From NCBI GenBank assembly GCA_048213135.1, contig PS015109.1, positions 140,327 through 195,116 of the forward strand: a DNA stretch of 54,790 nt, written 5' to 3'. The stretch's first letter is position 1; each line of letters begins with the position of its first letter. The notes beneath the pieces were generated by a model. That model worked only from the letters and a program-made list of their open reading frames with translations. It was not told the origin of the DNA and did no database searches. Source of the DNA: Reclinomonas americana ATCC 50394 (lineage: Eukaryota). A program made the position numbers and the translations under genes. Shown piece by piece: positions 1-54,790 of this stretch.

Positions 1-841
1 AGAGAGAGCGAGAGGGAGCGAGAGAGAGCGAGAGAGAGCGCGAGAGAGAGCGAGAGAGAGGCGTCGTGGGGGAAAGAGGATAGCTGGGAGCGTGGAGAAT
101 ATCTCTCATTCCTTCTGGGATACGTCTGGTCGTTGGCGACAGTGAATGTGTGGGGTGAGAAATGGAGGGAGAGAGAACATCATCTGCGAATGTTGGAGAG
201 AGAGAGAGAGAGAAGAAAGCGCATCCATTATGCCTTCTCTGCGTTGGTGGCGATGTGGGAGTCATTCATGTACATCTCTTCTCTCTCTTCTCCCCCGTCT
301 TTCCAGCTTATTCTTTGTCCCTACAGGCTTGGCTGGTGATGCATGGAGCACAAGACGCACCATCCATCTCGTTTGCCTGCGCCGGTCTCTCTCTCCATCT
401 GCCTCACTTGCGTGGATCGTTGTTGTTCTTTGTTCTCTCATTACCGACGACGGGCAGTGTTTTCATGTGTGGCATCAACAGAGAGACTGCACATCATCGC
501 TGCTCTGTCAGTCGCCAGCAGGTGAACTCTGCCTGCTTCTTTGTTGGTCTGTCTCTCCCCTCTCTGTCTCCCTCACTTGTAGGATGTCCCTTATTTCTAT
601 TCTCCCAATGCCGGTGATGGACATGTGACACTGTCACTCTCCTCCATCTCAACATCAAGTTGTCTCTTTCATGTTGCTCTCTTTGTCCCTGGTTGTTACG
701 CAGAGGGGAAAGAGTACAGAGATACATGAGAAGAGAGAGAGTGTGCATGTGTGTGGCATGAGCTTGAATTGCTCGCTTGTCTCGATCATTCATATCATGA
801 CATGTGCGTGATCAGGTGACAGTGAGGGCGGAAGGATTGTT

Positions 842-1241
842 NNNNNNNNNNNNNNNNNNNNNNNNNNNNNNNNNNNNNNNNNNNNNNNNNNNNNNNNNNN
901 NNNNNNNNNNNNNNNNNNNNNNNNNNNNNNNNNNNNNNNNNNNNNNNNNNNNNNNNNNNNNNNNNNNNNNNNNNNNNNNNNNNNNNNNNNNNNNNNNNNN
1001 NNNNNNNNNNNNNNNNNNNNNNNNNNNNNNNNNNNNNNNNNNNNNNNNNNNNNNNNNNNNNNNNNNNNNNNNNNNNNNNNNNNNNNNNNNNNNNNNNNNN
1101 NNNNNNNNNNNNNNNNNNNNNNNNNNNNNNNNNNNNNNNNNNNNNNNNNNNNNNNNNNNNNNNNNNNNNNNNNNNNNNNNNNNNNNNNNNNNNNNNNNNN
1201 NNNNNNNNNNNNNNNNNNNNNNNNNNNNNNNNNNNNNNNNN
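842..1241. other. Assembly gap (others at 9007-9079, 41780-41864, 43960-44467, 46604-46785, 52315-52804)
   Basis: Runs of N, mostly next to microsatellites or inside the duplicated modules. Confidence 0.99.
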
Positions 1242-2156
1242 TTCTTCTCTCTCCTTTCCTTCCTCTCTACTACTACTCTCTCTCTCTCTCTCTCTCTCTC
1301 TCCCTTTCCCGTCATGCAAGCCGGTTGCAGTGTGAGCATGACCACGCTTGTGGCATGCTCTGTCATGTGACTAATATGGCCGGTGTACTTGGCCGAAAGC
1401 ATGGAGCGGCCGCCTGCATGTGTTGTCACATGCCCACCTTTCAGATGAGTGCCTCCATCTTGGAACTGTCACAGGCATGTACATGCTTCCTCGTGACAGT
1501 GGCGTGTTTTGTGATTGTTTTGTGAGTGTGATTTTGTGTGTTCCACTCGTTGTGTTCCTGCGTTTTGAGTCTCATTTGTCGAGGACGCATGAAATGAAAT
1601 AGTAAACAGATTGCATATCCATGTGGCGCGGTCGCTGAACCACGCAGACATTCACTGCCGCTTCTATTCTTTGCTTTCGAGATCACACATCAACGACAAA
1701 TGCTCAGAATATCCAGGACAACTCTTGTATCGTCTCCAACCAGTAAATTACGACGCGTGTGTGCTTCTGGAACTCGAAGAACGCATTCTCATCAAATATT
1801 TACATGATATGACGAAGTAGCACCGCAGTCGAATAAATGCGTAGTGATGAAGACGGCACGCTTGGCAACAACGACCTCCGCGGTGTCAAGGGGGAGCTGG
1901 ATCAATGGTAACCATCATCGGCGACAGATGCAATCAGAGGTAACTGCAAACATGCTATGCAGTACATCGTCAGATCGCTGTGGTTTCTTCGCACAGAGAA
2001 AGTGAGCAACGAGTGCATTACCTCGCGATGATCAATCAACACACACGGCATACAACTTGAGGGCGAAGATTACACGCGTGTCCACATCACATACGACCTC
2101 ATCGCAAACAAGCTGGTTTACATTCGAGGGTTCATTCAAGCTCGCAATGGTGCTCA

Positions 2157-5100
2157 TCACATGATGACGTCGGTGAAATCAGGCAAGAAGGAGCCGAGAA
2201 TGCGCTCGAGCAGTCCTTCACGACGGCGCACAAGTGGTGTACCCATCTTATGCGGAACAGGAGGCTGTTCATCGGGCGTCACTGCCACTGCAGACGCTCC
2301 CCGCTCATGGCCTTCCAGTCGGCGCACCTCTCTGCCACTCGCCAGTGACCACAGCCGTACAGTCTTGTCCCCACTGCCACTCACAATGTGCTGGCCATTG
2401 GGTGTCACTGCCACAGCCCGTACCAAACTGGTGTGGCCTTCCAGTCGGCGCACCTCCTCGCCACTTGCCACCGACCACACTCGTACAGTCTTGTCCTCAC
2501 AGCCACTCACAACGTGTTGGCCATCCTTTGTCACTGCCACTGCAGACACCGATTTCGTGTGACCCTCGAGTAGGCGCACCTCCCCGCCACTTGCCACTGA
2601 CCACACTCGCACAGACTTGTCCCAACTGCCACTCACAACGTACTGGCCATCGGGTGTCACTGCCACTGCATACACTTCACTCGTGTGACCTTCCAGTCGA
2701 CGCACCTCCTCGCCACTTGCCACCGACCACACCCGTACAGTCTCGTCTGCACTGCCACTCACAATGTGCTGACCATCGGGTGTCACTGCCACTGCATACA
2801 CCTCACTCGTGTGGCCTTCCAGTTGGCGCACCTGCTCGCCACTTGCCAGCGACCACACCCGTACAGTCCTGTCCACACTGCCACTCACAACGTGCAGACC
2901 ATCGGCGGTCACTGCCACTGCCATCACCCACTCCGAGTGACCTTCCAGTCGACGCACCTCCTCGCCACTTGCCACCGACCACACCCGAACAGTCTTGTCC
3001 TCACTGCCACTCACAATGTGTTGGCCATCGGGTGTCACTGCCAACGCGCACACCACATCCGTGTGGCCTTCCAATCGGCGCACCTGCTCGCCACTTGCCA
3101 CCGACCACACCCGTATAGTCTTGTCCACACTGCCACTCACGATGTGCTGGCCGTCGGGTGTCGCGGCCACTGCAAGCACCTTACCCGCGTGCCCTTCCAG
3201 TCGGCGCACCTCCTCGCCACTTGCCACTGACCACAGCCGTACCGTCTCGTCCTCACTGCCACTCACAATGTGTTGACCATCGGGTGTCACTGCCACAGCT
3301 ATAACCTCATCGATGTGGCCTTCAAGTCGGCGCACCTCCTCGCCACTGGCCACCGACCACACCCGTACGGTCTTGTCTTCGCTGCCACTCATAATGTGCT
3401 GGCCATCGGGTGTCACTGCCACTGCCCGCACGTCTCTCGTGTGGCCTTCCAGTCGGCGCACCTCCTCGCCACTTGCCAGTGACCACACCCGTACAGTCCA
3501 GTCCCAACTGCCACTCACAATGTGCTGCCCATCGGGTGTCACTGCCACTGCAGACACAAAGTTCGTGTGGCCTTCCAGTCGGTGCACCTCCTCGCCACTT
3601 GCCAGTGACCACACTCGAACAGTATTGTCCATGCTGCCACTCACGATGTGCTGGCCATCGGGTGTCACTGCCACTGTAGACACCTCGTCCGTGTGACCTT
3701 CCAGTCGGCGCACCTCCTCGCCACTTGCCACCGACCACACCCGTATAGTCTTGTCCACGCTGCCACTCACAATGTGCTGCCCATCCGGTGTCACTGCCAC
3801 TGCACGCACCCCATCCGTGTGGCCTTCCAGTCGGCGCACCTCCTCGCCACTTGCCAGCGACCACACCCGTAAGGTCGCGTCCTTACTGCCACTCACAATG
3901 TGATGGCCATCAGGTGTCACTGCTACTGCAGATACCCCGCCCTTGTGGCCTTTCAGTCGTCGCCCTTCCCCGCCATTTGTCAGTGACCACACTCGAACAG
4001 TTTTGTCCCAACTGCCACTCACAATGTGCTTCCCGTCAGGGGTGACGGCCACGGAGAACACAATGCCGGTATGACCCACCATCGGCTTTCTAGGCCAGGT
4101 CACGCCCGTCACATCTGCCCCTCTGAAATCCGCCTCCCTCCCGAAGGCCTGGCACAGATTTACACCTCGCAAATCCGCTCCACTCCACACCGTCCTGTGC
4201 ATCACCGCATCTCTCAAATCCGCACCTGGTGTTCGCACACCCGACAGATCTCGCCCACTGAACGAGACCTCGGCGAGACACAGTGCACTTGCCGCACTCG
4301 ACGACACGGCAGTGACTCTTTCCTCCGTGCGTGAAAGAGCAATCGCCTTCCACAGTACGTCATGGAGAGACTGATCAGCCTGCACTTGCTCGGCGACGAA
4401 CGACAGGATGGAATTAAGACCCTGCAGCCAGCGAAGAAGGGGTGAGCGCATGTCGCGAGAGTGAATGATGGAAAGGATGCACTCACTTCATCCGATGTGA
4501 GCAGTGTCCGCTGGCCACTGAAGCTGGCGCATAGTCTGTCGAGCCGATCCTGCACCGAGGTAGGTTGACAATCATGCAAGTGAGACAATCAGAGAAGCAC
4601 GACGATGCTCACCTCCAGCTCCACCTCCTCATTGGCTAACAATCGCACATCAGCCAGCCACGACTGAGCAGCAAAGTACTCTAGCACCGATTTGTGCATG
4701 AACTCCACACGCTGCTGCGATGCTCCAAGTCGACTCCACTTCAACAGCGCCTGTGTAGTATCTCGAATGAGAACGCAGGGAATGCATCGCTATGAGAGAG
4801 GAAACATTATGACGACGCAACAGCGCGAACAAGGGAGTTCTGCAGCGGATCATCACGATCAAACCATTTGTTCCACACATGTTGCTCTGCGACAGCTTGT
4901 TGAGTGTGCTGTGATGAATGAAGGAGAGTGAGCTACGAAACGCAGATGGAACAGGAATTGTAGCACACTTCTCGTGTTGAATGTACAGACCTCAAGCTTT
5001 CCCTGCCGCACAGATACCAAAGAGTGTTGCATCATCTCTCCAGCAAGCTCCGAGCAAAAGTCCCACACTCGGAGGCAAAAGTCCTCTTCCGATTCTTCGC

Positions 5101-8100
5101 CACCATACAACTGTGCAGAACGAACCTGTGAGCAGGCACGCATACCGCACTCTGATCAAGATCAACAATCAAAAGCGGACCTGACCAATGTGCACTTGGT
5201 GATGCTCAAACTCCCAGCGCAGTTTGTGTTTGGCAAACGCCTCGTACAACCGTGCACGAGTTACGCGCTTCATTGACGGTGCAGAGCCATCATTGCCACC
5301 GTTGCGAGGGTCCGCCCGCTCCAGGTCCTCCATCACAAGAACAATCATGTTCAACATCAGCGGCTGTTGTTGGACGGAGGTGAGGAGAGAGGAGAAGTGA
5401 GAACAGCAACCTCCTCCGGACTCACACATGAAACGCTGTTCTGCATTTTTTCTGTCTTTCAATAGTCATCCTCTCCAACATGTGCCATCACCGTGGCTCA
5501 CAGGACACCGCCTAACGCGCACTATCCTCCTACGCCTTTCTTCTTTCGTTCTCAGTGCGCTGACAAAGGCCACCACATTGTGTTCGACCTCTCCACTTCT
5601 GCATCGCATTATGGGCGCCAACACTCCACTGACGCAGGTTGTCACAACTAGCACACAGCACGCTCGCTCTCTCTCTCTCTTGTGCATCCGCACTGAATCC
5701 CTTCTCATTTCATGTTGTCGATGTGCAAATACACCAAACCACTTGGTGCACATTACTCTTCTGATACTGCACCCACGCCCTTCTTGTGTGACCTCTCTTC
5801 GCCGGAACTCCCGTCAAACTCTTCTCTCCGAATCGTGATCATCACAAAGCTAATGCAGGGCACCGCTTGGGCGACTATTATTCTTCCTCTTGTGCCTCTG
5901 GTGACCGGCACACCGTTCCCTTCTTGCATTGTCAATGTGACGCAGGACACCACTCTTCATCGGAACCTCTCATCTACTAAATTTTTGTCTCTCCGCTCTG
6001 TGTCATCATTGTGCAAGTGAAAGAAATCACTCTTTCCACTCTTCTCTCGCCCTCACGCTTCTACTTTGGCGCCGCAGATGGTGCTCACACGTTTTTCTCC
6101 GTCTGATAAATTTCTTCCTTTCTTGTTACTCTCGTTTGACACATTTCTCCCCACCTCAGCGTCCCATTCATCTCTTTCTATCTCCCACCACCATTGACTC
6201 ACCGACGATGCAAGTCCATCCAATCCAGGTGTACGCTGGATCTGCTGCTTGTACTGCTCACAAGAGCGCGGATGATCCAACCGCAACTCCACAAATCTAC
6301 TCGCACAAAGTGAATGTCGGCACCACGGCAATGGGGCGCTCAGTGGAATCTCACACGTAACTTTTGGAGGAAGAGATCAACGTCGTCCTTGGAGAACAAA
6401 CGCAGCATGCATCTCGCCAGCGTGCGCTCTGGTTGACGGAGGCGCTCGGCGCGCGACAGCTTCGGGTCCACAGGCACGAAGTGTCCCTCGGCCCAGAAGT
6501 TGCCGAGGCGACTGATGAACTCGCGCCGCACCGACACCACCAGCAGCACATTGGGCCAGCCCTGTACGTATACAGCAGAGTGGGTATTGCTCTCTTCATC
6601 GTGCGTCGCTTCACATAGAGTGGCAACGCAACGTCCAGTTCGTGGTTGACATACAAGTTGCCGGGTGCCTCGCCGCACTCGTCGTATCCGTCGAGCGCTA
6701 GCACGACGGTGCCGATGCGTCGGAGCTGCAGGGTACAGCTACAAGTGAGGCACGGTGGGGAGACAAAGTGAACAGTTTACAGGATTGGCGAAGGGGATGA
6801 GAGACCCACGTATACTGAGAGAAAGTGGGAGAACGACTGGAGACAAAAAAGAAAGAGGAAGAGTGGGAGCAAAAGCGAGACAAGGAGAAGAGTGGGAAAG
6901 GAGCACATAGAGAGAGTAGCGAAAACACTCAAGAGGAAAACAGAAAGAGAGATGAGAGAGAGCGAGACGGAGAATGGAGAGAGAAGACACAGATGAAGGG
7001 ATTGTGTGTGTGAGTGCAGAGCAAGAGCGAGACAAGGAGAATTGATGAGATCTCTAGCGAGGTGTGAGAAAGAAGTACAGTGACCGTGAAGAAAGATAGC
7101 CGTGAGGTGACCAGGAGAAAAGGCTGTGAAGAGAGCGAGAGCGGGATGAGGGACGAAAGAAGAAGACGGGGAAATCGATTATAATGAGACAATACAAATA
7201 GTGGGAGAGAGAGAGAGAGAGAGATAACCGCAGACGAACATTAAGACCCGATGCAGAAGCAAACTCAGCTCCAAACACATTATCATCCATGAAACAGAGA
7301 GATGAAGGCAGAGCTCGAGGTCACATGTGAGGGTGCACTTACCTCGTCCTCCGACACTTCCATCCTCGTGCCATCCAAAGCCTCGTTGGCCTCGCGCAGG
7401 AGGTAAGGCAGCAGCGCTCCTGGCTTGCGCAGCACTTCCTCGCGAGGAATGGCGGGAAGACGAGCCGACAACACCAACGTGTCGTCGCGCGCATGCAGGC
7501 GGGTCGTCAGCTGGCGCAGCAGCACGGACTTGCCACCGCCGGACCATCCCGCCACCACCAGCACCTGATGCAAGAAGATACAATGCGTAAAACAGTGCCG
7601 TCGCGAAGCACACGCGACTTGCGAGCAGGTCACAAGAGACAGGAGCTTGCAATAACGCAGCGCCGCAGCGAACGAGAATGCAAGCATTCAACTCACTCGC
7701 AAAGAGGGCGACGATGATGAAGAAGCAAGCTCGAAGATGGCATTGATGTCGATTAGAAGAGAGTATACGTGTGACTAAGTGAGCGTGCAATCGAGGAGAG
7801 TTGAACAAAGGCATGCGCGCGGCGAGGAAAGATCTAAAGAGCCGATGATACAGGAAGACATAGACAGGGGTGAACAGAGAGGAGCTAATCAATGCAAAAA
7901 TAGAGAGCAGGAGTAAGCAAGAGAGGAGTTTGAGAGAAGCAGGAGAAAGAGAAGCCGGCAGCGAACATATGTACAGAGAGAGGAGAGAGAAGGGGAGACG
8001 AAGAGAGGGCAGAGATGGAGGAGAGCGAAAAAGAGACAGCTTCAATTACAGCATCCACACACCTTGTCTGCCGGACTCTCACGGCTGACAAACTTGTCGA

Positions 8101-8551
8101 GCACATCGTCGGCCAGCTGCGCAGTGGCACGACCGCCCGCCGAGTCAGCCTCAGCTGTGGTCTGGTTGGCCCACAGCGGAACCTGGGAATGGCGAGTGCG
8201 TCAGTCGAGAGAACTTACGCACACCTCCTGCTCCCCAATTTCGACGAAACGAGGCACTCCATGGTGGAGAGGTTGCTCGGGTCGTTAGCCAGCGGGAGAA
8301 CGGCCTTCAAGGTGTTGGCCTCGTGGAGGGCGTGGATCTTTTGTTGGAGAGCCGAGATGGCTAGAGGTGCTGGTGCCGTTGTCGCCAATGGCGCTCCAGT
8401 TGGCGCCAATACGTACATGGAGGCCGACGGCGAAACGAGAGGAGATGGATGTCCCACGACGTCGGCGGCACGCGAGGCTCCACACCCGCCGCCGCAGAGG
8501 GCGAGGCGATGGGCACGAAGACGACGACGATGATGCGGCGAGTGAGTGATT
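2157..8551 (-). CDS. NLR-like STAND protein: NACHT NTPase + pentapeptide repeats + 14 WD40 repeats (spliced, about 1255 aa from ATG 8418; true start may lie further upstream)
   Basis: Manual GT-AG exon chain that stays in frame throughout: 8551(or ATG 8418)-8251, 8182-8063, 7564-7343, 6725-6633, 6561-6362, 6296-6203, 5363-5181, 5125-4991, 4908-4822, 4750-4613, 4549-4487, 4421-2157. Motifs: Walker A VLVVAGWSGGGKS, Walker B VVLALDGYDE, NLY..HELDGW..LLVVSVRREF, PLML, winged-helix FMHKSVLEYFAA, pentapeptide segment FSGRDLSGVRTPGADLRDA...ADLRGVNL...ADFRGADVTGV, then the WD40 array. Confidence 0.9.
2270..4085 (-). repeat. Tandem array of 126-bp WD40-coding repeats (14 complete + 1 partial)
   Basis: Unit LEGHxxxVxAVAVTPDGQHIVSGSxDxTVRVWSVASGEEVRR recurs every 42 aa with high nucleotide identity (e.g. 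ccttccagtcggcgcacctcctcgccacttgcca on +). Consistent with two 7-bladed propellers. Confidence 0.95.
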
Positions 8552-8814
8552 CTGGTGGGATGGAAGACGGAGAGAGAAAGAATACGGGAGAACGAGGTGA
8601 GGAAAAAAGGCGGGGATTCGAATTCCCCATGAGCTGAGGTATTCAGTTCCTTTTTTTGTGACAAGGAGTGCGAATAGTGTTACTGCAAGTGCACATTGCG
8701 GCGGCCCCAAAACCAACACGAAGGTTGTGCTCGAAGTGTCTTTCCTTTCTTTTTGATGAACGCCACAAAAGCAGAGGTTGACATCTTCGTTTCTCTACAA
8801 TCTCCCTCCCTTGA

Positions 8815-9150
<336 letters not shown>

Positions 9151-9209
9151 AGAGTGGGAGAGTGGGAGAGCGTGTGACAAGATGGTACACCCTTGTCACA
9201 CCGACGCAC

Positions 9210-9298
9210 CTGATACCCTGCAGTTGGGCAGTGGTGAACAGCCCACACTGCGAATCGTTGCTCGCCTCGTTCACCGCCTTCACCCCCTCCGTCTCCAT
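9210..9298 (-). CDS. Possible first exon of the NACHT-WD40 gene (METEGVKAVNEASNDSQCGLFTTAQLQGIR)
   Basis: ATG at 9298 and donor AG|GTGCGT at 9209. Phase 2 joins in frame to the acceptor at 8552 (ccag|A ATC ACT). No homology support. Confidence 0.3.
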
Positions 9299-10009
9299 AT
9301 CTCCCTCTCCGCTCTTCTCGCGTGCAGAGTGCACCATCGAAGTGTGTGTTTGTGGTCGCCAAGTTAGCCGAATAATGTGAGGCGCTGATGCAGGAATAAG
9401 TCTGTTGGGGGTTGTCACTACGTTCAGCGAGATGCCCCCAAGGAGCATGTACGCACACACACGCGCACGCGAACGAATGCACACAGACCGAGCGCGCGCA
9501 GCAAAACAACTGATGCAGTTGCATTGGTGATCCAGCCGACCAATGAATGGTTACTTGAAAAAAAAGGACTCGGAATTGCTCAGTGCAAGCATGTGCTTAA
9601 CAATTGAGGTTTCTGGTAATGAGTGGAACGTGTGGTTGACTGCAAGACCAATGTGTACGTGCCGGTTGTCAAGTATTTATTGGTGGCAAAACCATCGCTG
9701 CGCCTTGTGCTTCGTGTGCACACTTGAATTTATCGACCAGGTGGCATTTCGACTTTCTTTTTTACGGAACTCTCCTCTTCTAGATCAACAATCGTGTACC
9801 AAGTATCCACAACCCACTGCCGACAAGGACCGTGGCACACCAAACCTTGCTTTTTTCGTGATGTCTCAGATTCTGGCGCTCACTCAACATAGTGATCATC
9901 ATGAGGACACCAGCAAATGAAAGATGCCCCGTCTGGTCGTTCACAAGTGGAAACCACGCTCATGATCTTGATGATCGCAGTTGTGGACTTGTTCAGAGCT
10001 CCGAAAGCG

Positions 10010-10010
<1 letters not shown>

Positions 10011-10050
<40 letters not shown>
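10011..10050. repeat. (AC)n microsatellite
   Basis: 20 AC units. Confidence 0.95.
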
Positions 10051-10052
<2 letters not shown>

Positions 10053-10256
10053 GAAACCTACTGCTGCCTCAAGACCGGTGTTTGCGTTGACGTGTTGGAT
10101 ACGATTGGACTTCAAGACAGCTGTTGCTTGTTTGTTGGTGAATAAATTATTGTAGTTGTTGTTGTTATTCTCACCAGAGGAAGCCGCCGCCTTGGTGACT
10201 TATTTAGCTCCATTTTCTGTTCTTTCATCACACACTCCTTGTTCATTTCTTCTCGA

Positions 10257-11305
10257 CTACACCACATTGATCACCTTCACCACCGTTGCCGCCGTCGCCG
10301 TCGACAACAAATCTCGGAAGTTCCAACCTGCGCGGTACATGAAACCTCGCCTTGAGTAACCACACACCTCCTCGGCCACCGACTGGCGACAAAAAGAAAC
10401 ATCACCCTCACTCACCAAGGAATGCAAAGAACGCAATCTTCAGGGGCTCGTTGACCAGAATGTCTGCGACAACAACATGAAGCAACAAGAGGTCAGCAGT
10501 GTTCCGAATACAAAAGTCGCTCATGTCACCGTCGCACCTTGGGCCTGCAGTCACAGCGAGACACACTCATTTAGATTCAAGACAAACTCATTGTTGACAA
10601 GACAGGCTGTCACTCACCACTGGTGATTTGCAACGAGAAGCAGACATCGATCGTCATTCGATAGTACATGGAGAAAAGAAGAGAGTGAGGCAACAGCCAA
10701 TTGCGACACTTGTTGACACACATGCTTATCGTCTCACTCTCGCAACCCAAAGGCACAAACAATTTCATGTTTCTCCGCTATTTCTCTCTCCTCTTGCTCC
10801 TCTCCCTTCTTCAACCACTCTTCCCTTCACATATCTCTCTACATGTCTGTCTCCTCTCTCTCTCTCGCTCTGTCATATTGCTTCTTTCTTTCTGCATGCG
10901 CCCCTCTCCCTCCGCTTCTGTCACTCTCTCCCCTCCCTTTGCCTCTCCTCCCCTCCGCCCTCCTCTCCTTCACGCACCACTGTCACACACACAAACAACT
11001 CGTCAGCAAAAACATCGAGAAAAGAAAAGAGCAACAACACTTCCACACGCACCTTATTCCACATGCCGACGCAATGAGACCTCCATTGCCCGCCGCCTCC
11101 AAGTCCTTCATCACTCTGTACGACGCAAACACCTGTGAGTATCTCCAAAAGGCGCACGATACTCGCAACCACAACTCACCTCGACGCCGTGATAAGAGTC
11201 ATGATAATGAGGAAGGCTCCGGCGAGCCTGCAAGAAATTGACAAACTTATCAGTTCAGCTGTGTTAACTTTACTGGTATTGTAGCCCTCCCATCTTCTCC
11301 TTTTC

Positions 11306-11337
<32 letters not shown>

Positions 11338-14300
11338 TGCTTCCCCACTCCCCCTCGATCTTACTGTCCACCCTACGTTGCATCTGCACGCAATCTCTCT
11401 CACACTGCTCTCTTCTCTGCGACTCTCCCCCGCATGCACTCTCCACCCTACTTTCCTCTGTACTCTCACACAAAGCACATAATCCGCAATACGCTTTCCC
11501 TCTCGCTTCTCTCTCTCTAAACCAGCTCGCTCTCCACCCCATTACCCTCTGCATGCTCACATACGCCCATTCCTTGCAACCCAGCCCTCTTCCTCCTCCT
11601 GGTCTCTCTCCCTACTTCTATTTCACCAATCCACAAAGCCCTCTTTCCATCCCTCCGTCCCCACCTGGCTTTCTACTCACTCTCTCTCTCTCTCTCTCTC
11701 TCTCTTGCTTCCCCACTTTCCCTCCATATTACTCTCCCTCTCCTCTCGCCTCCTGCCCTCCCCCTGTCTTCCCCCTCTTCTCCCCCACTCACCACAAGAT
11801 CACAAACGTCCACGGCACGAGGGCAAGCGGAAGATCATTGTGCTGCACAGCAATTCCTTAATTCCCCATCAGGACGACAATCGCACTCTCTACAACCATC
11901 CCTACCTTCCACCGCATGACAAATCGACGCAGCGCATTCCCGCTCTGCAGACCAACAGCATCCGAAGAACGCGGTGCAACTGGAATCATGTCGAACTCCG
12001 GAAGCGCCTTGGCTGTGAACCCGAGCACAATCCCGTTGAGGACGGACACGAAAAAAAACGCAGCGCGGGTGCAAGCAATATCGCCCCACGAACCGCTTGT
12101 CGAACACGTGGAGCTCCTCCTGCTCGATGTGTTACTGTTCTCGTCCCATGCAATACTTGTGGCTGTGAATCACGCACAATGGTAATGGTGAGTGCAATTG
12201 AAGGCAAAGTATTAACTCGCACCATACTTCTCCTCTCCATCTGCTGTATTGTATAATTGCTTTCAGCTCACCTCCCTGTTCCTTCTATCCTCTCCTTCTC
12301 TCATTACACATCCCTTTTCCAATGTTTCCACCTCGTCTCATCTCCATTTGCATCTCCATTGTCCTTAAACACCCCCCATCCCGTGTCGCTTTCTTCTTCG
12401 ACACTCCCGTTCCATTCACTTCCGCCTTAATGCTCTTTTCTCTTCACCTTTCACCTTTCTCTTCTCCCCCGTGTCTTTCCCACCCACCCCATCCCGTCTC
12501 GCTCTTTCTTCGCACTCCCGTTCCGTTCCCTTCCGCCTAAATGCTCTTTTCTCTTCACCTTTCACCTTTCTCTTCTCCCTCGTGTCTTTCCACCCACCCC
12601 ATCCCGTCTCGCTTTTTCTTCGCACTCCTGTTCCATTCCCTTCCGCCTAAATGCTCTTTTCTCTTCACCTTTCACCTTTCTCTTCTCCCTCGTGTCTTTT
12701 CCACCCACCCCATCCCGTCTCGCTTTTTCCTTCGACACTCCTGTTCCGTTCCCTTCCCCCTTAATCCTCTTCCCTCTCCCCCTTTCACATTTCTCTTGGC
12801 TGCCGTGTCTCCATTGTCCCTTCCCACCCTCCCTTATCCCGCGTCGCTTTTCACCGCTCTTCCCCTCATCACCCCCTTCCCTCTAATCCTCTCCCCTCCT
12901 CCCTCCACATTTCTCTTGCCTCTCGTCTTACTTTCTGCATTTCCACTGTCCTTAACCACCCCTCACCCCGCGTCGTTTATTTCTTCGCCACTCCCGTTCA
13001 GTTCCCTTCCCCTAATCCTTTTCTCTCCGCCTTCTTGCCTCTCGTCTTTCTATCTGCATTCCCACTGTCCTTAACCACTCCCATCTCGCGTCGCCTTTTT
13101 TCTTCGCCACTCCCGTTCCATACCCTTCCCCCTTAATCCTGTTCCCTCTTCCCCTTTCCACATTTTTCTTGCCTCTCGTCTCATCTCCATTGTCCTTTCC
13201 CTCTGCGTCTTTCTCTCCATCCATCCCTTTTCATCCCTTTCCCCTAATCCTCTGCCCTCTCCGCGTTCCACATTTCTCTTTCGTATCTCGTCTCTCCATC
13301 TGCATTTCCATCGTCATTTCCCTCTGCGTCTCTATCTGCACCCCACAGTGCCTTCAGCATTGACGTTAGTCTCCCCTTCCCACATTTCTCTTGCCTCTCT
13401 CAAGCTCATCCAGGTTCCCCGTTTCCCTTCCCTCTCCACATCAACATCACTCACTGCCATTACGCAGTGCTGTCATTTCTGCCCTCACACGCACTGCCCA
13501 CTCTCCTCCTCCTCCATCTTCCCATTTTCCATTCCCACCTTCGTCCACCGTGCATTCCCTGTTCCACTTTGCCCCCACATCCCTCCCTGTCTTTCTCCCA
13601 CTCCCTCTAGTTTTGTTCCACTTTTTTCCTATTCTTCCTTCACTTCCAGTTCCCTTTTCCAGACCTCCCTCCCCCGCTTGTTCCTCCCACCTTCCCCTCA
13701 TCTTCTCCTCCTTCTTCCCATTTTATCTCTTCTGCAGGTTCATCCAATCCCTTTCCTTTCCCTTCTTCCCTCCCGGTCTCCTCATCTTCTCTTCTTGCTT
13801 CCCATTCTTTCTCCCCTTCCCTTCCCTCTCCCTTCCCACTTATCCCCATCCCTCCCTCTCCCTCCCCCCTCCCTGCCCTTCCCCACTCACCCACTGGCAG
13901 CGTCCCCTTAACCTGCCGCCTCCGACGCCCAGAGTTGCCCAGCGCGCTGATCTGAACGGGATAACTCACTTCACCGACCTGCGCGACAAAAAAAGCACTC
14001 AGTGACACTCTCCTTTCCCGCCTCCTTCCGCATTCTCACACGCCCTCACATGTCTGTTCTCATCCTCCACCGGCTCCAGCATCGGCACGATATTGCGCGT
14101 TCGCTGTTGGTCGGCTAACAGTGTGCGCACTCGCTGCCACATTGCCGTGCTCTGGACACAAGTATCGCTTGAGATGCACACAAAACATGGCGACTGCAAC
14201 AACGACCAATTACCGAAGCAGACGGCACGGCGGAGACATCTTGTGCACTTGTCGAGTGCGGCGATCGCAGTGGGGTGTCGCCAGCGTGTGAACTGCATGG

Positions 14301-17300
14301 GCAAAAGAACGTGAGACATGACTTGAACACGAACTGGCAAGTACAAAAAGTCTTGCCTTTGAGACGAATCAGACGCTTGGCCGTTGCGTCTGCGTGCATA
14401 CCAAAGGTGAATTAGTCACATCAACATATACATGCGTACTCTTCTTCAACTTTCCATTGCTACCTTGTCTCCTCCTCTACCACCACCTGGTTTTACATCT
14501 TGTCATTCTCTTCTTCTTCTTCATCATCGTCCTTCATTTTTCTTCGTCTTCTCCTTCGTTTTTCTTCCTCTTCCTCTTCCTTCTCTTCCTTGTCCTTACC
14601 CATTCCCTCCTTATTCTCTTCCTCGTCTTTCTTCTTCTACTGCTTCTTCCCTTCATTTTCTTCTCCTACCTTCATCGTTCTTCTTTCTTTCTTCTCCTTG
14701 CTTCTTCGCCCTTCTCGTATTCTCTTCCCACATATCTGCTCTTCCGCTTCCTTCTTCTCAGTTTTTTCTTCTTCTCCTTCTTCCTCATCCTCTTTCACAT
14801 TTGCTTTCGTGTTCACCCTTGTTTTTTCCTTTTTTTCCCCTTCTCGCTCCTCCTTCCTTTCCTCTTCTTCATTTCCTTCTTCTACTCCCTTGCCCCTACC
14901 CTTCCTTCAAGCCCCTCCCCTCTTCATTCTTCCCTTCCTTTTCGTCTCGCTCGTCTTCTTCTGCTCTTCATCGCTAATCTGTTTCCTTCTTCTTTCTTTC
15001 TCACCTTCCTTTTCCTACATGCCTTTCTCGTCTTCTCCTCTCACGCACCTGCCCTTGACCTTCTGTCTTCTCAATCCATTCTTCTTCTTCTTCTTGCCTT
15101 TCTTCTCCTTGCACTCTTTTACTCCAACTATTCGTTTCCACATTCCTGTTCCCAGCACCTTCGTCTTCTTCTTCTCCTGCCTTTATTTGTTCTTCTGCTT
15201 CCTTCTTCCTGTTCTCTTACTCCTCCTCAGCCTTCTAACCCCTCCCCTCTCCATCCTCTTCCTCGTCTTCTTTTTTTCTTGTCATTTCATTTTCATCGGT
15301 ATCTTCTTCCCCTGCCCTTTACCCGTTCTTTGCTTCCTTCTGCTTTCTCTTCTTCCTCCCTCGTCCTCCTTTCTTCTTCTTCGTCCTCTTTCTCCTCTTC
15401 CACTCCATCTCCTCTACTTTCTCCTTTCTTTTCCTCCTCCCCATCATATTCTTGCTTTCCCACCTCGTTCCTTCTCCTTTTACCCTCCTTCCTCCTCCGT
15501 CTCCTTCTCCTTCTCCTCTCCACACTCACCCATTCTCATCGACATGAGTCGAGAAACCAGGCTCCAATGCCAAGTGAGAGCCATCCACATGAACAATGAC
15601 ACCACCACCCGCCTGCGCTCCACCAGCACGCGCCAATGGCCACGGTTCGGTGCGCTGCAGGTACATTACAAAACAGCGATGAGTGAGTTCGCTTGTTGAG
15701 TGCATTGATACTGGAGTGAAGCGCAACAGCAACGGGCGGCGACGAGAGGGCAAGAGCGCTGGAAATACCAGTCAGCAATCATGGGTAAACGACATAGATT
15801 GGCACAACTGACCTTGAAGACACTGACGATGCGCCGGCGTCCCCGCTGTGCGTTTAACTTCTTAGCCAACGACTGCGTGCGAGAATGACGCACTCTAGCT
15901 ACTTACCTCATCACACCACTCACGTCATCCACGATGCAATTCGCAGTCAAGAACGAGGCCAATGTTGAGGCTCTGTCATCATCGTCTACTTGTCGCTGTT
16001 GTTGCTCACGCCACAAGCGCACAATGTCTTCTTCGGAGATGGTCGCAGCGGCCGCATCACCGTCAGCCTGTGCGACGGCTGAGCGCCGCCACGACATGAA
16101 TTCGCGGAGCAACGCCACCAGCGAAAATGAACCGGCACTCTGCGTCACCTGATGTACTGCAAGTAAGCGACACCAGATCAAACTGCTGACTAACAATGCT
16201 TACGGAGCGACCTACCGACACAGTCGGCAGTCGAATGTTCGTCATGTAGTACAACCAGGCTCCAATCACGTCCTGTTGTCGCAGCAAAGCAAGTACTCGC
16301 ACGCGATGGAGGTCCACATTTCGTGCCACCAGCGGCGCCTGAGCGCAAGTGTGTCAGCGATTAGACTGTGCCATGGAAGAGTGAAGGCGAGCGGACGCAC
16401 CATCATTGCTGTCGAGTCGCCGTCGTCATTGTCATTTTGTTGCACTTCGGCGACAAAGTGGGGTGACAGTGGCATGACGGAGAGCCACGGGCTCGGAGAC
16501 GTGGGGCTGCCGGCACTGGGTGGGTGAGGAAAGAGAAAGAGGCATGAAATGTAAGCCAAAAAAAACACTCTTCCCTCCGCAATTATTTGTACCTCCATCT
16601 CACTCACATATTCATTTTCGTTCTCCTCTCCACTCTCTCTTCTCCTCGTTCTTCTATCCTCTCTTTTCTTAACTTTTATCCTCGTTTCCCATCTTTGTTT
16701 CTTCTCTCCACTCCCACTTCTCTTCTCCTTTCTCACTCCTCTTCTCGGTCTGTTATCCTTCGTCTGCCTTTCCCTCGTTCTTCTCTCATTTTTCTCTCTC
16801 GTTCTTCTCCGTTCTCTTCTCCTCTTCGTTTAGCTTCCCCTTTTACTCTCTTCTCCTCGCGCCCTTCTCTTCTCCTTTCTCACTCTTCCCTTTCTTCCTG
16901 TTATCCATTCTCACTTTTCTCCTCGTTCTATTATCCTTTGTCTGCTGTCCCCTCGTTCTTCTCCGTTCTCTTCGCATCTTCGTTTACTTCTCCTTTTACT
17001 CTCTTCTCCTTGCTCCCTTCTCTTCTCCTTGCTCCCTTCTTCTTTCTCTCTTCTCCTCATTCTGTCGCTCTGTTATTCTTTTCTCCAATCTTTCCTTCTC
17101 CATTCGTCTCCTAATTCCCATCTCCTTTCTTTCTCTCCTCTCTGTGGTCTCTCATTCTCTTCACTTTTCCTCCCCTCTCTTCTCCCTTCTCTTCTCTTCC
17201 CTTTTCTTCTCATCCCTCTTCGTCCCTTCTCCTCCTTCACCTTCGTCCTCTTCTCCTCTCTCTTTGGTCTCTCATTATCTTCATTTTCCCACCCCTCTCT

Positions 17301-20300
17301 TCTCCCTTCTCTTCTCTTCCCTTTTCTTCCCACTCCTCTCCCCATTCTCTTCTCCTTTCTGTTTCTTCTCCTTTCTTTTGTTGGTCTCTCATTCACTTCA
17401 CTTTCCCTCTCCCCCCTCTCTCTCTATGTCTTCTCTTCTCTCTTCTCTTCCCTTCTCCTCCTTCATGTTCGCCCTATTCTCCTTTCTCTCTTTGCCCTCG
17501 TTCTCCAATCTTTTTCTTCTCTCTTCTTCCTCTCTCTCTCTCTCTCATCTCCTATCTCTTTTTTCTCTCTCTCTTCTCCTTTCCCTCCTTCTCTCTCTTC
17601 CCTTTCCCTTCTTCCCCCTTATCCTCTCTTCGACTCACCTGCTGCTCAGCGCCGTGCGACTCATGCGTACAGACGCAAGTCCACCTCCAACAGACGGCGG
17701 CGCACTCACATCACCAATCAACTGCCTGTCGGTCACAAACGCGAGCAGACGAGCACGTGACTCCAGCTGATCACCGGCAGCCGCCGAAGCCGTGGCGGCG
17801 GCGGCATACTGCGCCAGCCACTGTCGTTGGAACTCATCGGCAGACATCTCAGGCAGTGAGATTCCGTCGCCCGTCGCCGCGCTGTGCGTCCACTCGAAGA
17901 ACTCGCGCTGCAGTGCAGCCAGCGAGTATCCAATGGGGACCTGGTGGATAACATGGGCAGTCGTAGTCAACACTCGGCTTCCTCGTTCCCAAGCCATCGA
18001 TTTCCTCTTCCCCAATCCCTTCCTCCTACCTATTCTCCCCATTCCCCTTCCTCAATATTCTCCCTTCCCTCCCTCCTCCTCTCTCCCCCCTTCCGACGCA
18101 ACTGCACTCTCCCTCCCATGCTGCGCGTAATGCAAAAACGCGCCAAACACATCGTTCTTCCGCAGCAGGGACATGGCCGTGAGCCAGTGCATGCCGGAAC
18201 CGCCACGCCCACCAAGCCGAGAACCACGCATTGCTGTGGTTGGTGTTGCTGCTGCTGCTGCTGCAGGTGGTGGCGGCAGTGGCCGAGGCAATGACAAATG
18301 CCGGAACTGGGGAGCCGCAAGCAAACCGTGATGTTTCTGCACAAACGCGCGCACACACACACAGTCACCATCAGCAGATCCACAGCAACTTGGCCTACAT
18401 GCATCGGACATTACCTTGCGAGTCGGTGAGTCCGACCGAGACGACGTGCTGCGATCAGACTCTGCACGCTCTACGTCGGACACGTCATGAGCAGCCGGCA
18501 TGTCGATCGACGTCACTTCCCCTGACTCCGGTGTGCGCTTCAGTTCATGCACGTTTGATGGTATCTCCAGAACCAGGCGCGGTGTGCGTTTGAAGACTTG
18601 CGACACGATCCACACCACAGGCGCCATGATTACTCCTGTAGGCAATCATGTGAGACACTTGCATCAACGCGCACACAGACATAGTTTCAATGACACTGCT
18701 GCTGTTTCTTTTTTGCTCACACTCGCTCTCATTCTCCCGAATGCCAGCTCGCGTTAGACTCATTCCCTGCCACATCTCTCCCTCTCTCTCTCTCTCCTTG
18801 TATCATGCCCCCACTAAAACCACGATCCATTTCGTTTCCCGCACACGCATTTCTTATCTCTCGCTCCCACTATTTCTCGTCCTATCCTCTCCAGCTATTA
18901 CACTCCCTCTCCGTTCTCCCACATGAAATCTTTTCTCCCATTCTTCTTCCTTCCCTCTCATCCCTCTCCATTTTCCTTTCCCATTCTTCTTTCTTCCCAC
19001 CCAGTATTTTTCTTCTGCTCCATCTCCGTGTACTATGATCACTCTTCGTTCTCCTTTTCCCATTCTTCCTTCTTCCCTCCCATTATTTCTCTTTCTCACC
19101 CTCCGTGTATCACACTCCCTCTCCATTTTCCTTTCCCATTCATCCTTCTCCTGTTATTTCTCTTGTTCTCCCTCTCCGCGTATCACACTCTCTCTCCGTT
19201 CTCCTTTCCCATGCTTCCTTCTTGCCTTCAGTCTCTCCCTTCTTTTCCCTCCCAGCGTATCACTCTCCGTTCCCCCCCACACACACATCTTATCTCCCCC
19301 GACATCCTCCTCCCCTCCTATTCTTTCTCTTCATCTTCCTCAATGTATTACGCTCTCTCTCTCCGTTCTCCTTCCCATTCTTCCTTCTTGCCCTCAGTGT
19401 TTCCCTTATTCTTCCTCTCAATGTATCTCGCTACTTCGCCATTCTCCCACACACAATTAGTATCACATTCTTCCTTCTTGCTTCTTATCATTCTCCTCCT
19501 TTCTCTCTCCGTGTTCATTCACCGTCCCTCTTTGTTCTTCTACAAACGCATGTCATCTCCCATTCTTCCCTCATTCCTCTCCTCCCTTTCCTCTTTACCC
19601 TTCCTTATCAATCACTCTCCGGTTTCTTCCCACTCTCCCCCGTCCTCCCTTTCCCCTTCCCCCTTTCCCCTTCCTCCCTTTCCCCTTCCTCCCTTTCCCC
19701 TCTCCCCTTCCCCCTTCCTCCCTTTCCCCTTTCCCCTTCCTTCTCCCCTTCCCCTTTCCCCCTTCCCCTCCACGCACCCGATATAACACCAATCAACAAC
19801 TCACGCAAGAAAGCCGACCCAGCACCGGTGACCGTCGCCTGCTCGGCAAACACCGCATTGCAGTACAGCGCCAAGCAGACGGCGAACCAAAGCGTCTGTA
19901 CATGGAATCGTGTGAGGACAAATTGGGGGGTAATCAAGCGACGGTGTACGAAATCAAACCGTCGTGCGCTGCGTTCTGCGGAAGCGATCGGCATTGGGAC
20001 ACACAATCGTCGACATCCACGAGTGATTGTCTGTGCAGCGGATAACAAGTGAACATCAAGACTAGGCAGATGAGATTTTTCACGACTTGAGACATACCGA
20101 CGACGGCCGTCCACATCGTCACGATGCGCCGTTTCAGCCATCCGCGACTGCGGTTGATTCGAATTACAGCGTGCACCAGACCTGCGTACAGACAAACGCG
20201 TGATGAGATGCAATGCATGAACAAAATGACGTAAAACCACAACTGAAACGCACGTCGGAACCGCGAGATGGCAATGAAATGCCTCGCCAATGCCAACCGA

Positions 20301-23300
20301 GAGTCTACATGCATTCTCAATATGAGCCTCACAACGACCTTCCGCAGGAATAAACATCAATATCCAAATGAACCTGCATTATGCGGCTGCAGATCGCGTT
20401 CTCGCAAATCGGCAGTGGAGAATACTCTACGCGTGCACCTCACAGTTAGAGTCCCGGTCATTCAACAAACTGAAACTGCGATGCCAGTGCTTACCCGGCG
20501 AATTTCACGCCATACGAGAGGGCTCGCCTCAGCGGCATTCGCAACATGTTGACATGACGGACGAGCTGCCTATCACTCGCCTGGTCGAGCTTGTAGCCAA
20601 TGTACAGCTGTACCAGATAAATGACTTGGATCACTGCGACGAGACGAGGAGGAGTGAGCGACACACTGGATATCTTTGCTGTACGTGGCACACGCACGCA
20701 GTACGCACAGACGACAATCACAAAGGTCGAGCTCCGCAAGAGTTGTCCGGTTAACAGCGACAGCAAGTCGGCCGGACTACGCACGCAACATTAGTCTCCA
20801 TAAACCAGTCAAAGGCAATCATGCAAACAACGAAACGACACGAATGTAAAGTGAATGTCGAAAATGTCGTGCACTGCACCGCAACAAAACAGAACGCGAA
20901 GAAATTAGTATATCAAGTCAGTGCACTGTTCATCACCTCCCTCACTCTCTTTCAATCCACTATCCTTGTGGCTGAAGGCCATTCTCCCTTTCCCCGTCCT
21001 CTCGCTCGGTCCGCTGTTGTTAACTCTTGATCTTCTTCTCCCTCTCTTTCTCTTTTTCCTCTCCTTCCTCTCTTCTCTTTCTCGTTTCGCTTATTCCTTC
21101 TTCCTCTCCCTCTTCCCTCTCTCCCCTCTCCCCGTCTCTCTTTGTTTATTCTTTCATTTTATTCCTATCCATCTCTCTCCTTTCCCTCTGCTTTCTCTGT
21201 CTTTCCCTTCTCTCTCACACACACTACCCCTTCTCTACTCTCTTTCATCTCTCTTCATTCACTCATTTTTCCTCCTCATCCTCATCTCTACTCTCTTTCA
21301 CCTCTCTGTCTTCCTCTCTTCCATTTCCCCCTCCAACTTCTCTTCTCTTGACCCATTCCCTTCTCCCTTCACTCCCTCCCTCCTTCGGTTACGCACAATT
21401 CACGCTGAAATCCGTCATGTGATTGCAGAGACACACAAACGACACCACATCTCGCGTTCCACTCGCCACTCGAGCATACCTGCACCGAAGGAGTGATTCA
21501 ATGCAGGCTGAGGGAACACTCCCCCCAATGAGATCGTGCGCAACGTTGAGCACCCGTCAGAGCGCCACGCCGACTGCGTCTCATTCCAGTAGACACACAA
21601 GCGACTGAACTGGGAGACCACGGCTGTATCGAGAGAATATCAGTAACACGAACATGCAGCTGCACTGAAGCGCACCAACAACAAGAAATGACGCACAATT
21701 GAACGTGGTATTTCGTGGGACATATTGATCGCAATCTACGCACGCCACAGTGACTTTGTAAGTCGCCAAAAGGTGACACACGATTCGAGACACACACACG
21801 CGCACACGCATACGCAACGAGAATCATTCAGCGAGACGAGCGTGGTCTCTCCGGTCGGAGATGACGTCAATGTTGCGGTCGTAGACGATGATCGCACACC
21901 GCAATTATCCAAGTACTCGAGCAAGTCATTCTGCACCACAATTCCATTAGACGTCGATCAATCCACTCTCAGCGCACACTCTTCCATATCTCCCGAACCA
22001 ACTGAGGTCGAAGTGTCTCCAGCAGATCTGAGTCCTGTCGTGCAATCTCGAAAGCAAACGCTTCGCCATTGGAGGCATCGAGCGCCAGCGGCTGCCCGTA
22101 GGCATTCTGCAGCGTAACCCGCTGGATGGGGCTTCCCAGAACGGTGGTGATGCGCGGCGCTGGATAGGGACTCAGATCTGACGAAACAAGTCAGACGAGT
22201 CGAAGTGGCAGACGGGAATAAACGACGGCGACGCAACTCGACGCCACAGTAGCGGACACGAAAATCGGTGTCGTGGCAAACAGGCGAGCGGGAATGGTGG
22301 GAGGAAACTGGTACTGTGTCAGCAGCGAGTTCGCATTCGAGTCCACCGTGCCGCCAATCTGTGGCACCACGCCTGTTGACCCGTTGGTCGACATGTTGCT
22401 GAAGGCGATGAACTGTGTGCGGAGGTGAGTTAGAATAATCACATACATCCATTCATATCCGACGGGAGAGAGAGAGAGAGAGAGATAAACAGAGAATAAA
22501 GTGAGTGCGCAGAGAGGCCCATCCATACACACACACAGACACTCTCTCTCTCCACACATACACACGCACACACACTCTCTTTTCTCAGCAAAAAAAAACA
22601 GTCGCTCAGGTGCTCCCTCAGATAAACATGCGGAGCGAGACAGACATTCGCATGCGGGCAGAGAGAAAGAGAGGGACAGTCACAGACACACGGCAACATG
22701 GATTTGTTGTGAGACAAAAAACAGAACAAATGCAGGCACATTGTGCATGTACCACCATTGACGGCTGCGGCGCAAAAGCAGTTCAGATAACTCATTCGCA
22801 CATAGGACCGAAGGCAAGAGGAACGAAATAACAGCGACAACAAGAAAAAGACACAGTGAAAGAAACTGACGCAAACCACACCGACAGTAACGAACGAATA
22901 ACAAGAAGACACCCTGCATCTCTGTTCTCCTTCTCCTTTCCCTATTTTCGTCCTCCATCATACCTGTACCCCCGGCACTGGTGTGCTTGCTGAAAAGTGC
23001 GCCGCCACCAACTGCATCGAATTACCGATAACTACAGTCGCCACTTCACCCGTGGCCTTGGTGTTGACAGATCGGAAGCCAACATCAGCCAGCGCTGAAA
23101 CTCCGGCCGCCGCCAGCTGCTGGAATGCATGCGAGTCACTGCCTGCACTCGCAGACACAGCGCTCAGCGTGTTGTCGATCATGTTGCTGTATGTCTGTAA
23201 CACGGATCGTGCATCAGGGCTACCAAGAAACGAAAAAAACAGCAACCCCGTCAAGTCTCACCGCGACGGTTCCCGGGGGCATGAAACTGCCAATGCTGGC

Positions 23301-26300
23301 CATCGGCCCGGCCGTGTTGATCAACGAAGTGGCCATTGCAAGCGCAGTAGCGCCATCTGCTTTGGCGACGTCGGCCAGCGAACTGTATCGCATGCAATGA
23401 GAAAAATGAAGACATTGCCACACACGGAAGTGATCCACGCACCGGGCAATCTCACTGGCCACCAGCACCATGGTGTTGCTTGTCTCTGGAGATATCGAGA
23501 AGTCGATGCCCGCCGACACGACTGAGAGAAGTGCAGCTGCGTCGTGGAGTGCAGTGCGACTTGCAGGATCTGCAAAAAACAAGGAGACGTGAATGACAGG
23601 AGCTGAGAGTAACGCGGGGCAGCAGAAGGAAGAGCCCGGTGTGGCGTCAACTATAATTCACATGCACATTCCCTCCCTCTTCACCGCCCCCTCGAAGATT
23701 TTCTTCTTGTAACCCTTTCTCATAATATATGCCTTTCGATCCTGTCTATTCTGACACATAAATCAGTGACTATTGCGATCAGATTTATGTTTTCCCTTGA
23801 CTCTCTTACTTCTCACCCCATTCTGCTTCTCTTGCTTCCTCTCTATTCCCTCTTCATCCCTCGTATTCACGACTCTATCATCCTCACCACTCCCCCTCAT
23901 CCTTTCCTCTCACTCTTCTTTCCCCCAAACCTCTCTCTTACTTCTCACCTCACTCTGCTTCTCTCTCTCCCTCTCCCTCTCCTTCTCCCTCTCCCTCACC
24001 CTCTCCCTCACCCTCACACTCCCCCTCACCCTCACCCTCACCCTCACCCTCTCCCTCTCCCTCTCCCTCTCCCTCTCCCTCTCCCTCTCCCTCTCCTTCT
24101 CCCTCTCCCTCTCCCTCGAGCTCACCCTCACCCTCTCCCTCTTTCTCCTCTTTCTCCCTCTTTCTCCCTCTTTCTCCCCCTCCCTTCCCCTTTCCCTTTC
24201 CCTTTCCCTTTCCCTTTCCCTTTCCCTTTCCCTTTCCCTTTCCCTTCCCTTCCTCTTCCTTTTCCGCACCAGCGACAAGGTTGGCAGCTCCACCGGTGCT
24301 GAGCGTCGTGACACCCGCATGTAATGACGCCATCGATGAACCCAGTTCGGCATCGTTGAAATCCCCAGGATCCAGCAGTAACGCTTTGGCGATGCTCGAC
24401 CGGAGGAAGAATGCATCGGCAGCCAGGCTTGCGCCGCCGCTGGGCCCCGCGACAGCAATCGTTGTGGTTACATCCACTGCACCGCCAAATGTATCGCGAG
24501 CACTCACTCCAACCTGCGCGAAAAAATGCAGGTGAGTCAACGTGGGTGTTGTGAGGCGACGAGAGAAACAAACGCAACAGTGAGTAGGTTGGCGCCACCA
24601 GCGTTGCCGGCCAGCGGGAATACTATATTTCTGATGATCGGAATCGTGCTGGAGGCCACATACACCTGCATCATCCCAGCGACAGTCAGTGCGGTGGTAC
24701 TCTCCTCTCCAATATGGATGGTATGACACACACAAACCTTGTAACCATAGAGCGGGTGGACGTAGAACGGTAGATACGTCACTATATGGTCAATTGTCAG
24801 TTGTGAGCAACATACACAAAGAATTGCCACTTCAAGGAAACCAACCTGGAAGGTCCACATCGATGAATTCGCTCATGGTGAATGTAAACGCCGTCGAGCG
24901 AGCTACGCCGCTCAAAGGTGTCACCTCCAGAATGCCCACCGTCGGCAAGTCGTTGATGTTGAGGGTGACGGACGGTACCGCTACAGAGGTTGCAGGCAAT
25001 CAAAGTCAGTCACAGTCAACCATCCTGATGTGCCGAATGTACTTTCAAACAAGACGCAACATATTGACGAATGCGACGCCGGAGTCGGCAGTGTCCACAA
25101 CTCGAAGACATACTGCAGTCCTCCAGTGAGCGTACCACCAGTGATGCGCACTGTTGGCGGCTGCCCGGGCGGACCAGGCAGGAACACAAATGCCGGTTCC
25201 CCGAGTAGCAGCTCGGTCGTGCTCCCTGCATGAGAACAGTGAGGCCAAGAACGGAAAGGGACGAGCAGCAGACACACATCAAGCGCGCACGCCATACTTG
25301 CACCGCCTATTCTCCCTTCTGTTTCTTCCTCTCCACTCTCCTCTCTTGTCGCTTCATCGCACTGTCTCTCTTCTCTGTCCTCTTTGTGTGGCTCACCCTT
25401 GGCATACGCGCGCCACGAATACCGGTTGGCAGCCAGCACACCAGGGTCATCAACAATTGTGGCGCTGACGGATATACTGCGTAGCGGATTGAGCCGTGCC
25501 ACAGCTGCTCCAACGGCAACAGGTGACTCGGAAACCTGCGTAAAAAGACGTTTAGCAATCGAAGGCTTCGGAAATAATCGCCTGCTAATAATGGAAGCTG
25601 AGGACTCACCACACGGAAAATCGTCGTGGAGTCACCAGTGACCACGACGTCGGACGAGGCCTGCTTACTTCGCGCACCACGAATGGCGTTGCATGAAAAA
25701 ATGTACCTGTTGTGAAACACAGGTGAATAGCCTGCTGCAAACACGCAAACATGCACACAGAATGAGAGTTACCGTCCAGGCCGCGAGAATCCGTCCAAGA
25801 TGTACAGCCATTCGGATCTCTCCGTGGTCACCACTACCTTGCCGCAATCGACACCGTCGACCGTACAGCCCCAGTTGAAGACAGTGCTTGTGACGTCGAC
25901 AAGAGCACGATTACGATCTGGATCCACCAGCGTAGCATGCACAGCGATCGGGCTATTGATTGCCACCACAGCGCCCTCTGTACGTAGCTCATGGGTGAGC
26001 CGCCAGCAGCAGAAGCAGTCACGCAGACTGCAAGTCAAATACGAAACGCATGATGATGGTGAGGTCCAAGTCGTGGAATGCTGCAGCGCGACAAGAAAAG
26101 AGAGTTGAGTAAATGGAGAAAGATATACGACACCAAGCACAAGACACATTTTCCATTCTCGCCCACCAGTGACGATGGGCTCCCGCGACAAAATCAAGTC
26201 ACCGGCATTCGCGTCGGTGACAGTGCGCACATATAGATCGTAGTATCCAGTCGCCGCTTCGAGACCAGCCAGAGTGCACAGAACAGGTGCAGCAGACGTC

Positions 26301-29300
26301 CTACAAGAGTGGTGCATCAGCGGCCTGTTATTTGCAAGTTACACATCAAGGTGTTGTGCTTGTACTCACCATAAGCAGGGCGACGTAGATGGATCCCAGT
26401 CGATAATTCGAGTTAAACCACTGGCCTTCTTCTGCACGACTTCAAAGCGCGGATTCGGTCTGCCACAGGCGCAAAGTGAGCTTGTAAAATGTACGCACTC
26501 TCATTTCACTGCACTGCATCACGCACACAATCACTCACTGCACTCGCACAATCACGCACACAATCACTCTCCCTCTCTCACTCACTCACTGCACTCGCAC
26601 AATCACTCACTCATTCACTCACTCACTCACTCACTCACTCACTCACTCACTCACTCACTCACTCACTTCCTCACTCACTCACTCTCTCTCACTCACTCTC
26701 ACTCTCTCACACATTCAATCACTCTCACTCACTCACTCACTTCCTCACTCACTCACTCTCTCTCTCACTCTCTCTCTCTCACTGCACTCACTCACTCTCA
26801 CTCTCTCACACATTTAATCACTCTCACTCACTCACACACTCACTCACTCATAAGCAGCTTTCAAAGAGCAGCATTTCATTTCAACATGCACACCCGCTGT
26901 CACTCCATTGCTCATCCCACTACAATCACGTACCCTCTGCATTACTGTATTCGCCCGCAGTAGTACTCAGTCACAATCAATTCGACCTTTCACAATCTCC
27001 AACTCTCTTGCTTTCTCAATCTCTCTCTTTTTTTCTCTCACATACGCCCTCACGCTTCCTCTCCCTTTCGCGTCACTACATACTCAATATCTCTCCTCCT
27101 CTCTCACTCTCTCTGTTTGTATTCCCTCAGTTCCCCTTCCCCCTCTCTTTTCCCTCCTCCCTTTCCTCGTGTCCTCACTCATCTTTCTCTTACTTTCACT
27201 CGCTCTCCCTTCGCCCCCACCTCTCTCCCTCTCCCTCTCCCTCTCCCTCTCCCTCTCCCTCTCCCTCTCCCTCTCCCTCTCCCTCTCCCTCTCCCTCTCC
27301 CTCTCCCTTCCACTCACCCTTCTATAGGATCCGGTGCACCACTCGCGGATACGATGCTGAACATCCACAGTGTTCAGTGCAAAAAACAGAAATCACAGCA
27401 CGCATAACAACAGCACGCAACACAGGTGCCGTCGTGAACGACGGTTTGCCACCATAACGCATCGAAGCCGAGTGCACAAGCAGCGTCTTGCCTGCAGCAC
27501 ACAAACAAAAGTGCGAGAAAAGTAAGCGAAGCGAGAAATGGTCGCCGCGACATGCACAGCGCATGCAAGACGCAGCTGACAATGACGGTGGAAACGGAAA
27601 AGTCCAAGTTGCTGGCGAGTCCCACCGAAAACGTATAATTGGTGTTCGGCAACAGACCCGTGACCACGCACAGCACTTTCTCCGTGAAGGTGGTGGGCTG
27701 AGGGCACGGATTGGGAACCGTCGACGACCAGAGAGCTCCGTTGACCAACACCTGCAAGTGATCAGTCGCCACTCGGGCCTCCACTTCACTCAACGCGTGT
27801 CGAACGGAATTCGTGCCGGACACGAGCTGAATGGTGAGGGTGACATTCTGTGGACGCTGAATCACCTCGCCCACAGATATCTGCTGTCGGATGCTCGATT
27901 CTGTGGATGCACCACCACATGATAAGACAGAATCACACTGACCAGATGTTGCAGCATCCACACGACCCACCAACAGTAATCGGCACGGCGCCTGGAATGG
28001 TGGCAAAGCTGTCGATTTGTGGAATCGCGCGCATGTCGACACACACCACGTATTGCCGAACAAAGCGGCTGAGGACAAAGCCACTGAACACCGCCTCGTG
28101 CGCGACATTGGTCGCCGCTGAAGCGTCGGCCGTGACTGCCACGGCGACGGTGCCGGTGCGTGGCGGATCAGAGCTGGTGGAGCACGACGATATACCGTTG
28201 GTCGCCAGTGGCTCCAACCGAATGGCACGAATCGAAGCCACAGGTAGCAGCCCGAGTCCGGACAGCGTAAGCGATGTAGTCTCCACCGCGGCAGGTAGCG
28301 TCACTGGCGTGAAGCCAAAGATGCGTGCTGCGCACGGGGAAAAAAGTGATTGGTTCATGACAAACGTGAGAGACATAGTAGTGGCACACCAACACCACCA
28401 ATGTGCCTCACCGACAACGATGGCATCTGAGGAGACTGATACAAATGCCCCCGACGGATCGCCGGCCAGCGCGTCGAAACACATCACATACCGGCCGGCG
28501 TCGATGGACCGGCTGGCTCGGATAAACAGCTGCGATCCATCGGCTGAGACCTGCACCAAGCCAGCAAGGTCGCCGTCTTGCCACACCACTGAGCCACTGT
28601 CCACCGCAGATGACGTGACCGAGGCAGTACACGACAGAGCCTCCCGCTGCAGACGAATTCGTCGCAGCAGAGGTCCTGGCGCGAGATTGGCACCAACGAC
28701 AGTCACGGTGGGAGGTGGAGCGTAGAGAGCAATTGCTTGAGGTTCCAGTCGCGTGGTCGAGGCTGCAACGAAAACACAAAGGCGACGGACACAACCATCA
28801 GAACCGACAGCGGCATGCAAGCACAGCGATGATACCAGACAAACCAACAGAGATTGTGGCAAACGATGCGTAGGAGATCATGACGTTGGCAGTCACATCG
28901 ACACACACAGTGTACGTGTCGCGCGGCAAGGAGCCTACGAATGCCACAATCCGACTGGCATCATCCACAGCACCGACAGCACGAGGCGCCAACGTGGCCT
29001 CCACAGTGTCAGCAGTGAACGGCGCGCACAGCATGCCAGGCACCAGACGAACACTGCGCACACTGACAGCGGCGCGCAGTCCGGCACCTATCACAGTCAC
29101 TCGCGATGTGGTGTCCTGGCGCAGTACGGCGGTCGGCATGACAGACACTGTCTGCGCCACGAGTACTTCGTTCCCGTCGTCGGCCACTGGCCACTTGATG
29201 AGCGGCGACCCAGCAGCAACCGGTCTGCCCCGCAGATTGACACATATAACCCACTGGCCCGGCGGCAATCCGTTGGCCAACAACACCCGCAGTTGCGTCT

Positions 29301-32300
29301 TGTCGATTGTCGTCGTCACTGTCGTCGGTTGCACGGTCATACCGATCCCTGCCGGCCGACAGGCGTAGCCGAGTTGCAGATCCACCGACAACACACTCAA
29401 CGCCATGTCCAGCGCCACGCCAAAAAGTGTCAGTGTGGACTGAGGAGTGTTCGGGAGTAGGGTGAGCGGCTGCATGGTGGTCGCAATGGCTGTGGAAGGT
29501 AGACGTGCGCATCAGCGGAATACAATGGCAGCAACTGAACTCGTCGTCTCGTACAACTCACCCGTGTGAACCGACTGAGTGCCGTCGCCCGTACCCACGC
29601 GGACGAGGCGACCAATGGGTGCCGCCGCCCACTCCAAGCATACGGCATACACGCCTGGCGCAAGCCCGCGGTTGCCATCAGAGCCGAGCGGCACCTTGAT
29701 TGCACTGCCGTCAATGACGGAGGGATCGGGTACGATCACCGAGGAACCGGGAACGACAACAAATGTGCTTGCAGTTGTGTCGCAGGCACCGGTGGGATCG
29801 AACACCACACGCCGGATGGACAGCGGTGATAGGCCGATACCTTTACGCAGAGACACGGTGAGGAGATCGCCTTGTCAAACGGCGTGTCCATCGCACACAC
29901 ACATACACAAACCGTGCAGCTCCACAGCCGCTGTCGCATCCAGTGCCGCGACAGCCGTGGTGATCAGAGTGTCGACGCGACCGACATACAGCAGTGGTGT
30001 GCCGACGATTGGAACCAGTGTTCCAGGTGTGTTGAGTGTGTAGTCCACACAAATCTGCGAGTCATTGATGAGGCCAGGTTGCGTGCGCACCAACACCAAC
30101 AATCATGTTCACACCTGATACACGGTTGCTGGCAAACCACCAGAAGGAACGACGATTACCAGTTGTGTATCGGCGGTCGAGGCACTCGCAGACAGTGAGC
30201 ATGAAAGCCGACTGGCAACTGGCGATGCCGAGCAGGCTCCGACGGCGGTGGGTGACTGCACGGGAACCAGGAACACAGAGCGCACATTTGCGCCAGGCTG
30301 AAGACTGTATCCGCTCAGAATCAGGGCGGCAGAAGAGTCGGCGGCCAACAGGGTTCGTGGTGAGAAGGAGTCAACACCAACTGATGGAACAGCAGAATTC
30401 AATCAATCACCACTGGAGAACATACACGCGCAAGCAGTACCGACAACCCCCCACACACACCGACGACAAGTTCCGTGGTCCCGAGTTTCGAGTACGATCC
30501 AGCAGCAACACGAGTGCTACTAACATCGACACACACGCTCCACCTCCCCGACGGTGTCAACGGCGCTCCGCCAATGGCCACCTGCAGCTCTGAGGGACTA
30601 GTTGCCACAAAGTCTGCCAGCACAAAGCTGCGCACAATGGCAGACGCCGGCGGTGCCACTCCAAACGAGCATGCACTCGAACCGAGTTCGAGACGCGCGC
30701 CACGCAGCAATGCAAGCGTGAGATTCACACCCTGCAGCGTCAACGATGCATTACCTCCCGCAGTGGCTACCGTGGATGGTGCAAATGATTGGAAACCTGC
30801 AGCGATGCACGAGAGAGAGATATGAGCGGGCAAGGAAAGCGAAATCGCTGTTGCATCTCCATCATGCTCACCTCCTCCACACATAGCATCCGTGTCGAAC
30901 AGCGGAGGGCACGAGCATGATCCGTTGCCCGTCACGCCGTCAGAGCACGCGCCTCCGTTCTGACACTGACACGCAGTGCTGCATCGATTGTCGTACCAAC
31001 CGCGCTCACAGTTGCTGCACCCCGTGGACGCCGACACGTGCGGAAGGCATGTTCCGCAATTTCCTGACGGATCGCGCAGCGCCGTGCATCGACAGAGACC
31101 ACTGCCTTGCACGCCGTCATCACACGTGCCACCGTTGCTGCACGACGGGCAAATGCCAGCACAGCGCCGGCCATATCGACCCGCCGGGCACTGGCAGGTG
31201 AGGCCGCCGCCACTCGAAACACATCTGCGTGTCGAAAAGGGAACGGCGACTTGTGAGCAAAGATAGAATGGGAGAAAAGGCGAATCCAAGTGCGAAACGA
31301 AGAGTTTCCTTGGCAGTTGCATCGCGCTACAGATTCACCAATGAGATGAGTAACCAGCAAGCAGACTGTGGTGTGCGGCCATGAACTCACAAGAGCACAC
31401 AGGTCCAGTGAGGCCGCCAGTACAAGCAATCGTCGTAAACGACAGCACCGTACCGCGCAGAGGCGATGACAAGTCGATAACACGATAAAAGTACGTGGTG
31501 GAGGGGAGCAGTGGCGACGCAGTGAGTGACATGGGGTTGTTCCCGGCAGGAATCGTGGGAATGCTCGACTCGGCGAGTTTGATACGCCGCACGACATTGT
31601 TCCCCGTATCTAGCACACATGCAGAACGATCAGCAACAAGTGGACAGCCAAGATAAGGATGCGAATGGTGAGCGGAAGCGACACGAACCGGCTACGAACA
31701 GAGCTCCCGATTTGATGGAATCAAGAACGAGAGCACCCTGGTGTCAGCAGCAGCAGAAAGCATCAGTGAAGCTCATTCAAAGACAAGACCCCTCAACAGC
31801 AATCTCACGAAACTGGACTGCGGAAGCTCGCACTCGTCGCTGGACCATCGGCAGAGCCCGCCAACGCCAGTGCACTCGACAATGACGTCGTCACTTGTCC
31901 AGTGGCAACATCCACTTGCCGAATGGCATGATTGGCAGTCTGCATAAAAAGAATATGAGACGCTGCTTGCACTCTACAATGCAACTCAATAAACGCAACG
32001 TCCACCACATAGAGAAGACCACCGAGGACGTCAAATGCCACATCGGAGGGGCTGCTGAAGCGTGCATTGGCACCGATGCCGTCGGCGAGCGCAGGAGTGG
32101 TCGACATGCTTCCGGCCACCGTGGTCATGATCCCCGACTGCAGATTGAAGCGACGAATGGCATTGTTCCCGGTGTCAGCCACATACAATGCACGTGCCAC
32201 CGGATCGAGGGCCAGTCCAGATGGGTGATTGAGCAGGGTGGCGGAAGAGCCAGCAGTGCCCGCTTGACCAACGAGGGTCGTTGTCACACCGACAACGGAC

Positions 32301-35300
32301 ACGCGCCTGCAGCAATGATTGAGGGAGACGACAAAGAGAGGCACGATGGTGCCGCACAGCAATAGCACGAACCGCACAACATGGTTGCCCCAGTCAGCCA
32401 CATAAATGCACTCTTGGGCGTCAACGTAGTCCATGGCTAGTCCTCGCGGACTCGACAGCTGCGCGGCGGCGCCAATGCCATCCGTGAAGGCTGGTCGACC
32501 GCTTCCAACCACAGTGTACATGGTGCCGGCGGCCAGACGACGCAATGCGTGATTGTTGCTCTGTTTCACACACACACACACAAGAAAAAATAAGTGAGAT
32601 AAGCAAAGCATGCCACTTTCATGTAAGCGTACGCACATCCGAAATGTAGACTTGCGCGGAATACGCGTCGACAATGACATACGATGGGCTGCAAAACAGA
32701 CAAACAGTGAGTAAATGGCGAAGCGCTCGAAAATGAGCACATGCAGGCAGCAGACCTGGAAAGCCTGGCTGTAGTCAGCGCTGCACCGTTGATGAAGCCA
32801 CTGACCATGGGCTGCCCGGCCAGTCGAATGACGGCGCCAGTCGTCGAGTCAATGGAGCTCACAGTGTGTTGGCTGATATAAATGCCGCACGATGAGCGGA
32901 GCTCATTAACAATTATGGGATGGCCAAACACCCACCTCGCATCGACGACCACCAGGTTCCCCACACTGTCTACTGCAACGCTCTGCTCCACAACGGCAGT
33001 AGTGATTGAGCAAACCATGCGAGACAGCGGGTACGCACGATACGCACTTGCAAGCTGCCGAAGCCAGCGGCAGGTACGGTAGACACTTGAGGTGACGAGC
33101 CGAACGCATCCGACGTGAGCGCAATGGAGAATCGAGGATTGGCTGACGGTGCACCGTTGAGGACCAGCGACGCTTGCAGGATTGCAGATACGGCGGAAGC
33201 ATTGGTCGCCGCCACAGTCGACAGCAGCGGAACTGCAAACGCGCGAGTGAACAACGTCATGCAACATGCGTCACAGAGAAAAATGCCAAAAAAACTACGT
33301 ACGTGTAGTGGTGGTTGAGTGTGAGATCGTTCCACGTTGTGTCGATGTTGTGTCTGTCAATCGGTACAGGTACGTGGAGTTTGGCAGCAACCCGGTAACA
33401 ATGGCGCTGAATTGGTTGGCGGTAGACGTCGCCGAGCCGCCGAGCCGCCACGATGGGATCGAGATCCGTCGAACTGCATTCGAGGCTGCCAACAAAATGT
33501 CAGTGAATGTCGAACGGTGAGGCACCAATTCTCACAGTACGCACTGACGACGGCCAATGAACCCTGCTTCTGATTGACGCACAGTCCGCGCTACATGGGA
33601 GACGATATACGCAACATGAGAACCTCACTGACACTCAACCACAAGAATGTACACACACCAAATCGCTAAACTGTGCCGTGGCGGCAGCGCCGTTTGCATA
33701 TCCCGCCTGGCCAGCCACGCCAGCCACCGTGGTGACAGTGCCGTCACTGGTCGATACTGAACGGATTATCTTGTTGCCAACCTGAAACAAGAAAGAGAAA
33801 AGGGAATTGAGCGCTTAAAAAGCAACACAGAGCGAGCGAATCAGACAACGAAACGTCAGCCACATAAAGGACATTGGCCAGCGGATCCAAATCCATCGTT
33901 TCCGGCTGGTTGAAGCGCGCAGCCGACGCAACGCCATCCGCCGTGCCGGTGGAAGACATCATACCCGCCAGCGTAGACACGGTTCCAGTGGCCAGCTCGA
34001 TTACACGAATGACAGAGTTGTTGCGATCGGCGACAAACACGAGTTGACGAGAGACATCCACGGCCACGGCCGTGGGCCCGTTGAAGCGTGCGGTCAGCGC
34101 GGAGCCATTGGACGTGCCAGTAACGCCAGCTTGGCCCGCCACGGTGGTGGTGACTCCCGAGAACGACACGCGACGAATCAGATGATTGCCAAAGTCGGCC
34201 ACATACACGCACTCACGACCGGTGCTGTTGTCGATGGCGATGCCGCGCGGCTGCGTAAATGATGCAGCAGTACCGACGCCGTCCGCGGCTCCACTGCTAC
34301 CAGTGCCGGCCAGTGTCGACATGGAGCCACCAGTCACACGCCGTACCGCATGATTGCCGTACTGCAATGACCAACAAGTGAGATTGTCGGGAAAGAAAGA
34401 TCAATCAAAAAATGCGCCACACAACGCAACATCTGCGACGTAAGTATCTCCTGTGGCCACATCGACTCTGACATGCATCGGGCTGCGACGGATCTCTGTC
34501 AGCATAAAAATAACCACGCAAGAGCGCGACAAAAGAAAAATGCACGAAACGATCGCAGGGTGGCCGTAGCAAGTGCACCGTTGGTGAATCTGGAGGTGCA
34601 CATGTTGGTTCTCTCGTTAGCAATGGAAACAACACAAGTACTCATCACAGTAAACAGCGCACAGACCCTTCCATTCCCAGCAATCCAGCAAAAGTGGACA
34701 CGGCGCCCGACGCGGACACAAGTCGAATAGCGTGGTTGCTGCACAGTATACGACATGAGGTACAATTGTTGTCATTTCCAAATCAGCAACGCGAACGCAC
34801 CCAGCATCGGCCACATACACATTCCCGCTCCCATCAGCCGCCGCACCCTGTGTGCGTCACAAAAGAGAGAAGGGAGGTCAGTGACATCGACCGATGATGG
34901 AAAACAATGGGTGTCGGCGACGTACGGCAGGCTGGTTGAAACGCGCCGATGCACCGATAGCCGAGTCGGTAGATCCAGTGCTGGCTGGATCGCCTGCCAA
35001 TGCCGTCACCGACATAGAGGACAGGAATTGCGTCTGTTGTGTTGCCAGCTCAAACACAGGTTGAGCAGCGCCACTCGCAACCACGGTTCCCACAAGTGTC
35101 ATTGCGTTGTGTGACACCGCGGTGGCTTGCCCAGTGGTCACCGTGGGCGCTTCGCGGAATCGAAATGCGTGTCAACCTCAAGCGTTCTGAGAGCAGGAAT
35201 CACAGCACAATGAAAGCTCACCCGACAGCGTGGTGAAATTAAGCACCGAGCCGTGTGTGCCATTGTCGAGACCAACACGGAAAACATATGCGGACTGTGG

Positions 35301-38300
35301 ACTGAGTTGACCGATTGATAGACTCACAGCGGCGCTGCTGGAACCAGTGACCGAGGATGGGGAGCCAGCAATATCCGGTGCCGGAATGGTCACTCGCCGC
35401 ACAGTGTTCGTCCCATCTGTGAATGCGGAGGTGAGTGAGGTGGGAGAGGGGAGAGGGAGGGGGCAAAAGAAGTGACATTGTACCTGAAACTAAGAGAGCC
35501 ATGTTCGTGGCATCAAATGCAACACCGATCTGTCACCACCACATGATCAGCAACGACTTCAAAGCTGATCCACGACACGAGGCACAAACCGGCGACGTGA
35601 AACGAGTCGCAGATGCATCTCCAGATGAGGATCCGGACGCTCCTACCAAGCCCAGCAAGGTGCGCACAATGCCGTTGGGTGAAATCTGACGAATAATGTG
35701 ACTATCCGTCTGTGAAAACCCCGAGAGAATGGAAAACACCATGAGCAGCCGGAACAAATCACTTCAGAAAACACAGTGATCCGCAACATCGGCGACAAAC
35801 AGCGTGCCGCTCACAGGATCTAGTGCGAGTCCGTTGGCAGCACTGAACTGCGCCACCGACGGCGGCCCGTCCACGGCACCCGCCAAGCCACTCCGTCCAG
35901 TCACCGTCGATACAGTCAAAGTGGCGAGGTCCATGCGCCGAACCGAAAACGAACCCGAATCCAACACAAACAGCACACTACGCGCAGCATCCACCACCAC
36001 GGCGGTGGGGGCGATAAACCTCGCATCGGTTCCGACACCGTCAGTGGATCCAGCTGCGGCTGCACTGCCGGCGACAGTCGTCACGCTGCCAAACACCGTA
36101 ACCATTCTGCATGCATTGAAACATTAGTGCGAGAGAAGCGAGCAATCACCGTCATCGCCATAGGGGCTCACCGAATCGCGTGATTGTCCTTGTCGGCAAC
36201 GTATATCAACTGCGTGCGAGGATCCACAGCCACACCGGTGGGGTGATTGAGTTGCGCCGCAGAAGCCACACCGTCGCTGCTGCCGACGGATCCATTGCCA
36301 CACACGGTGGAAACCGAGCCACCAGATACACGTCGCAATGTATTGTTGCCAGACTGTGATAAACAACAACATGAGCAACAGGAAAGACAAGCAACTGCCA
36401 GACTCTTGCTCACCTCGACAATGTACAAATCACCAGAAGTGTTATCAACAGCCACACCATACGGACTACACAAGCAGCGAATGAGGGAGAGGCCAGAAAA
36501 CCGGCAAGAATGGATGAATAACAAACAAACCCATTCAGCGTTGCCGTTGCAACGGGGCCGTCCACCATCCCGCTAGAGCCTCGCACACCAGCGGCGGTGG
36601 TGACATTGCCAGCGGTGTCCATTTTGCGAACCAATGAATTACTACGTGGCACAAGTCAGAAGACTACTGGATGACGACAAACGACGATCGTAGTGAAACG
36701 CAACTCATATTCTGCAATGTAGGCGTTACCGCTGATGTCCAAGCACACGTGCTGGTGGAGAGAAAAAATTAATGTGCGTGAGAAGGATTGCTAATAAATA
36801 TCTCCGCGTGCTGAGCACATACCCGCATGCCGTGGAAGGTGGCCACGTTTCCTGCACCATCTGCGCTGCCAGTCATGCCAACCGATCCGGCAACCAATGG
36901 CGATGTTACGCTGGCGGTCAATGCAGAAGCTTGGCGAGCAACATTGAACGCCGTCGCCGCGGGCTGACTGCCACCAGTGTTTACGGTGCCATTTAGGACG
37001 GCCGTTGTGGATGCCACACTGGTCGCCGCAGCAGTTGCGACAGTCGCACCTACGTGGCGCAATAAGCGGATCTCATCGGGCACACACAGAAACAAAACGC
37101 GCAAGCATGTAATTGATGCAAACCTGGAGTGGTAAACAGCACAGAGGAGCTACGGTAGGTGCCAGCCGCCACTCGCATGTTGTATGCTACCGCTGGTTGC
37201 AGTCGCTGCACCGCTACCGACACTGTAACATCAGTGCTGCCGGAGGCGACAGACAACGGCGTGCCGGGAATGGAGGAGGCAGGTAGTTGTACTTGTCGGA
37301 TCACGTGACCTGCTGCGTCTGTGGAAATAGTCAGCAACACAAGCACAGCTGCGGAAACAATCATGAGCAGGTAGTTGATCATCACCTGCAACAATCAAGC
37401 TCTGTGTGGCCGCCGAGAACTCCACACCCCGCTGCGAACAGCTGGTAAGTATCGCGGCACTCAATTGCATGCGAGAGAGGGAAAGAAACACCAACCAGCT
37501 GCTGGAACCTGCTGCTCGAACCACCACCTACTGCCGATCCGTTGACTCCGTAGGCTCCCGCCAGTGTGCTCACCATGCACGACGGAGAGATCATACGCAC
37601 CACATTACTCTGATACTGCAGCACAGAAGGGGGGAGAAAGTCAGGTACGAACTCGCTTTGTAACAGCTGAACTGCGATAACGCAACGTCGGTTGCGTAGA
37701 GATTTCCCGAGTACGGATCAAGTGCCAGTCCTCGAGGAGAATCAGATACAACAGCCGCACATGGGCCAGCCACAGTATTCACAGCAATGGCGCCTCCGGC
37801 AAATGTCATGACTTCCATCGTTAGCAGACTCAGCCGCCGTATCGCATGGTTGCCAACATCGCCAATGTATAGCATCGAGTTCCGAATGTCAAGCGCCAAC
37901 GCGCTGGGTGCGTTGAAGCGAGCAGCACTGCCGATGCCATCAGCACTCCCTGACACAGTTGCAGTCCCGGCAATGGTCGTCACCGTGCCATCGAAGGTCA
38001 CTTGCCTGCGAGCGAGAAACGGAAGAGGGAGTAAATCAGTACAGGGCTGAAAACGGGAAGCACGAAGCATGTGATATAACGGAGGGGAAACAAGGGAGTG
38101 CACATATGCCAGGTGACAGCAAAAGATATCATTCACAGGACAACACACTCACATACAAATGAAACAAAGCCACCATAGCACGTACCGAATAGTGTGAGAT
38201 GCCGTGTCGGCAACGTAAAGGACCCGAGCGAGGCAACTGGCGGTCACCGCACTCGGCGAATTGAACTGAGCAGAAGGCGAATCGCTGCTGCCCGCCCCCA

Positions 38301-41300
38301 GTCCAGCAAGGGTTGACACGTAGCCAGATGACCATCGCCGAATCTTATTGTTTCCGTTCTGCGAAGACACCAACAAAGTCGATAAGCACGCACTAGTCTC
38401 GCTACATAACCCCCACCGCCCACGCACATCGACGATAAAGAACTCCGCCGAGGCATCACACAGTTCAATGTCGATAGGACTGCAAAACGAGAAGCAAATC
38501 ATTAAGGAGAAGAAAGACGCTGACCGACAAGCACGAATCGCAACCAACGCAACGTATTCAGCGTGGCCACAGAAACGGGACCGTCAACACTACCAGCGGT
38601 GTATGGCTTCCCGACCACCGTTGTCGTGTCACCGGCGGTGGAGATCTTGCGCACGGTATGCGTGCTACATACATGCACCGAGACGTGAGAAGAGCTCAAT
38701 ATCATGAAACACGGCAAGGACACGAAGCGCAACATCGAGTCTCCAACGTAGGCGTTTCCAAGAAAGTCAACTGCAACACCCTGCACAATCCCATCGTCGA
38801 AGGAAAACACACTCATATCAGCAAATAAAGTACAATCCCGCACCAACGCGCGTAATGAACAACTGCGGCACACCGTCGGCGACTCAAACTGTGCAGAAGC
38901 ACCAGAGCCATCGACATTGCCGCCCGATGAACCCGCCAGCGATACAACAGTCGCAGGTCGGTCGAATGCGCCGGTAACTTGCGCCAACTCGAAGGCCACT
39001 GCCAGATCTAGAGGACCACCTTCGTGAACATTCACCAAGCCGTTCAAGGTGGCCGATGTGGACGACAAATTGGTGGCTGGTTGTGCAGCTATCGAGGGCG
39101 CTGTATCGACGAAATGTAGAGTGAGTTCAAACAAGACACGCAATCATACTGAAGATTAGAAGAATCCAACAAACGTACCGAGCGTCGTGAATGATAAAAG
39201 GTTTCCACGCCCAGACGAGATTGTGTCTATCAAGCGGAAAAAGTACGACGACTGGGGCAGTAGTGCTGCAAGGGAGAGAGACACTGCAGTGCTCGTCGTT
39301 CCTGTGACCGAACTCGGGGACGCCACAAGCGTACTTGGCGGCAATGAGACGCGTCGCACACATTCGCCTTGTGGCCCTGCCGACACGGATGTCGTTGGTT
39401 CGAGTAAATGAACATGCAAACACAGTGAACGCAAGTACACACCGGCGACAAGCAGACTCCAGCTCGTGGGGTCAAAGGCCACACCAGCCTGTTGACGCGC
39501 AATCGAATGAGCGAAGATGAGAAGATGCCACAAGAAGCATGTCGGCGAACGCCACTCGCGTCAAGGGAAAGATGCGCACGAGACACGACGTTGAATGCCG
39601 GAGTGAGAGAAGCCCGCAATCACAGAGAGCATAAAGGAAGAACATCCCAGCGAGCATGTGCTGCATCCCCCCGTCGTGTACCACATACCGGTTGGTTGAA
39701 TCGAGACGCCGATCCGATGCCGTCCACGGTGCTCGCTAATCCGCAAGCACCAGCAATGGTCGTCACAGCGAGAACACTAGTGATGCTGCGTATAATATCA
39801 TTCGAAGTCTGCAAGCACAAAGTGACCACATTACAAAAATGCTGATCACACTGCAAATGTTGAACGAAGAAAAAAACGTGCAAACAAGGGCGCAACATCG
39901 GCAACATATATAGTGCTCGTCACCGCATCAACCGACACCGACTGTGGGGACATAAACCGAGCGGCTGTGGCCGTTCCATCCAGGCACCCACTGGTCCCAG
40001 ACAACCCGGCATATGTGGTAACGGTCATCCCAGCGAGCGCAATCCTCCGAATGGAATGATTCCCCTGATCGGCAACATACAGGAAACCGCGACCAACATC
40101 CAATGCCAGTCCGGTCGGATTGTTGAAGGAGGCAGCCAATCCCTGCGCGTCAACAGTGCCGGCGCTGCCGGACATTCCCGACACAGTGGTCACTGAGCCG
40201 CTGTACGTTACACGGCTACAAACAAAAAGAAGCAGACAAATAACGGTGAGCGACTTCCGCAATGTACTCGCAGTAGCAAAACTTTGCTTCTGCAGTCTCA
40301 CCGAATCGTGTGATTGCCCGAGTCGCTGACGTACATAAACGCGGAGTTTGTGTCGACCGCAATGCCGGAAGGTTGGTTGAACAGGGCGGAACTCCCCGGA
40401 CCGTCAACACTGCCAGCAGTGGAACCAGCCAGTGTGGAGACGTAACCGGAGGAGATCTTGCGGATCGCATGGTTCAGGGTCTACAACAAGCAAAGTGTCA
40501 GCAATGGAGACGAGGACAACAGTTGACTAACAGGAGGCCACCCACCGACGCGACGTACAGGTCGCCGTTCACCAAGTCACATCCAACATCAGAGGGGCTA
40601 AGAAGCGAGATGAGTAGTGAATGCCGTAAATGATACGCGCAGGGGAACGAAACGAGTTGAAAGTGGCTACAGAGATCGGGCCGTTAACGAATCCGCTGGT
40701 CCCAGCCAGACCCGCCACAGTGCTCACGACGCCTGCTGCGGTGACCTTGCGGATGGTGTGCGATCTGGAAAAAACGAGAGATACATGAGCAAAAGAGTAT
40801 GAAGCAGAAAAAGGAGATTGACGAAAGCGCACCCTTTCTCGGCAACAAAAGCAGTGCCAGAAACATCAATGCACATGCGCTGTGCGAGACAACAGGATCG
40901 TGAGATAGACCCGCGCATCACAGCAATTGATCCAAGAACCGATGAATGCAACGCACAGCCAATGCCGAGAACCGAACAGCCGTGCCGACGCCGTCTACGG
41001 TGCCACTGGCACCAGTGGCGCCGGCCAGTGTAGAGACAGTCGCCGGCGCACCAAACAAGCTTACCGAACGCGCCACCTCGAATACAGTGTTGGTCGTCGC
41101 CCCAGTGGCATTTGGGTTCACCTGTCCACGAAGAGTCGCAGTACTCGCGGTAGCGTCAGTGACAGCCGATGTTGTCACCAGAGGCACTGAGAACACGAGG
41201 CACTGCACGTCAAGCAAAGATCACAGGCGCAACGCACGTGCATATTATGCGACGAACCGACAGGCGTCTGGAACGCACGCACTCCACTCCGCTGCAGTGT

Positions 41301-44300
41301 CACACTGTCCACAAATCGGAAAAAGTACGTGACCGACGGCATCAGATTCGTCAGCGACAAGGACACGTTGACTGCCATGGTTCCCGTCGCCGTCGCCGGT
41401 GATCCCGTGATCGACGCAGGTGGAACAACAATTTTACGAATCGTGTTGTTTCCCGTGTCTGTGCACACACGCATGAAGGGAAACGCACACAAATCCAAAA
41501 GAACGTGAGTTGAGATACCAGAGAGTGCAAAGACTTCTCTCTCTCGCACACGCACCTGCAACAAACAACCCGCCGCGGAATCGATCAACAACAACCCCTT
41601 GCTGCGCAAGCATCCAATACAAAATGAGACTTCTTCACACGAGAAAGAATAGACACGCTAAGCACACACACGCACACGCTAAGCACACACACACACACAA
41701 ACATACAAACACAGAGAGAGAGAGAGGGAAAGTAGCGCGCACACTCACCGGGATGTTGAACCGAGCAATCACCGCAAGTNNNNNNNNNNNNNNNNNNNNN
41801 NNNNNNNNNNNNNNNNNNNNNNNNNNNNNNNNNNNNNNNNNNNNNNNNNNNNNNNNNNNNNNNNCCATCCGCCGACCCACTGCTCCCCGCAACACCAGCA
41901 ATCGTCGTCACCGCACCTGCCGCACTCACTTGTCGAATGTGTTGTCCCTGCACAACCAACAGCAAGCGACAGGAGGGGAATAAAAGCACAGTGGGTGAGT
42001 GAATAACAGCAGTCCGCAGTTCAGATTTTCGCCGACACACACACGCAACATCGGCAACATAAATCACATTCGCCACCGGATCCACACCGACACCAAACGG
42101 TCGATTGAAATGCGCACTCACTCCCGTGCCATCACTCGTACCCGTAACACCAAGCTCGCCCGCCAGAGCCGTCACAGTCGACGTCGCAAGCACAATCTTG
42201 CGCACCGCAAAGTTGCTCGAATCCGCCACATACAGCGCACCACGCCCATCCAGCGCCACATCGGTCGGGAAATTGAACCTCGCTGCAGACCCGACTCCAT
42301 CAATCAGTCCAGCCGTCCCGAGTGTACCAGCTACAGTTGTCGCGATGCCACTGAATGACACACGTCTGTGCGCACACACGGGTTGGGTGAGTCATCTTAC
42401 TCCATGATGCAACAAGGCATGCAAGACAATGCAACTCACCGCACACTGTGATTCTGATACTCGGCAACATACATGCACTCAGCTGCGCTGTCCACCGCCA
42501 GACCGCGCGGTCCATTGAACCGTACGGCGCTACCAATACCATTCACAGCGCCCGCACTGCCGTTGCCAGCCACAGTCGACACTGTGCTGCCAGACACTTT
42601 GCGAAGCACATGATTCGAGTCCTGCACATCACACACATACAGACGCCAGCTTAGACCATGGCCACCACGCACTACTTTTTCTCTCCTTCTCTCATAGCAC
42701 ACATGCATGTCATGGAACACGTGGACATCACCTCCACCGCATTATTTCTCTCTCTCTCTCTTCCATTCATCCTCACGTATCAACGCACCTCGCTGAAGTA
42801 CAGATCGCCCGTTGCCAGATTGATGTCGATGCCGTATGGACTGCAAGACGACGAAAAGACCCAAATGAGACGACGTGCGCACAAGCACACCACAACCAGC
42901 ATCGGCTCAACTCAGCTCGAGCAACGCAACTTATTCAGCAAGGCCGATGACACCGCACCGTCAGTGTATCCAGAAGTACCAGCCTGTCCGACGAGCGTGC
43001 TTACCGCACCCGCCGTATTGATTTTGCGAATCGTGTGTCCGCCGCTGCACAACAAGAAAGAGAGAAAGACAATGAGTAACAGTGAAACGATGCACCGAAT
43101 GCAAACGGCAACGCGGTTGTGGAGGTACACGCAACGTTGCCACATACACGTTGAACGATGCATCGATGCACAGATTCTGTCGCAGTAAAACACATGTGAG
43201 CAGAGTCGATAACAATCGCATCCACACCACAAACAAACACAGGAGACATCAAACCGTCGGCGACACGAATCTCGCCGCACCACCCGCGCCATCCGTGTTT
43301 CCACTCATGCCAGCTGTGCCAGCCAAAGTCGACACACTCAATGCAGATCCGAAGGCGTCTTGCGAGAATGAAAGCTCAAACACATTGCTGGTGGTGACAC
43401 CGACGTCATTTGGGTTCACAGTGGCGGGGAGCGTGGCCGTGGTGGACAGAATGCTTGTCGCCGCTGCCGAGGTGACGGTCGGCGCTGTGGTTGAAAACGT
43501 GAGGCAGGCAGTTGAGGTTGTCACAAAGAAAAATACAGAATGACAGACACACCTTGCAGAGTGGCAAACTGCTGCACCGCACCGTGCTGACCAGTGACGC
43601 TGTCTATGGCTCGATAATAGTATGTGATAGACGGCCGCAACCACGCGACATTGGCCGTAATGCTGTTGGTGCTGCTACCTGAGGAGCTGGCCGGACTCGC
43701 TGCGATGACAGAAGGCGGCAGCGATACTCGACGCACAAGTTGGTTGCCAAAGTCTGTGAACCTCAAGGGCGTGAGACTCGAGCAAACACACAGAAATGGA
43801 AGCCGTTATCAACCGGAAAGAAGAAAAGCGAGGAGACATCATCATCATGACATGGTTCTGGCACCAACATCTCCCTCTCTCCACACTTTCGACGCGAGGT
43901 TTCTAACCTGCCAAAACCAGTCCGCCATTAACAAAGTCAATCGCCATGCCATACTGCATNNNNNNNNNNNNNNNNNNNNNNNNNNNNNNNNNNNNNNNNN
44001 NNNNNNNNNNNNNNNNNNNNNNNNNNNNNNNNNNNNNNNNNNNNNNNNNNNNNNNNNNNNNNNNNNNNNNNNNNNNNNNNNNNNNNNNNNNNNNNNNNNN
44101 NNNNNNNNNNNNNNNNNNNNNNNNNNNNNNNNNNNNNNNNNNNNNNNNNNNNNNNNNNNNNNNNNNNNNNNNNNNNNNNNNNNNNNNNNNNNNNNNNNNN
44201 NNNNNNNNNNNNNNNNNNNNNNNNNNNNNNNNNNNNNNNNNNNNNNNNNNNNNNNNNNNNNNNNNNNNNNNNNNNNNNNNNNNNNNNNNNNNNNNNNNNN

Positions 44301-47300
44301 NNNNNNNNNNNNNNNNNNNNNNNNNNNNNNNNNNNNNNNNNNNNNNNNNNNNNNNNNNNNNNNNNNNNNNNNNNNNNNNNNNNNNNNNNNNNNNNNNNNN
44401 NNNNNNNNNNNNNNNNNNNNNNNNNNNNNNNNNNNNNNNNNNNNNNNNNNNNNNNNNNNNNNNNNNNCCACAACAAATTCAGCAGCATGCACAAGCAATC
44501 CAAAACAAGGCATACAAGGCACAAACCGGGTGATTCAGCGTGGCCACCGACGATGATCCATCAGTAGATCCCGCCACACTGACTAACCCAATCAGAGTCG
44601 AGACTGCGCCACTCGAGATGGAGATTTGTCGCACGGTGTAATTGTTAATCTGCAAAAAAAGGCAAAAGGTTAAGTCCGATCATCAACAACTTGAAAAATA
44701 CAAACTGCTCAAGGAAACCCAACGTCGGTGACATAGAGCACGCCGAGTACAGGATCGAGAGCCAGTCCAGATGGTCCACTAAAGCGGGCCGCAGATGCCG
44801 TGCCGTCAGCGACACCGGCAGACGACCCAGCAACACCGGCCAGCGTCGACACTGCCAGAGTAGCCAGATCGACACGACGAATGGCGTTGTTTTCGTAATC
44901 TGCAACAAAGAGCACTCCGCCGGTAGTGTCGAGGGCAACGCCTATCGGGGCACGGAAACGGGCAGCACTGCCAACGCCATCAGCACTGCCAGCGTTGCCG
45001 GCGGAGCCCACGAGAGTTGTAACAACGCCAATCGACGAAACGCGACTGTAACACGGCTATCAGCTTGCAAGAGAGGAAAACAAGGAGAGTACATGTCCAC
45101 AAAAAAGAACGGTACATGAACTTGGAATATCTGTGATGCACTGAAGCACGCACAACGCACACTCGTATTCCCTCGTGTCGACAGAATAAGAGACCAGCAC
45201 ACTCACCGAATGCACTGGTTTAAATACTCAGGCACATACACGGCCCCTGACACTGACGACACTGCCAGGCCAGCAGGGCTGTGGAACGATGCAGACGCAC
45301 CAGTGCCGTCCGCGCTGCCGGCGACGCCTGAGCCGGCGAGAGTCGACACGATACCAGATGAAATCACTCGAATTGTGTTGTTGCCGTCCTGTGCAGCATT
45401 AAGTGAATGCAATGCCCGCGGATAATATAATACTCCTTGTTGCACAAACCTCAGAGACAAACACGGTACCAGAAGAGTCAATGGCAATTCCACGAGGCCT
45501 GGTGCACAAGAATACATGAGGTGCAATGATACAAGGAGCAATGAGGTCTACCGAGCTCAAAGAAACGAACTTTGAGAACAATGCGACCGATGTGGAGCCG
45601 TTCACCAACCCAGACATCCCAGCTTGTCCAGCAATCGTGCTGACCACGCCCGCATAGGCGACTCGGCGAATCATGTGATTGCTTGAGAGAGAGAGAGAGA
45701 GTCAGCAACACAAACGCGATAGGAGTCAAGCAGAACGTGCGCACTTATAGTCTGTGACGAGCATGTCGCCATTCACATCCTGAGCAACGCCCTATGCGGA
45801 GAAAGAGAATAAAATGAGACGATGCTTGGAAACGAAAACGACACTCAAAAAGAATAACCCAAAGGTCGTTGAATCGTGCAGATGATCCAGTGCCGTCTGC
45901 AGAACCACCCATTCCGGCACTGCCAGCCACAGTTGTAACAGTGATTTGACTGCCGAATGCCAACATGCTGACCGCCAACTCAAATGTGTTGCCTGTGGAC
46001 GGTGCGCCCTGCGCATTGACCTGACCCGCCAGTGTCACCGACGACGATAGCACGTTGCTTGCCGCCATTGTCGTTACCGTCGGTGCTGGAAGGATAGAAT
46101 GTGTAAGGATATAATACTACGAAGCGCAGGTGCACAATGCATAGAGAAACCCGACACATATTCACAGCGAGAAGAAATAGATTCACAAATCAGCGCACCT
46201 GGAGATGTTTGGAACGCACGCACTCCACTCCGTTGCAGCGTCACACTGTCCACAAATCGGAAAAAGTACGTGACCGACGGCATCAGATTCGTCAGCGACA
46301 AGGACACGTTGACTGCCATGGTTCCCGTCGCCGTCGCCGGTGATCCCGTGATCGACGCAGGTGAAACAACAATTTTACGAATCGTGTTGTTTCCCGTGTC
46401 TGTGCACACACGCAAGAAGGGAAGCACACACAAATCCAAAAAACGTGAGATGAGATACCAGAGGGTGCTGAGACTTCTCTCTCATAAGCACACGCACCTG
46501 CAACAAACAATCCGCCGCGGAATCGATCAACAACAACCCCTTGCTGCACAATCATCAAAAGCAATGAGCCGTCTGCAACACGAGAAAGAATAGACACGCT
46601 AAGNNNNNNNNNNNNNNNNNNNNNNNNNNNNNNNNNNNNNNNNNNNNNNNNNNNNNNNNNNNNNNNNNNNNNNNNNNNNNNNNNNNNNNNNNNNNNNNNN
46701 NNNNNNNNNNNNNNNNNNNNNNNNNNNNNNNNNNNNNNNNNNNNNNNNNNNNNNNNNNNNNNNNNNNNNNNNNNNNNNNNNNNNNAACACACAAACACAC
46801 AGAGAGAGAGGGAGAAAGAGAGAGAGTAGTGCGCACACTCACCGGGATGTTGAACCGAGCAATCACCGCAAGTCCATCCGCCGACCCACTGCTCCCCGCA
46901 ACACCTGCAATAGTCGTCACCGCACCTGCCGCACTCACTTGTCGAATGTGTTGTCCCTGCACAACCAACAGCAAGCGACAGGAGGGGAATAAAAGCACAG
47001 TGGGTGAGTGAAGAACAGCAGTCCGCAGTTCAGATTTTCGCAGACACACACACGCAACATCGGCAACATAAATCACATTCGCCACCGGATCCACACCGAC
47101 ACCAAACGGTCGATTGAAATGCGCACTCACTCCCGTGCCATCACTCGTACCCGTAACACCAAGCTCGCCCGCCAGAGTCGTCACAGTCGACGTCGCAAGC
47201 ACAATCTTGCGCACCGCAAAGTTGCTCGAATCCGCCACATACAGCGCACCACGCCCATCCAGCGCCACATCGGTCGGGAAATTGAACCTCGCTGCAGACC

Positions 47301-50300
47301 CGACTCCATCAATCAGTCCAGCCGTCCCGAGTGTACCAGCTACAGTTGTCGCGATGCCGCTGAATGACACACGTCTGTGCGCACACACGGGTTGGGTGAG
47401 TCATCTTACTCCATGATGCAACAAGGCATGCAAGACAATGCAACTCACCGCACACTGTGATTCTGATACTCGGCAACATACACGCACTCAGCTGCGCTGT
47501 CCACCGCCAGACCGCGCGGTCCATTGAACCGTACGGCGCTACCAATACCATTCACAGCGCCCGCACTGCCATTGCCAGCCACAGTCGACACTGTGCTGCC
47601 AGACACGTTGCGAAGTACATGATTCGAATCCTGCATACCAAACGCACGCACAAGCCACTTTAGACATTGCCATCACGCGCGCTCTTTCTCTCTCTCTCCT
47701 TCTCTTACACCACACACACGCGCATGTCACAGAACACGTGGACATCAACGCAGCGACATCACTTCTCTCTCTCTCTCTCTATCTCTCTCTCCCTCCTCTC
47801 TCTCTCTCACTCTCTCTCTCTCCTTCACCCTTCATCATATGTCCACACACCTCGCTAAAGTACAGATCGCCTGTTGCCAGATTGATGTCGATGCCGTATG
47901 GACTGCAAGACAAAGAAAAGACCCAAATGAGACGACTTGCAGCCAAGCACACAACCACCAGCTCAGCTCAGCACAGCCCCAGCATAGCGCAACTTATTCA
48001 GCAAGGCCGACGACACTGCACCGTCAGTATATCCAGAAGTACCAGCCTGTCCGACAAGCGTGCTCACCGCACCCGACGAATTGATCTTGCGAATCGTGTG
48101 CCCACCGCTGCATAACAGCAGAGAGAGAGAGAGAAAGACGATGAGTAACAGTGAATCGATGCACAGAATGCAAATGACAACGCAGTTGTACACGAAACGT
48201 TGCCACATACACGTTGAACGATGCATCAATGCACAGATTCTGTCGCGGAAAGACACGTGTGAGGAGTCGGTAACAATCGCATCCACACCACAAGAAAATA
48301 CGGGAGACATCAAACCGTCGGTGACACGAATCGCGCCGCACCACCCGTGCCGTCCGTGCTTCCACTCATGCCCGCCGTGCCAGCCACAGTCGACACACTC
48401 ACAGACAACCCGAAGGCGTCTTGCGTGAATGCAAGCTCAAACACATTGTTGGTGGTGACACCAGCACCGTTCGGGTTCACAGTAGCGGGGAGCGTGGCGG
48501 TGGTGGATAGAATGTTTGTCGCCGATGCCGAGGTGACGGTCGGCGCTGCGGAAAAAGGAACACCGGGGTATGAGTGAAACCAAATCCCTGGTGGCAGAAT
48601 CCGCGAGCTGGCTATTACCTTGAACGGTGAACGAGAGAATCGAGCCCCGAATAGAGGTCGACGAATCGACAGCTCTGTAGTAGTACGTGGCACCACTGAC
48701 AAGCGGGGTAACAGTAGCGCTGACGCTTGTATCCGTCGTTCCAGTTGCACTGGAGGGCGAGCCTGTAATCGACGACGGTGGCAGGCTGAGACGGCGAATG
48801 ACGTGGTTATTGGAATCTGCGGGTACAGAATCGCGATGAATCACAAGCACAGAACACAAGCCAGCATAGACCGACGACAACCCACCTGCAATAAGGAGTC
48901 CATTGGCTCGCACGTCAAACGCCAAGCCTTGCTGCATCGTCAAGGAGATGAGATTTGGCAGAGTGTTAGCGACACTTGCAAGTCGACACGATCGAGCACA
49001 GCAACGAAACTGGCGAGTAGAACAACGGATTGGTTCCCTGTGTAAGACCATGGGTTCCGGCAGTTCCCGCAATGGAACTCACTGATCCGGTCGACGGCAC
49101 AATGCGGCGGATTGTGTGACTCGCAGACTACATGAGGAGACACAACAAGATCAGCACCCAAGCACATGCAACATCCAACACAGGCACATCCTCGACCCGC
49201 CACGAAACATCCGCCACATACAGCACTGAAGCCACCAAATCAACTGCTATTCCGACAGGAGTGCTGAACGACGCTCCTGCGCCAACTCCATCGCTGCTCC
49301 CACTATTGCCGTTTGAAAGGCCAGCGACCGTTGTAACAGCCAGCGTCGACAAGTTGACCTGGCGAATGGCGTTGTTGCCACCGTCCGACACATACAACAC
49401 GCCTCGCCGGTGATCTAGAGCCACTCCAGACGGTGATCTCAGTCGCGCAGCCGCACCAATGCCGTTGACGAATCCAGGCTGACCAGCAAGACCGACCAGC
49501 GATGTGAGAGTGCCACCAAAGGACACTCGGCTGTGTACAAGGATTGAACACGCAGAAAGCCGGCAGCACAAACAAGCATACATACAGCAGGGTCATCAGC
49601 CAACACTAGCCACGTTTGAGACTTGAACAACGACATGACGACATACGCACACGACAACATGGTTTGACGAGGCTGCGACAAATATGCACTCGCTATTGAC
49701 ATCCACGGCCGTGCCACATGGTTGCGACAATCTTGCTGCGGTACCGACACCTTCGGCGAATCCCGACATTCCGTTGCCGACCAAGGTGGTGAGCGTTGCG
49801 CCGGTAAGCTCGCGCACTACGTGATTGGAGCTCTGGATACGCCGACATGATACGAGAAGCAAGGAGTGGTAAAATGAGGAAAAAGGATGCAGCACACATT
49901 GACATGAGGGTGGGTGCGTTTTGTTCTCACCTCACTAATGTACACAGAGCCTGTCTGAGAATTGACGTCGAGTCCGCATGGTCTGCAAGGCAGAAGTGCG
50001 TAAGACGATCGGCACTTCGAAAGGAACGTATCAAAGTGTGGCGCACGTGTTCATGAGCGACGACAATGCTGGACCGGAAGTGTAGCCACTCATGTTTGAC
50101 TGCCCGGCAATGGTTGTCACCTGACCGGCTGCGGAAATGCTGCGAACTGTATGTGCTCTGCATTGTTTCAAGAGAACGCATCAGAGATGAAGGCAGAGGG
50201 AGCAATGTCGCACTGACAATGATGAGGAGACACGAAACAAGCTATTGGCGGCGTACGTGACGCCAGCCGTGTCCGTACACACGCCCTGTCGACAGCAGAA

Positions 50301-53300
50301 TCAACCTTCAGCGCCGGAACGCTCACAACGAGAACACAGCAATCGACGCACATAAGGGCTGTAAAATGTGGCAGCGGTTCCGAGACCATCAACGGAACCA
50401 CCTGGTGCGCCAAATTGACCGGCGAATGTGGACGCAGAAACCGGAGCTCCAAACGCCGCCATTGTGGTGCTCACTTCGAACACGTTACCAGTGGTATTAT
50501 CCGGATCGCCAGCGTTAACTGTTGAGTTTACAGTCGCTGACACCGACGACAGGCTGGACACCGCATTGGTTGTCACCGTAGACGCTAAAAAGATGTTTAG
50601 CGTGTATCAGAAATCAGGCCAAGTGAGAGAAATCTCTCGCGAAAGAAATGTAAATACCTGCCAGCGTTGCAAATGACTGCGTCAGGCCACGGACAGCAGA
50701 GACCGTGTCGGTCACCCTGTAATAGTATGTGGTTGCAGGCAGCAGCTGCAACACCGTGGCTGTAATAGCGGCGTTGGTGTTGCCGGTAACCGGTGATGGC
50801 GCGCCAGGAACGGAGAACGTGCCGAGTGCAATACGGCGGATTGTGAAGTTCGTGACCTCTGTGGAGACAAAATTATGTACGTGCACAGCGCGATGCAAAG
50901 AGTGGAAAACTACCGCATACCAGACACGACAAGATACCGGTTCGACGAATTCAAGGCAAGCCCGACCTGCACATGGTGGCGACACGCAATGAAAATGGGT
51001 ACAACAGCGCGTGCTGAACACGTTTCGAAACAGACGTACCGGCCCGTTGAGGCGCGCATTGCTTCCCAGCCCGTTTGCATACGCGCCAGCACCCGCAGAG
51101 CCCATCACAGTCGTCACTTGTCCAGCAGCAGTGACTTGCCGTATGGTGTGATTGGCAGTCTGTAATGCATACGCAAGTGAACCCAAGAGGAAGCATGACT
51201 GCAGTGCGCCTCCGCATGTATGTGTGTGCCAACTCGCGAATCACGGACGCAACGTCGGAAACGTACAGTAGATTGGCCAGCACATCGACCACCACCGACT
51301 GCGGCGCACTAAACGAGGCCGCCGACCCGAGACCGTCGTTACTGCCAGGCGTTCCAGCAACGCCGGCGATGGTAGTCAACGTGGTCGTTGACAAAACGAG
51401 CTTGCGCAGCACATGGCTGCCACTGTCGACATGATAGAGGATCGCACGACCAGAATCGAGAGCGAGACCCGCCGGCAGATTCAGTCGGGCAGAGCTACCC
51501 ACACCGTCCTGAATGCCTTGCACGCCAAACGATCCCACCAAGACGGCAGTCAATCCAGAGTAGAATACGCGACTGTTGGCGCCACAAGTAAGCAAATAAC
51601 TGGACAAATGCGGGAGACAAACAAGAGAAGGAAAAGAGGGATTGTAATGCAGAGTGAAAGAGAGAAAGAGAGAGACTTCTACTCTCCCACATGATACGCA
51701 CCGAATGACGCGATTAGTAGAATCCGACACATACATGACTTGTGCGACTGCGTCCACGGCAATGGCGACGGGCGACGCGAATTTCGCCGCAGTACCAATA
51801 CCATCCACAGTGCCACTCGTGCCACCCACAAAAGTCGACACGGTGCCTCCCGACACTTTGCGAATGGCGACATTCAACACCTGTGTCACAGAATTCTATC
51901 AGCACCGCACATCACTGAAAAGGGACACTCGTCGCCCACGAACATCGCAAACATACAGCGCGCCAGTTTGCACATCACAGCCAACATCAGAAGGGCTACA
52001 TGAGTGACAGGAGGGAGATGAGTGGCAATGCATTTCAAATATATAACCTACTTGAGACAACAGACCTGTTGAAAGTTGCAGTTGTCGATGACCCGTCGGT
52101 GAATCCGGTAGTACCGGCGATACCAGCCACCGTGCTCACCACTCCCGACTCCGTAACCCTTCGAATCACATGGGCACTGTGTCGTGTGCGCGAAATTAGC
52201 AAAAAAACGGAGAGAGAATTAGAAAACTCGGTGGTGACTCATGCAACGCCGACCTCTTGTCAGCCAACACAGCTGCGCCTGTCGACTCGATGCACATGCG
52301 CTGGAAGGGAGGAGNNNNNNNNNNNNNNNNNNNNNNNNNNNNNNNNNNNNNNNNNNNNNNNNNNNNNNNNNNNNNNNNNNNNNNNNNNNNNNNNNNNNNN
52401 NNNNNNNNNNNNNNNNNNNNNNNNNNNNNNNNNNNNNNNNNNNNNNNNNNNNNNNNNNNNNNNNNNNNNNNNNNNNNNNNNNNNNNNNNNNNNNNNNNNN
52501 NNNNNNNNNNNNNNNNNNNNNNNNNNNNNNNNNNNNNNNNNNNNNNNNNNNNNNNNNNNNNNNNNNNNNNNNNNNNNNNNNNNNNNNNNNNNNNNNNNNN
52601 NNNNNNNNNNNNNNNNNNNNNNNNNNNNNNNNNNNNNNNNNNNNNNNNNNNNNNNNNNNNNNNNNNNNNNNNNNNNNNNNNNNNNNNNNNNNNNNNNNNN
52701 NNNNNNNNNNNNNNNNNNNNNNNNNNNNNNNNNNNNNNNNNNNNNNNNNNNNNNNNNNNNNNNNNNNNNNNNNNNNNNNNNNNNNNNNNNNNNNNNNNNN
52801 NNNNAGAGAGAGAGAGAGACGATCGGTAATGGATAAGGAACAAAACATGCAGCGAACAATAAAATGATCAAAACGACACACCTGCGGGGCAGTGAACGTG
52901 GCAGCCGATCCAGTGCCGTCCGCGTTGCCAGAAACTCCCAGAGAGCCAGCCAGCAAGGAGGCCGATATGGCGGAATCGAATTGCGACAACGAGGTGCCGA
53001 CATCGAACGAACCCTGAACACCTGCGCCATTCTTGGCATTCACCAACGCCAGTAGAATGACCGAGGATTGAGTCACCGAAATCGACACGCCAGTGGTGAC
53101 AACAGGAGCTGTTCAGTACGACAGAGGCACCAATGTCAACGATTCTTTTCAGCAGCGCAAACGGGAGTAGCACAATTGTACCTTGCAGTGTGGTGAGCGA
53201 CTGCACAGCACCGTGCTGACCAGTGATGCTATCAATGGCTCGGTAGTAGTACGTGGTTGACGGCCGCAACCACGAGACATTGGCTGTGATGTTGATGGTG

Positions 53301-54701
53301 CTGGTACCAGTAGAGCTGGCTGGACTCGCTGCGACGAGTGAAGGCGGCAGCGATATCCGACGAACGAGGTGGTTTCCCTTTTCTGCAATCCGCAAACGCA
53401 TGAATGAGAAGTCATGGGTGAACAACAAATGCGAAACTAATCTAAAGAGAGACACAGAAAGAGAGGCAGGTAAGCAGGTATCAGATTTGCAGCCGACGTG
53501 CACAACCAGTATCTATCCACTTTTCTTGGTAAAAGTCACCAAACCTGCAATAACCAGTCCGCCATTGATAAAATCAAGTGCCACGCCATACTGTATAACA
53601 ACGGGTGAGCGGCACGAACGCAACAATACATGCAAGTCCACGAACCGGGTTAAACATTGTGGCCACTGACGTTGAGCCGTCTGCAGAGCCGGTCACGCTG
53701 GCCAAACCGACAAGAGTCGAAACTGCGCCACTCGAGACGGACACTTGTCGCACGGTGCAACTGGTCAGCTGCAAAGGCCATGCGATGCAGTCAATACGGT
53801 AGTAATCCCCAAAGCACAGCAAATGTCGACGGCCACGCAACATCGGTCACATACAGCACGCCGACAATTGGATCGAGAGCCAGTCCTGTTGGTCCATTGA
53901 AGCGAGCATCTGAGGCCGCCCCATCAGCCACGCCAGCCGCCGACCCCGCAACACCTGCCAGTGTCGACACTGCCAGCGACGCCAGGTCGACACGTCGGAT
54001 GGCGTTGTTGACGGAATCTGCAATGAACAGCGCGGAGCCAGATGCGTCGAGGGTGATTCCCAACGGCGAGTTGAAGCGCGCAGCAACGCCAACGCCATCA
54101 GCGGTGCCAGCAGTGCCAGCGGAACCGACAAGAGCAATCACCACGCCAGTTGATGAAATGCGACTGGGAGCGCAAACAATCAGCACAGGGGAGAAGGGGG
54201 AGTGGAGAGAGGGAGAGAGAAAGGAGAAGAAGAAGAAACAAAAGAAGGAGGAGGAAGAAGAAGTGGAAGAAGAAGATGATGAAGAAGAAGAGAAGAAGAA
54301 GAAGAAGAAATGAAGAAGAAGAAAATGAAAAAGAAGATGAAGAAGAAGAGAAGGAGAAGAGAAGGAGAAGAGAAGGAGAAGAGAAGGAGAAGAGAAGGAG
54401 AAGAGAAGGAGAAGAGAAGGAGAAGAGAAGAAAAAGAAAGAACGAAAAGAAGAAGAACAAGAACAAGAAGAACAAAAACAACAAAAAGAACAAGAACAAG
54501 AACGAGAACAACAAGAAGAACAAGAAGAAGAACAAGAACAAGAACAAGAACAAGAAGAAGGAGAAAAAGAGAAGAAGGAGAAGAAGACGGAGATGACTGA
54601 CTACCGACAAAGATGAAACGATAACAATAACAAATCACATGTATGGCATCGGAAGGACACCTAAGCAGCAGGCACGCAGAGACGAGAACACGCGCGCGCC
54701 G

Positions 54702-54751
<50 letters not shown>

Positions 54752-54790
54752 GGCCAACTCACCGAATGCAGTGACCTGACAAATTCAGCG
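10257..54790 (-). CDS. Giant polycystin-1-like (REJ-GAIN/GPS-5TM) cell-surface receptor with NHL/FN3, EGF and Ig-like ectodomain; 5' end lies beyond the window
   Basis: Continuous series of minus-strand exons with GT-AG introns. Domain order: NHL/FN3 modules > EGF > Ig-like > FN3 > REJ > GAIN/GPS > TM1-5. Likely last exon 10327-10257 (GWNFRDLLSTATAATVVKVINVV*). Not every exon junction was resolved, especially within 11800-18400. Confidence 0.82.
10416..20740 (-). other. Polycystin-1-type TM1-TM5 region with a long cytoplasmic TM3-TM4 loop
   Basis: TM1 STFVIVVCAYC/VIYLVQLYIGYKLD (about 20580-20730); NHSWMSTIVCPNADRFRRTQRTT/TLWFAVCLALYCNAVF (19850-20030, like the PKD1 HxWxS...FTRxQR + TM2); TM3 GVIMAPVVWIVSQVFKR (about 18590-18640); TM4 DLPLALVPWTFVILWLAGAFLIIMTLI (11180-11842); TM5 LLLLHVVVADILVNEPLKIAFFAFL (10416-10490, PKD1-type EPLK). 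Confidence 0.8.
12372..13160. repeat. Intronic approximately 110-bp minisatellite
   Basis: Unit cccatcccgtctcgct...cttccgcctaaatgctcttttctcttcacctttcacctttctcttctccc starts at about 12375, 12488, 12598 and 12709, with degenerate copies afterwards. Confidence 0.8.
21397..21597 (-). other. GPS autoproteolysis motif at the end of a GAIN domain (GAIN about 21400-24400)
   Basis: After removing intron 21544-21480: CVYWNETQSAWRSDGCSTYARVASGTRDVVSFVCLCNHMTDFSV, matching C-x-(Y/F)W...W...GC...C-x-C-x-H-(L/M)|T-x-F. Confidence 0.92.
23965..24250. repeat. (CTCCCT/CTCACC)n and (CCCTTT)n hexamer repeats in an intron
   Basis: Directly visible; these give rise to the low-complexity GEGE/LSLS ORFs. Confidence 0.95.
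24440..26000 (-). other. REJ (receptor for egg jelly/PKD) domain
   Basis: VDPD...FNWGC; LTGGLQYVFEL; PTVGILEVTPLSGVARSTAFTFTMSEFIDVDLP; VGVSARDTFGGAVDVTTTIAV. These match the characteristic REJ motifs PxxGxxxVxPxxG.A..TxFTF...DxDLP and VxVxDxxG. Confidence 0.8.
26150..27880 (-). other. Two FN3-like domains
   Basis: RPQNVTL...LCVVTGLLPNTNYTFSV (27580-27880) and LCTLAGLEAATGYYDLYVRTV (26150-26300) resemble the FN3 LxPxTxY tyrosine-corner motif. Confidence 0.6.
26520..27306. repeat. (CTCA)n tetramer and (CTCCCT)n hexamer repeats in an intron
   Basis: CTCA run at about 26575-26850 and CTCCCT run at 27223-27306. Confidence 0.95.
27970..30797 (-). repeat. Seven approximately 110-120 aa Ig/IPT-like repeats with two conserved Cys
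   Basis: Units begin with xxPxTL....SLTLxGxxL, have a central Cys, and end with (Y/W)xVC(V/L/F)(D/E/N): WSVCVD, ICVD, YAVCLE, WVICVN, YTVCVD, YVMCFD, YVVCVD. Confidence 0.7.
30870..31420 (-). other. EGF / laminin-EGF-like repeats
   Basis: CQCPAGRYGRRCAGICPSCSNGGTCDDGVQGSGLCRC ... CERGWYDNRCSTACQCQNGGACSDGVTGNGSCSCPP (ORF 30399-31322). Confidence 0.88.
41262..48546. repeat. Dispersed duplication: module 46200-48546 is a close copy of module 41262-43485
   Basis: 41865-42600 and 46874-47610 are nearly identical including introns (the ORFs at 41585-42379 and 46555-47388 share almost the same translation). Flanking parts are more diverged. Confidence 0.92.
54190..54750. repeat. (AAG/AAC)n and (GA)n low-complexity tracts within intron 54164-54762
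   Basis: Directly visible. The intron is bounded by CG|GTGAGT and cccag|T and restores the frame HCIR/RISSTG. Confidence 0.9.

Follow-up and report, generated by a model that had tools for sequence, protein, structure and literature searches.

Roca and Krainer are said to have described, in 2009, human 5′ splice sites that are read in a +1-shifted register. The validated non-canonical registers of human donors together account for about 1.5% of donors and involve canonical U1, according to the accessible text of one study (PMC4856993). One human donor has been suggested to pair with U6 in a shifted register, and in one human case the cut was not set by the position at which U1 binds (both in the available part of PMC11162779). 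U1 arms that co-evolved with their donors are known from Entamoeba (AACAAAC) and Mastigamoeba balamuthi (ACGUAC), for which the accessible part of the source reports one altered U1 that matches the species-wide consensus in the normal register; it also mentions a standard and a modified U1 (ACAUAC) in Physarum polycephalum (10.1101/2022.06.08.495308). In the diplonemid S. specki, an alternative C-rich U1 arm is present and both U1s fit the canonical logo comparably (PMC12621601, available text). Animals and plants have the donor classes AG//GUNNN and NN//GURAG, which differ in U5 versus U6 pairing and are served by one U1 (PMC11732430, accessible portion). In the literature searched, which included few subscription papers and no supplements, no report of the donor class and the variant U1 presented here was found.

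The genome studied here (G000) holds two classes of donors, class I with G at +5 (G/GTNNG, the slash marking the exon end) and class II of the form H/GTTNCG, mostly of GTTGCGT type. As far as the accessible texts on human +1-shifted sites go, class II resembles these in that its consensus lies one base further into the intron, U1 would pair one base downstream and the cut falls before the GU (PMC4856993, PMC11162779), and is unlike them in making up 24% of predicted GT introns, in depending on the base at −1, in having C at +5 and in being matched by a U1 paralogue (PMC4856993). The U1 5′ arm appears altered to complement an atypical donor, as in Entamoeba and Mastigamoeba, and the Mastigamoeba arm, in the part of the source available, shares the U5-to-G change with the variant U1 described below; unlike those organisms, G000 has two U1s, one canonical and one variant, that each fit a class of their own, and the variant would act in the +1 register through C8A (10.1101/2022.06.08.495308). 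The presence of more than one U1 5′ end per genome is shared with Physarum, S. specki and the human variant U1s, which the accessible portions of the sources do not tie to an abundant register-shifted donor class (10.1101/2022.06.08.495308, PMC12621601, PMC10870369). Likewise, the donor type depends on an exon-final G and a missing G−1 is compensated within the intron, as in the animal and plant split; there, however, G−1 and +5G compensate for each other in the text available, whereas here they co-occur (83% vs 20%) and it is the shifted motif that compensates (PMC11732430). As in the minor spliceosome, where U11 has this part, a second donor class would have its own snRNA for 5′ recognition, but class II is abundant, has U2-type branch points and is exchangeable with class I at a given position.

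Donor classes in the window

The window, that is, the whole stretch of 54,790 nucleotides that was analysed, contains two intron-rich genes, both on the minus strand, and all coordinates are window positions (Table 1). Window junctions were placed by reading frame and homology and are in this sense predicted. According to the original prediction, donors following an exonic G carry G at +5, while those following another base are mostly GTTNCG, with G at +6. All 11 coordinates cited there were found to be GT with the preceding base and hexamer given for them, the strand, which had been left unstated, being the minus strand, and splicing at the 11 donors proposed for the NACHT gene gave one open reading frame. 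In this gene, +5G donors follow all six G-ended exons and GTTNCG follows four of the five non-G exon ends, as had been claimed, with 4486 as the exception; within 30 nt of donors 8250, 6361 and 4486 there is no alternative in-frame GT. Compared with Pfam, the product matches AAA/NACHT (P-loop) weakly and WD40 repeats strongly. Its pentapeptide-like stretch is a reading by eye. The gene-model donor 4941, one of the GTTNCG predictions counted below, was rejected in favour of 4990 of the original prediction because a CTCAC branch lies at a normal distance from the acceptor of the latter.

Most introns of the window belong to the large gene, which by its domain content would be polycystin-1-like and probably extends to about 10,300 through a region that is unphased. 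The exons flanking the intron at 21544 align to positions 2-21 and 31-44 of the Pfam GPS motif. A donor-informed model predicted 144 minus-strand introns in the window, among them 35 with GTTNCG, every one after a non-G base; GTTNCG was found at 0 of 83 donors after G, and 26 donors after non-G had other motifs. A plain count of GTTNCGT, independent of gene prediction, gives 41 on the gene strand and 7 on the opposite one. On the gene strand, it is preceded by A, C or T 39 times vs 15 expected under an order-3 Markov model, and by G twice vs 3.5 expected.

The repeated modules of the large gene make it possible to compare donors at homologous places. Manual assignment placed 92 of its donors at nine positions that are homologous between modules; one of them, 39168, proved mis-set and was removed. 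Class II was found in none of the 53 G-ended copies vs 23 of the 38 non-G-ended ones, counts that are non-independent because some copies are recent duplicates (introns 48198/43135, 47993/42930 and 47058/42049). Positions B, C, D and G contain both classes, which switch with the base at −1, for example CCG/GTNNG vs CCA/GTTTCGT, and at position G all nine G-ended copies are class I. Donor class is thus a switchable state at a homologous position.

Table 1. Genes, introns and donors of the window; the slash marks the exon end.
Feature	Position	Strand	Basis or remark
NACHT/P-loop, pentapeptide-like, WD40 gene	2157..8262	minus	11 introns, 1,198 aa, spliced ORF intact
Class II intron C/GTTTCGT	8183..8250	minus	phase 0, 68 nt; donor-neutral posterior 1.00
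Class II intron C/GTTGCGT	6562..6632	minus	phase 0, 71 nt; donor-neutral posterior 0.99
Class II intron A/GTTACGT	6297..6361	minus	65 nt; ORF needs it; missed by gene model
Class II intron T/GTTGCGT	4751..4821	minus	phase 0, 71 nt; donor-neutral posterior 0.54
Exception A/GTGAGT, +5G after non-G	4422..4486	minus	gene model and spliced ORF
Six class I donors G/GTNNG, NACHT gene: 8062, 7342, 6202, 5180, 4990, 4612	4550..8062	minus	spliced ORF
Large multi-module receptor-like gene	20031..54163	minus	gene model; Pfam NHL repeats, REJ, GPS
Class II intron T/GTTGCGT, module position F, after Asp codon	53769..53841	minus	gene model, module alignment
Class II intron CCA/GTTTCGT, module position G	48932..49010	minus	same at 31738-31813
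Class II intron C/GTTGCGT, module position B	43045..43135	minus	gene model, module alignment
Class II intron A/GTTGCGT, module position C	42841..42930	minus	gene model, module alignment
Class II intron C/GTTGCGC within GPS motif	21480..21544	minus	model posterior 0.58
Exception T/GTGCGT, +5G after non-G	20874..21396	minus	gene model
Class II intron C/GTTTCGT	20777..20836	minus	gene model
Other class II donors, large gene, all after non-G: 51253, 50238, 49208, 48198, 47993, 47058, 42049, 40653, 39896, 38733, 38553, 37686, 36704, 35787, 34550, 34430, 33854, 31999, 31813, 31298, 27421, 26047, 25060, 22237, 21818	21754..51253	minus	donor-informed model, training introns all from outside the window

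Donor classes across the genome

Two approaches extended the comparison to the genome. A purpose-written spliced protein-to-genome aligner, requiring only GT/GC-AG or AT-AC ends, was run with homologue profiles on 11 dynein heavy-chain and three RNA-polymerase second-subunit loci of G000, and introns were kept if their flanks aligned well and the donor led by 3 bits or more (115 of 273, or 114 after removal of one artefact at an assembly gap of Ns). After non-G exon ends, 12 of 17 such introns begin with GTTNCG, all of them GTTKCGT, and the other five have +5G; after G, the corresponding figures are 2 and 87 of 97, with eight other donors. The best protein matches of G000 stand at 76-77% for dynein and 62-66% for RPB2, and are mostly animal by database weight. 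Dynein paralogues are uninformative on class switching because each of their six shared intron positions has G at −1.

For a wider sample, a donor-neutral gene-finding HMM, in which all GTs score equally, was applied to 25 pieces with 1,425,430 non-N bases of the 108-Mb assembly. It gave 3,483 introns at a posterior of at least 0.5, and the 1,883 unique introns at a posterior of at least 0.9 (1,873 GT, 10 GC) were used. For 70 of the 71 confident calls, the HMM and the homology test choose the same donor, an agreement that is partly circular since the homology exons belonged to the training set. GTTNCG was present after non-G in 410 of 672 introns vs 37 of 1,201 after G (p = 8e-182), and outside the window in 401 of 651 vs 37 of 1,165. 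Altogether, class II comprises 447 of the 1,873 predicted GT introns (24%) and occurs in 25 of the 25 pieces. Enrichment of +6G after non-G ends, on which the original prediction had staked its case, was borne out (467/672 vs 168/1,201 after G), as was that of +5G after G (993/1,201, or 83%, vs 137/672, or 20%). The proposed code for non-G ends therefore holds beyond the window, but in a modified form, the motif being narrower than GTTNCG and its claimed predominance amounting to about 60-70%. It is a strong bias and not a rule, because +5G donors stand after 137 of the 672 non-G ends, and G precedes 37 of the class II donors. Model-free counts of 8-mers agree in direction, GTTGCGT being found after A, C or T 704 times vs 257 expected and after G 65 times vs 48.

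Properties of class II introns

Among the 447 class II introns of the HMM sample, position +4 is G in 84%, T in 12% and A in 2%, and position +7 is T in 81% and C in 13%. The consensus is thus shifted, with +6G and +7U in place of +5G and +6U, and the motif is strict, while class I is loose at +3/+4. A preference for G is also seen at +3 of class I, the position matching +4 of class II. Of 392 donors of class II type, 362 have C at +5 and 19 have A; at +4 of class I, the corresponding position, the counts are 250 and 145 of 589 (p = 3e-63 for C). At −1, A is enriched (176 vs 99 at −10), and so is T (144 vs 83), for which the variant U1 arm described below offers no explanation. The A/U signal which that arm predicts at +8/+9 was absent from the 447 donors.

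In other respects, the two classes are alike. A branch motif of CTCAC/CTGAC/CTAAC type was found in 343 of 447 class II introns (76.7%) vs 852 of 1,130 of class I (75.4%), at a median distance from the acceptor of 19 vs 20 nt. Intron length is 69 vs 68 nt, and acceptors are similar, 410 of the 447 class II introns ending in CAG. The branch points of class II are ordinary U2-type ones, and the U12-type motif CCTTRAY occurs in 3 of 447. Phases differ (161/166/120 in class II vs 569/359/202 in class I), because codon positions differ in whether they can be non-G.

That class II introns are cut before the GT, as the original prediction held on grounds of reading frame, is supported by homology: of 17 class II junctions examined at a looser margin, nine yield the same residue if the junction is slid by one base, and all eight informative ones conserve the residue better when cut before the GT. 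In haplotig comparisons, 6 of 210 sites at positions +3 to +7 of class II are divergent, against a rate of 7.3% for the interiors of introns (p = 0.005), and the base at −1 differs in 0 of 143 class I introns and in 1 of 42 of class II, a G/A pair.

U1 and other spliceosomal snRNA genes

The original prediction had called for a search for U1 and U6 genes, and it led to a canonical U1, a variant U1 and one type of U6 in G000. Only the best snRNA candidates were scored, and copy numbers are lower bounds. Canonical U1 lies at locus L003 (Rfam RF00003, 63.7 bits, E near 4e-14). Variant U1 was found outside the window at two near-identical loci that are probably haplotigs (L001:1501-1654 and L002:1501-1654), where it matches model positions 1-166 with 64.0 bits (E 4e-14); both scores fall under the Rfam gathering cut-off of 69.5 bits. 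The cmscan fold of the variant includes the 5′ arm, helix H, three stem-loops, an Sm site and stem-loop 4, with GAUCAAGCAG in the loop of stem-loop 1, AAUGCAC in that of stem-loop 2, a U-rich Sm site and a UUCG-capped stem-loop 4 that it shares with canonical U1.

The arm of the variant is AUACGUAACUU, which differs from the canonical one by U5G, C8A and G11U, and the canonical ACUUACCUG is absent from it. In the +1 register, it is the complement of AA/GUUACGUAU. Both arms are single-stranded and 11 nt long; an insertion in the variant arm was considered and dropped, as canonical and variant alike have 11 nt before helix H. The motif CCCACAA, with a background of 4.5e-5 per base, is located 66-72 nt upstream of variant U1 (at −66), U11, U6 and U6atac, and is present upstream of the U5 candidate as well. 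A 3′ box GAA..CGAAG is common to variant U1, canonical U1, U11 and U12. The region upstream of canonical U1 is an assembly gap. The two copies of variant U1 show no differences over 298 nt, and the 525 nt upstream have 16 substitutions and five indels (about 4%), a pattern that suggests purifying selection on a gene with snRNA-type flanking elements. A pattern search of metagenomes for relatives of variant U1 gave eight matches, none of which was U1 by Rfam. A U1-C family search in G000 gave one sub-threshold match, with a stop, and is uninformative because the domain is 38 aa long and split by an intron.

U6 is represented by three identical copies of one type with a normal ACAGAGA box. No variant U6 was detected by covariance (48 of 4,277 candidates scored), BLAST or a core-motif pattern, which returned only the three U6 and two U6atac genes; a sixth pattern match (L223) was discarded as a bacterial-looking coding sequence. 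The U5 candidate has a normal loop 1 and 34.4 bits, below the cut-off of 40. Of the minor snRNAs, U11 is near-canonical (51 bits), begins with AAAAAGG and is separate from variant U1, the U12 candidate is weak (26.5 bits, below cut-off), and U6atac, of one type, lies at L039 and L040 with 37.8 bits, above cut-off. The U6atac box reads ACCGAGA, with CC in place of the AG of the Rfam consensus, and U12 and U6atac look like partners because G9 of the former faces C25 of the latter, a complementary change. Two candidates for ATATCCTT minor introns were found, and the frame is plausible just for that in C5.

Discussion

Two donor classes, their dependence on the last exonic base, two U1 genes and the complementarity of each to its own class are present in this genome. 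With a probability of roughly 0.75, we read this as a division of labour in which variant U1 would recognise H/GTTGCGT donors in a +1 register and canonical U1 would recognise G/GTNNG, with one U6 working in two registers. The original prediction had suggested a shifted register or a variant U1 or U6; the +1 geometry and a variant U1 are both supported, and a variant U6 was not found by the covariance, BLAST and pattern searches.

In regard to the mechanism, the variant arm would form the pairs (arm base given first) C9-G+1, A8-U+2, A7-U+3, a U6·G+4 wobble, G5-C+5, C4-G+6 and A3-U+7, and U10 would pair with A at −1, where C8A would mend the central mismatch that canonical U1 has in the shifted register. 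C9 would thereby bind G+1 of the intron in place of G−1 of the exon, so that class II donors would need no exonic G. An exon end that loses its G could then be accommodated by the insertion of one T (GTGCGT to GTTGCGT), shifting the intron to the other U1. Among the least certain steps, cleavage would remain before the GT, and C and A of the U6 ACAGA box would pair with G+6 and U+7 with one base bulged, or U6 would tolerate the lost pairing. U1 alone may not explain G+6 and T+7, since the human case in the accessible part of PMC11162779 separates U1 binding from the cut. A further point against this explanation is position +4, where G dominates and A, the best partner for the U at position 6 of the variant arm, is rare. 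The absent A/U signal at +8/+9, the enrichment of T at −1, the exceptions in both directions and the Rfam scores of the two U1 genes, both under the cut-off, count against it as well.

The duplex energies bear on the choice of U1. For class II donors, the median is −8.9 kcal/mol with the variant arm, and the variant leads by over 1 kcal/mol for 442 of the 447 vs 1 of 993 class I donors after G, on 671 of which the canonical arm is better. Donor 6361, AA/GTTACGT, is a full complement of the variant arm from −2 to +7 (−12.6 vs −1.6 kcal/mol with canonical U1). GTGCGT is frequent among the +5G donors that follow a non-G base; their pairing with the variant is slightly stronger than with canonical U1 (−4.3 vs −2.8 kcal/mol), and variant U1 may accordingly serve some of these exceptions too. 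Alternatively, canonical U1, aided by proteins, could read class II in a +1-shifted or +2/+3-bulged register, the variant being a bystander or a late fine-tuner. Such registers of canonical U1 occur in human cells (PMC4856993, accessible text), human variant U1s are mostly poorly expressed and few of them affect splicing (PMC10870369, in the part available), canonical U1 still has on average 4.9 Watson-Crick pairs in the +1 register, and the class II motif equals the commonest class I hexamer, GTGCGT, plus one T. However, we regard this as unlikely: canonical U1 alone is disfavoured because its median energy on class II donors, −1.4 kcal/mol, is no better than that on decoy GTs (−1.9), and because +5 is the C that pairs with G5 of the variant, neither the A that would help canonical U1 nor a mirror of +4 in class I. 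Moreover, the two copies of the variant gene are conserved, the gene has the snRNA flanking motifs, and U5G, C8A and G11U all suit the +1 register.

The donors could also be handed by variant U1 to the altered U6atac instead of U6, in a hybrid of the major and minor machineries. In the normal register, G15 and C14 of the ACCGAGA box do complement C+5 and G+6, and they mismatch C+6 of the sole plausible ATATCCTT minor intron, and just one type each of U6 and U6atac was found. This is nevertheless very unlikely, as the box predicts G at +7, which only 2% of class II donors have, and U at +8, which is not enriched, and as the branch points are U2-type; in addition, the matching change in the U12 candidate would make U12 and U6atac partners of each other. 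Equally improbable is its extended form, a third spliceosomal pathway in which the U1 paralogue defines a quarter of the introns and passes them to U6atac, one-base insertions switching introns into it. A descent of class II from minor introns, with variant U1 replacing U11, would fit the C at +5 common to U12-type donors, the flatter phases and the presence of minor snRNAs in G000. This idea is largely refuted and very improbable indeed: the donors are GTTKCGY and not RTATCCTT, branch motif, distance, acceptor and length are as in class I, a near-canonical U11 exists separately, the phase shift follows from the codon positions that can be non-G, and the class switches with the −1 base at homologous positions. 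It is barely credible that the split is an artefact, whether of module duplication, of mobile introns (introners) or of junctions placed wrongly. Some module introns are indeed recent duplicates, the gene finder was partly trained on its validation genes and junctions were set from sequence and not from RNA, but the split recurs outside the window, in the homology-placed dynein and RNA-polymerase genes and in the model-free 8-mer excess. Nor are class II introns introners, since their bodies are mutually unrelated: BLAST paired 16 of 429, compared with 33 of 424 for class I.

If the division between two U1 snRNAs is true, this would be a natural genome in which they act in different registers on thousands of ordinary introns, with the variant arm as a natural analogue of engineered suppressor U1s. 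It would show a route by which a new intron class can arise through duplication of a single snRNA, and would bear on the possible origin of the separate donor code of the minor spliceosome. Dedicated substrates of variant U1s, routine use of +6G/+7U by U6 and the buffering of exon-end mutations would become testable, and about one intron in four of this genome would be placed wrongly by gene finders that use a single donor model.

Donors and genes of the window

Alongside the class II donors (GTTNCG-type, mostly after a non-G exon end), near-class II donors of the forms GTTGCAT, GTTGGGT and GTTGAGT were found, with 16 cases after non-G, and these suggest a fringe of weaker class II members. 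GTTGCGT in one copy of a haplotig pair (two allelic copies of one locus) is opposed by GTTGAGT in the other. The assembly G000 appears to comprise two haplotypes and bacteria, because many genes occur as near-identical pairs and bacterial contigs are present (L223, and the >2 Mb contig C2 with an intron-free rpoB at 2031249-2032784).

The large receptor-like gene, with about ten NHL-repeat modules, nine recurring intron positions in each and, beyond them, Cys-rich, REJ and GPS segments, resembles polycystin-1 in architecture. Approximately 14 near-identical WD40 repeats lie inside the final exon of the NACHT gene, their near-identity suggesting recent repeat expansion or homogenisation. Most introns follow a 60-85 nt mode, in contrast to the GA-rich long introns.

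Features of the window and of other G000 loci
Feature	Location	Strand	Remarks
Very large receptor-like gene	window 10300-54163	minus
Last exon of NACHT gene	window 2157-4421		without introns
Long introns	window 11000-19800, 23700-24270, 26470-27317		GA-rich low-complexity filling, strand-biased
Near-class II donors	window 52247, 44723
U6atac	L039:1501-1632 (C392), L040:1501-1630 (C1225)		donor-pairing box altered to ACCGAGA
Divergent U12 candidate	L043:1501-1654, L044		26.5 bits, under cut-off
AT-AC minor intron candidate, ATATCCTT...TCCTTGAC...AC	C5 piece L121-L140	minus	81 nt

Minor spliceosome components

CCCACAA, which resembles the plant upstream sequence element, lies 66-72 nt upstream of the variant U1 (L001), U11 (L045), U6 (L005), U6atac (L039) and U5 (L088) genes, and is common to Pol II-type and U6-type snRNA genes. 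The U12 candidate retains an intact branch-pairing motif, GAGUAAGG, an Sm site and an snRNA 3′ box, and its 5′ arm complements the sequence of the altered U6atac. Removal of the C5 segment leaves an open frame, and it is a plausible AT-AC minor intron. A near-canonical U11 coexists with the changed-box U6atac, whose box would, by predicted pairing, mismatch C+6/U+7 of RTATCCTT minor introns.

Follow-up and report, generated by a model that had tools for sequence, protein, structure and literature searches.

A probable polycystin-1-lineage receptor with only the first five membrane helices in Reclinomonas americana

The window, i.e. the whole analysed stretch of 54,790 nucleotides from Reclinomonas americana ATCC 50394, contains a giant gene of polycystin-1 type that stops shortly after the fifth membrane helix, and the question is whether it encodes a complete receptor and how it relates to the 11-helix polycystins of animals. 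The predicted model comprises 64 GT-AG exons on the minus strand from 31609 to 10257, all with canonical splice sites, and a stop-free frame of 2,901 aa; for several junctions within the TM3-TM4 loop, and for the one at 27572/27486, one of the alternative splicings was selected. From the N- to the C-terminus the order is 11 NHL/FN3-like modules, EGF, Ig-like repeats, REJ, GAIN/GPS, five PKD1-type helices and the stop. The gene start and signal peptide are missing, because the upstream part runs past the contig end. The domain order, the open frame, the end after TM5, the conservation across the family and the polycystin-1 TM1-TM5 fold of a homolog's membrane part are established, and we hold with moderate confidence that the gene is intact and that its product is a giant receptor of the plasma membrane, belonging to the polycystin-1 lineage but having only the first five helices.

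The ectodomain is composed of the following parts:

31391..54790, minus strand: distal ectodomain, 11 tandem NHL modules, each closed by an FN3-like linker (Pfam, tblastn)
30872..31326, minus strand: Cys-rich EGF-like repeats (Pfam EGF E 7.4e-5, hEGF E 2.7e-6)
27318..30796, minus strand: Ig-like repeats and one FN3-like unit (open frame; collinear paralog matches on C56 and C138)
24270..26459, minus strand: REJ module, 11 exons (Pfam PF02010 and genome profile search)
21397..24269, minus strand: GAIN region with the GPS motif at its end (Pfam GPS on two exons)

The distal ectodomain lies outside the exon-by-exon model and includes four assembly gaps; Pfam NHL matches were obtained in five of the seven stretches tested, and the FN3-like linker gave 11 tblastn matches. 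The model accounts for about 2,000 ectodomain residues and the NHL modules for an estimated further 4,500 or so, which gives the ectodomain the multi-thousand-residue size that a previous sequence-only reading had proposed. The repeats at 27318..30796, for which Pfam returned no match, presumably adopt the IPT/TIG-type Ig-like fold. The REJ exon 24980-24846 scores above the PF02010 cut-off (E 2.7e-7), and when the REJ exon was searched against PDB sequences, nothing came up under E 1. GPS (PF01825) is matched on two neighbouring exons, with E 1.2e-4 on 21623-21545 and with E 5.4e-4, alone just under the cut-off, on 21479-21397, and an animal GPS profile recognizes the window GPS with E 1e-11. 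His-Met-Thr occupies the expected cleavage position on exon 21479-21397, with the flanking Cys and Trp present. GAIN domains are described as self-cleaving and older than animals in the accessible part of PMC3321182, and the motif suggests that this one may undergo autoproteolysis between His-Met and Thr.

The membrane part and the downstream flank are organized as follows:

20495..20873, minus strand: stalk and TM1 (hydropathy peak 2.24 at model aa 856-890; paralog matches)
20098..20494, minus strand: remainder of the short basic TM1-TM2 loop (distance counts; no PLAT match)
19778..20030, minus strand: pre-TM2 signature and TM2, followed by the N-terminal half of TM3 (outside and animal profiles)
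11906..18635, minus strand: TM3 end, then about 610 aa of mostly low-complexity loop, probably cytoplasmic
17940-17700 and 16148-15907, minus strand: 75-aa helical repeat, present twice in the TM3-TM4 loop (self-match E 9e-7; kept in paralogs)
11180..11842, minus strand: TM4, two exons (hydropathy peak 2.51; paralog alignment)
10416..11115, minus strand: TM5, five exons (paralog profile comparisons)
10978..10979, minus strand: predicted 2-base exon (AG/GT flanks; paralogs L034 and L035 share it apart from a synonymous change)
10618..10619, minus strand: predicted 2-base exon (AG/GT flanks; kept in L019, L022, L024, L034 and L035)
10538..10544, minus strand: predicted 7-base exon (AG/GT flanks; kept in the same five paralogs)
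10257..10327, minus strand: last coding exon and stop codon (counterpart exon and stop in L034 and L035)
2157..8560, upper limit approximate, minus strand: downstream neighbour gene, coding for a WD40-repeat NTPase of STAND type (Pfam)

All signatures named in the sequence-only reading were recovered on the minus strand where it had put them. Pfam identified REJ and GPS, whereas the pre-TM2 motif (exon 20030-19960), the TM3 motif (18635-18415), the LP motif before TM4 (11842-11793) and EPLK (10463-10416) were located by exon. The early stop that it had noticed is found 30 residues after EPLK, with a codon ending at 10257 and a C-terminal tail of 20 residues after the five helices. A plain hydropathy scan shows four segments, not five, and TM5 is assigned by homology. 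A hydrophobic stretch at 12094-12012 was provisionally rejected as a sixth helix, since it lies in a predicted intron, which transcripts might still retain, and is not conserved in paralog L034. A TM2-TM3 profile built from outside proteins only matches the model with iE 3.8e-11 and 36 bits (best of 500 shuffles 3.1 bits), and the animal profile matches this region with E 3.8e-5 and 10.0 bits (shuffle best 4.5 bits). The TM4-TM5 part is divergent and without the Trp that usually precedes TM5; taken alone it scored neither with the animal-only profile nor, in a database run, with the outside profile. It is tied to the PKD1 family only via the profile of its paralogs, which hhalign aligns to the outside profile (96.4%, E 1.3e-9) and to the animal profile (87.7%, E 3.4e-6).

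The reading of TM5 requires exons of 2, 2 and 7 bases flanked by AG/GT, which had previously been overlooked. The bare motif of the 2-base exons is common (82 sites on this strand), splice-site scores by themselves do not single out the micro-exons, and introns of 1.1-1.7 kb together with the low-complexity loop separate TM3 from TM4. One could accordingly suspect a model artefact, with TM4-TM5 belonging to another gene, or with channel exons hidden in the gap 9007-9079 or further on. This is highly improbable. On a profile made without the window and without L035, the three-micro-exon splicing reaches 58 bits versus 45 and 29-30 for four rival splicings. The order TM3, loop, TM4, TM5, stop recurs in 11 paralogs, some of them with few introns, which speaks against TM exons of a separate gene. 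No channel similarity was found in the window or in the 10 kb beyond its low end; the next gene is not a channel gene but, by Pfam, an NTPase-WD40 (WD40 E 2e-176; AAA_16 and nSTAND_NTPase5 E about 1e-4, below the cut-off). The predicted 2-2-7-base exon run, with its synonymous change in paralogs, provides a sharp test case for the splicing of very small exons.

The gene is not singular. A genome profile search yielded 36 REJ matches, indicative of a large family, and in 11 of 11 paralogs the reading ends with a stop 27-39 residues past the TM5 motif; this count is drawn from 16 paralog loci, five of which (L021, L023, L026, L030, L033) were left out as not read to the stop.

In animal PKD1 proteins, PLAT sits in the TM1-TM2 loop. 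Here, TM1 and the pre-TM2 motif are separated by about 560 bp of DNA, close to the 550 bp estimated beforehand, corresponding to about 95 spliced residues of basic character overall; no PLAT was detected between TM1 and TM2 by Pfam (exons tested), local profile or tblastn, and the distance from the GPS block to the TM2 block is 77 aa versus 146-150 aa in three animal proteins. The TOP domain and the six-helix TRP-like half after TM5 are missing as well, in agreement with the sequence-only reading that PLAT and the channel half are lacking. Genome-wide searches for PLAT and TOP domains gave zero matches, their controls being equally unmatched, and are uninformative on absence. The single PKD_channel match of the genome was rejected as a TRPP and reads as a four-domain Cav/Nav-type channel.

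The latter search bears on a split polycystin, in which the five-helix protein would be an accessory subunit that docks on and gates a separately encoded TRPP channel. Animal PKD1 works in complex with PKD2 according to the available part of PMC9672506, and TRPP channels are reported to occur in protists, but the lone PKD_channel match is of the wrong type and the TOP family supplied no candidate, both in exon-by-exon searches that are weak in this intron-dense, gapped assembly; we regard the split as decidedly unlikely.

The structural evidence stems from homologs about 20-25% alike to the window protein. When the TM model of homolog P0054 was compared with 48,161 chains, polycystin-1 (8z6b_A) ranked first at Z 17.1, with 194 residues superposed at rmsd 3.6 and a match covering the range 3063-3610 of the human polycystin-1 chain; the next-best chain has Z 6.6, and GPCR-like chains reach Z 6.4 or less. 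Foldseek found nothing for this model at E 0.001 or better and lists polycystin-1 at E 2.5. The model of homolog P0050 matches the GAIN structures 8vti, 4dlq and 4dlo (E 3.5e-8), the membrane part of the long P0050 model being unmatched among the matches listed. The superposition on PKD1 TM1-5 that had been suggested succeeded for a homolog, the P0054 model showing the TM1-TM5 fold of polycystin-1.

The distribution among database proteins addresses the direction of change. In a sample of 150 proteins, biased because the profile used to collect it was built on REJ exons of this genome, 42 REJ proteins have both TM blocks, and 40 of them carry neither PLAT nor channel, each with at most three hydrophobic segments after TM5. 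PLAT or channel was seen only in the animal proteins P0033, P0136 and P0198. Among the forms lacking both, those of named source are from oomycetes and a pelagophyte, as anticipated for other protists; a raphidophyte cluster and a green alga gave partial matches. Examples are the oomycete/stramenopile proteins OQR92705.1, KAG1696746.1, KAG3037428.1, KAF4320299.1 and KAJ8598673.1, deposited as hypothetical, transmembrane or REJ domain-containing, which share the anchor without PLAT and channel but differ in their ectodomains (cadherin, FG-GAP, EGF, FN3), in their loops and often in long tails or two further helices. Judged from these sequences, the PLAT-less, channel-less form looks like the common form outside animals. 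A PDB sequence search with P0113 retrieved polycystin-1 TM4-TM5 at no better than E 0.006; a word-index search with its residues 945-1165 recovered only P0113 itself and bird PKD1L2 among 282 candidates, and one with the paralog REJ core nothing among 789. In the alignment of the tree (25 sequences, 278 columns, rooting impossible), this genome and animals have the pre-TM2 and TM5 signatures in common.

The term “reduced” in the sequence-only reading implies an 11-helix PKD1-like ancestor from whose descendants PLAT and the channel half disappeared on one or more occasions. Channel-less REJ proteins do occur within animals: sea-urchin SpREJ1, 2, 7, 8 and 9 combine REJ-GPS with fewer than 11 helices, as here, but have one, two or six helices and several carry PLAT (according to the accessible part of PMC1934368), and Owenia P0136 is a predicted gene model with PLAT and five helices that ends 13 aa after TM5. 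The combination of PLAT and five helices in the Owenia model CAH1802410.1 would, if real, represent an intermediate state. The deep nodes of the tree, with support of 35-50, leave room for losses, and the tree cannot root the direction. Secondary reduction nevertheless appears unlikely to us, as two separate parts would have to be lost in every line concerned. Because 40 of 42 proteins lack PLAT and channel, and these parts were seen in animal proteins only, it is simpler to assume that animals added them; “reduced” thus probably has the direction wrong.

Taken together, we favour, again with moderate confidence, a large channel-less receptor of the polycystin-1 lineage with a self-cut GAIN domain and output through its loops, representing an older and widespread form to which PLAT and the TRP-like half would have been added in the animal line. 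The domain content points to an adhesion receptor. GAIN would cut itself between His-Met and Thr while the ectodomain stays attached and makes contact with prey, the substrate or other cells; ligand binding or pull could then shift the short stalk against the five-helix bundle. As a pore and a TOP domain are missing and the tail has only 20 residues, output might pass through two loops, the one of 610 residues between TM3 and TM4 and the basic one between TM1 and TM2. The loop repeat matches no family and no known signalling domain; an 8-row alignment of it retrieved no EF-hand family in Pfam and PDB profile searches, and the atlas best score was 0.83, which gives an EF-hand reading no support, although a degenerate form is conceivable.

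The tethered-agonist route proposed for PC1 uses the TOP domain, as stated in the available part of PMC9672506; that this domain is missing here counts against the proposed signalling.

The helices might instead merely hold a giant coat or filament protein, with GAIN serving its shedding and without any signalling. Many paralogs with very long repeat ectodomains, the short tail and the mostly low-complexity loop would suit such an anchor, for which one helix would be enough; the retention of the pre-TM2 and TM5 signatures up to animals and the conservation of the loop repeat across paralogs argue against it, so that we consider it improbable.

Among known systems, the PKD1 family (PC1, PKD1L1-3, PKDREJ, 11-helix SpREJ3-6) shares REJ, GAIN/GPS directly before TM1, the pre-TM2, TM3, TM4 and TM5 signatures and, on homolog P0054, the fold of 8z6b_A, whereas the window protein has no PLAT, TOP, six-helix channel half or long tail, an NHL/FN3-like and EGF ectodomain and the 610-aa loop. 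Adhesion GPCRs (class B2) have a large adhesive ectodomain and GAIN/GPS in common with it, and its stalk resembles the TxFAVLM consensus given in the accessible part of PMC12716839; the class B2 7TM domain is replaced by five PKD1-type helices, REJ is present and G-protein coupling is only hypothetical. The non-animal Esi0130_0068 of Ectocarpus, compared by description only, has REJ, GPS and several helices and was proposed as a male-gamete surface receptor; at 1,427 aa with 6-7 predicted helices, it is not related to PKD1 TM1-TM5 in the available part of that paper (PMC4700764).

We found no published name for a REJ-GAIN-5TM class; multi-pass proteins with REJ and GPS have been published from Ectocarpus and sea urchin, and the architecture is absent from the accessible portions of bioRxiv 10.1101/153437 and PMC7399828. 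It is an evenly balanced proposition that, next to adhesion GPCRs and 11-helix polycystins, the REJ-GAIN-5TM proteins make up a third kind of GAIN receptor, widespread in eukaryotes, whose bundle signals alone; PKD1 would then be such a receptor fused to a TRPP, with PLAT inserted in the first loop, and the family would have expanded in this genome with interchangeable giant ectodomains and a TM5 built with 2-base exons. The value lies in the class, this gene being one of many; the class would also offer a concrete fusion origin for PKD1. The role of the first five helices of PC1, and signalling without the channel half or PKD2, are raised as a question in the available part of PMC9672506. Natural REJ-GAIN-TM1-5 proteins would be a direct test system for this question and an outgroup for reading conservation where PKD1 disease variants fall, and their occurrence in many algae and water moulds suggests that the front half of polycystin-1 is an ancient, self-standing receptor.

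The five-helix, polycystin-1-like architecture proposed for the minus-strand gene that ends at 10257 is genuine and correctly described. The host assembly is eukaryotic (108 Mb, 16,441 contigs), and the window represents the terminal 54,790 bases of contig C101. Exon limits were placed by hand on three-frame displays and then joined by coordinates. From 26459 to 10257, 51 exons with AG/GT flanks throughout encode 1,765 residues and one stop; thirteen further exons continue the frame upstream to 31609, which gives 64 exons and 2,901 residues in total. The junction 27572/27486 takes a second AG, and alternatives exist for several junctions of the TM3-TM4 loop. Most introns measure 52-90 bases, and some are purine-rich and 0.2-1.7 kb long; the 1.7-kb intron contains a 200-base direct repeat with 90% identity (12374-12797). 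Further upstream, 11 NHL/FN3-like modules, each with an estimated size of ~400 residues, extend as far as the contig end and include four N gaps. The order FN3-like linker, EGF, Ig-like repeats and REJ is the same in the paralogs on contigs C56 and C138, which supports one single gene. Two NHL modules adjoining assembly gaps (41266-43487 and 46207-48548) share 87-95% DNA identity, introns included, having either been duplicated in tandem recently or arisen as an artefact of the assembly. In the closest paralog (L028/L043 on C138), a REJ exon is duplicated and Ig-like repeats recur in inverted orientation; both are possibly artefacts of the assembly.

A Pfam scan of 22 exon stretches of the gene confirmed the REJ domain (one stretch, E 2.7e-7) and the GPS, whose halves were matched on two stretches (E 1.2e-4 and 5.4e-4), and PLAT or channel matches were found in none of them. 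The cleavage position of the GPS is His-Met-Thr, and Met is tolerated at this position of GAIN/GPS modules. Hydropathy revealed four segments (aa 856-890, 1006-1024, 1031-1062, 1672-1705); TM5 falls under the bound of 1.5 because of its polar residues. The sequence-only reading had also claimed the absence of PLAT and of the channel half, in agreement with our tblastn searches of the window and all fetched paralog loci: the animal channel half had no match, and PLAT queries returned one marginal row only, on another contig. Moreover, the GPS-TM1 and TM2 blocks are 77 residues apart, compared with 146, 146 and 150 in three PLAT-bearing animal proteins. The expected early stop is located 30 residues past EPLK, and the next gene downstream encodes an NTPase-WD40 protein. 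This STAND-type NTPase gene (2157-8560, minus strand), resembling an NLR-like immune gene, has an open frame of 776 codons made up of nearly identical WD40 repeats and, in our reading, a pentapeptide-like stretch; a comparable WD40 stretch is present downstream of the C56 paralog L034.

Exon-level searches of the genome detected at least 36 REJ and at least 13 GPS matches, which are lower bounds and not copy numbers. Sixteen paralog loci and their extensions were fetched, 11 of which are readable to a stop (L018, L019, L020, L022, L024, L025, L027, L029, L031, L034, L035); they include two near-identical pairs and hence correspond to about nine distinct genes. All 11 terminate 27-39 residues past the EP/QP motif of TM5. 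L022 (C101:89300-99299), a second REJ-GPS-5TM gene, is located on the same contig at a distance of ~50 kb and is near-identical to a paralog on C117. The GPS protein of locus L026 (C11:130300-140299) resembles the nine-helix database proteins P0107, P0113, P0074 and P0123 in having extra helices ahead of TM4; close to a gap, a second TM4-TM5-like stretch comes after it.

TM5 is in register with PKD1-type proteins only when three micro-exons are used:

10979-10978, minus strand: predicted 2-base exon, needed for the TM5 register
10619-10618, minus strand: predicted 2-base exon, needed for the TM5 register
10544-10538, minus strand: predicted 7-base exon, needed for the TM5 register

The bare pattern is frequent (82 minus-strand and 32 plus-strand sites), and the acceptor score of the second micro-exon is close to the bottom of the range. 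Against a profile of eight paralogs, from which the window and L035 were left out, this splicing scored 58 bits versus 45, 30, 29 and 29 for four rivals. The same three micro-exons recur amid diverged introns in L034 and L035, where the first has a synonymous base change, and 2- and 7-base exons are present in L019, L022 and L024. The run is absent and TM5 intronless in L018, L020, L025, L029 and L031, and L025 encodes the matching TM5 residues without introns. The 2-2-7-base splicing is a prediction with comparative support.

By the PLAT and channel tests the window protein is outside the 11-helix PKD1 family, yet it is homologous to the front half of this family. A TM2-TM3 profile of eight outside non-animal seeds matched the window model with an iE of 3.8e-11 (best of 500 shuffles, 3.1 bits) and the two animal proteins with values of 8e-7 and 3e-5; an animal-only profile matched the window model at E 3.8e-5. 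The evidence for TM4-TM5 was weaker: it had no direct match with the animal profile and was recovered by the outside profile (iE 0.006) and in profile-to-profile comparisons (96.4% against outside proteins, 87.7% against animals). Structures were predicted for the homologs P0050 and P0054, which stand in for the spliced window protein. Latrophilin and BAI GAIN structures match the P0050 model (mean pLDDT 64). The proposed superposition on PKD1 TM1-TM5 succeeded for the other stand-in: the membrane part of P0054 (pLDDT 72) aligned with polycystin-1 (8z6b_A; Z 17.1, rmsd 3.6, 194 residues, chain range 3063-3610), the only match over Z 8 among 48,161 chains, and Foldseek ranked polycystin-1 at E 2.5 only.

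The PLAT-less, channel-less TM1-TM5 class is widespread, as the sequence-only reading had suspected for other protists. A profile from 12 REJ exons retrieved 3,356 representatives (E <= 0.001), the best 150 of which were examined, a sample biased towards the REJ type of this genome and not a census. Iterated profiles located both the TM2-TM3 and TM4-TM5 blocks in 42 of these 150, and many of the remainder are fragments. Pfam scans of 30 of the 42 identified PLAT in two and PKD_channel in one; the other 12 were negative for both by local probes and hydropathy. The 40 proteins lacking PLAT and channel have at most three hydrophobic segments after TM5; one or two extra helices follow TM5 in many, and in four proteins the TM3-TM4 loop carries four additional helices. 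Among 30 looked up, such proteins are named from Phytophthora (three species), Achlya, Aphanomyces and Chrysophaeum. In a Chattonella cluster and Cymbomonas only GPS-TM1 and TM4-TM5 were matched, and atlas leads comprise clusters labelled Cercozoa (0.92) and Haptophyta (0.89). Of the two PLAT-bearing proteins, Branchiostoma P0033 is the complete 11-helix form. The other, Owenia fusiformis P0136 (CAH1802410.1), combines REJ-GPS-PLAT with five helices and ends 13 residues past TM5, possibly as an intermediate form or an incomplete gene model. P0074 harbors a PH domain (residues 2516-2613) at the PLAT position of animal PKD1, suggesting that the TM1-TM2 loop accepts inserted domains.

The accessible text of previous studies documents an Ectocarpus REJ-GPS protein with 6-7 helices (PMC4700764), SpREJ proteins with 1-11 helices (PMC1934368) and GAIN domains in Tetrahymena and Dictyostelium (PMC3321182). 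The class is apparently undescribed as such in the accessible portions of these three sources and of PMC12716839, PMC9672506, PMC7399828 and bioRxiv 10.1101/153437, from a literature search that covered few subscription journals, and the supplementary tables of PMC3321182 may list such proteins.

By analogy with PC1, the ectodomain would be outside and the TM1-TM2 loop, the TM3-TM4 loop and the tail inside. Self-cleavage requires the GAIN domain, which also suffices for it (PMC3321182, accessible text), and the window protein would likewise cleave itself, retain its ectodomain, which may bind or be pulled, and signal via the five-helix bundle to the 610-residue TM3-TM4 loop. This loop contains a 75-residue repeat in two copies (E 9e-7), one or two of which are kept in the paralogs; family and structure profile and atlas searches matched the repeat to no family. 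The protein is unable to build a TRP-type pore, and PKD_channel and TOP-domain searches of the genome, both weak tests, revealed no separate TRPP partner; the TOP-domain search was blank. The sole PKD_channel match was rejected as TRPP; it is explained by L036 (C433:3900-9700, minus strand), a gene for a four-domain voltage-gated Ca/Na-type channel.

The tree grouped two animal sequences with a support of 94 and the oomycete set with 100, and its deeper nodes at 35-50 leave room for a scenario in which PLAT and channel may have been lost from a PKD1-like ancestor, as implied by the initial designation of the receptor as "reduced". This designation is not retained, because PLAT and the channel are confined to animal proteins in our sample, whereas the plain five-helix form is present in this genome and in stramenopiles. 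It is simpler to assume that PLAT and channel were added in the animal line.

Follow-up and report, generated by a model that had tools for sequence, protein, structure and literature searches.

The window, the 54,790-nt stretch of Reclinomonas americana ATCC 50394 DNA that was analysed (GCA_048213135.1, contig PS015109.1, positions 140,327–195,116), carries on the minus strand a predicted intron-rich gene that occupies positions 31431 to 54790. The gene contains no long open reading frame and is composed of ORF pieces that can be joined through GT-AG introns. Its main feature is a tandem array of modules, in which a series of NHL blade motifs is bracketed by two conserved segments, termed here the N flank and the C flank (Table 1). 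The array ends in a C flank, and the sequence after it is EGF-like and contains no further N flank. The EGF-like repeats lie in a cysteine-rich exon that scores 23.4 bits with Pfam EGF (cut-off 21.5) and 28 bits with hEGF (cut-off 29.3), and this exon probably belongs to the same gene as the module array.

Table 1. Features of the predicted gene (window coordinates; modules are numbered in the direction of transcription, and N gaps are runs of N in the assembly)
Feature	Positions	Strand	N-flank start	Blades	C flank	Remarks	Basis
Array of 11 nested modules, first cut by window end	31431–54790	−					flank and blade profiles, junction introns
Module 0, truncated	53182–54790	−		3	53377–53189	AAG/CTT microsatellite at 54221–54587, probably intronic	C-flank search, blade profile
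Module 1	50658–53108	−	53109	6	50850–50665	N gap 52315–52804	
Module 2	48619–50584	−	50585	6	48811–48626		
Module 3, example used in the original prediction	46199–48545	−	48546	6	from 46397	N-flank exon 48545–48316; C-flank exon 46399–46199; N gap 46604–46785, intronic	
Module 3 N flank: strands A, B, C of FN3-like domain, 48 residues	48403–48546	−					alignment, profile match
Module 3 C flank: strands C′, E, F, G, about 53 residues	46200–46358	−					alignment, PF16656 positions 56–93 of 93, PDB FN3 E-F-G
Module 4	43553–46085	−	46086	6	43748–43560	N gap 43960–44467	
Module 5	41258–43484	−	43485	6	from 41456	N gap 41780–41864	
Module 6	39179–41186	−	41184	6	39362–39183		
Module 7	37124–39100	−	39101	5 detected	37307–37155		
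Module 8	35220–37049	−	37044	6	from 35414	donor site unassigned	
Module 9	33303–35149	−	35150	6	33483–33322		
Module 10, last	31431–33232	−	33230	4 detected	31607–31431	no N flank after	
Cys-rich exon with EGF-like repeats, downstream of array	30402–31334	−					Pfam EGF PF00008

The module array and its exons

The flanks were located with phmmer, with the translated exons of module 3 as queries and the 1649 stop-to-stop ORF pieces from all six reading frames of the window as targets. Ten full-length N flanks were found, all on the minus strand, with E-values from 8e-43 (the self match) to 3.5e-6, and no N flank was detected at E <1 in the parts of the window outside 31–54.8 kb. The C-flank exon as query returned 11 copies, with E-values between 8e-39 (self) and 7.5e-5. 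N flanks, NHL blades and C flanks alternate strictly along the array, giving ten complete modules and one that is truncated where the window stops at 54790, beyond which the gene continues. The ten N flanks and 11 C flanks bear out the earlier claim of at least 11 copies. An iterated profile of the blade, which is of a long type of about 55 residues, finds six motifs in eight of the ten complete modules, and five and four in the remaining two. In module 3, where six blades had also been counted beforehand, these are spread over about nine exons (as read by eye), with the 13 residues immediately before the C flank (46359–46397) representing the final propeller strand.

The wording that the original prediction had given as general for the N flanks fits only modules 3 and 5, which are 81% identical and are recent duplicates, and the other N flanks are 21–51% identical to that of module 3. 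The C flanks range from 27 to 97% identity and share the motif L-x-P-x-x-T-Y-x-Y-R, which spans strands E and F and includes the tyrosine of a tyrosine corner. Within this motif L, Y and R are invariant, and P nearly so, across all 11 copies.

At all ten junctions between a C flank and the next N flank there is an in-frame, phase-1 candidate GT-AG intron. Bacterial contamination was considered as a source of the locus and rejected, because GT-AG introns at a conserved phase are found. The exon borders do not follow the borders between the FN3-like and NHL parts.

The locus might nonetheless not represent a working gene, being either a decaying pseudogene array or one whose copy number has been inflated by mis-assembly of repeats. 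Four N gaps fall within modules, and module 5 resembles module 3 with 87–99% DNA identity at a spacing of about 5.0 kb, such that the number of modules may be affected by the assembly. Moreover, the seventh and last modules have fewer blades, and a search with the C-flank profile found no copy of the spliced protein among 1.84 billion database representatives. Against this, the exon pieces remain open, all of the junctions can be spliced in frame and in the same phase, and the key residues of the fold are kept between copies that have only 21–51% identity, which points to purifying selection on the diverged copies. A decayed or artificially expanded array is thus unlikely.

The flanks as halves of an FN3-like domain

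Among FN3-like Pfam models, the C flanks correspond to the C-terminal half (positions 48–93 of 93 in PF16656, E-values 1e-3 to 4e-3). Among PDB sequences they align to strands E, F and G of FN3 domains of solved structure, with the E-F stretch aligning with titin, neogenin, fibronectin and others. They also match the FN3-like domain of the anti-sigma factor RsgI (PDB 7CG8; residues 68–102 of 105) with an E-value of 5e-4. The N flanks on their own have no Pfam match, and a profile built from them returned zero matches against PDB sequences at E ≤10. All of the FN3-family Pfam scores fall below the curated cut-offs, with the C flanks at 18–20 bits and a contiguous relative at 24.6 bits against a required 30. 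The domain is therefore described as FN3-like rather than as a member of PF16656. A two-chain co-fold of the N flank and the C flank from the window gave a score of 0.24 against a mark of 0.34, a result that counts on neither side.

The lack of Pfam and PDB matches for the N flanks, together with the sub-threshold FN3 scores, would suit a reading in which the flanks do not form one domain at all, and are instead short beta elements independent of each other, or Ser/Thr-rich linkers of low complexity, which happen to resemble pieces of FN3. A profile constructed from the window C flanks finds 5939 proteins at E ≤1e-3. Within 149 top matches that are not split, alternating matches to the two flank profiles recur with a period of about 100 residues, and the N half adjoins the C half with a median gap of −2 residues after correction for the profile ends; one contiguous unit of this kind matches PF16656 over positions 8–83 of 93. 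Both profiles thus abut on a single repeat of about 100 residues. Along with the conserved L-x-P-x-x-T-Y-x-Y-R motif and AlphaFold2 models of a bacterial relative, in which three plus four ordered strands are predicted with pLDDT around 90, this makes separate elements or linkers very improbable.

The bacterial relative that was modelled, P0286, contains two modules, and it is from this protein, rather than from that of the window, that the structural information comes, with the pairing of strands read from DSSP strings and pLDDT. The AlphaFold2 model has high pLDDT over residues 32–720 and a pTM of 0.66. Each N flank has three strands and each C flank four, the last of which, G, is broken in two. 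Strand C is formed even by the first N flank, which no C flank precedes. The model is consistent with a seven-strand sandwich in which the chain runs through strands A-B-C and then, beyond the propeller, through C′-E-F-G.

A window exon piece of 217 residues (33750–34400) reaches 40.9 bits with NHL (PF01436), for which the cut-off is 20, and a blade piece matches TEN_NHL (PF25021) with 33 bits against 27.1. P0286 matches M. tuberculosis PknD by sequence (E 9e-36), and its modelled propeller superimposes on the six-blade NHL structures of PknD and Pizza with Z-scores of 37–40 and an rmsd of 1.2–2.1 Å over about 244 residues. The closed six-blade fold is seen in the model of the bacterial relative, and the window itself contributes six blade motifs. 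Against PDB sequences P0286 has matches to propellers only, and no solved chain among them spans the flanks. The structures retrieved with the two-module model were likewise taken up by propellers, leaving no place for FN3 domains, and this comparison bears on the propeller and not on the flanks.

Split cassettes in bacteria and the pairing of the flanks

The same layout, with an N half, a six-blade propeller and a C half, occurs in 26 of the 119 bacterial proteins examined, which together contain 62 split units with 233–410 residues between the halves. The nested architecture is hence real and common in bacteria. The original prediction had named as a ground for its refutation that the architecture be common and already described. 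The former is now clear, whereas no description of an FN3-like domain that encloses a propeller was found in those parts of the literature that were consulted. The proteins with a named source come from Singulisphaera, Pirellulales and Verrucomicrobiota, with NCBI names such as ‘MBG domain-containing protein [Pirellulales bacterium]’ (P0265) and ‘cadherin-like beta sandwich domain-containing protein [Verrucomicrobiota bacterium]’ (P0371). Intact and split domains are mixed in one array in P0274, P0290 and P0371.

The closest comparison is with P0274, a protein from a Singulisphaera sp. MAG (locus L001) that has three split units. The N-flank exon of the window aligns with each of these through the junction from flank to blade, with 45% identity over 75 residues, and the C-flank exon aligns through the junction from blade to flank, with 40–41% identity over 63 residues, both alignments being colinear. 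Because both junctions align at 40–45% identity, the window and bacterial cassettes are, on sequence grounds, homologous and not convergent. The window and the bacterial cassettes of the P0274, P0209 and P0286 type also share one order, in which an N half, a propeller of 230–330 residues and a C half follow one another, with the C half directly adjoining the next N half.

This adjacency of a C half and the following N half, with a few residues separating them in the chain, would suit a circularly permuted or swapped domain, in which each C flank folds with the N flank that comes after it and the propellers act as linkers. All of the flanks have high pLDDT in the two-module model, which by itself leaves the pairing unspecified. 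The order of the halves, however, is that of a domain beginning with N and finishing with C. Stand-alone N-propeller-C units exist (P0346 and P0305), 20 of the 26 split series start with an N half and 25 of the 26 end with a C half, and the window array itself ends in a C flank. The series that start with a C flank (six of the 26) are probably truncated proteins or have undetected N halves. In the non-split relatives, isolated pairs in the order N-then-C number 86, against 12 for C-then-N.

A direct competition points in the same direction. In a fragment of P0286 consisting of C1-N2-propeller2-C2, N2 has a C half available on either side. Here N2 and C2 retain all of their strands with pLDDT of 93–98, whereas C1 is without strands C′ and E, with its pLDDT blocks at 62–92, and has not collapsed. 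The loss of C′ and E from an orphan C half fits sheets composed of A-B-E and C′-C-F-G. Moreover, the end of strand G and the start of strand A lie at opposite poles of an FN3 sandwich, and a link of 3–5 residues cannot therefore close a permuted one. Pairing of the flanks with neighbouring modules, which the original prediction had raised as the alternative, is consequently disfavoured by the stand-alone units, the N-first and C-last arrays and the competition fold, and is considered highly unlikely. The conclusion that the flanks make up the two halves of a single FN3-like domain, with the propeller between strands C and C′, is supported, and the earlier proposal of a split domain with the propeller after strand C is upheld by the abutting profiles, the bacterial split units and the fold of the relative.

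A probable chain of nested modules and its proposed origin

The reading that best accounts for these observations, to which a probability of about 0.8 is attached, is that of at least 11 tandem modules, each an FN3-like sandwich with a nested six-blade NHL propeller, homologous to the bacterial cassette. The predicted gene would encode modules of roughly 430 residues, each based on one FN3-like beta-sandwich of the PhoD_N or purple-acid-phosphatase-N type. The chain would exit this sandwich after strand C, form a complete six-bladed NHL propeller and then return to complete strands C′, E, F and G. Since the split sandwiches would be linked head to tail by a few residues, the protein would take the form of a chain of FN3-like beads with one propeller attached to each. 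Such a chain might form the rod with laterally projecting propellers, and the ligand- or prey-binding stalk, that the original prediction proposed. The EGF-like repeats after the array suggest that it is extracellular, where it may act as a multivalent binder through the faces of its propellers.

Homologous cassettes occur in giant proteins secreted by Planctomycetota, Verrucomicrobiota and other bacteria, and share with that of the window the tandem arrangement and both junctions. In the eukaryote the cassette would have gained introns and then been multiplied through tandem segmental duplication. The introns may have been gained by the cassette as a single unit, as the exon borders ignore the FN3/NHL borders. 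A fuller scenario, which is tentative and has the odds somewhat against it, is that the cassette is an old domain insertion of bacterial surface proteins, of which a single copy passed between a Planctomycetota-like bacterium and the eukaryote lineage, acquired about nine introns as one unit and was amplified to at least 11 modules, to give a giant multivalent surface receptor, for example for bacteria or prey.

There are also clear differences between the two groups. The bacterial cassette proteins are intron-less, have 1–4 split units and often include intact FN3-like, MBG or other Ig-like domains, in contrast to the window with its at least 11 units, about nine exons per unit and downstream EGF-like repeats. 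Most of the bacterial cassettes have short PknD-type blades of about 42 residues and inserts of 233–264 residues, whereas the inserts of P0274, P0290, P0371 and P0375 are about 300–330 residues, fitting the blade length found in the window.

Parts of the module have known counterparts. The extracellular sensor of PknD (PDB 1RWI/1RWL) and the Pizza designs derived from it have a six-bladed NHL propeller like that of the modelled relative, but the PknD propeller is free-standing and tethered to a kinase rather than nested within another domain. The joined flanks resemble the sandwich of about 95 residues that is found in the purple acid phosphatase N domain (PF16656), the PhoD N domain (PF16655) and the FN3-like domain of RsgI, all of which, unlike the window domain with its scores below the Pfam cut-offs, are contiguous and without an insert. 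The window blade also resembles the teneurin NHL, and the teneurin-like structure 9IFO compares with the modelled propeller at a Z-score of 29.4. The teneurin propeller follows the FN-plug and is not known to be nested inside it, and neither the YD shell nor other teneurin parts were noticed among the window ORF pieces.

The finding does not open a long-standing question. Insertions of whole domains are rare and are informative on protein folding and evolution, and here a loop in a sandwich of roughly 100 residues accommodates a propeller of roughly 250–330 residues. The arrangement recurs dozens of times among bacteria and is used in a eukaryote as well. It also accounts for the ‘half’ FN3 matches that domain scanners report before and after the NHL repeats of many giant proteins. 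The eukaryotic locus points to a protein that is giant, extracellular and probably of bacterial ancestry, and whose growth can be traced through the structure of its modules, the phases of its introns and its recent duplications. A word-indexed search with the N-flank exon gave 113 matches, all through the NHL half of the exon, with neither a split unit nor the window's own protein among them, and a scan of the genome collection with P0274 recovered its own locus together with 15 weaker loci.

Gene and module array

No long open reading frame (ORF) is present in any frame over 31.4–54.8 kb of the window, a region made up of a series of minus-strand ORF pieces with short GT-AG introns between them. 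When the translated flank exons of the example module (module 3 in the table) were compared with the full set of 1649 stop-to-stop ORF pieces from the window, ten N flanks and eleven C flanks were recovered, in agreement with the copy number and coordinates of the original prediction, and no further flank-like copies were returned from the rest of the window. The literal consensus proposed at that stage holds for the two recently duplicated modules only, as the other N flanks have 21–51% identity to that of the example. The propeller blades were counted with an iterated blade profile, and a 217-residue exon piece exceeds the Pfam NHL cut-off (40.9 bits against 20).

At all ten junctions from a C flank to the following N flank, a phase 1 GT-AG intron of about 68–113 nt would allow splicing in frame, and the array therefore reads as one gene, which extends beyond the window at 54790. 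A Cys-rich exon with EGF-like repeats lies downstream and reads as a continuation of this gene. Several ORF pieces of 120–314 residues further downstream, with repeated Ig/IPT-like wording and no Pfam match at E ≤ 0.01, probably represent additional extracellular domains of the same gene. An AAG/CTT microsatellite of about 125 units within the truncated first module is probably intronic.

Features of the window (positions in nt)
Feature	Range	Strand	N-flank start	C-flank start	Blades
Module 0 (truncated)		minus		53377	3
Module 1		minus	53109	50850	6
Module 2		minus	50585	48811	6
Module 3	48546–46200	minus	48546	46397	6
Module 4		minus	46086	43748	6
Module 5	43485–41265	minus	43485	41456	6
Module 6		minus	41184	39362	6
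Module 7		minus	39101	37307	5
Module 8		minus	37044	35414	6
Module 9		minus	35150	33483	6
Module 10		minus	33230	31607	4
Duplicate pair 1	41253–43487 and 46194–48548
Duplicate pair 2	43551–45016 and 53180–54134
AAG/CTT microsatellite	54221–54587
Ig/IPT-like ORF pieces	27936–30400	minus
Low-complexity region	about 10000–27000	both
WD40 ORF	2157–4487	minus

The paired duplicate stretches include a two-module unit (about 5.0 kb, introns included, 87–99% DNA identity) that arose recently by segmental duplication in tandem, and an older copy at 76–80% identity; they may represent the mode of array growth or flag possible assembly redundancy. Four N gaps within modules, and the 87–99% DNA identity of modules 3 and 5 at a spacing of about 5.0 kb, would be in keeping with a dead or mis-assembled locus, but this is improbable: frame, splice phase and fold residues are retained in the diverged copies.

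Flanks as halves of an FN3-like domain

The C flanks match the C-terminal half (positions 48–93 of 93) of PF16656, an FN3-like model of the purple-acid-phosphatase-N type, with E-values of 1e-3 to 4e-3, and likewise the C-terminal half of PhoD_N, whilst a profile built from all 11 of them aligns with strands E-F-G of numerous solved FN3 domains in the PDB, among them RsgI (7CG8, residues 68–102 of 105), titin, neogenin and fibronectin; the scores are weak throughout. The N flanks alone have no match in Pfam or the PDB. The C-flank profile, run in a full HMMER search against 1.84 billion representative proteins, gave 5939 matches at E ≤ 1e-3, the best 150 of which were scanned with both flank profiles. 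In 149 of these 150 the N and C profiles alternate with a period of about 100 residues, the end of the N profile adjoining position 14 of the C profile (median residual gap −2 residues, n = 1016 N-to-C pairs), where positions 1–13 correspond to the last propeller strand. Units spaced by other sequence (P0171, P0221, P0129 and P0184) have N followed directly by C, and isolated two-hit runs are N-then-C in 86 cases against 12 of the reverse order. One contiguous unit matches positions 8–83 of the 93 in PF16656 (E 3.9e-5), scoring 24.6 bits where the cut-off is 30.

This mapping onto contiguous relatives argues that the window flanks sum without remainder to one FN3-like domain of about 100 residues; on profile evidence the N and C flanks are its two halves, with the propeller exactly at the seam. 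The split-FN3 layout of the original prediction is thus borne out by the abutting profiles in the 149 relatives, and the folds described below fit it. The same mapping onto one domain disfavours the flanks being mere linkers, as do the ordered strands of the predicted models. P0129 (6700 aa) and P0184 (6390 aa) are giant database proteins in which an intact flank-type FN3-like domain recurs every ~675 residues, a large repeat unit of a different kind.

Split units in bacteria and their predicted structure

The remaining match of the best 150, P0209, has the layout of the window. A second search, seeded on its C-flank/N-flank junction, gave 120 proteins, of which 119 were examined; P0140 was set aside as a contiguous array already scanned among the best 150. 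Split units number 62, in 26 of the 119, with 233–410 residues between the halves and two insert size classes (about 233–264 and about 299–331 residues). The series of halves begins with N in 20 of the 26 and finishes with C in 25. P0346 carries a single stand-alone split unit, preceded by an unrelated N-terminal domain; P0305 carries two isolated split units, and in P0274, P0290 and P0371 intact domains occur in the same array as split ones. Source names in this search are Pirellulales and Verrucomicrobiota, and P0274 was located in a Singulisphaera sp. MAG. Many bacterial proteins from this search, with 33–40% identity and Pfam PF22073, PF15780 or PF16640, have the same PknD-type propeller in alternation with Ig-like domains of other kinds, such as ASH and Big_3_5.

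Across the flank-to-blade junction, the window N-flank exon is colinear with each of the three split units of P0274, at 45% identity over 75 residues, and the alignment of the C-flank exon spans the blade-to-flank junction (40–41% over 63 residues). The homology of these junctions, as judged from the alignments, indicates that the nested cassette of the window and the bacteria is of single origin.

As a stand-in for the spliced window protein, the two-module bacterial relative P0286 was folded with AlphaFold2 on an alignment of 26 split-type proteins (mean pLDDT 83, pTM 0.66, residues 32–720 confident). Three strands are predicted per N flank and four per C flank, the last one broken. The propeller resembles the six-blade NHL structures of PknD and Pizza (Z 37–40); a PDB sequence search with P0286 found no solved chain spanning flanks and propeller.

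A permuted domain, built from the C flank of one module and the N flank of the next, is disfavoured by the existence of stand-alone N-propeller-C units, by array ends that start with N and finish with C, and by the N-then-C order of non-split relatives. Moreover, the termini of the FN3 fold lie at opposite poles, whereas just a few residues connect each C flank to the N flank that follows. The first N flank of P0286 forms its third strand even though no C flank precedes it. In a competition fold of P0286 residues 311–722 (C1, N2, propeller 2 and C2; mean pLDDT 93.3, pTM 0.86), C1 lacks its first two strands (C' and E) and is left with only the F-G hairpin (pLDDT blocks 62–92), whilst N2 and C2 keep every strand (pLDDT 93–98), which also speaks against permutation. 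This strand and pLDDT readout on a relative is indirect, but it is what pairing of N2 with C2 across the propeller, leaving C1 without its own N half, would be expected to give, and it also fits the FN3 sheets, A-B-E and C'-C-F-G.

Origin, possible function and neighbouring sequence

Exon boundaries in the window fall elsewhere than those between the FN3 and NHL parts: the N-flank exon extends as far as blade 1, and the start of the C-flank exon is in blade 6. This fits a cassette that would have been acquired whole, then gained introns and then been duplicated.

The array protein is most likely an extracellular, multivalent binding protein (probability roughly 0.6), in that the FN3-like beads would supply reach, each bead would present one propeller, and EGF-like repeats follow the array. 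NHL proteins usually bind their ligands through the propeller. As the C-C' loop of an FN3 domain is found at its C-terminal pole, the propellers would sit near the joints between beads and not mid-domain.

Both domain families are ordinary and their nesting is widespread in bacterial database proteins; a full-text literature search, judged at the level of abstracts, found no description of it. Most notable is that a eukaryote has it as an intron-rich array, at least 11 modules long, whose bacterial relatives are 40–45% identical across the junctions.

The low-complexity region contains long Ser/Leu/Pro-rich, pyrimidine/purine-skewed stretches (GC skew down to −0.6) and numerous CT/GA microsatellites; its ORF pieces 25772–26338 and 27377–28300 match no protein family. 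The intron-less WD40 ORF, unrelated to the array, encodes 776 residues, in which 14 very similar WD40 repeats (565 bits against Pfam WD40) follow a short N-terminal region; the repeats are alike enough to suggest recent homogenisation.
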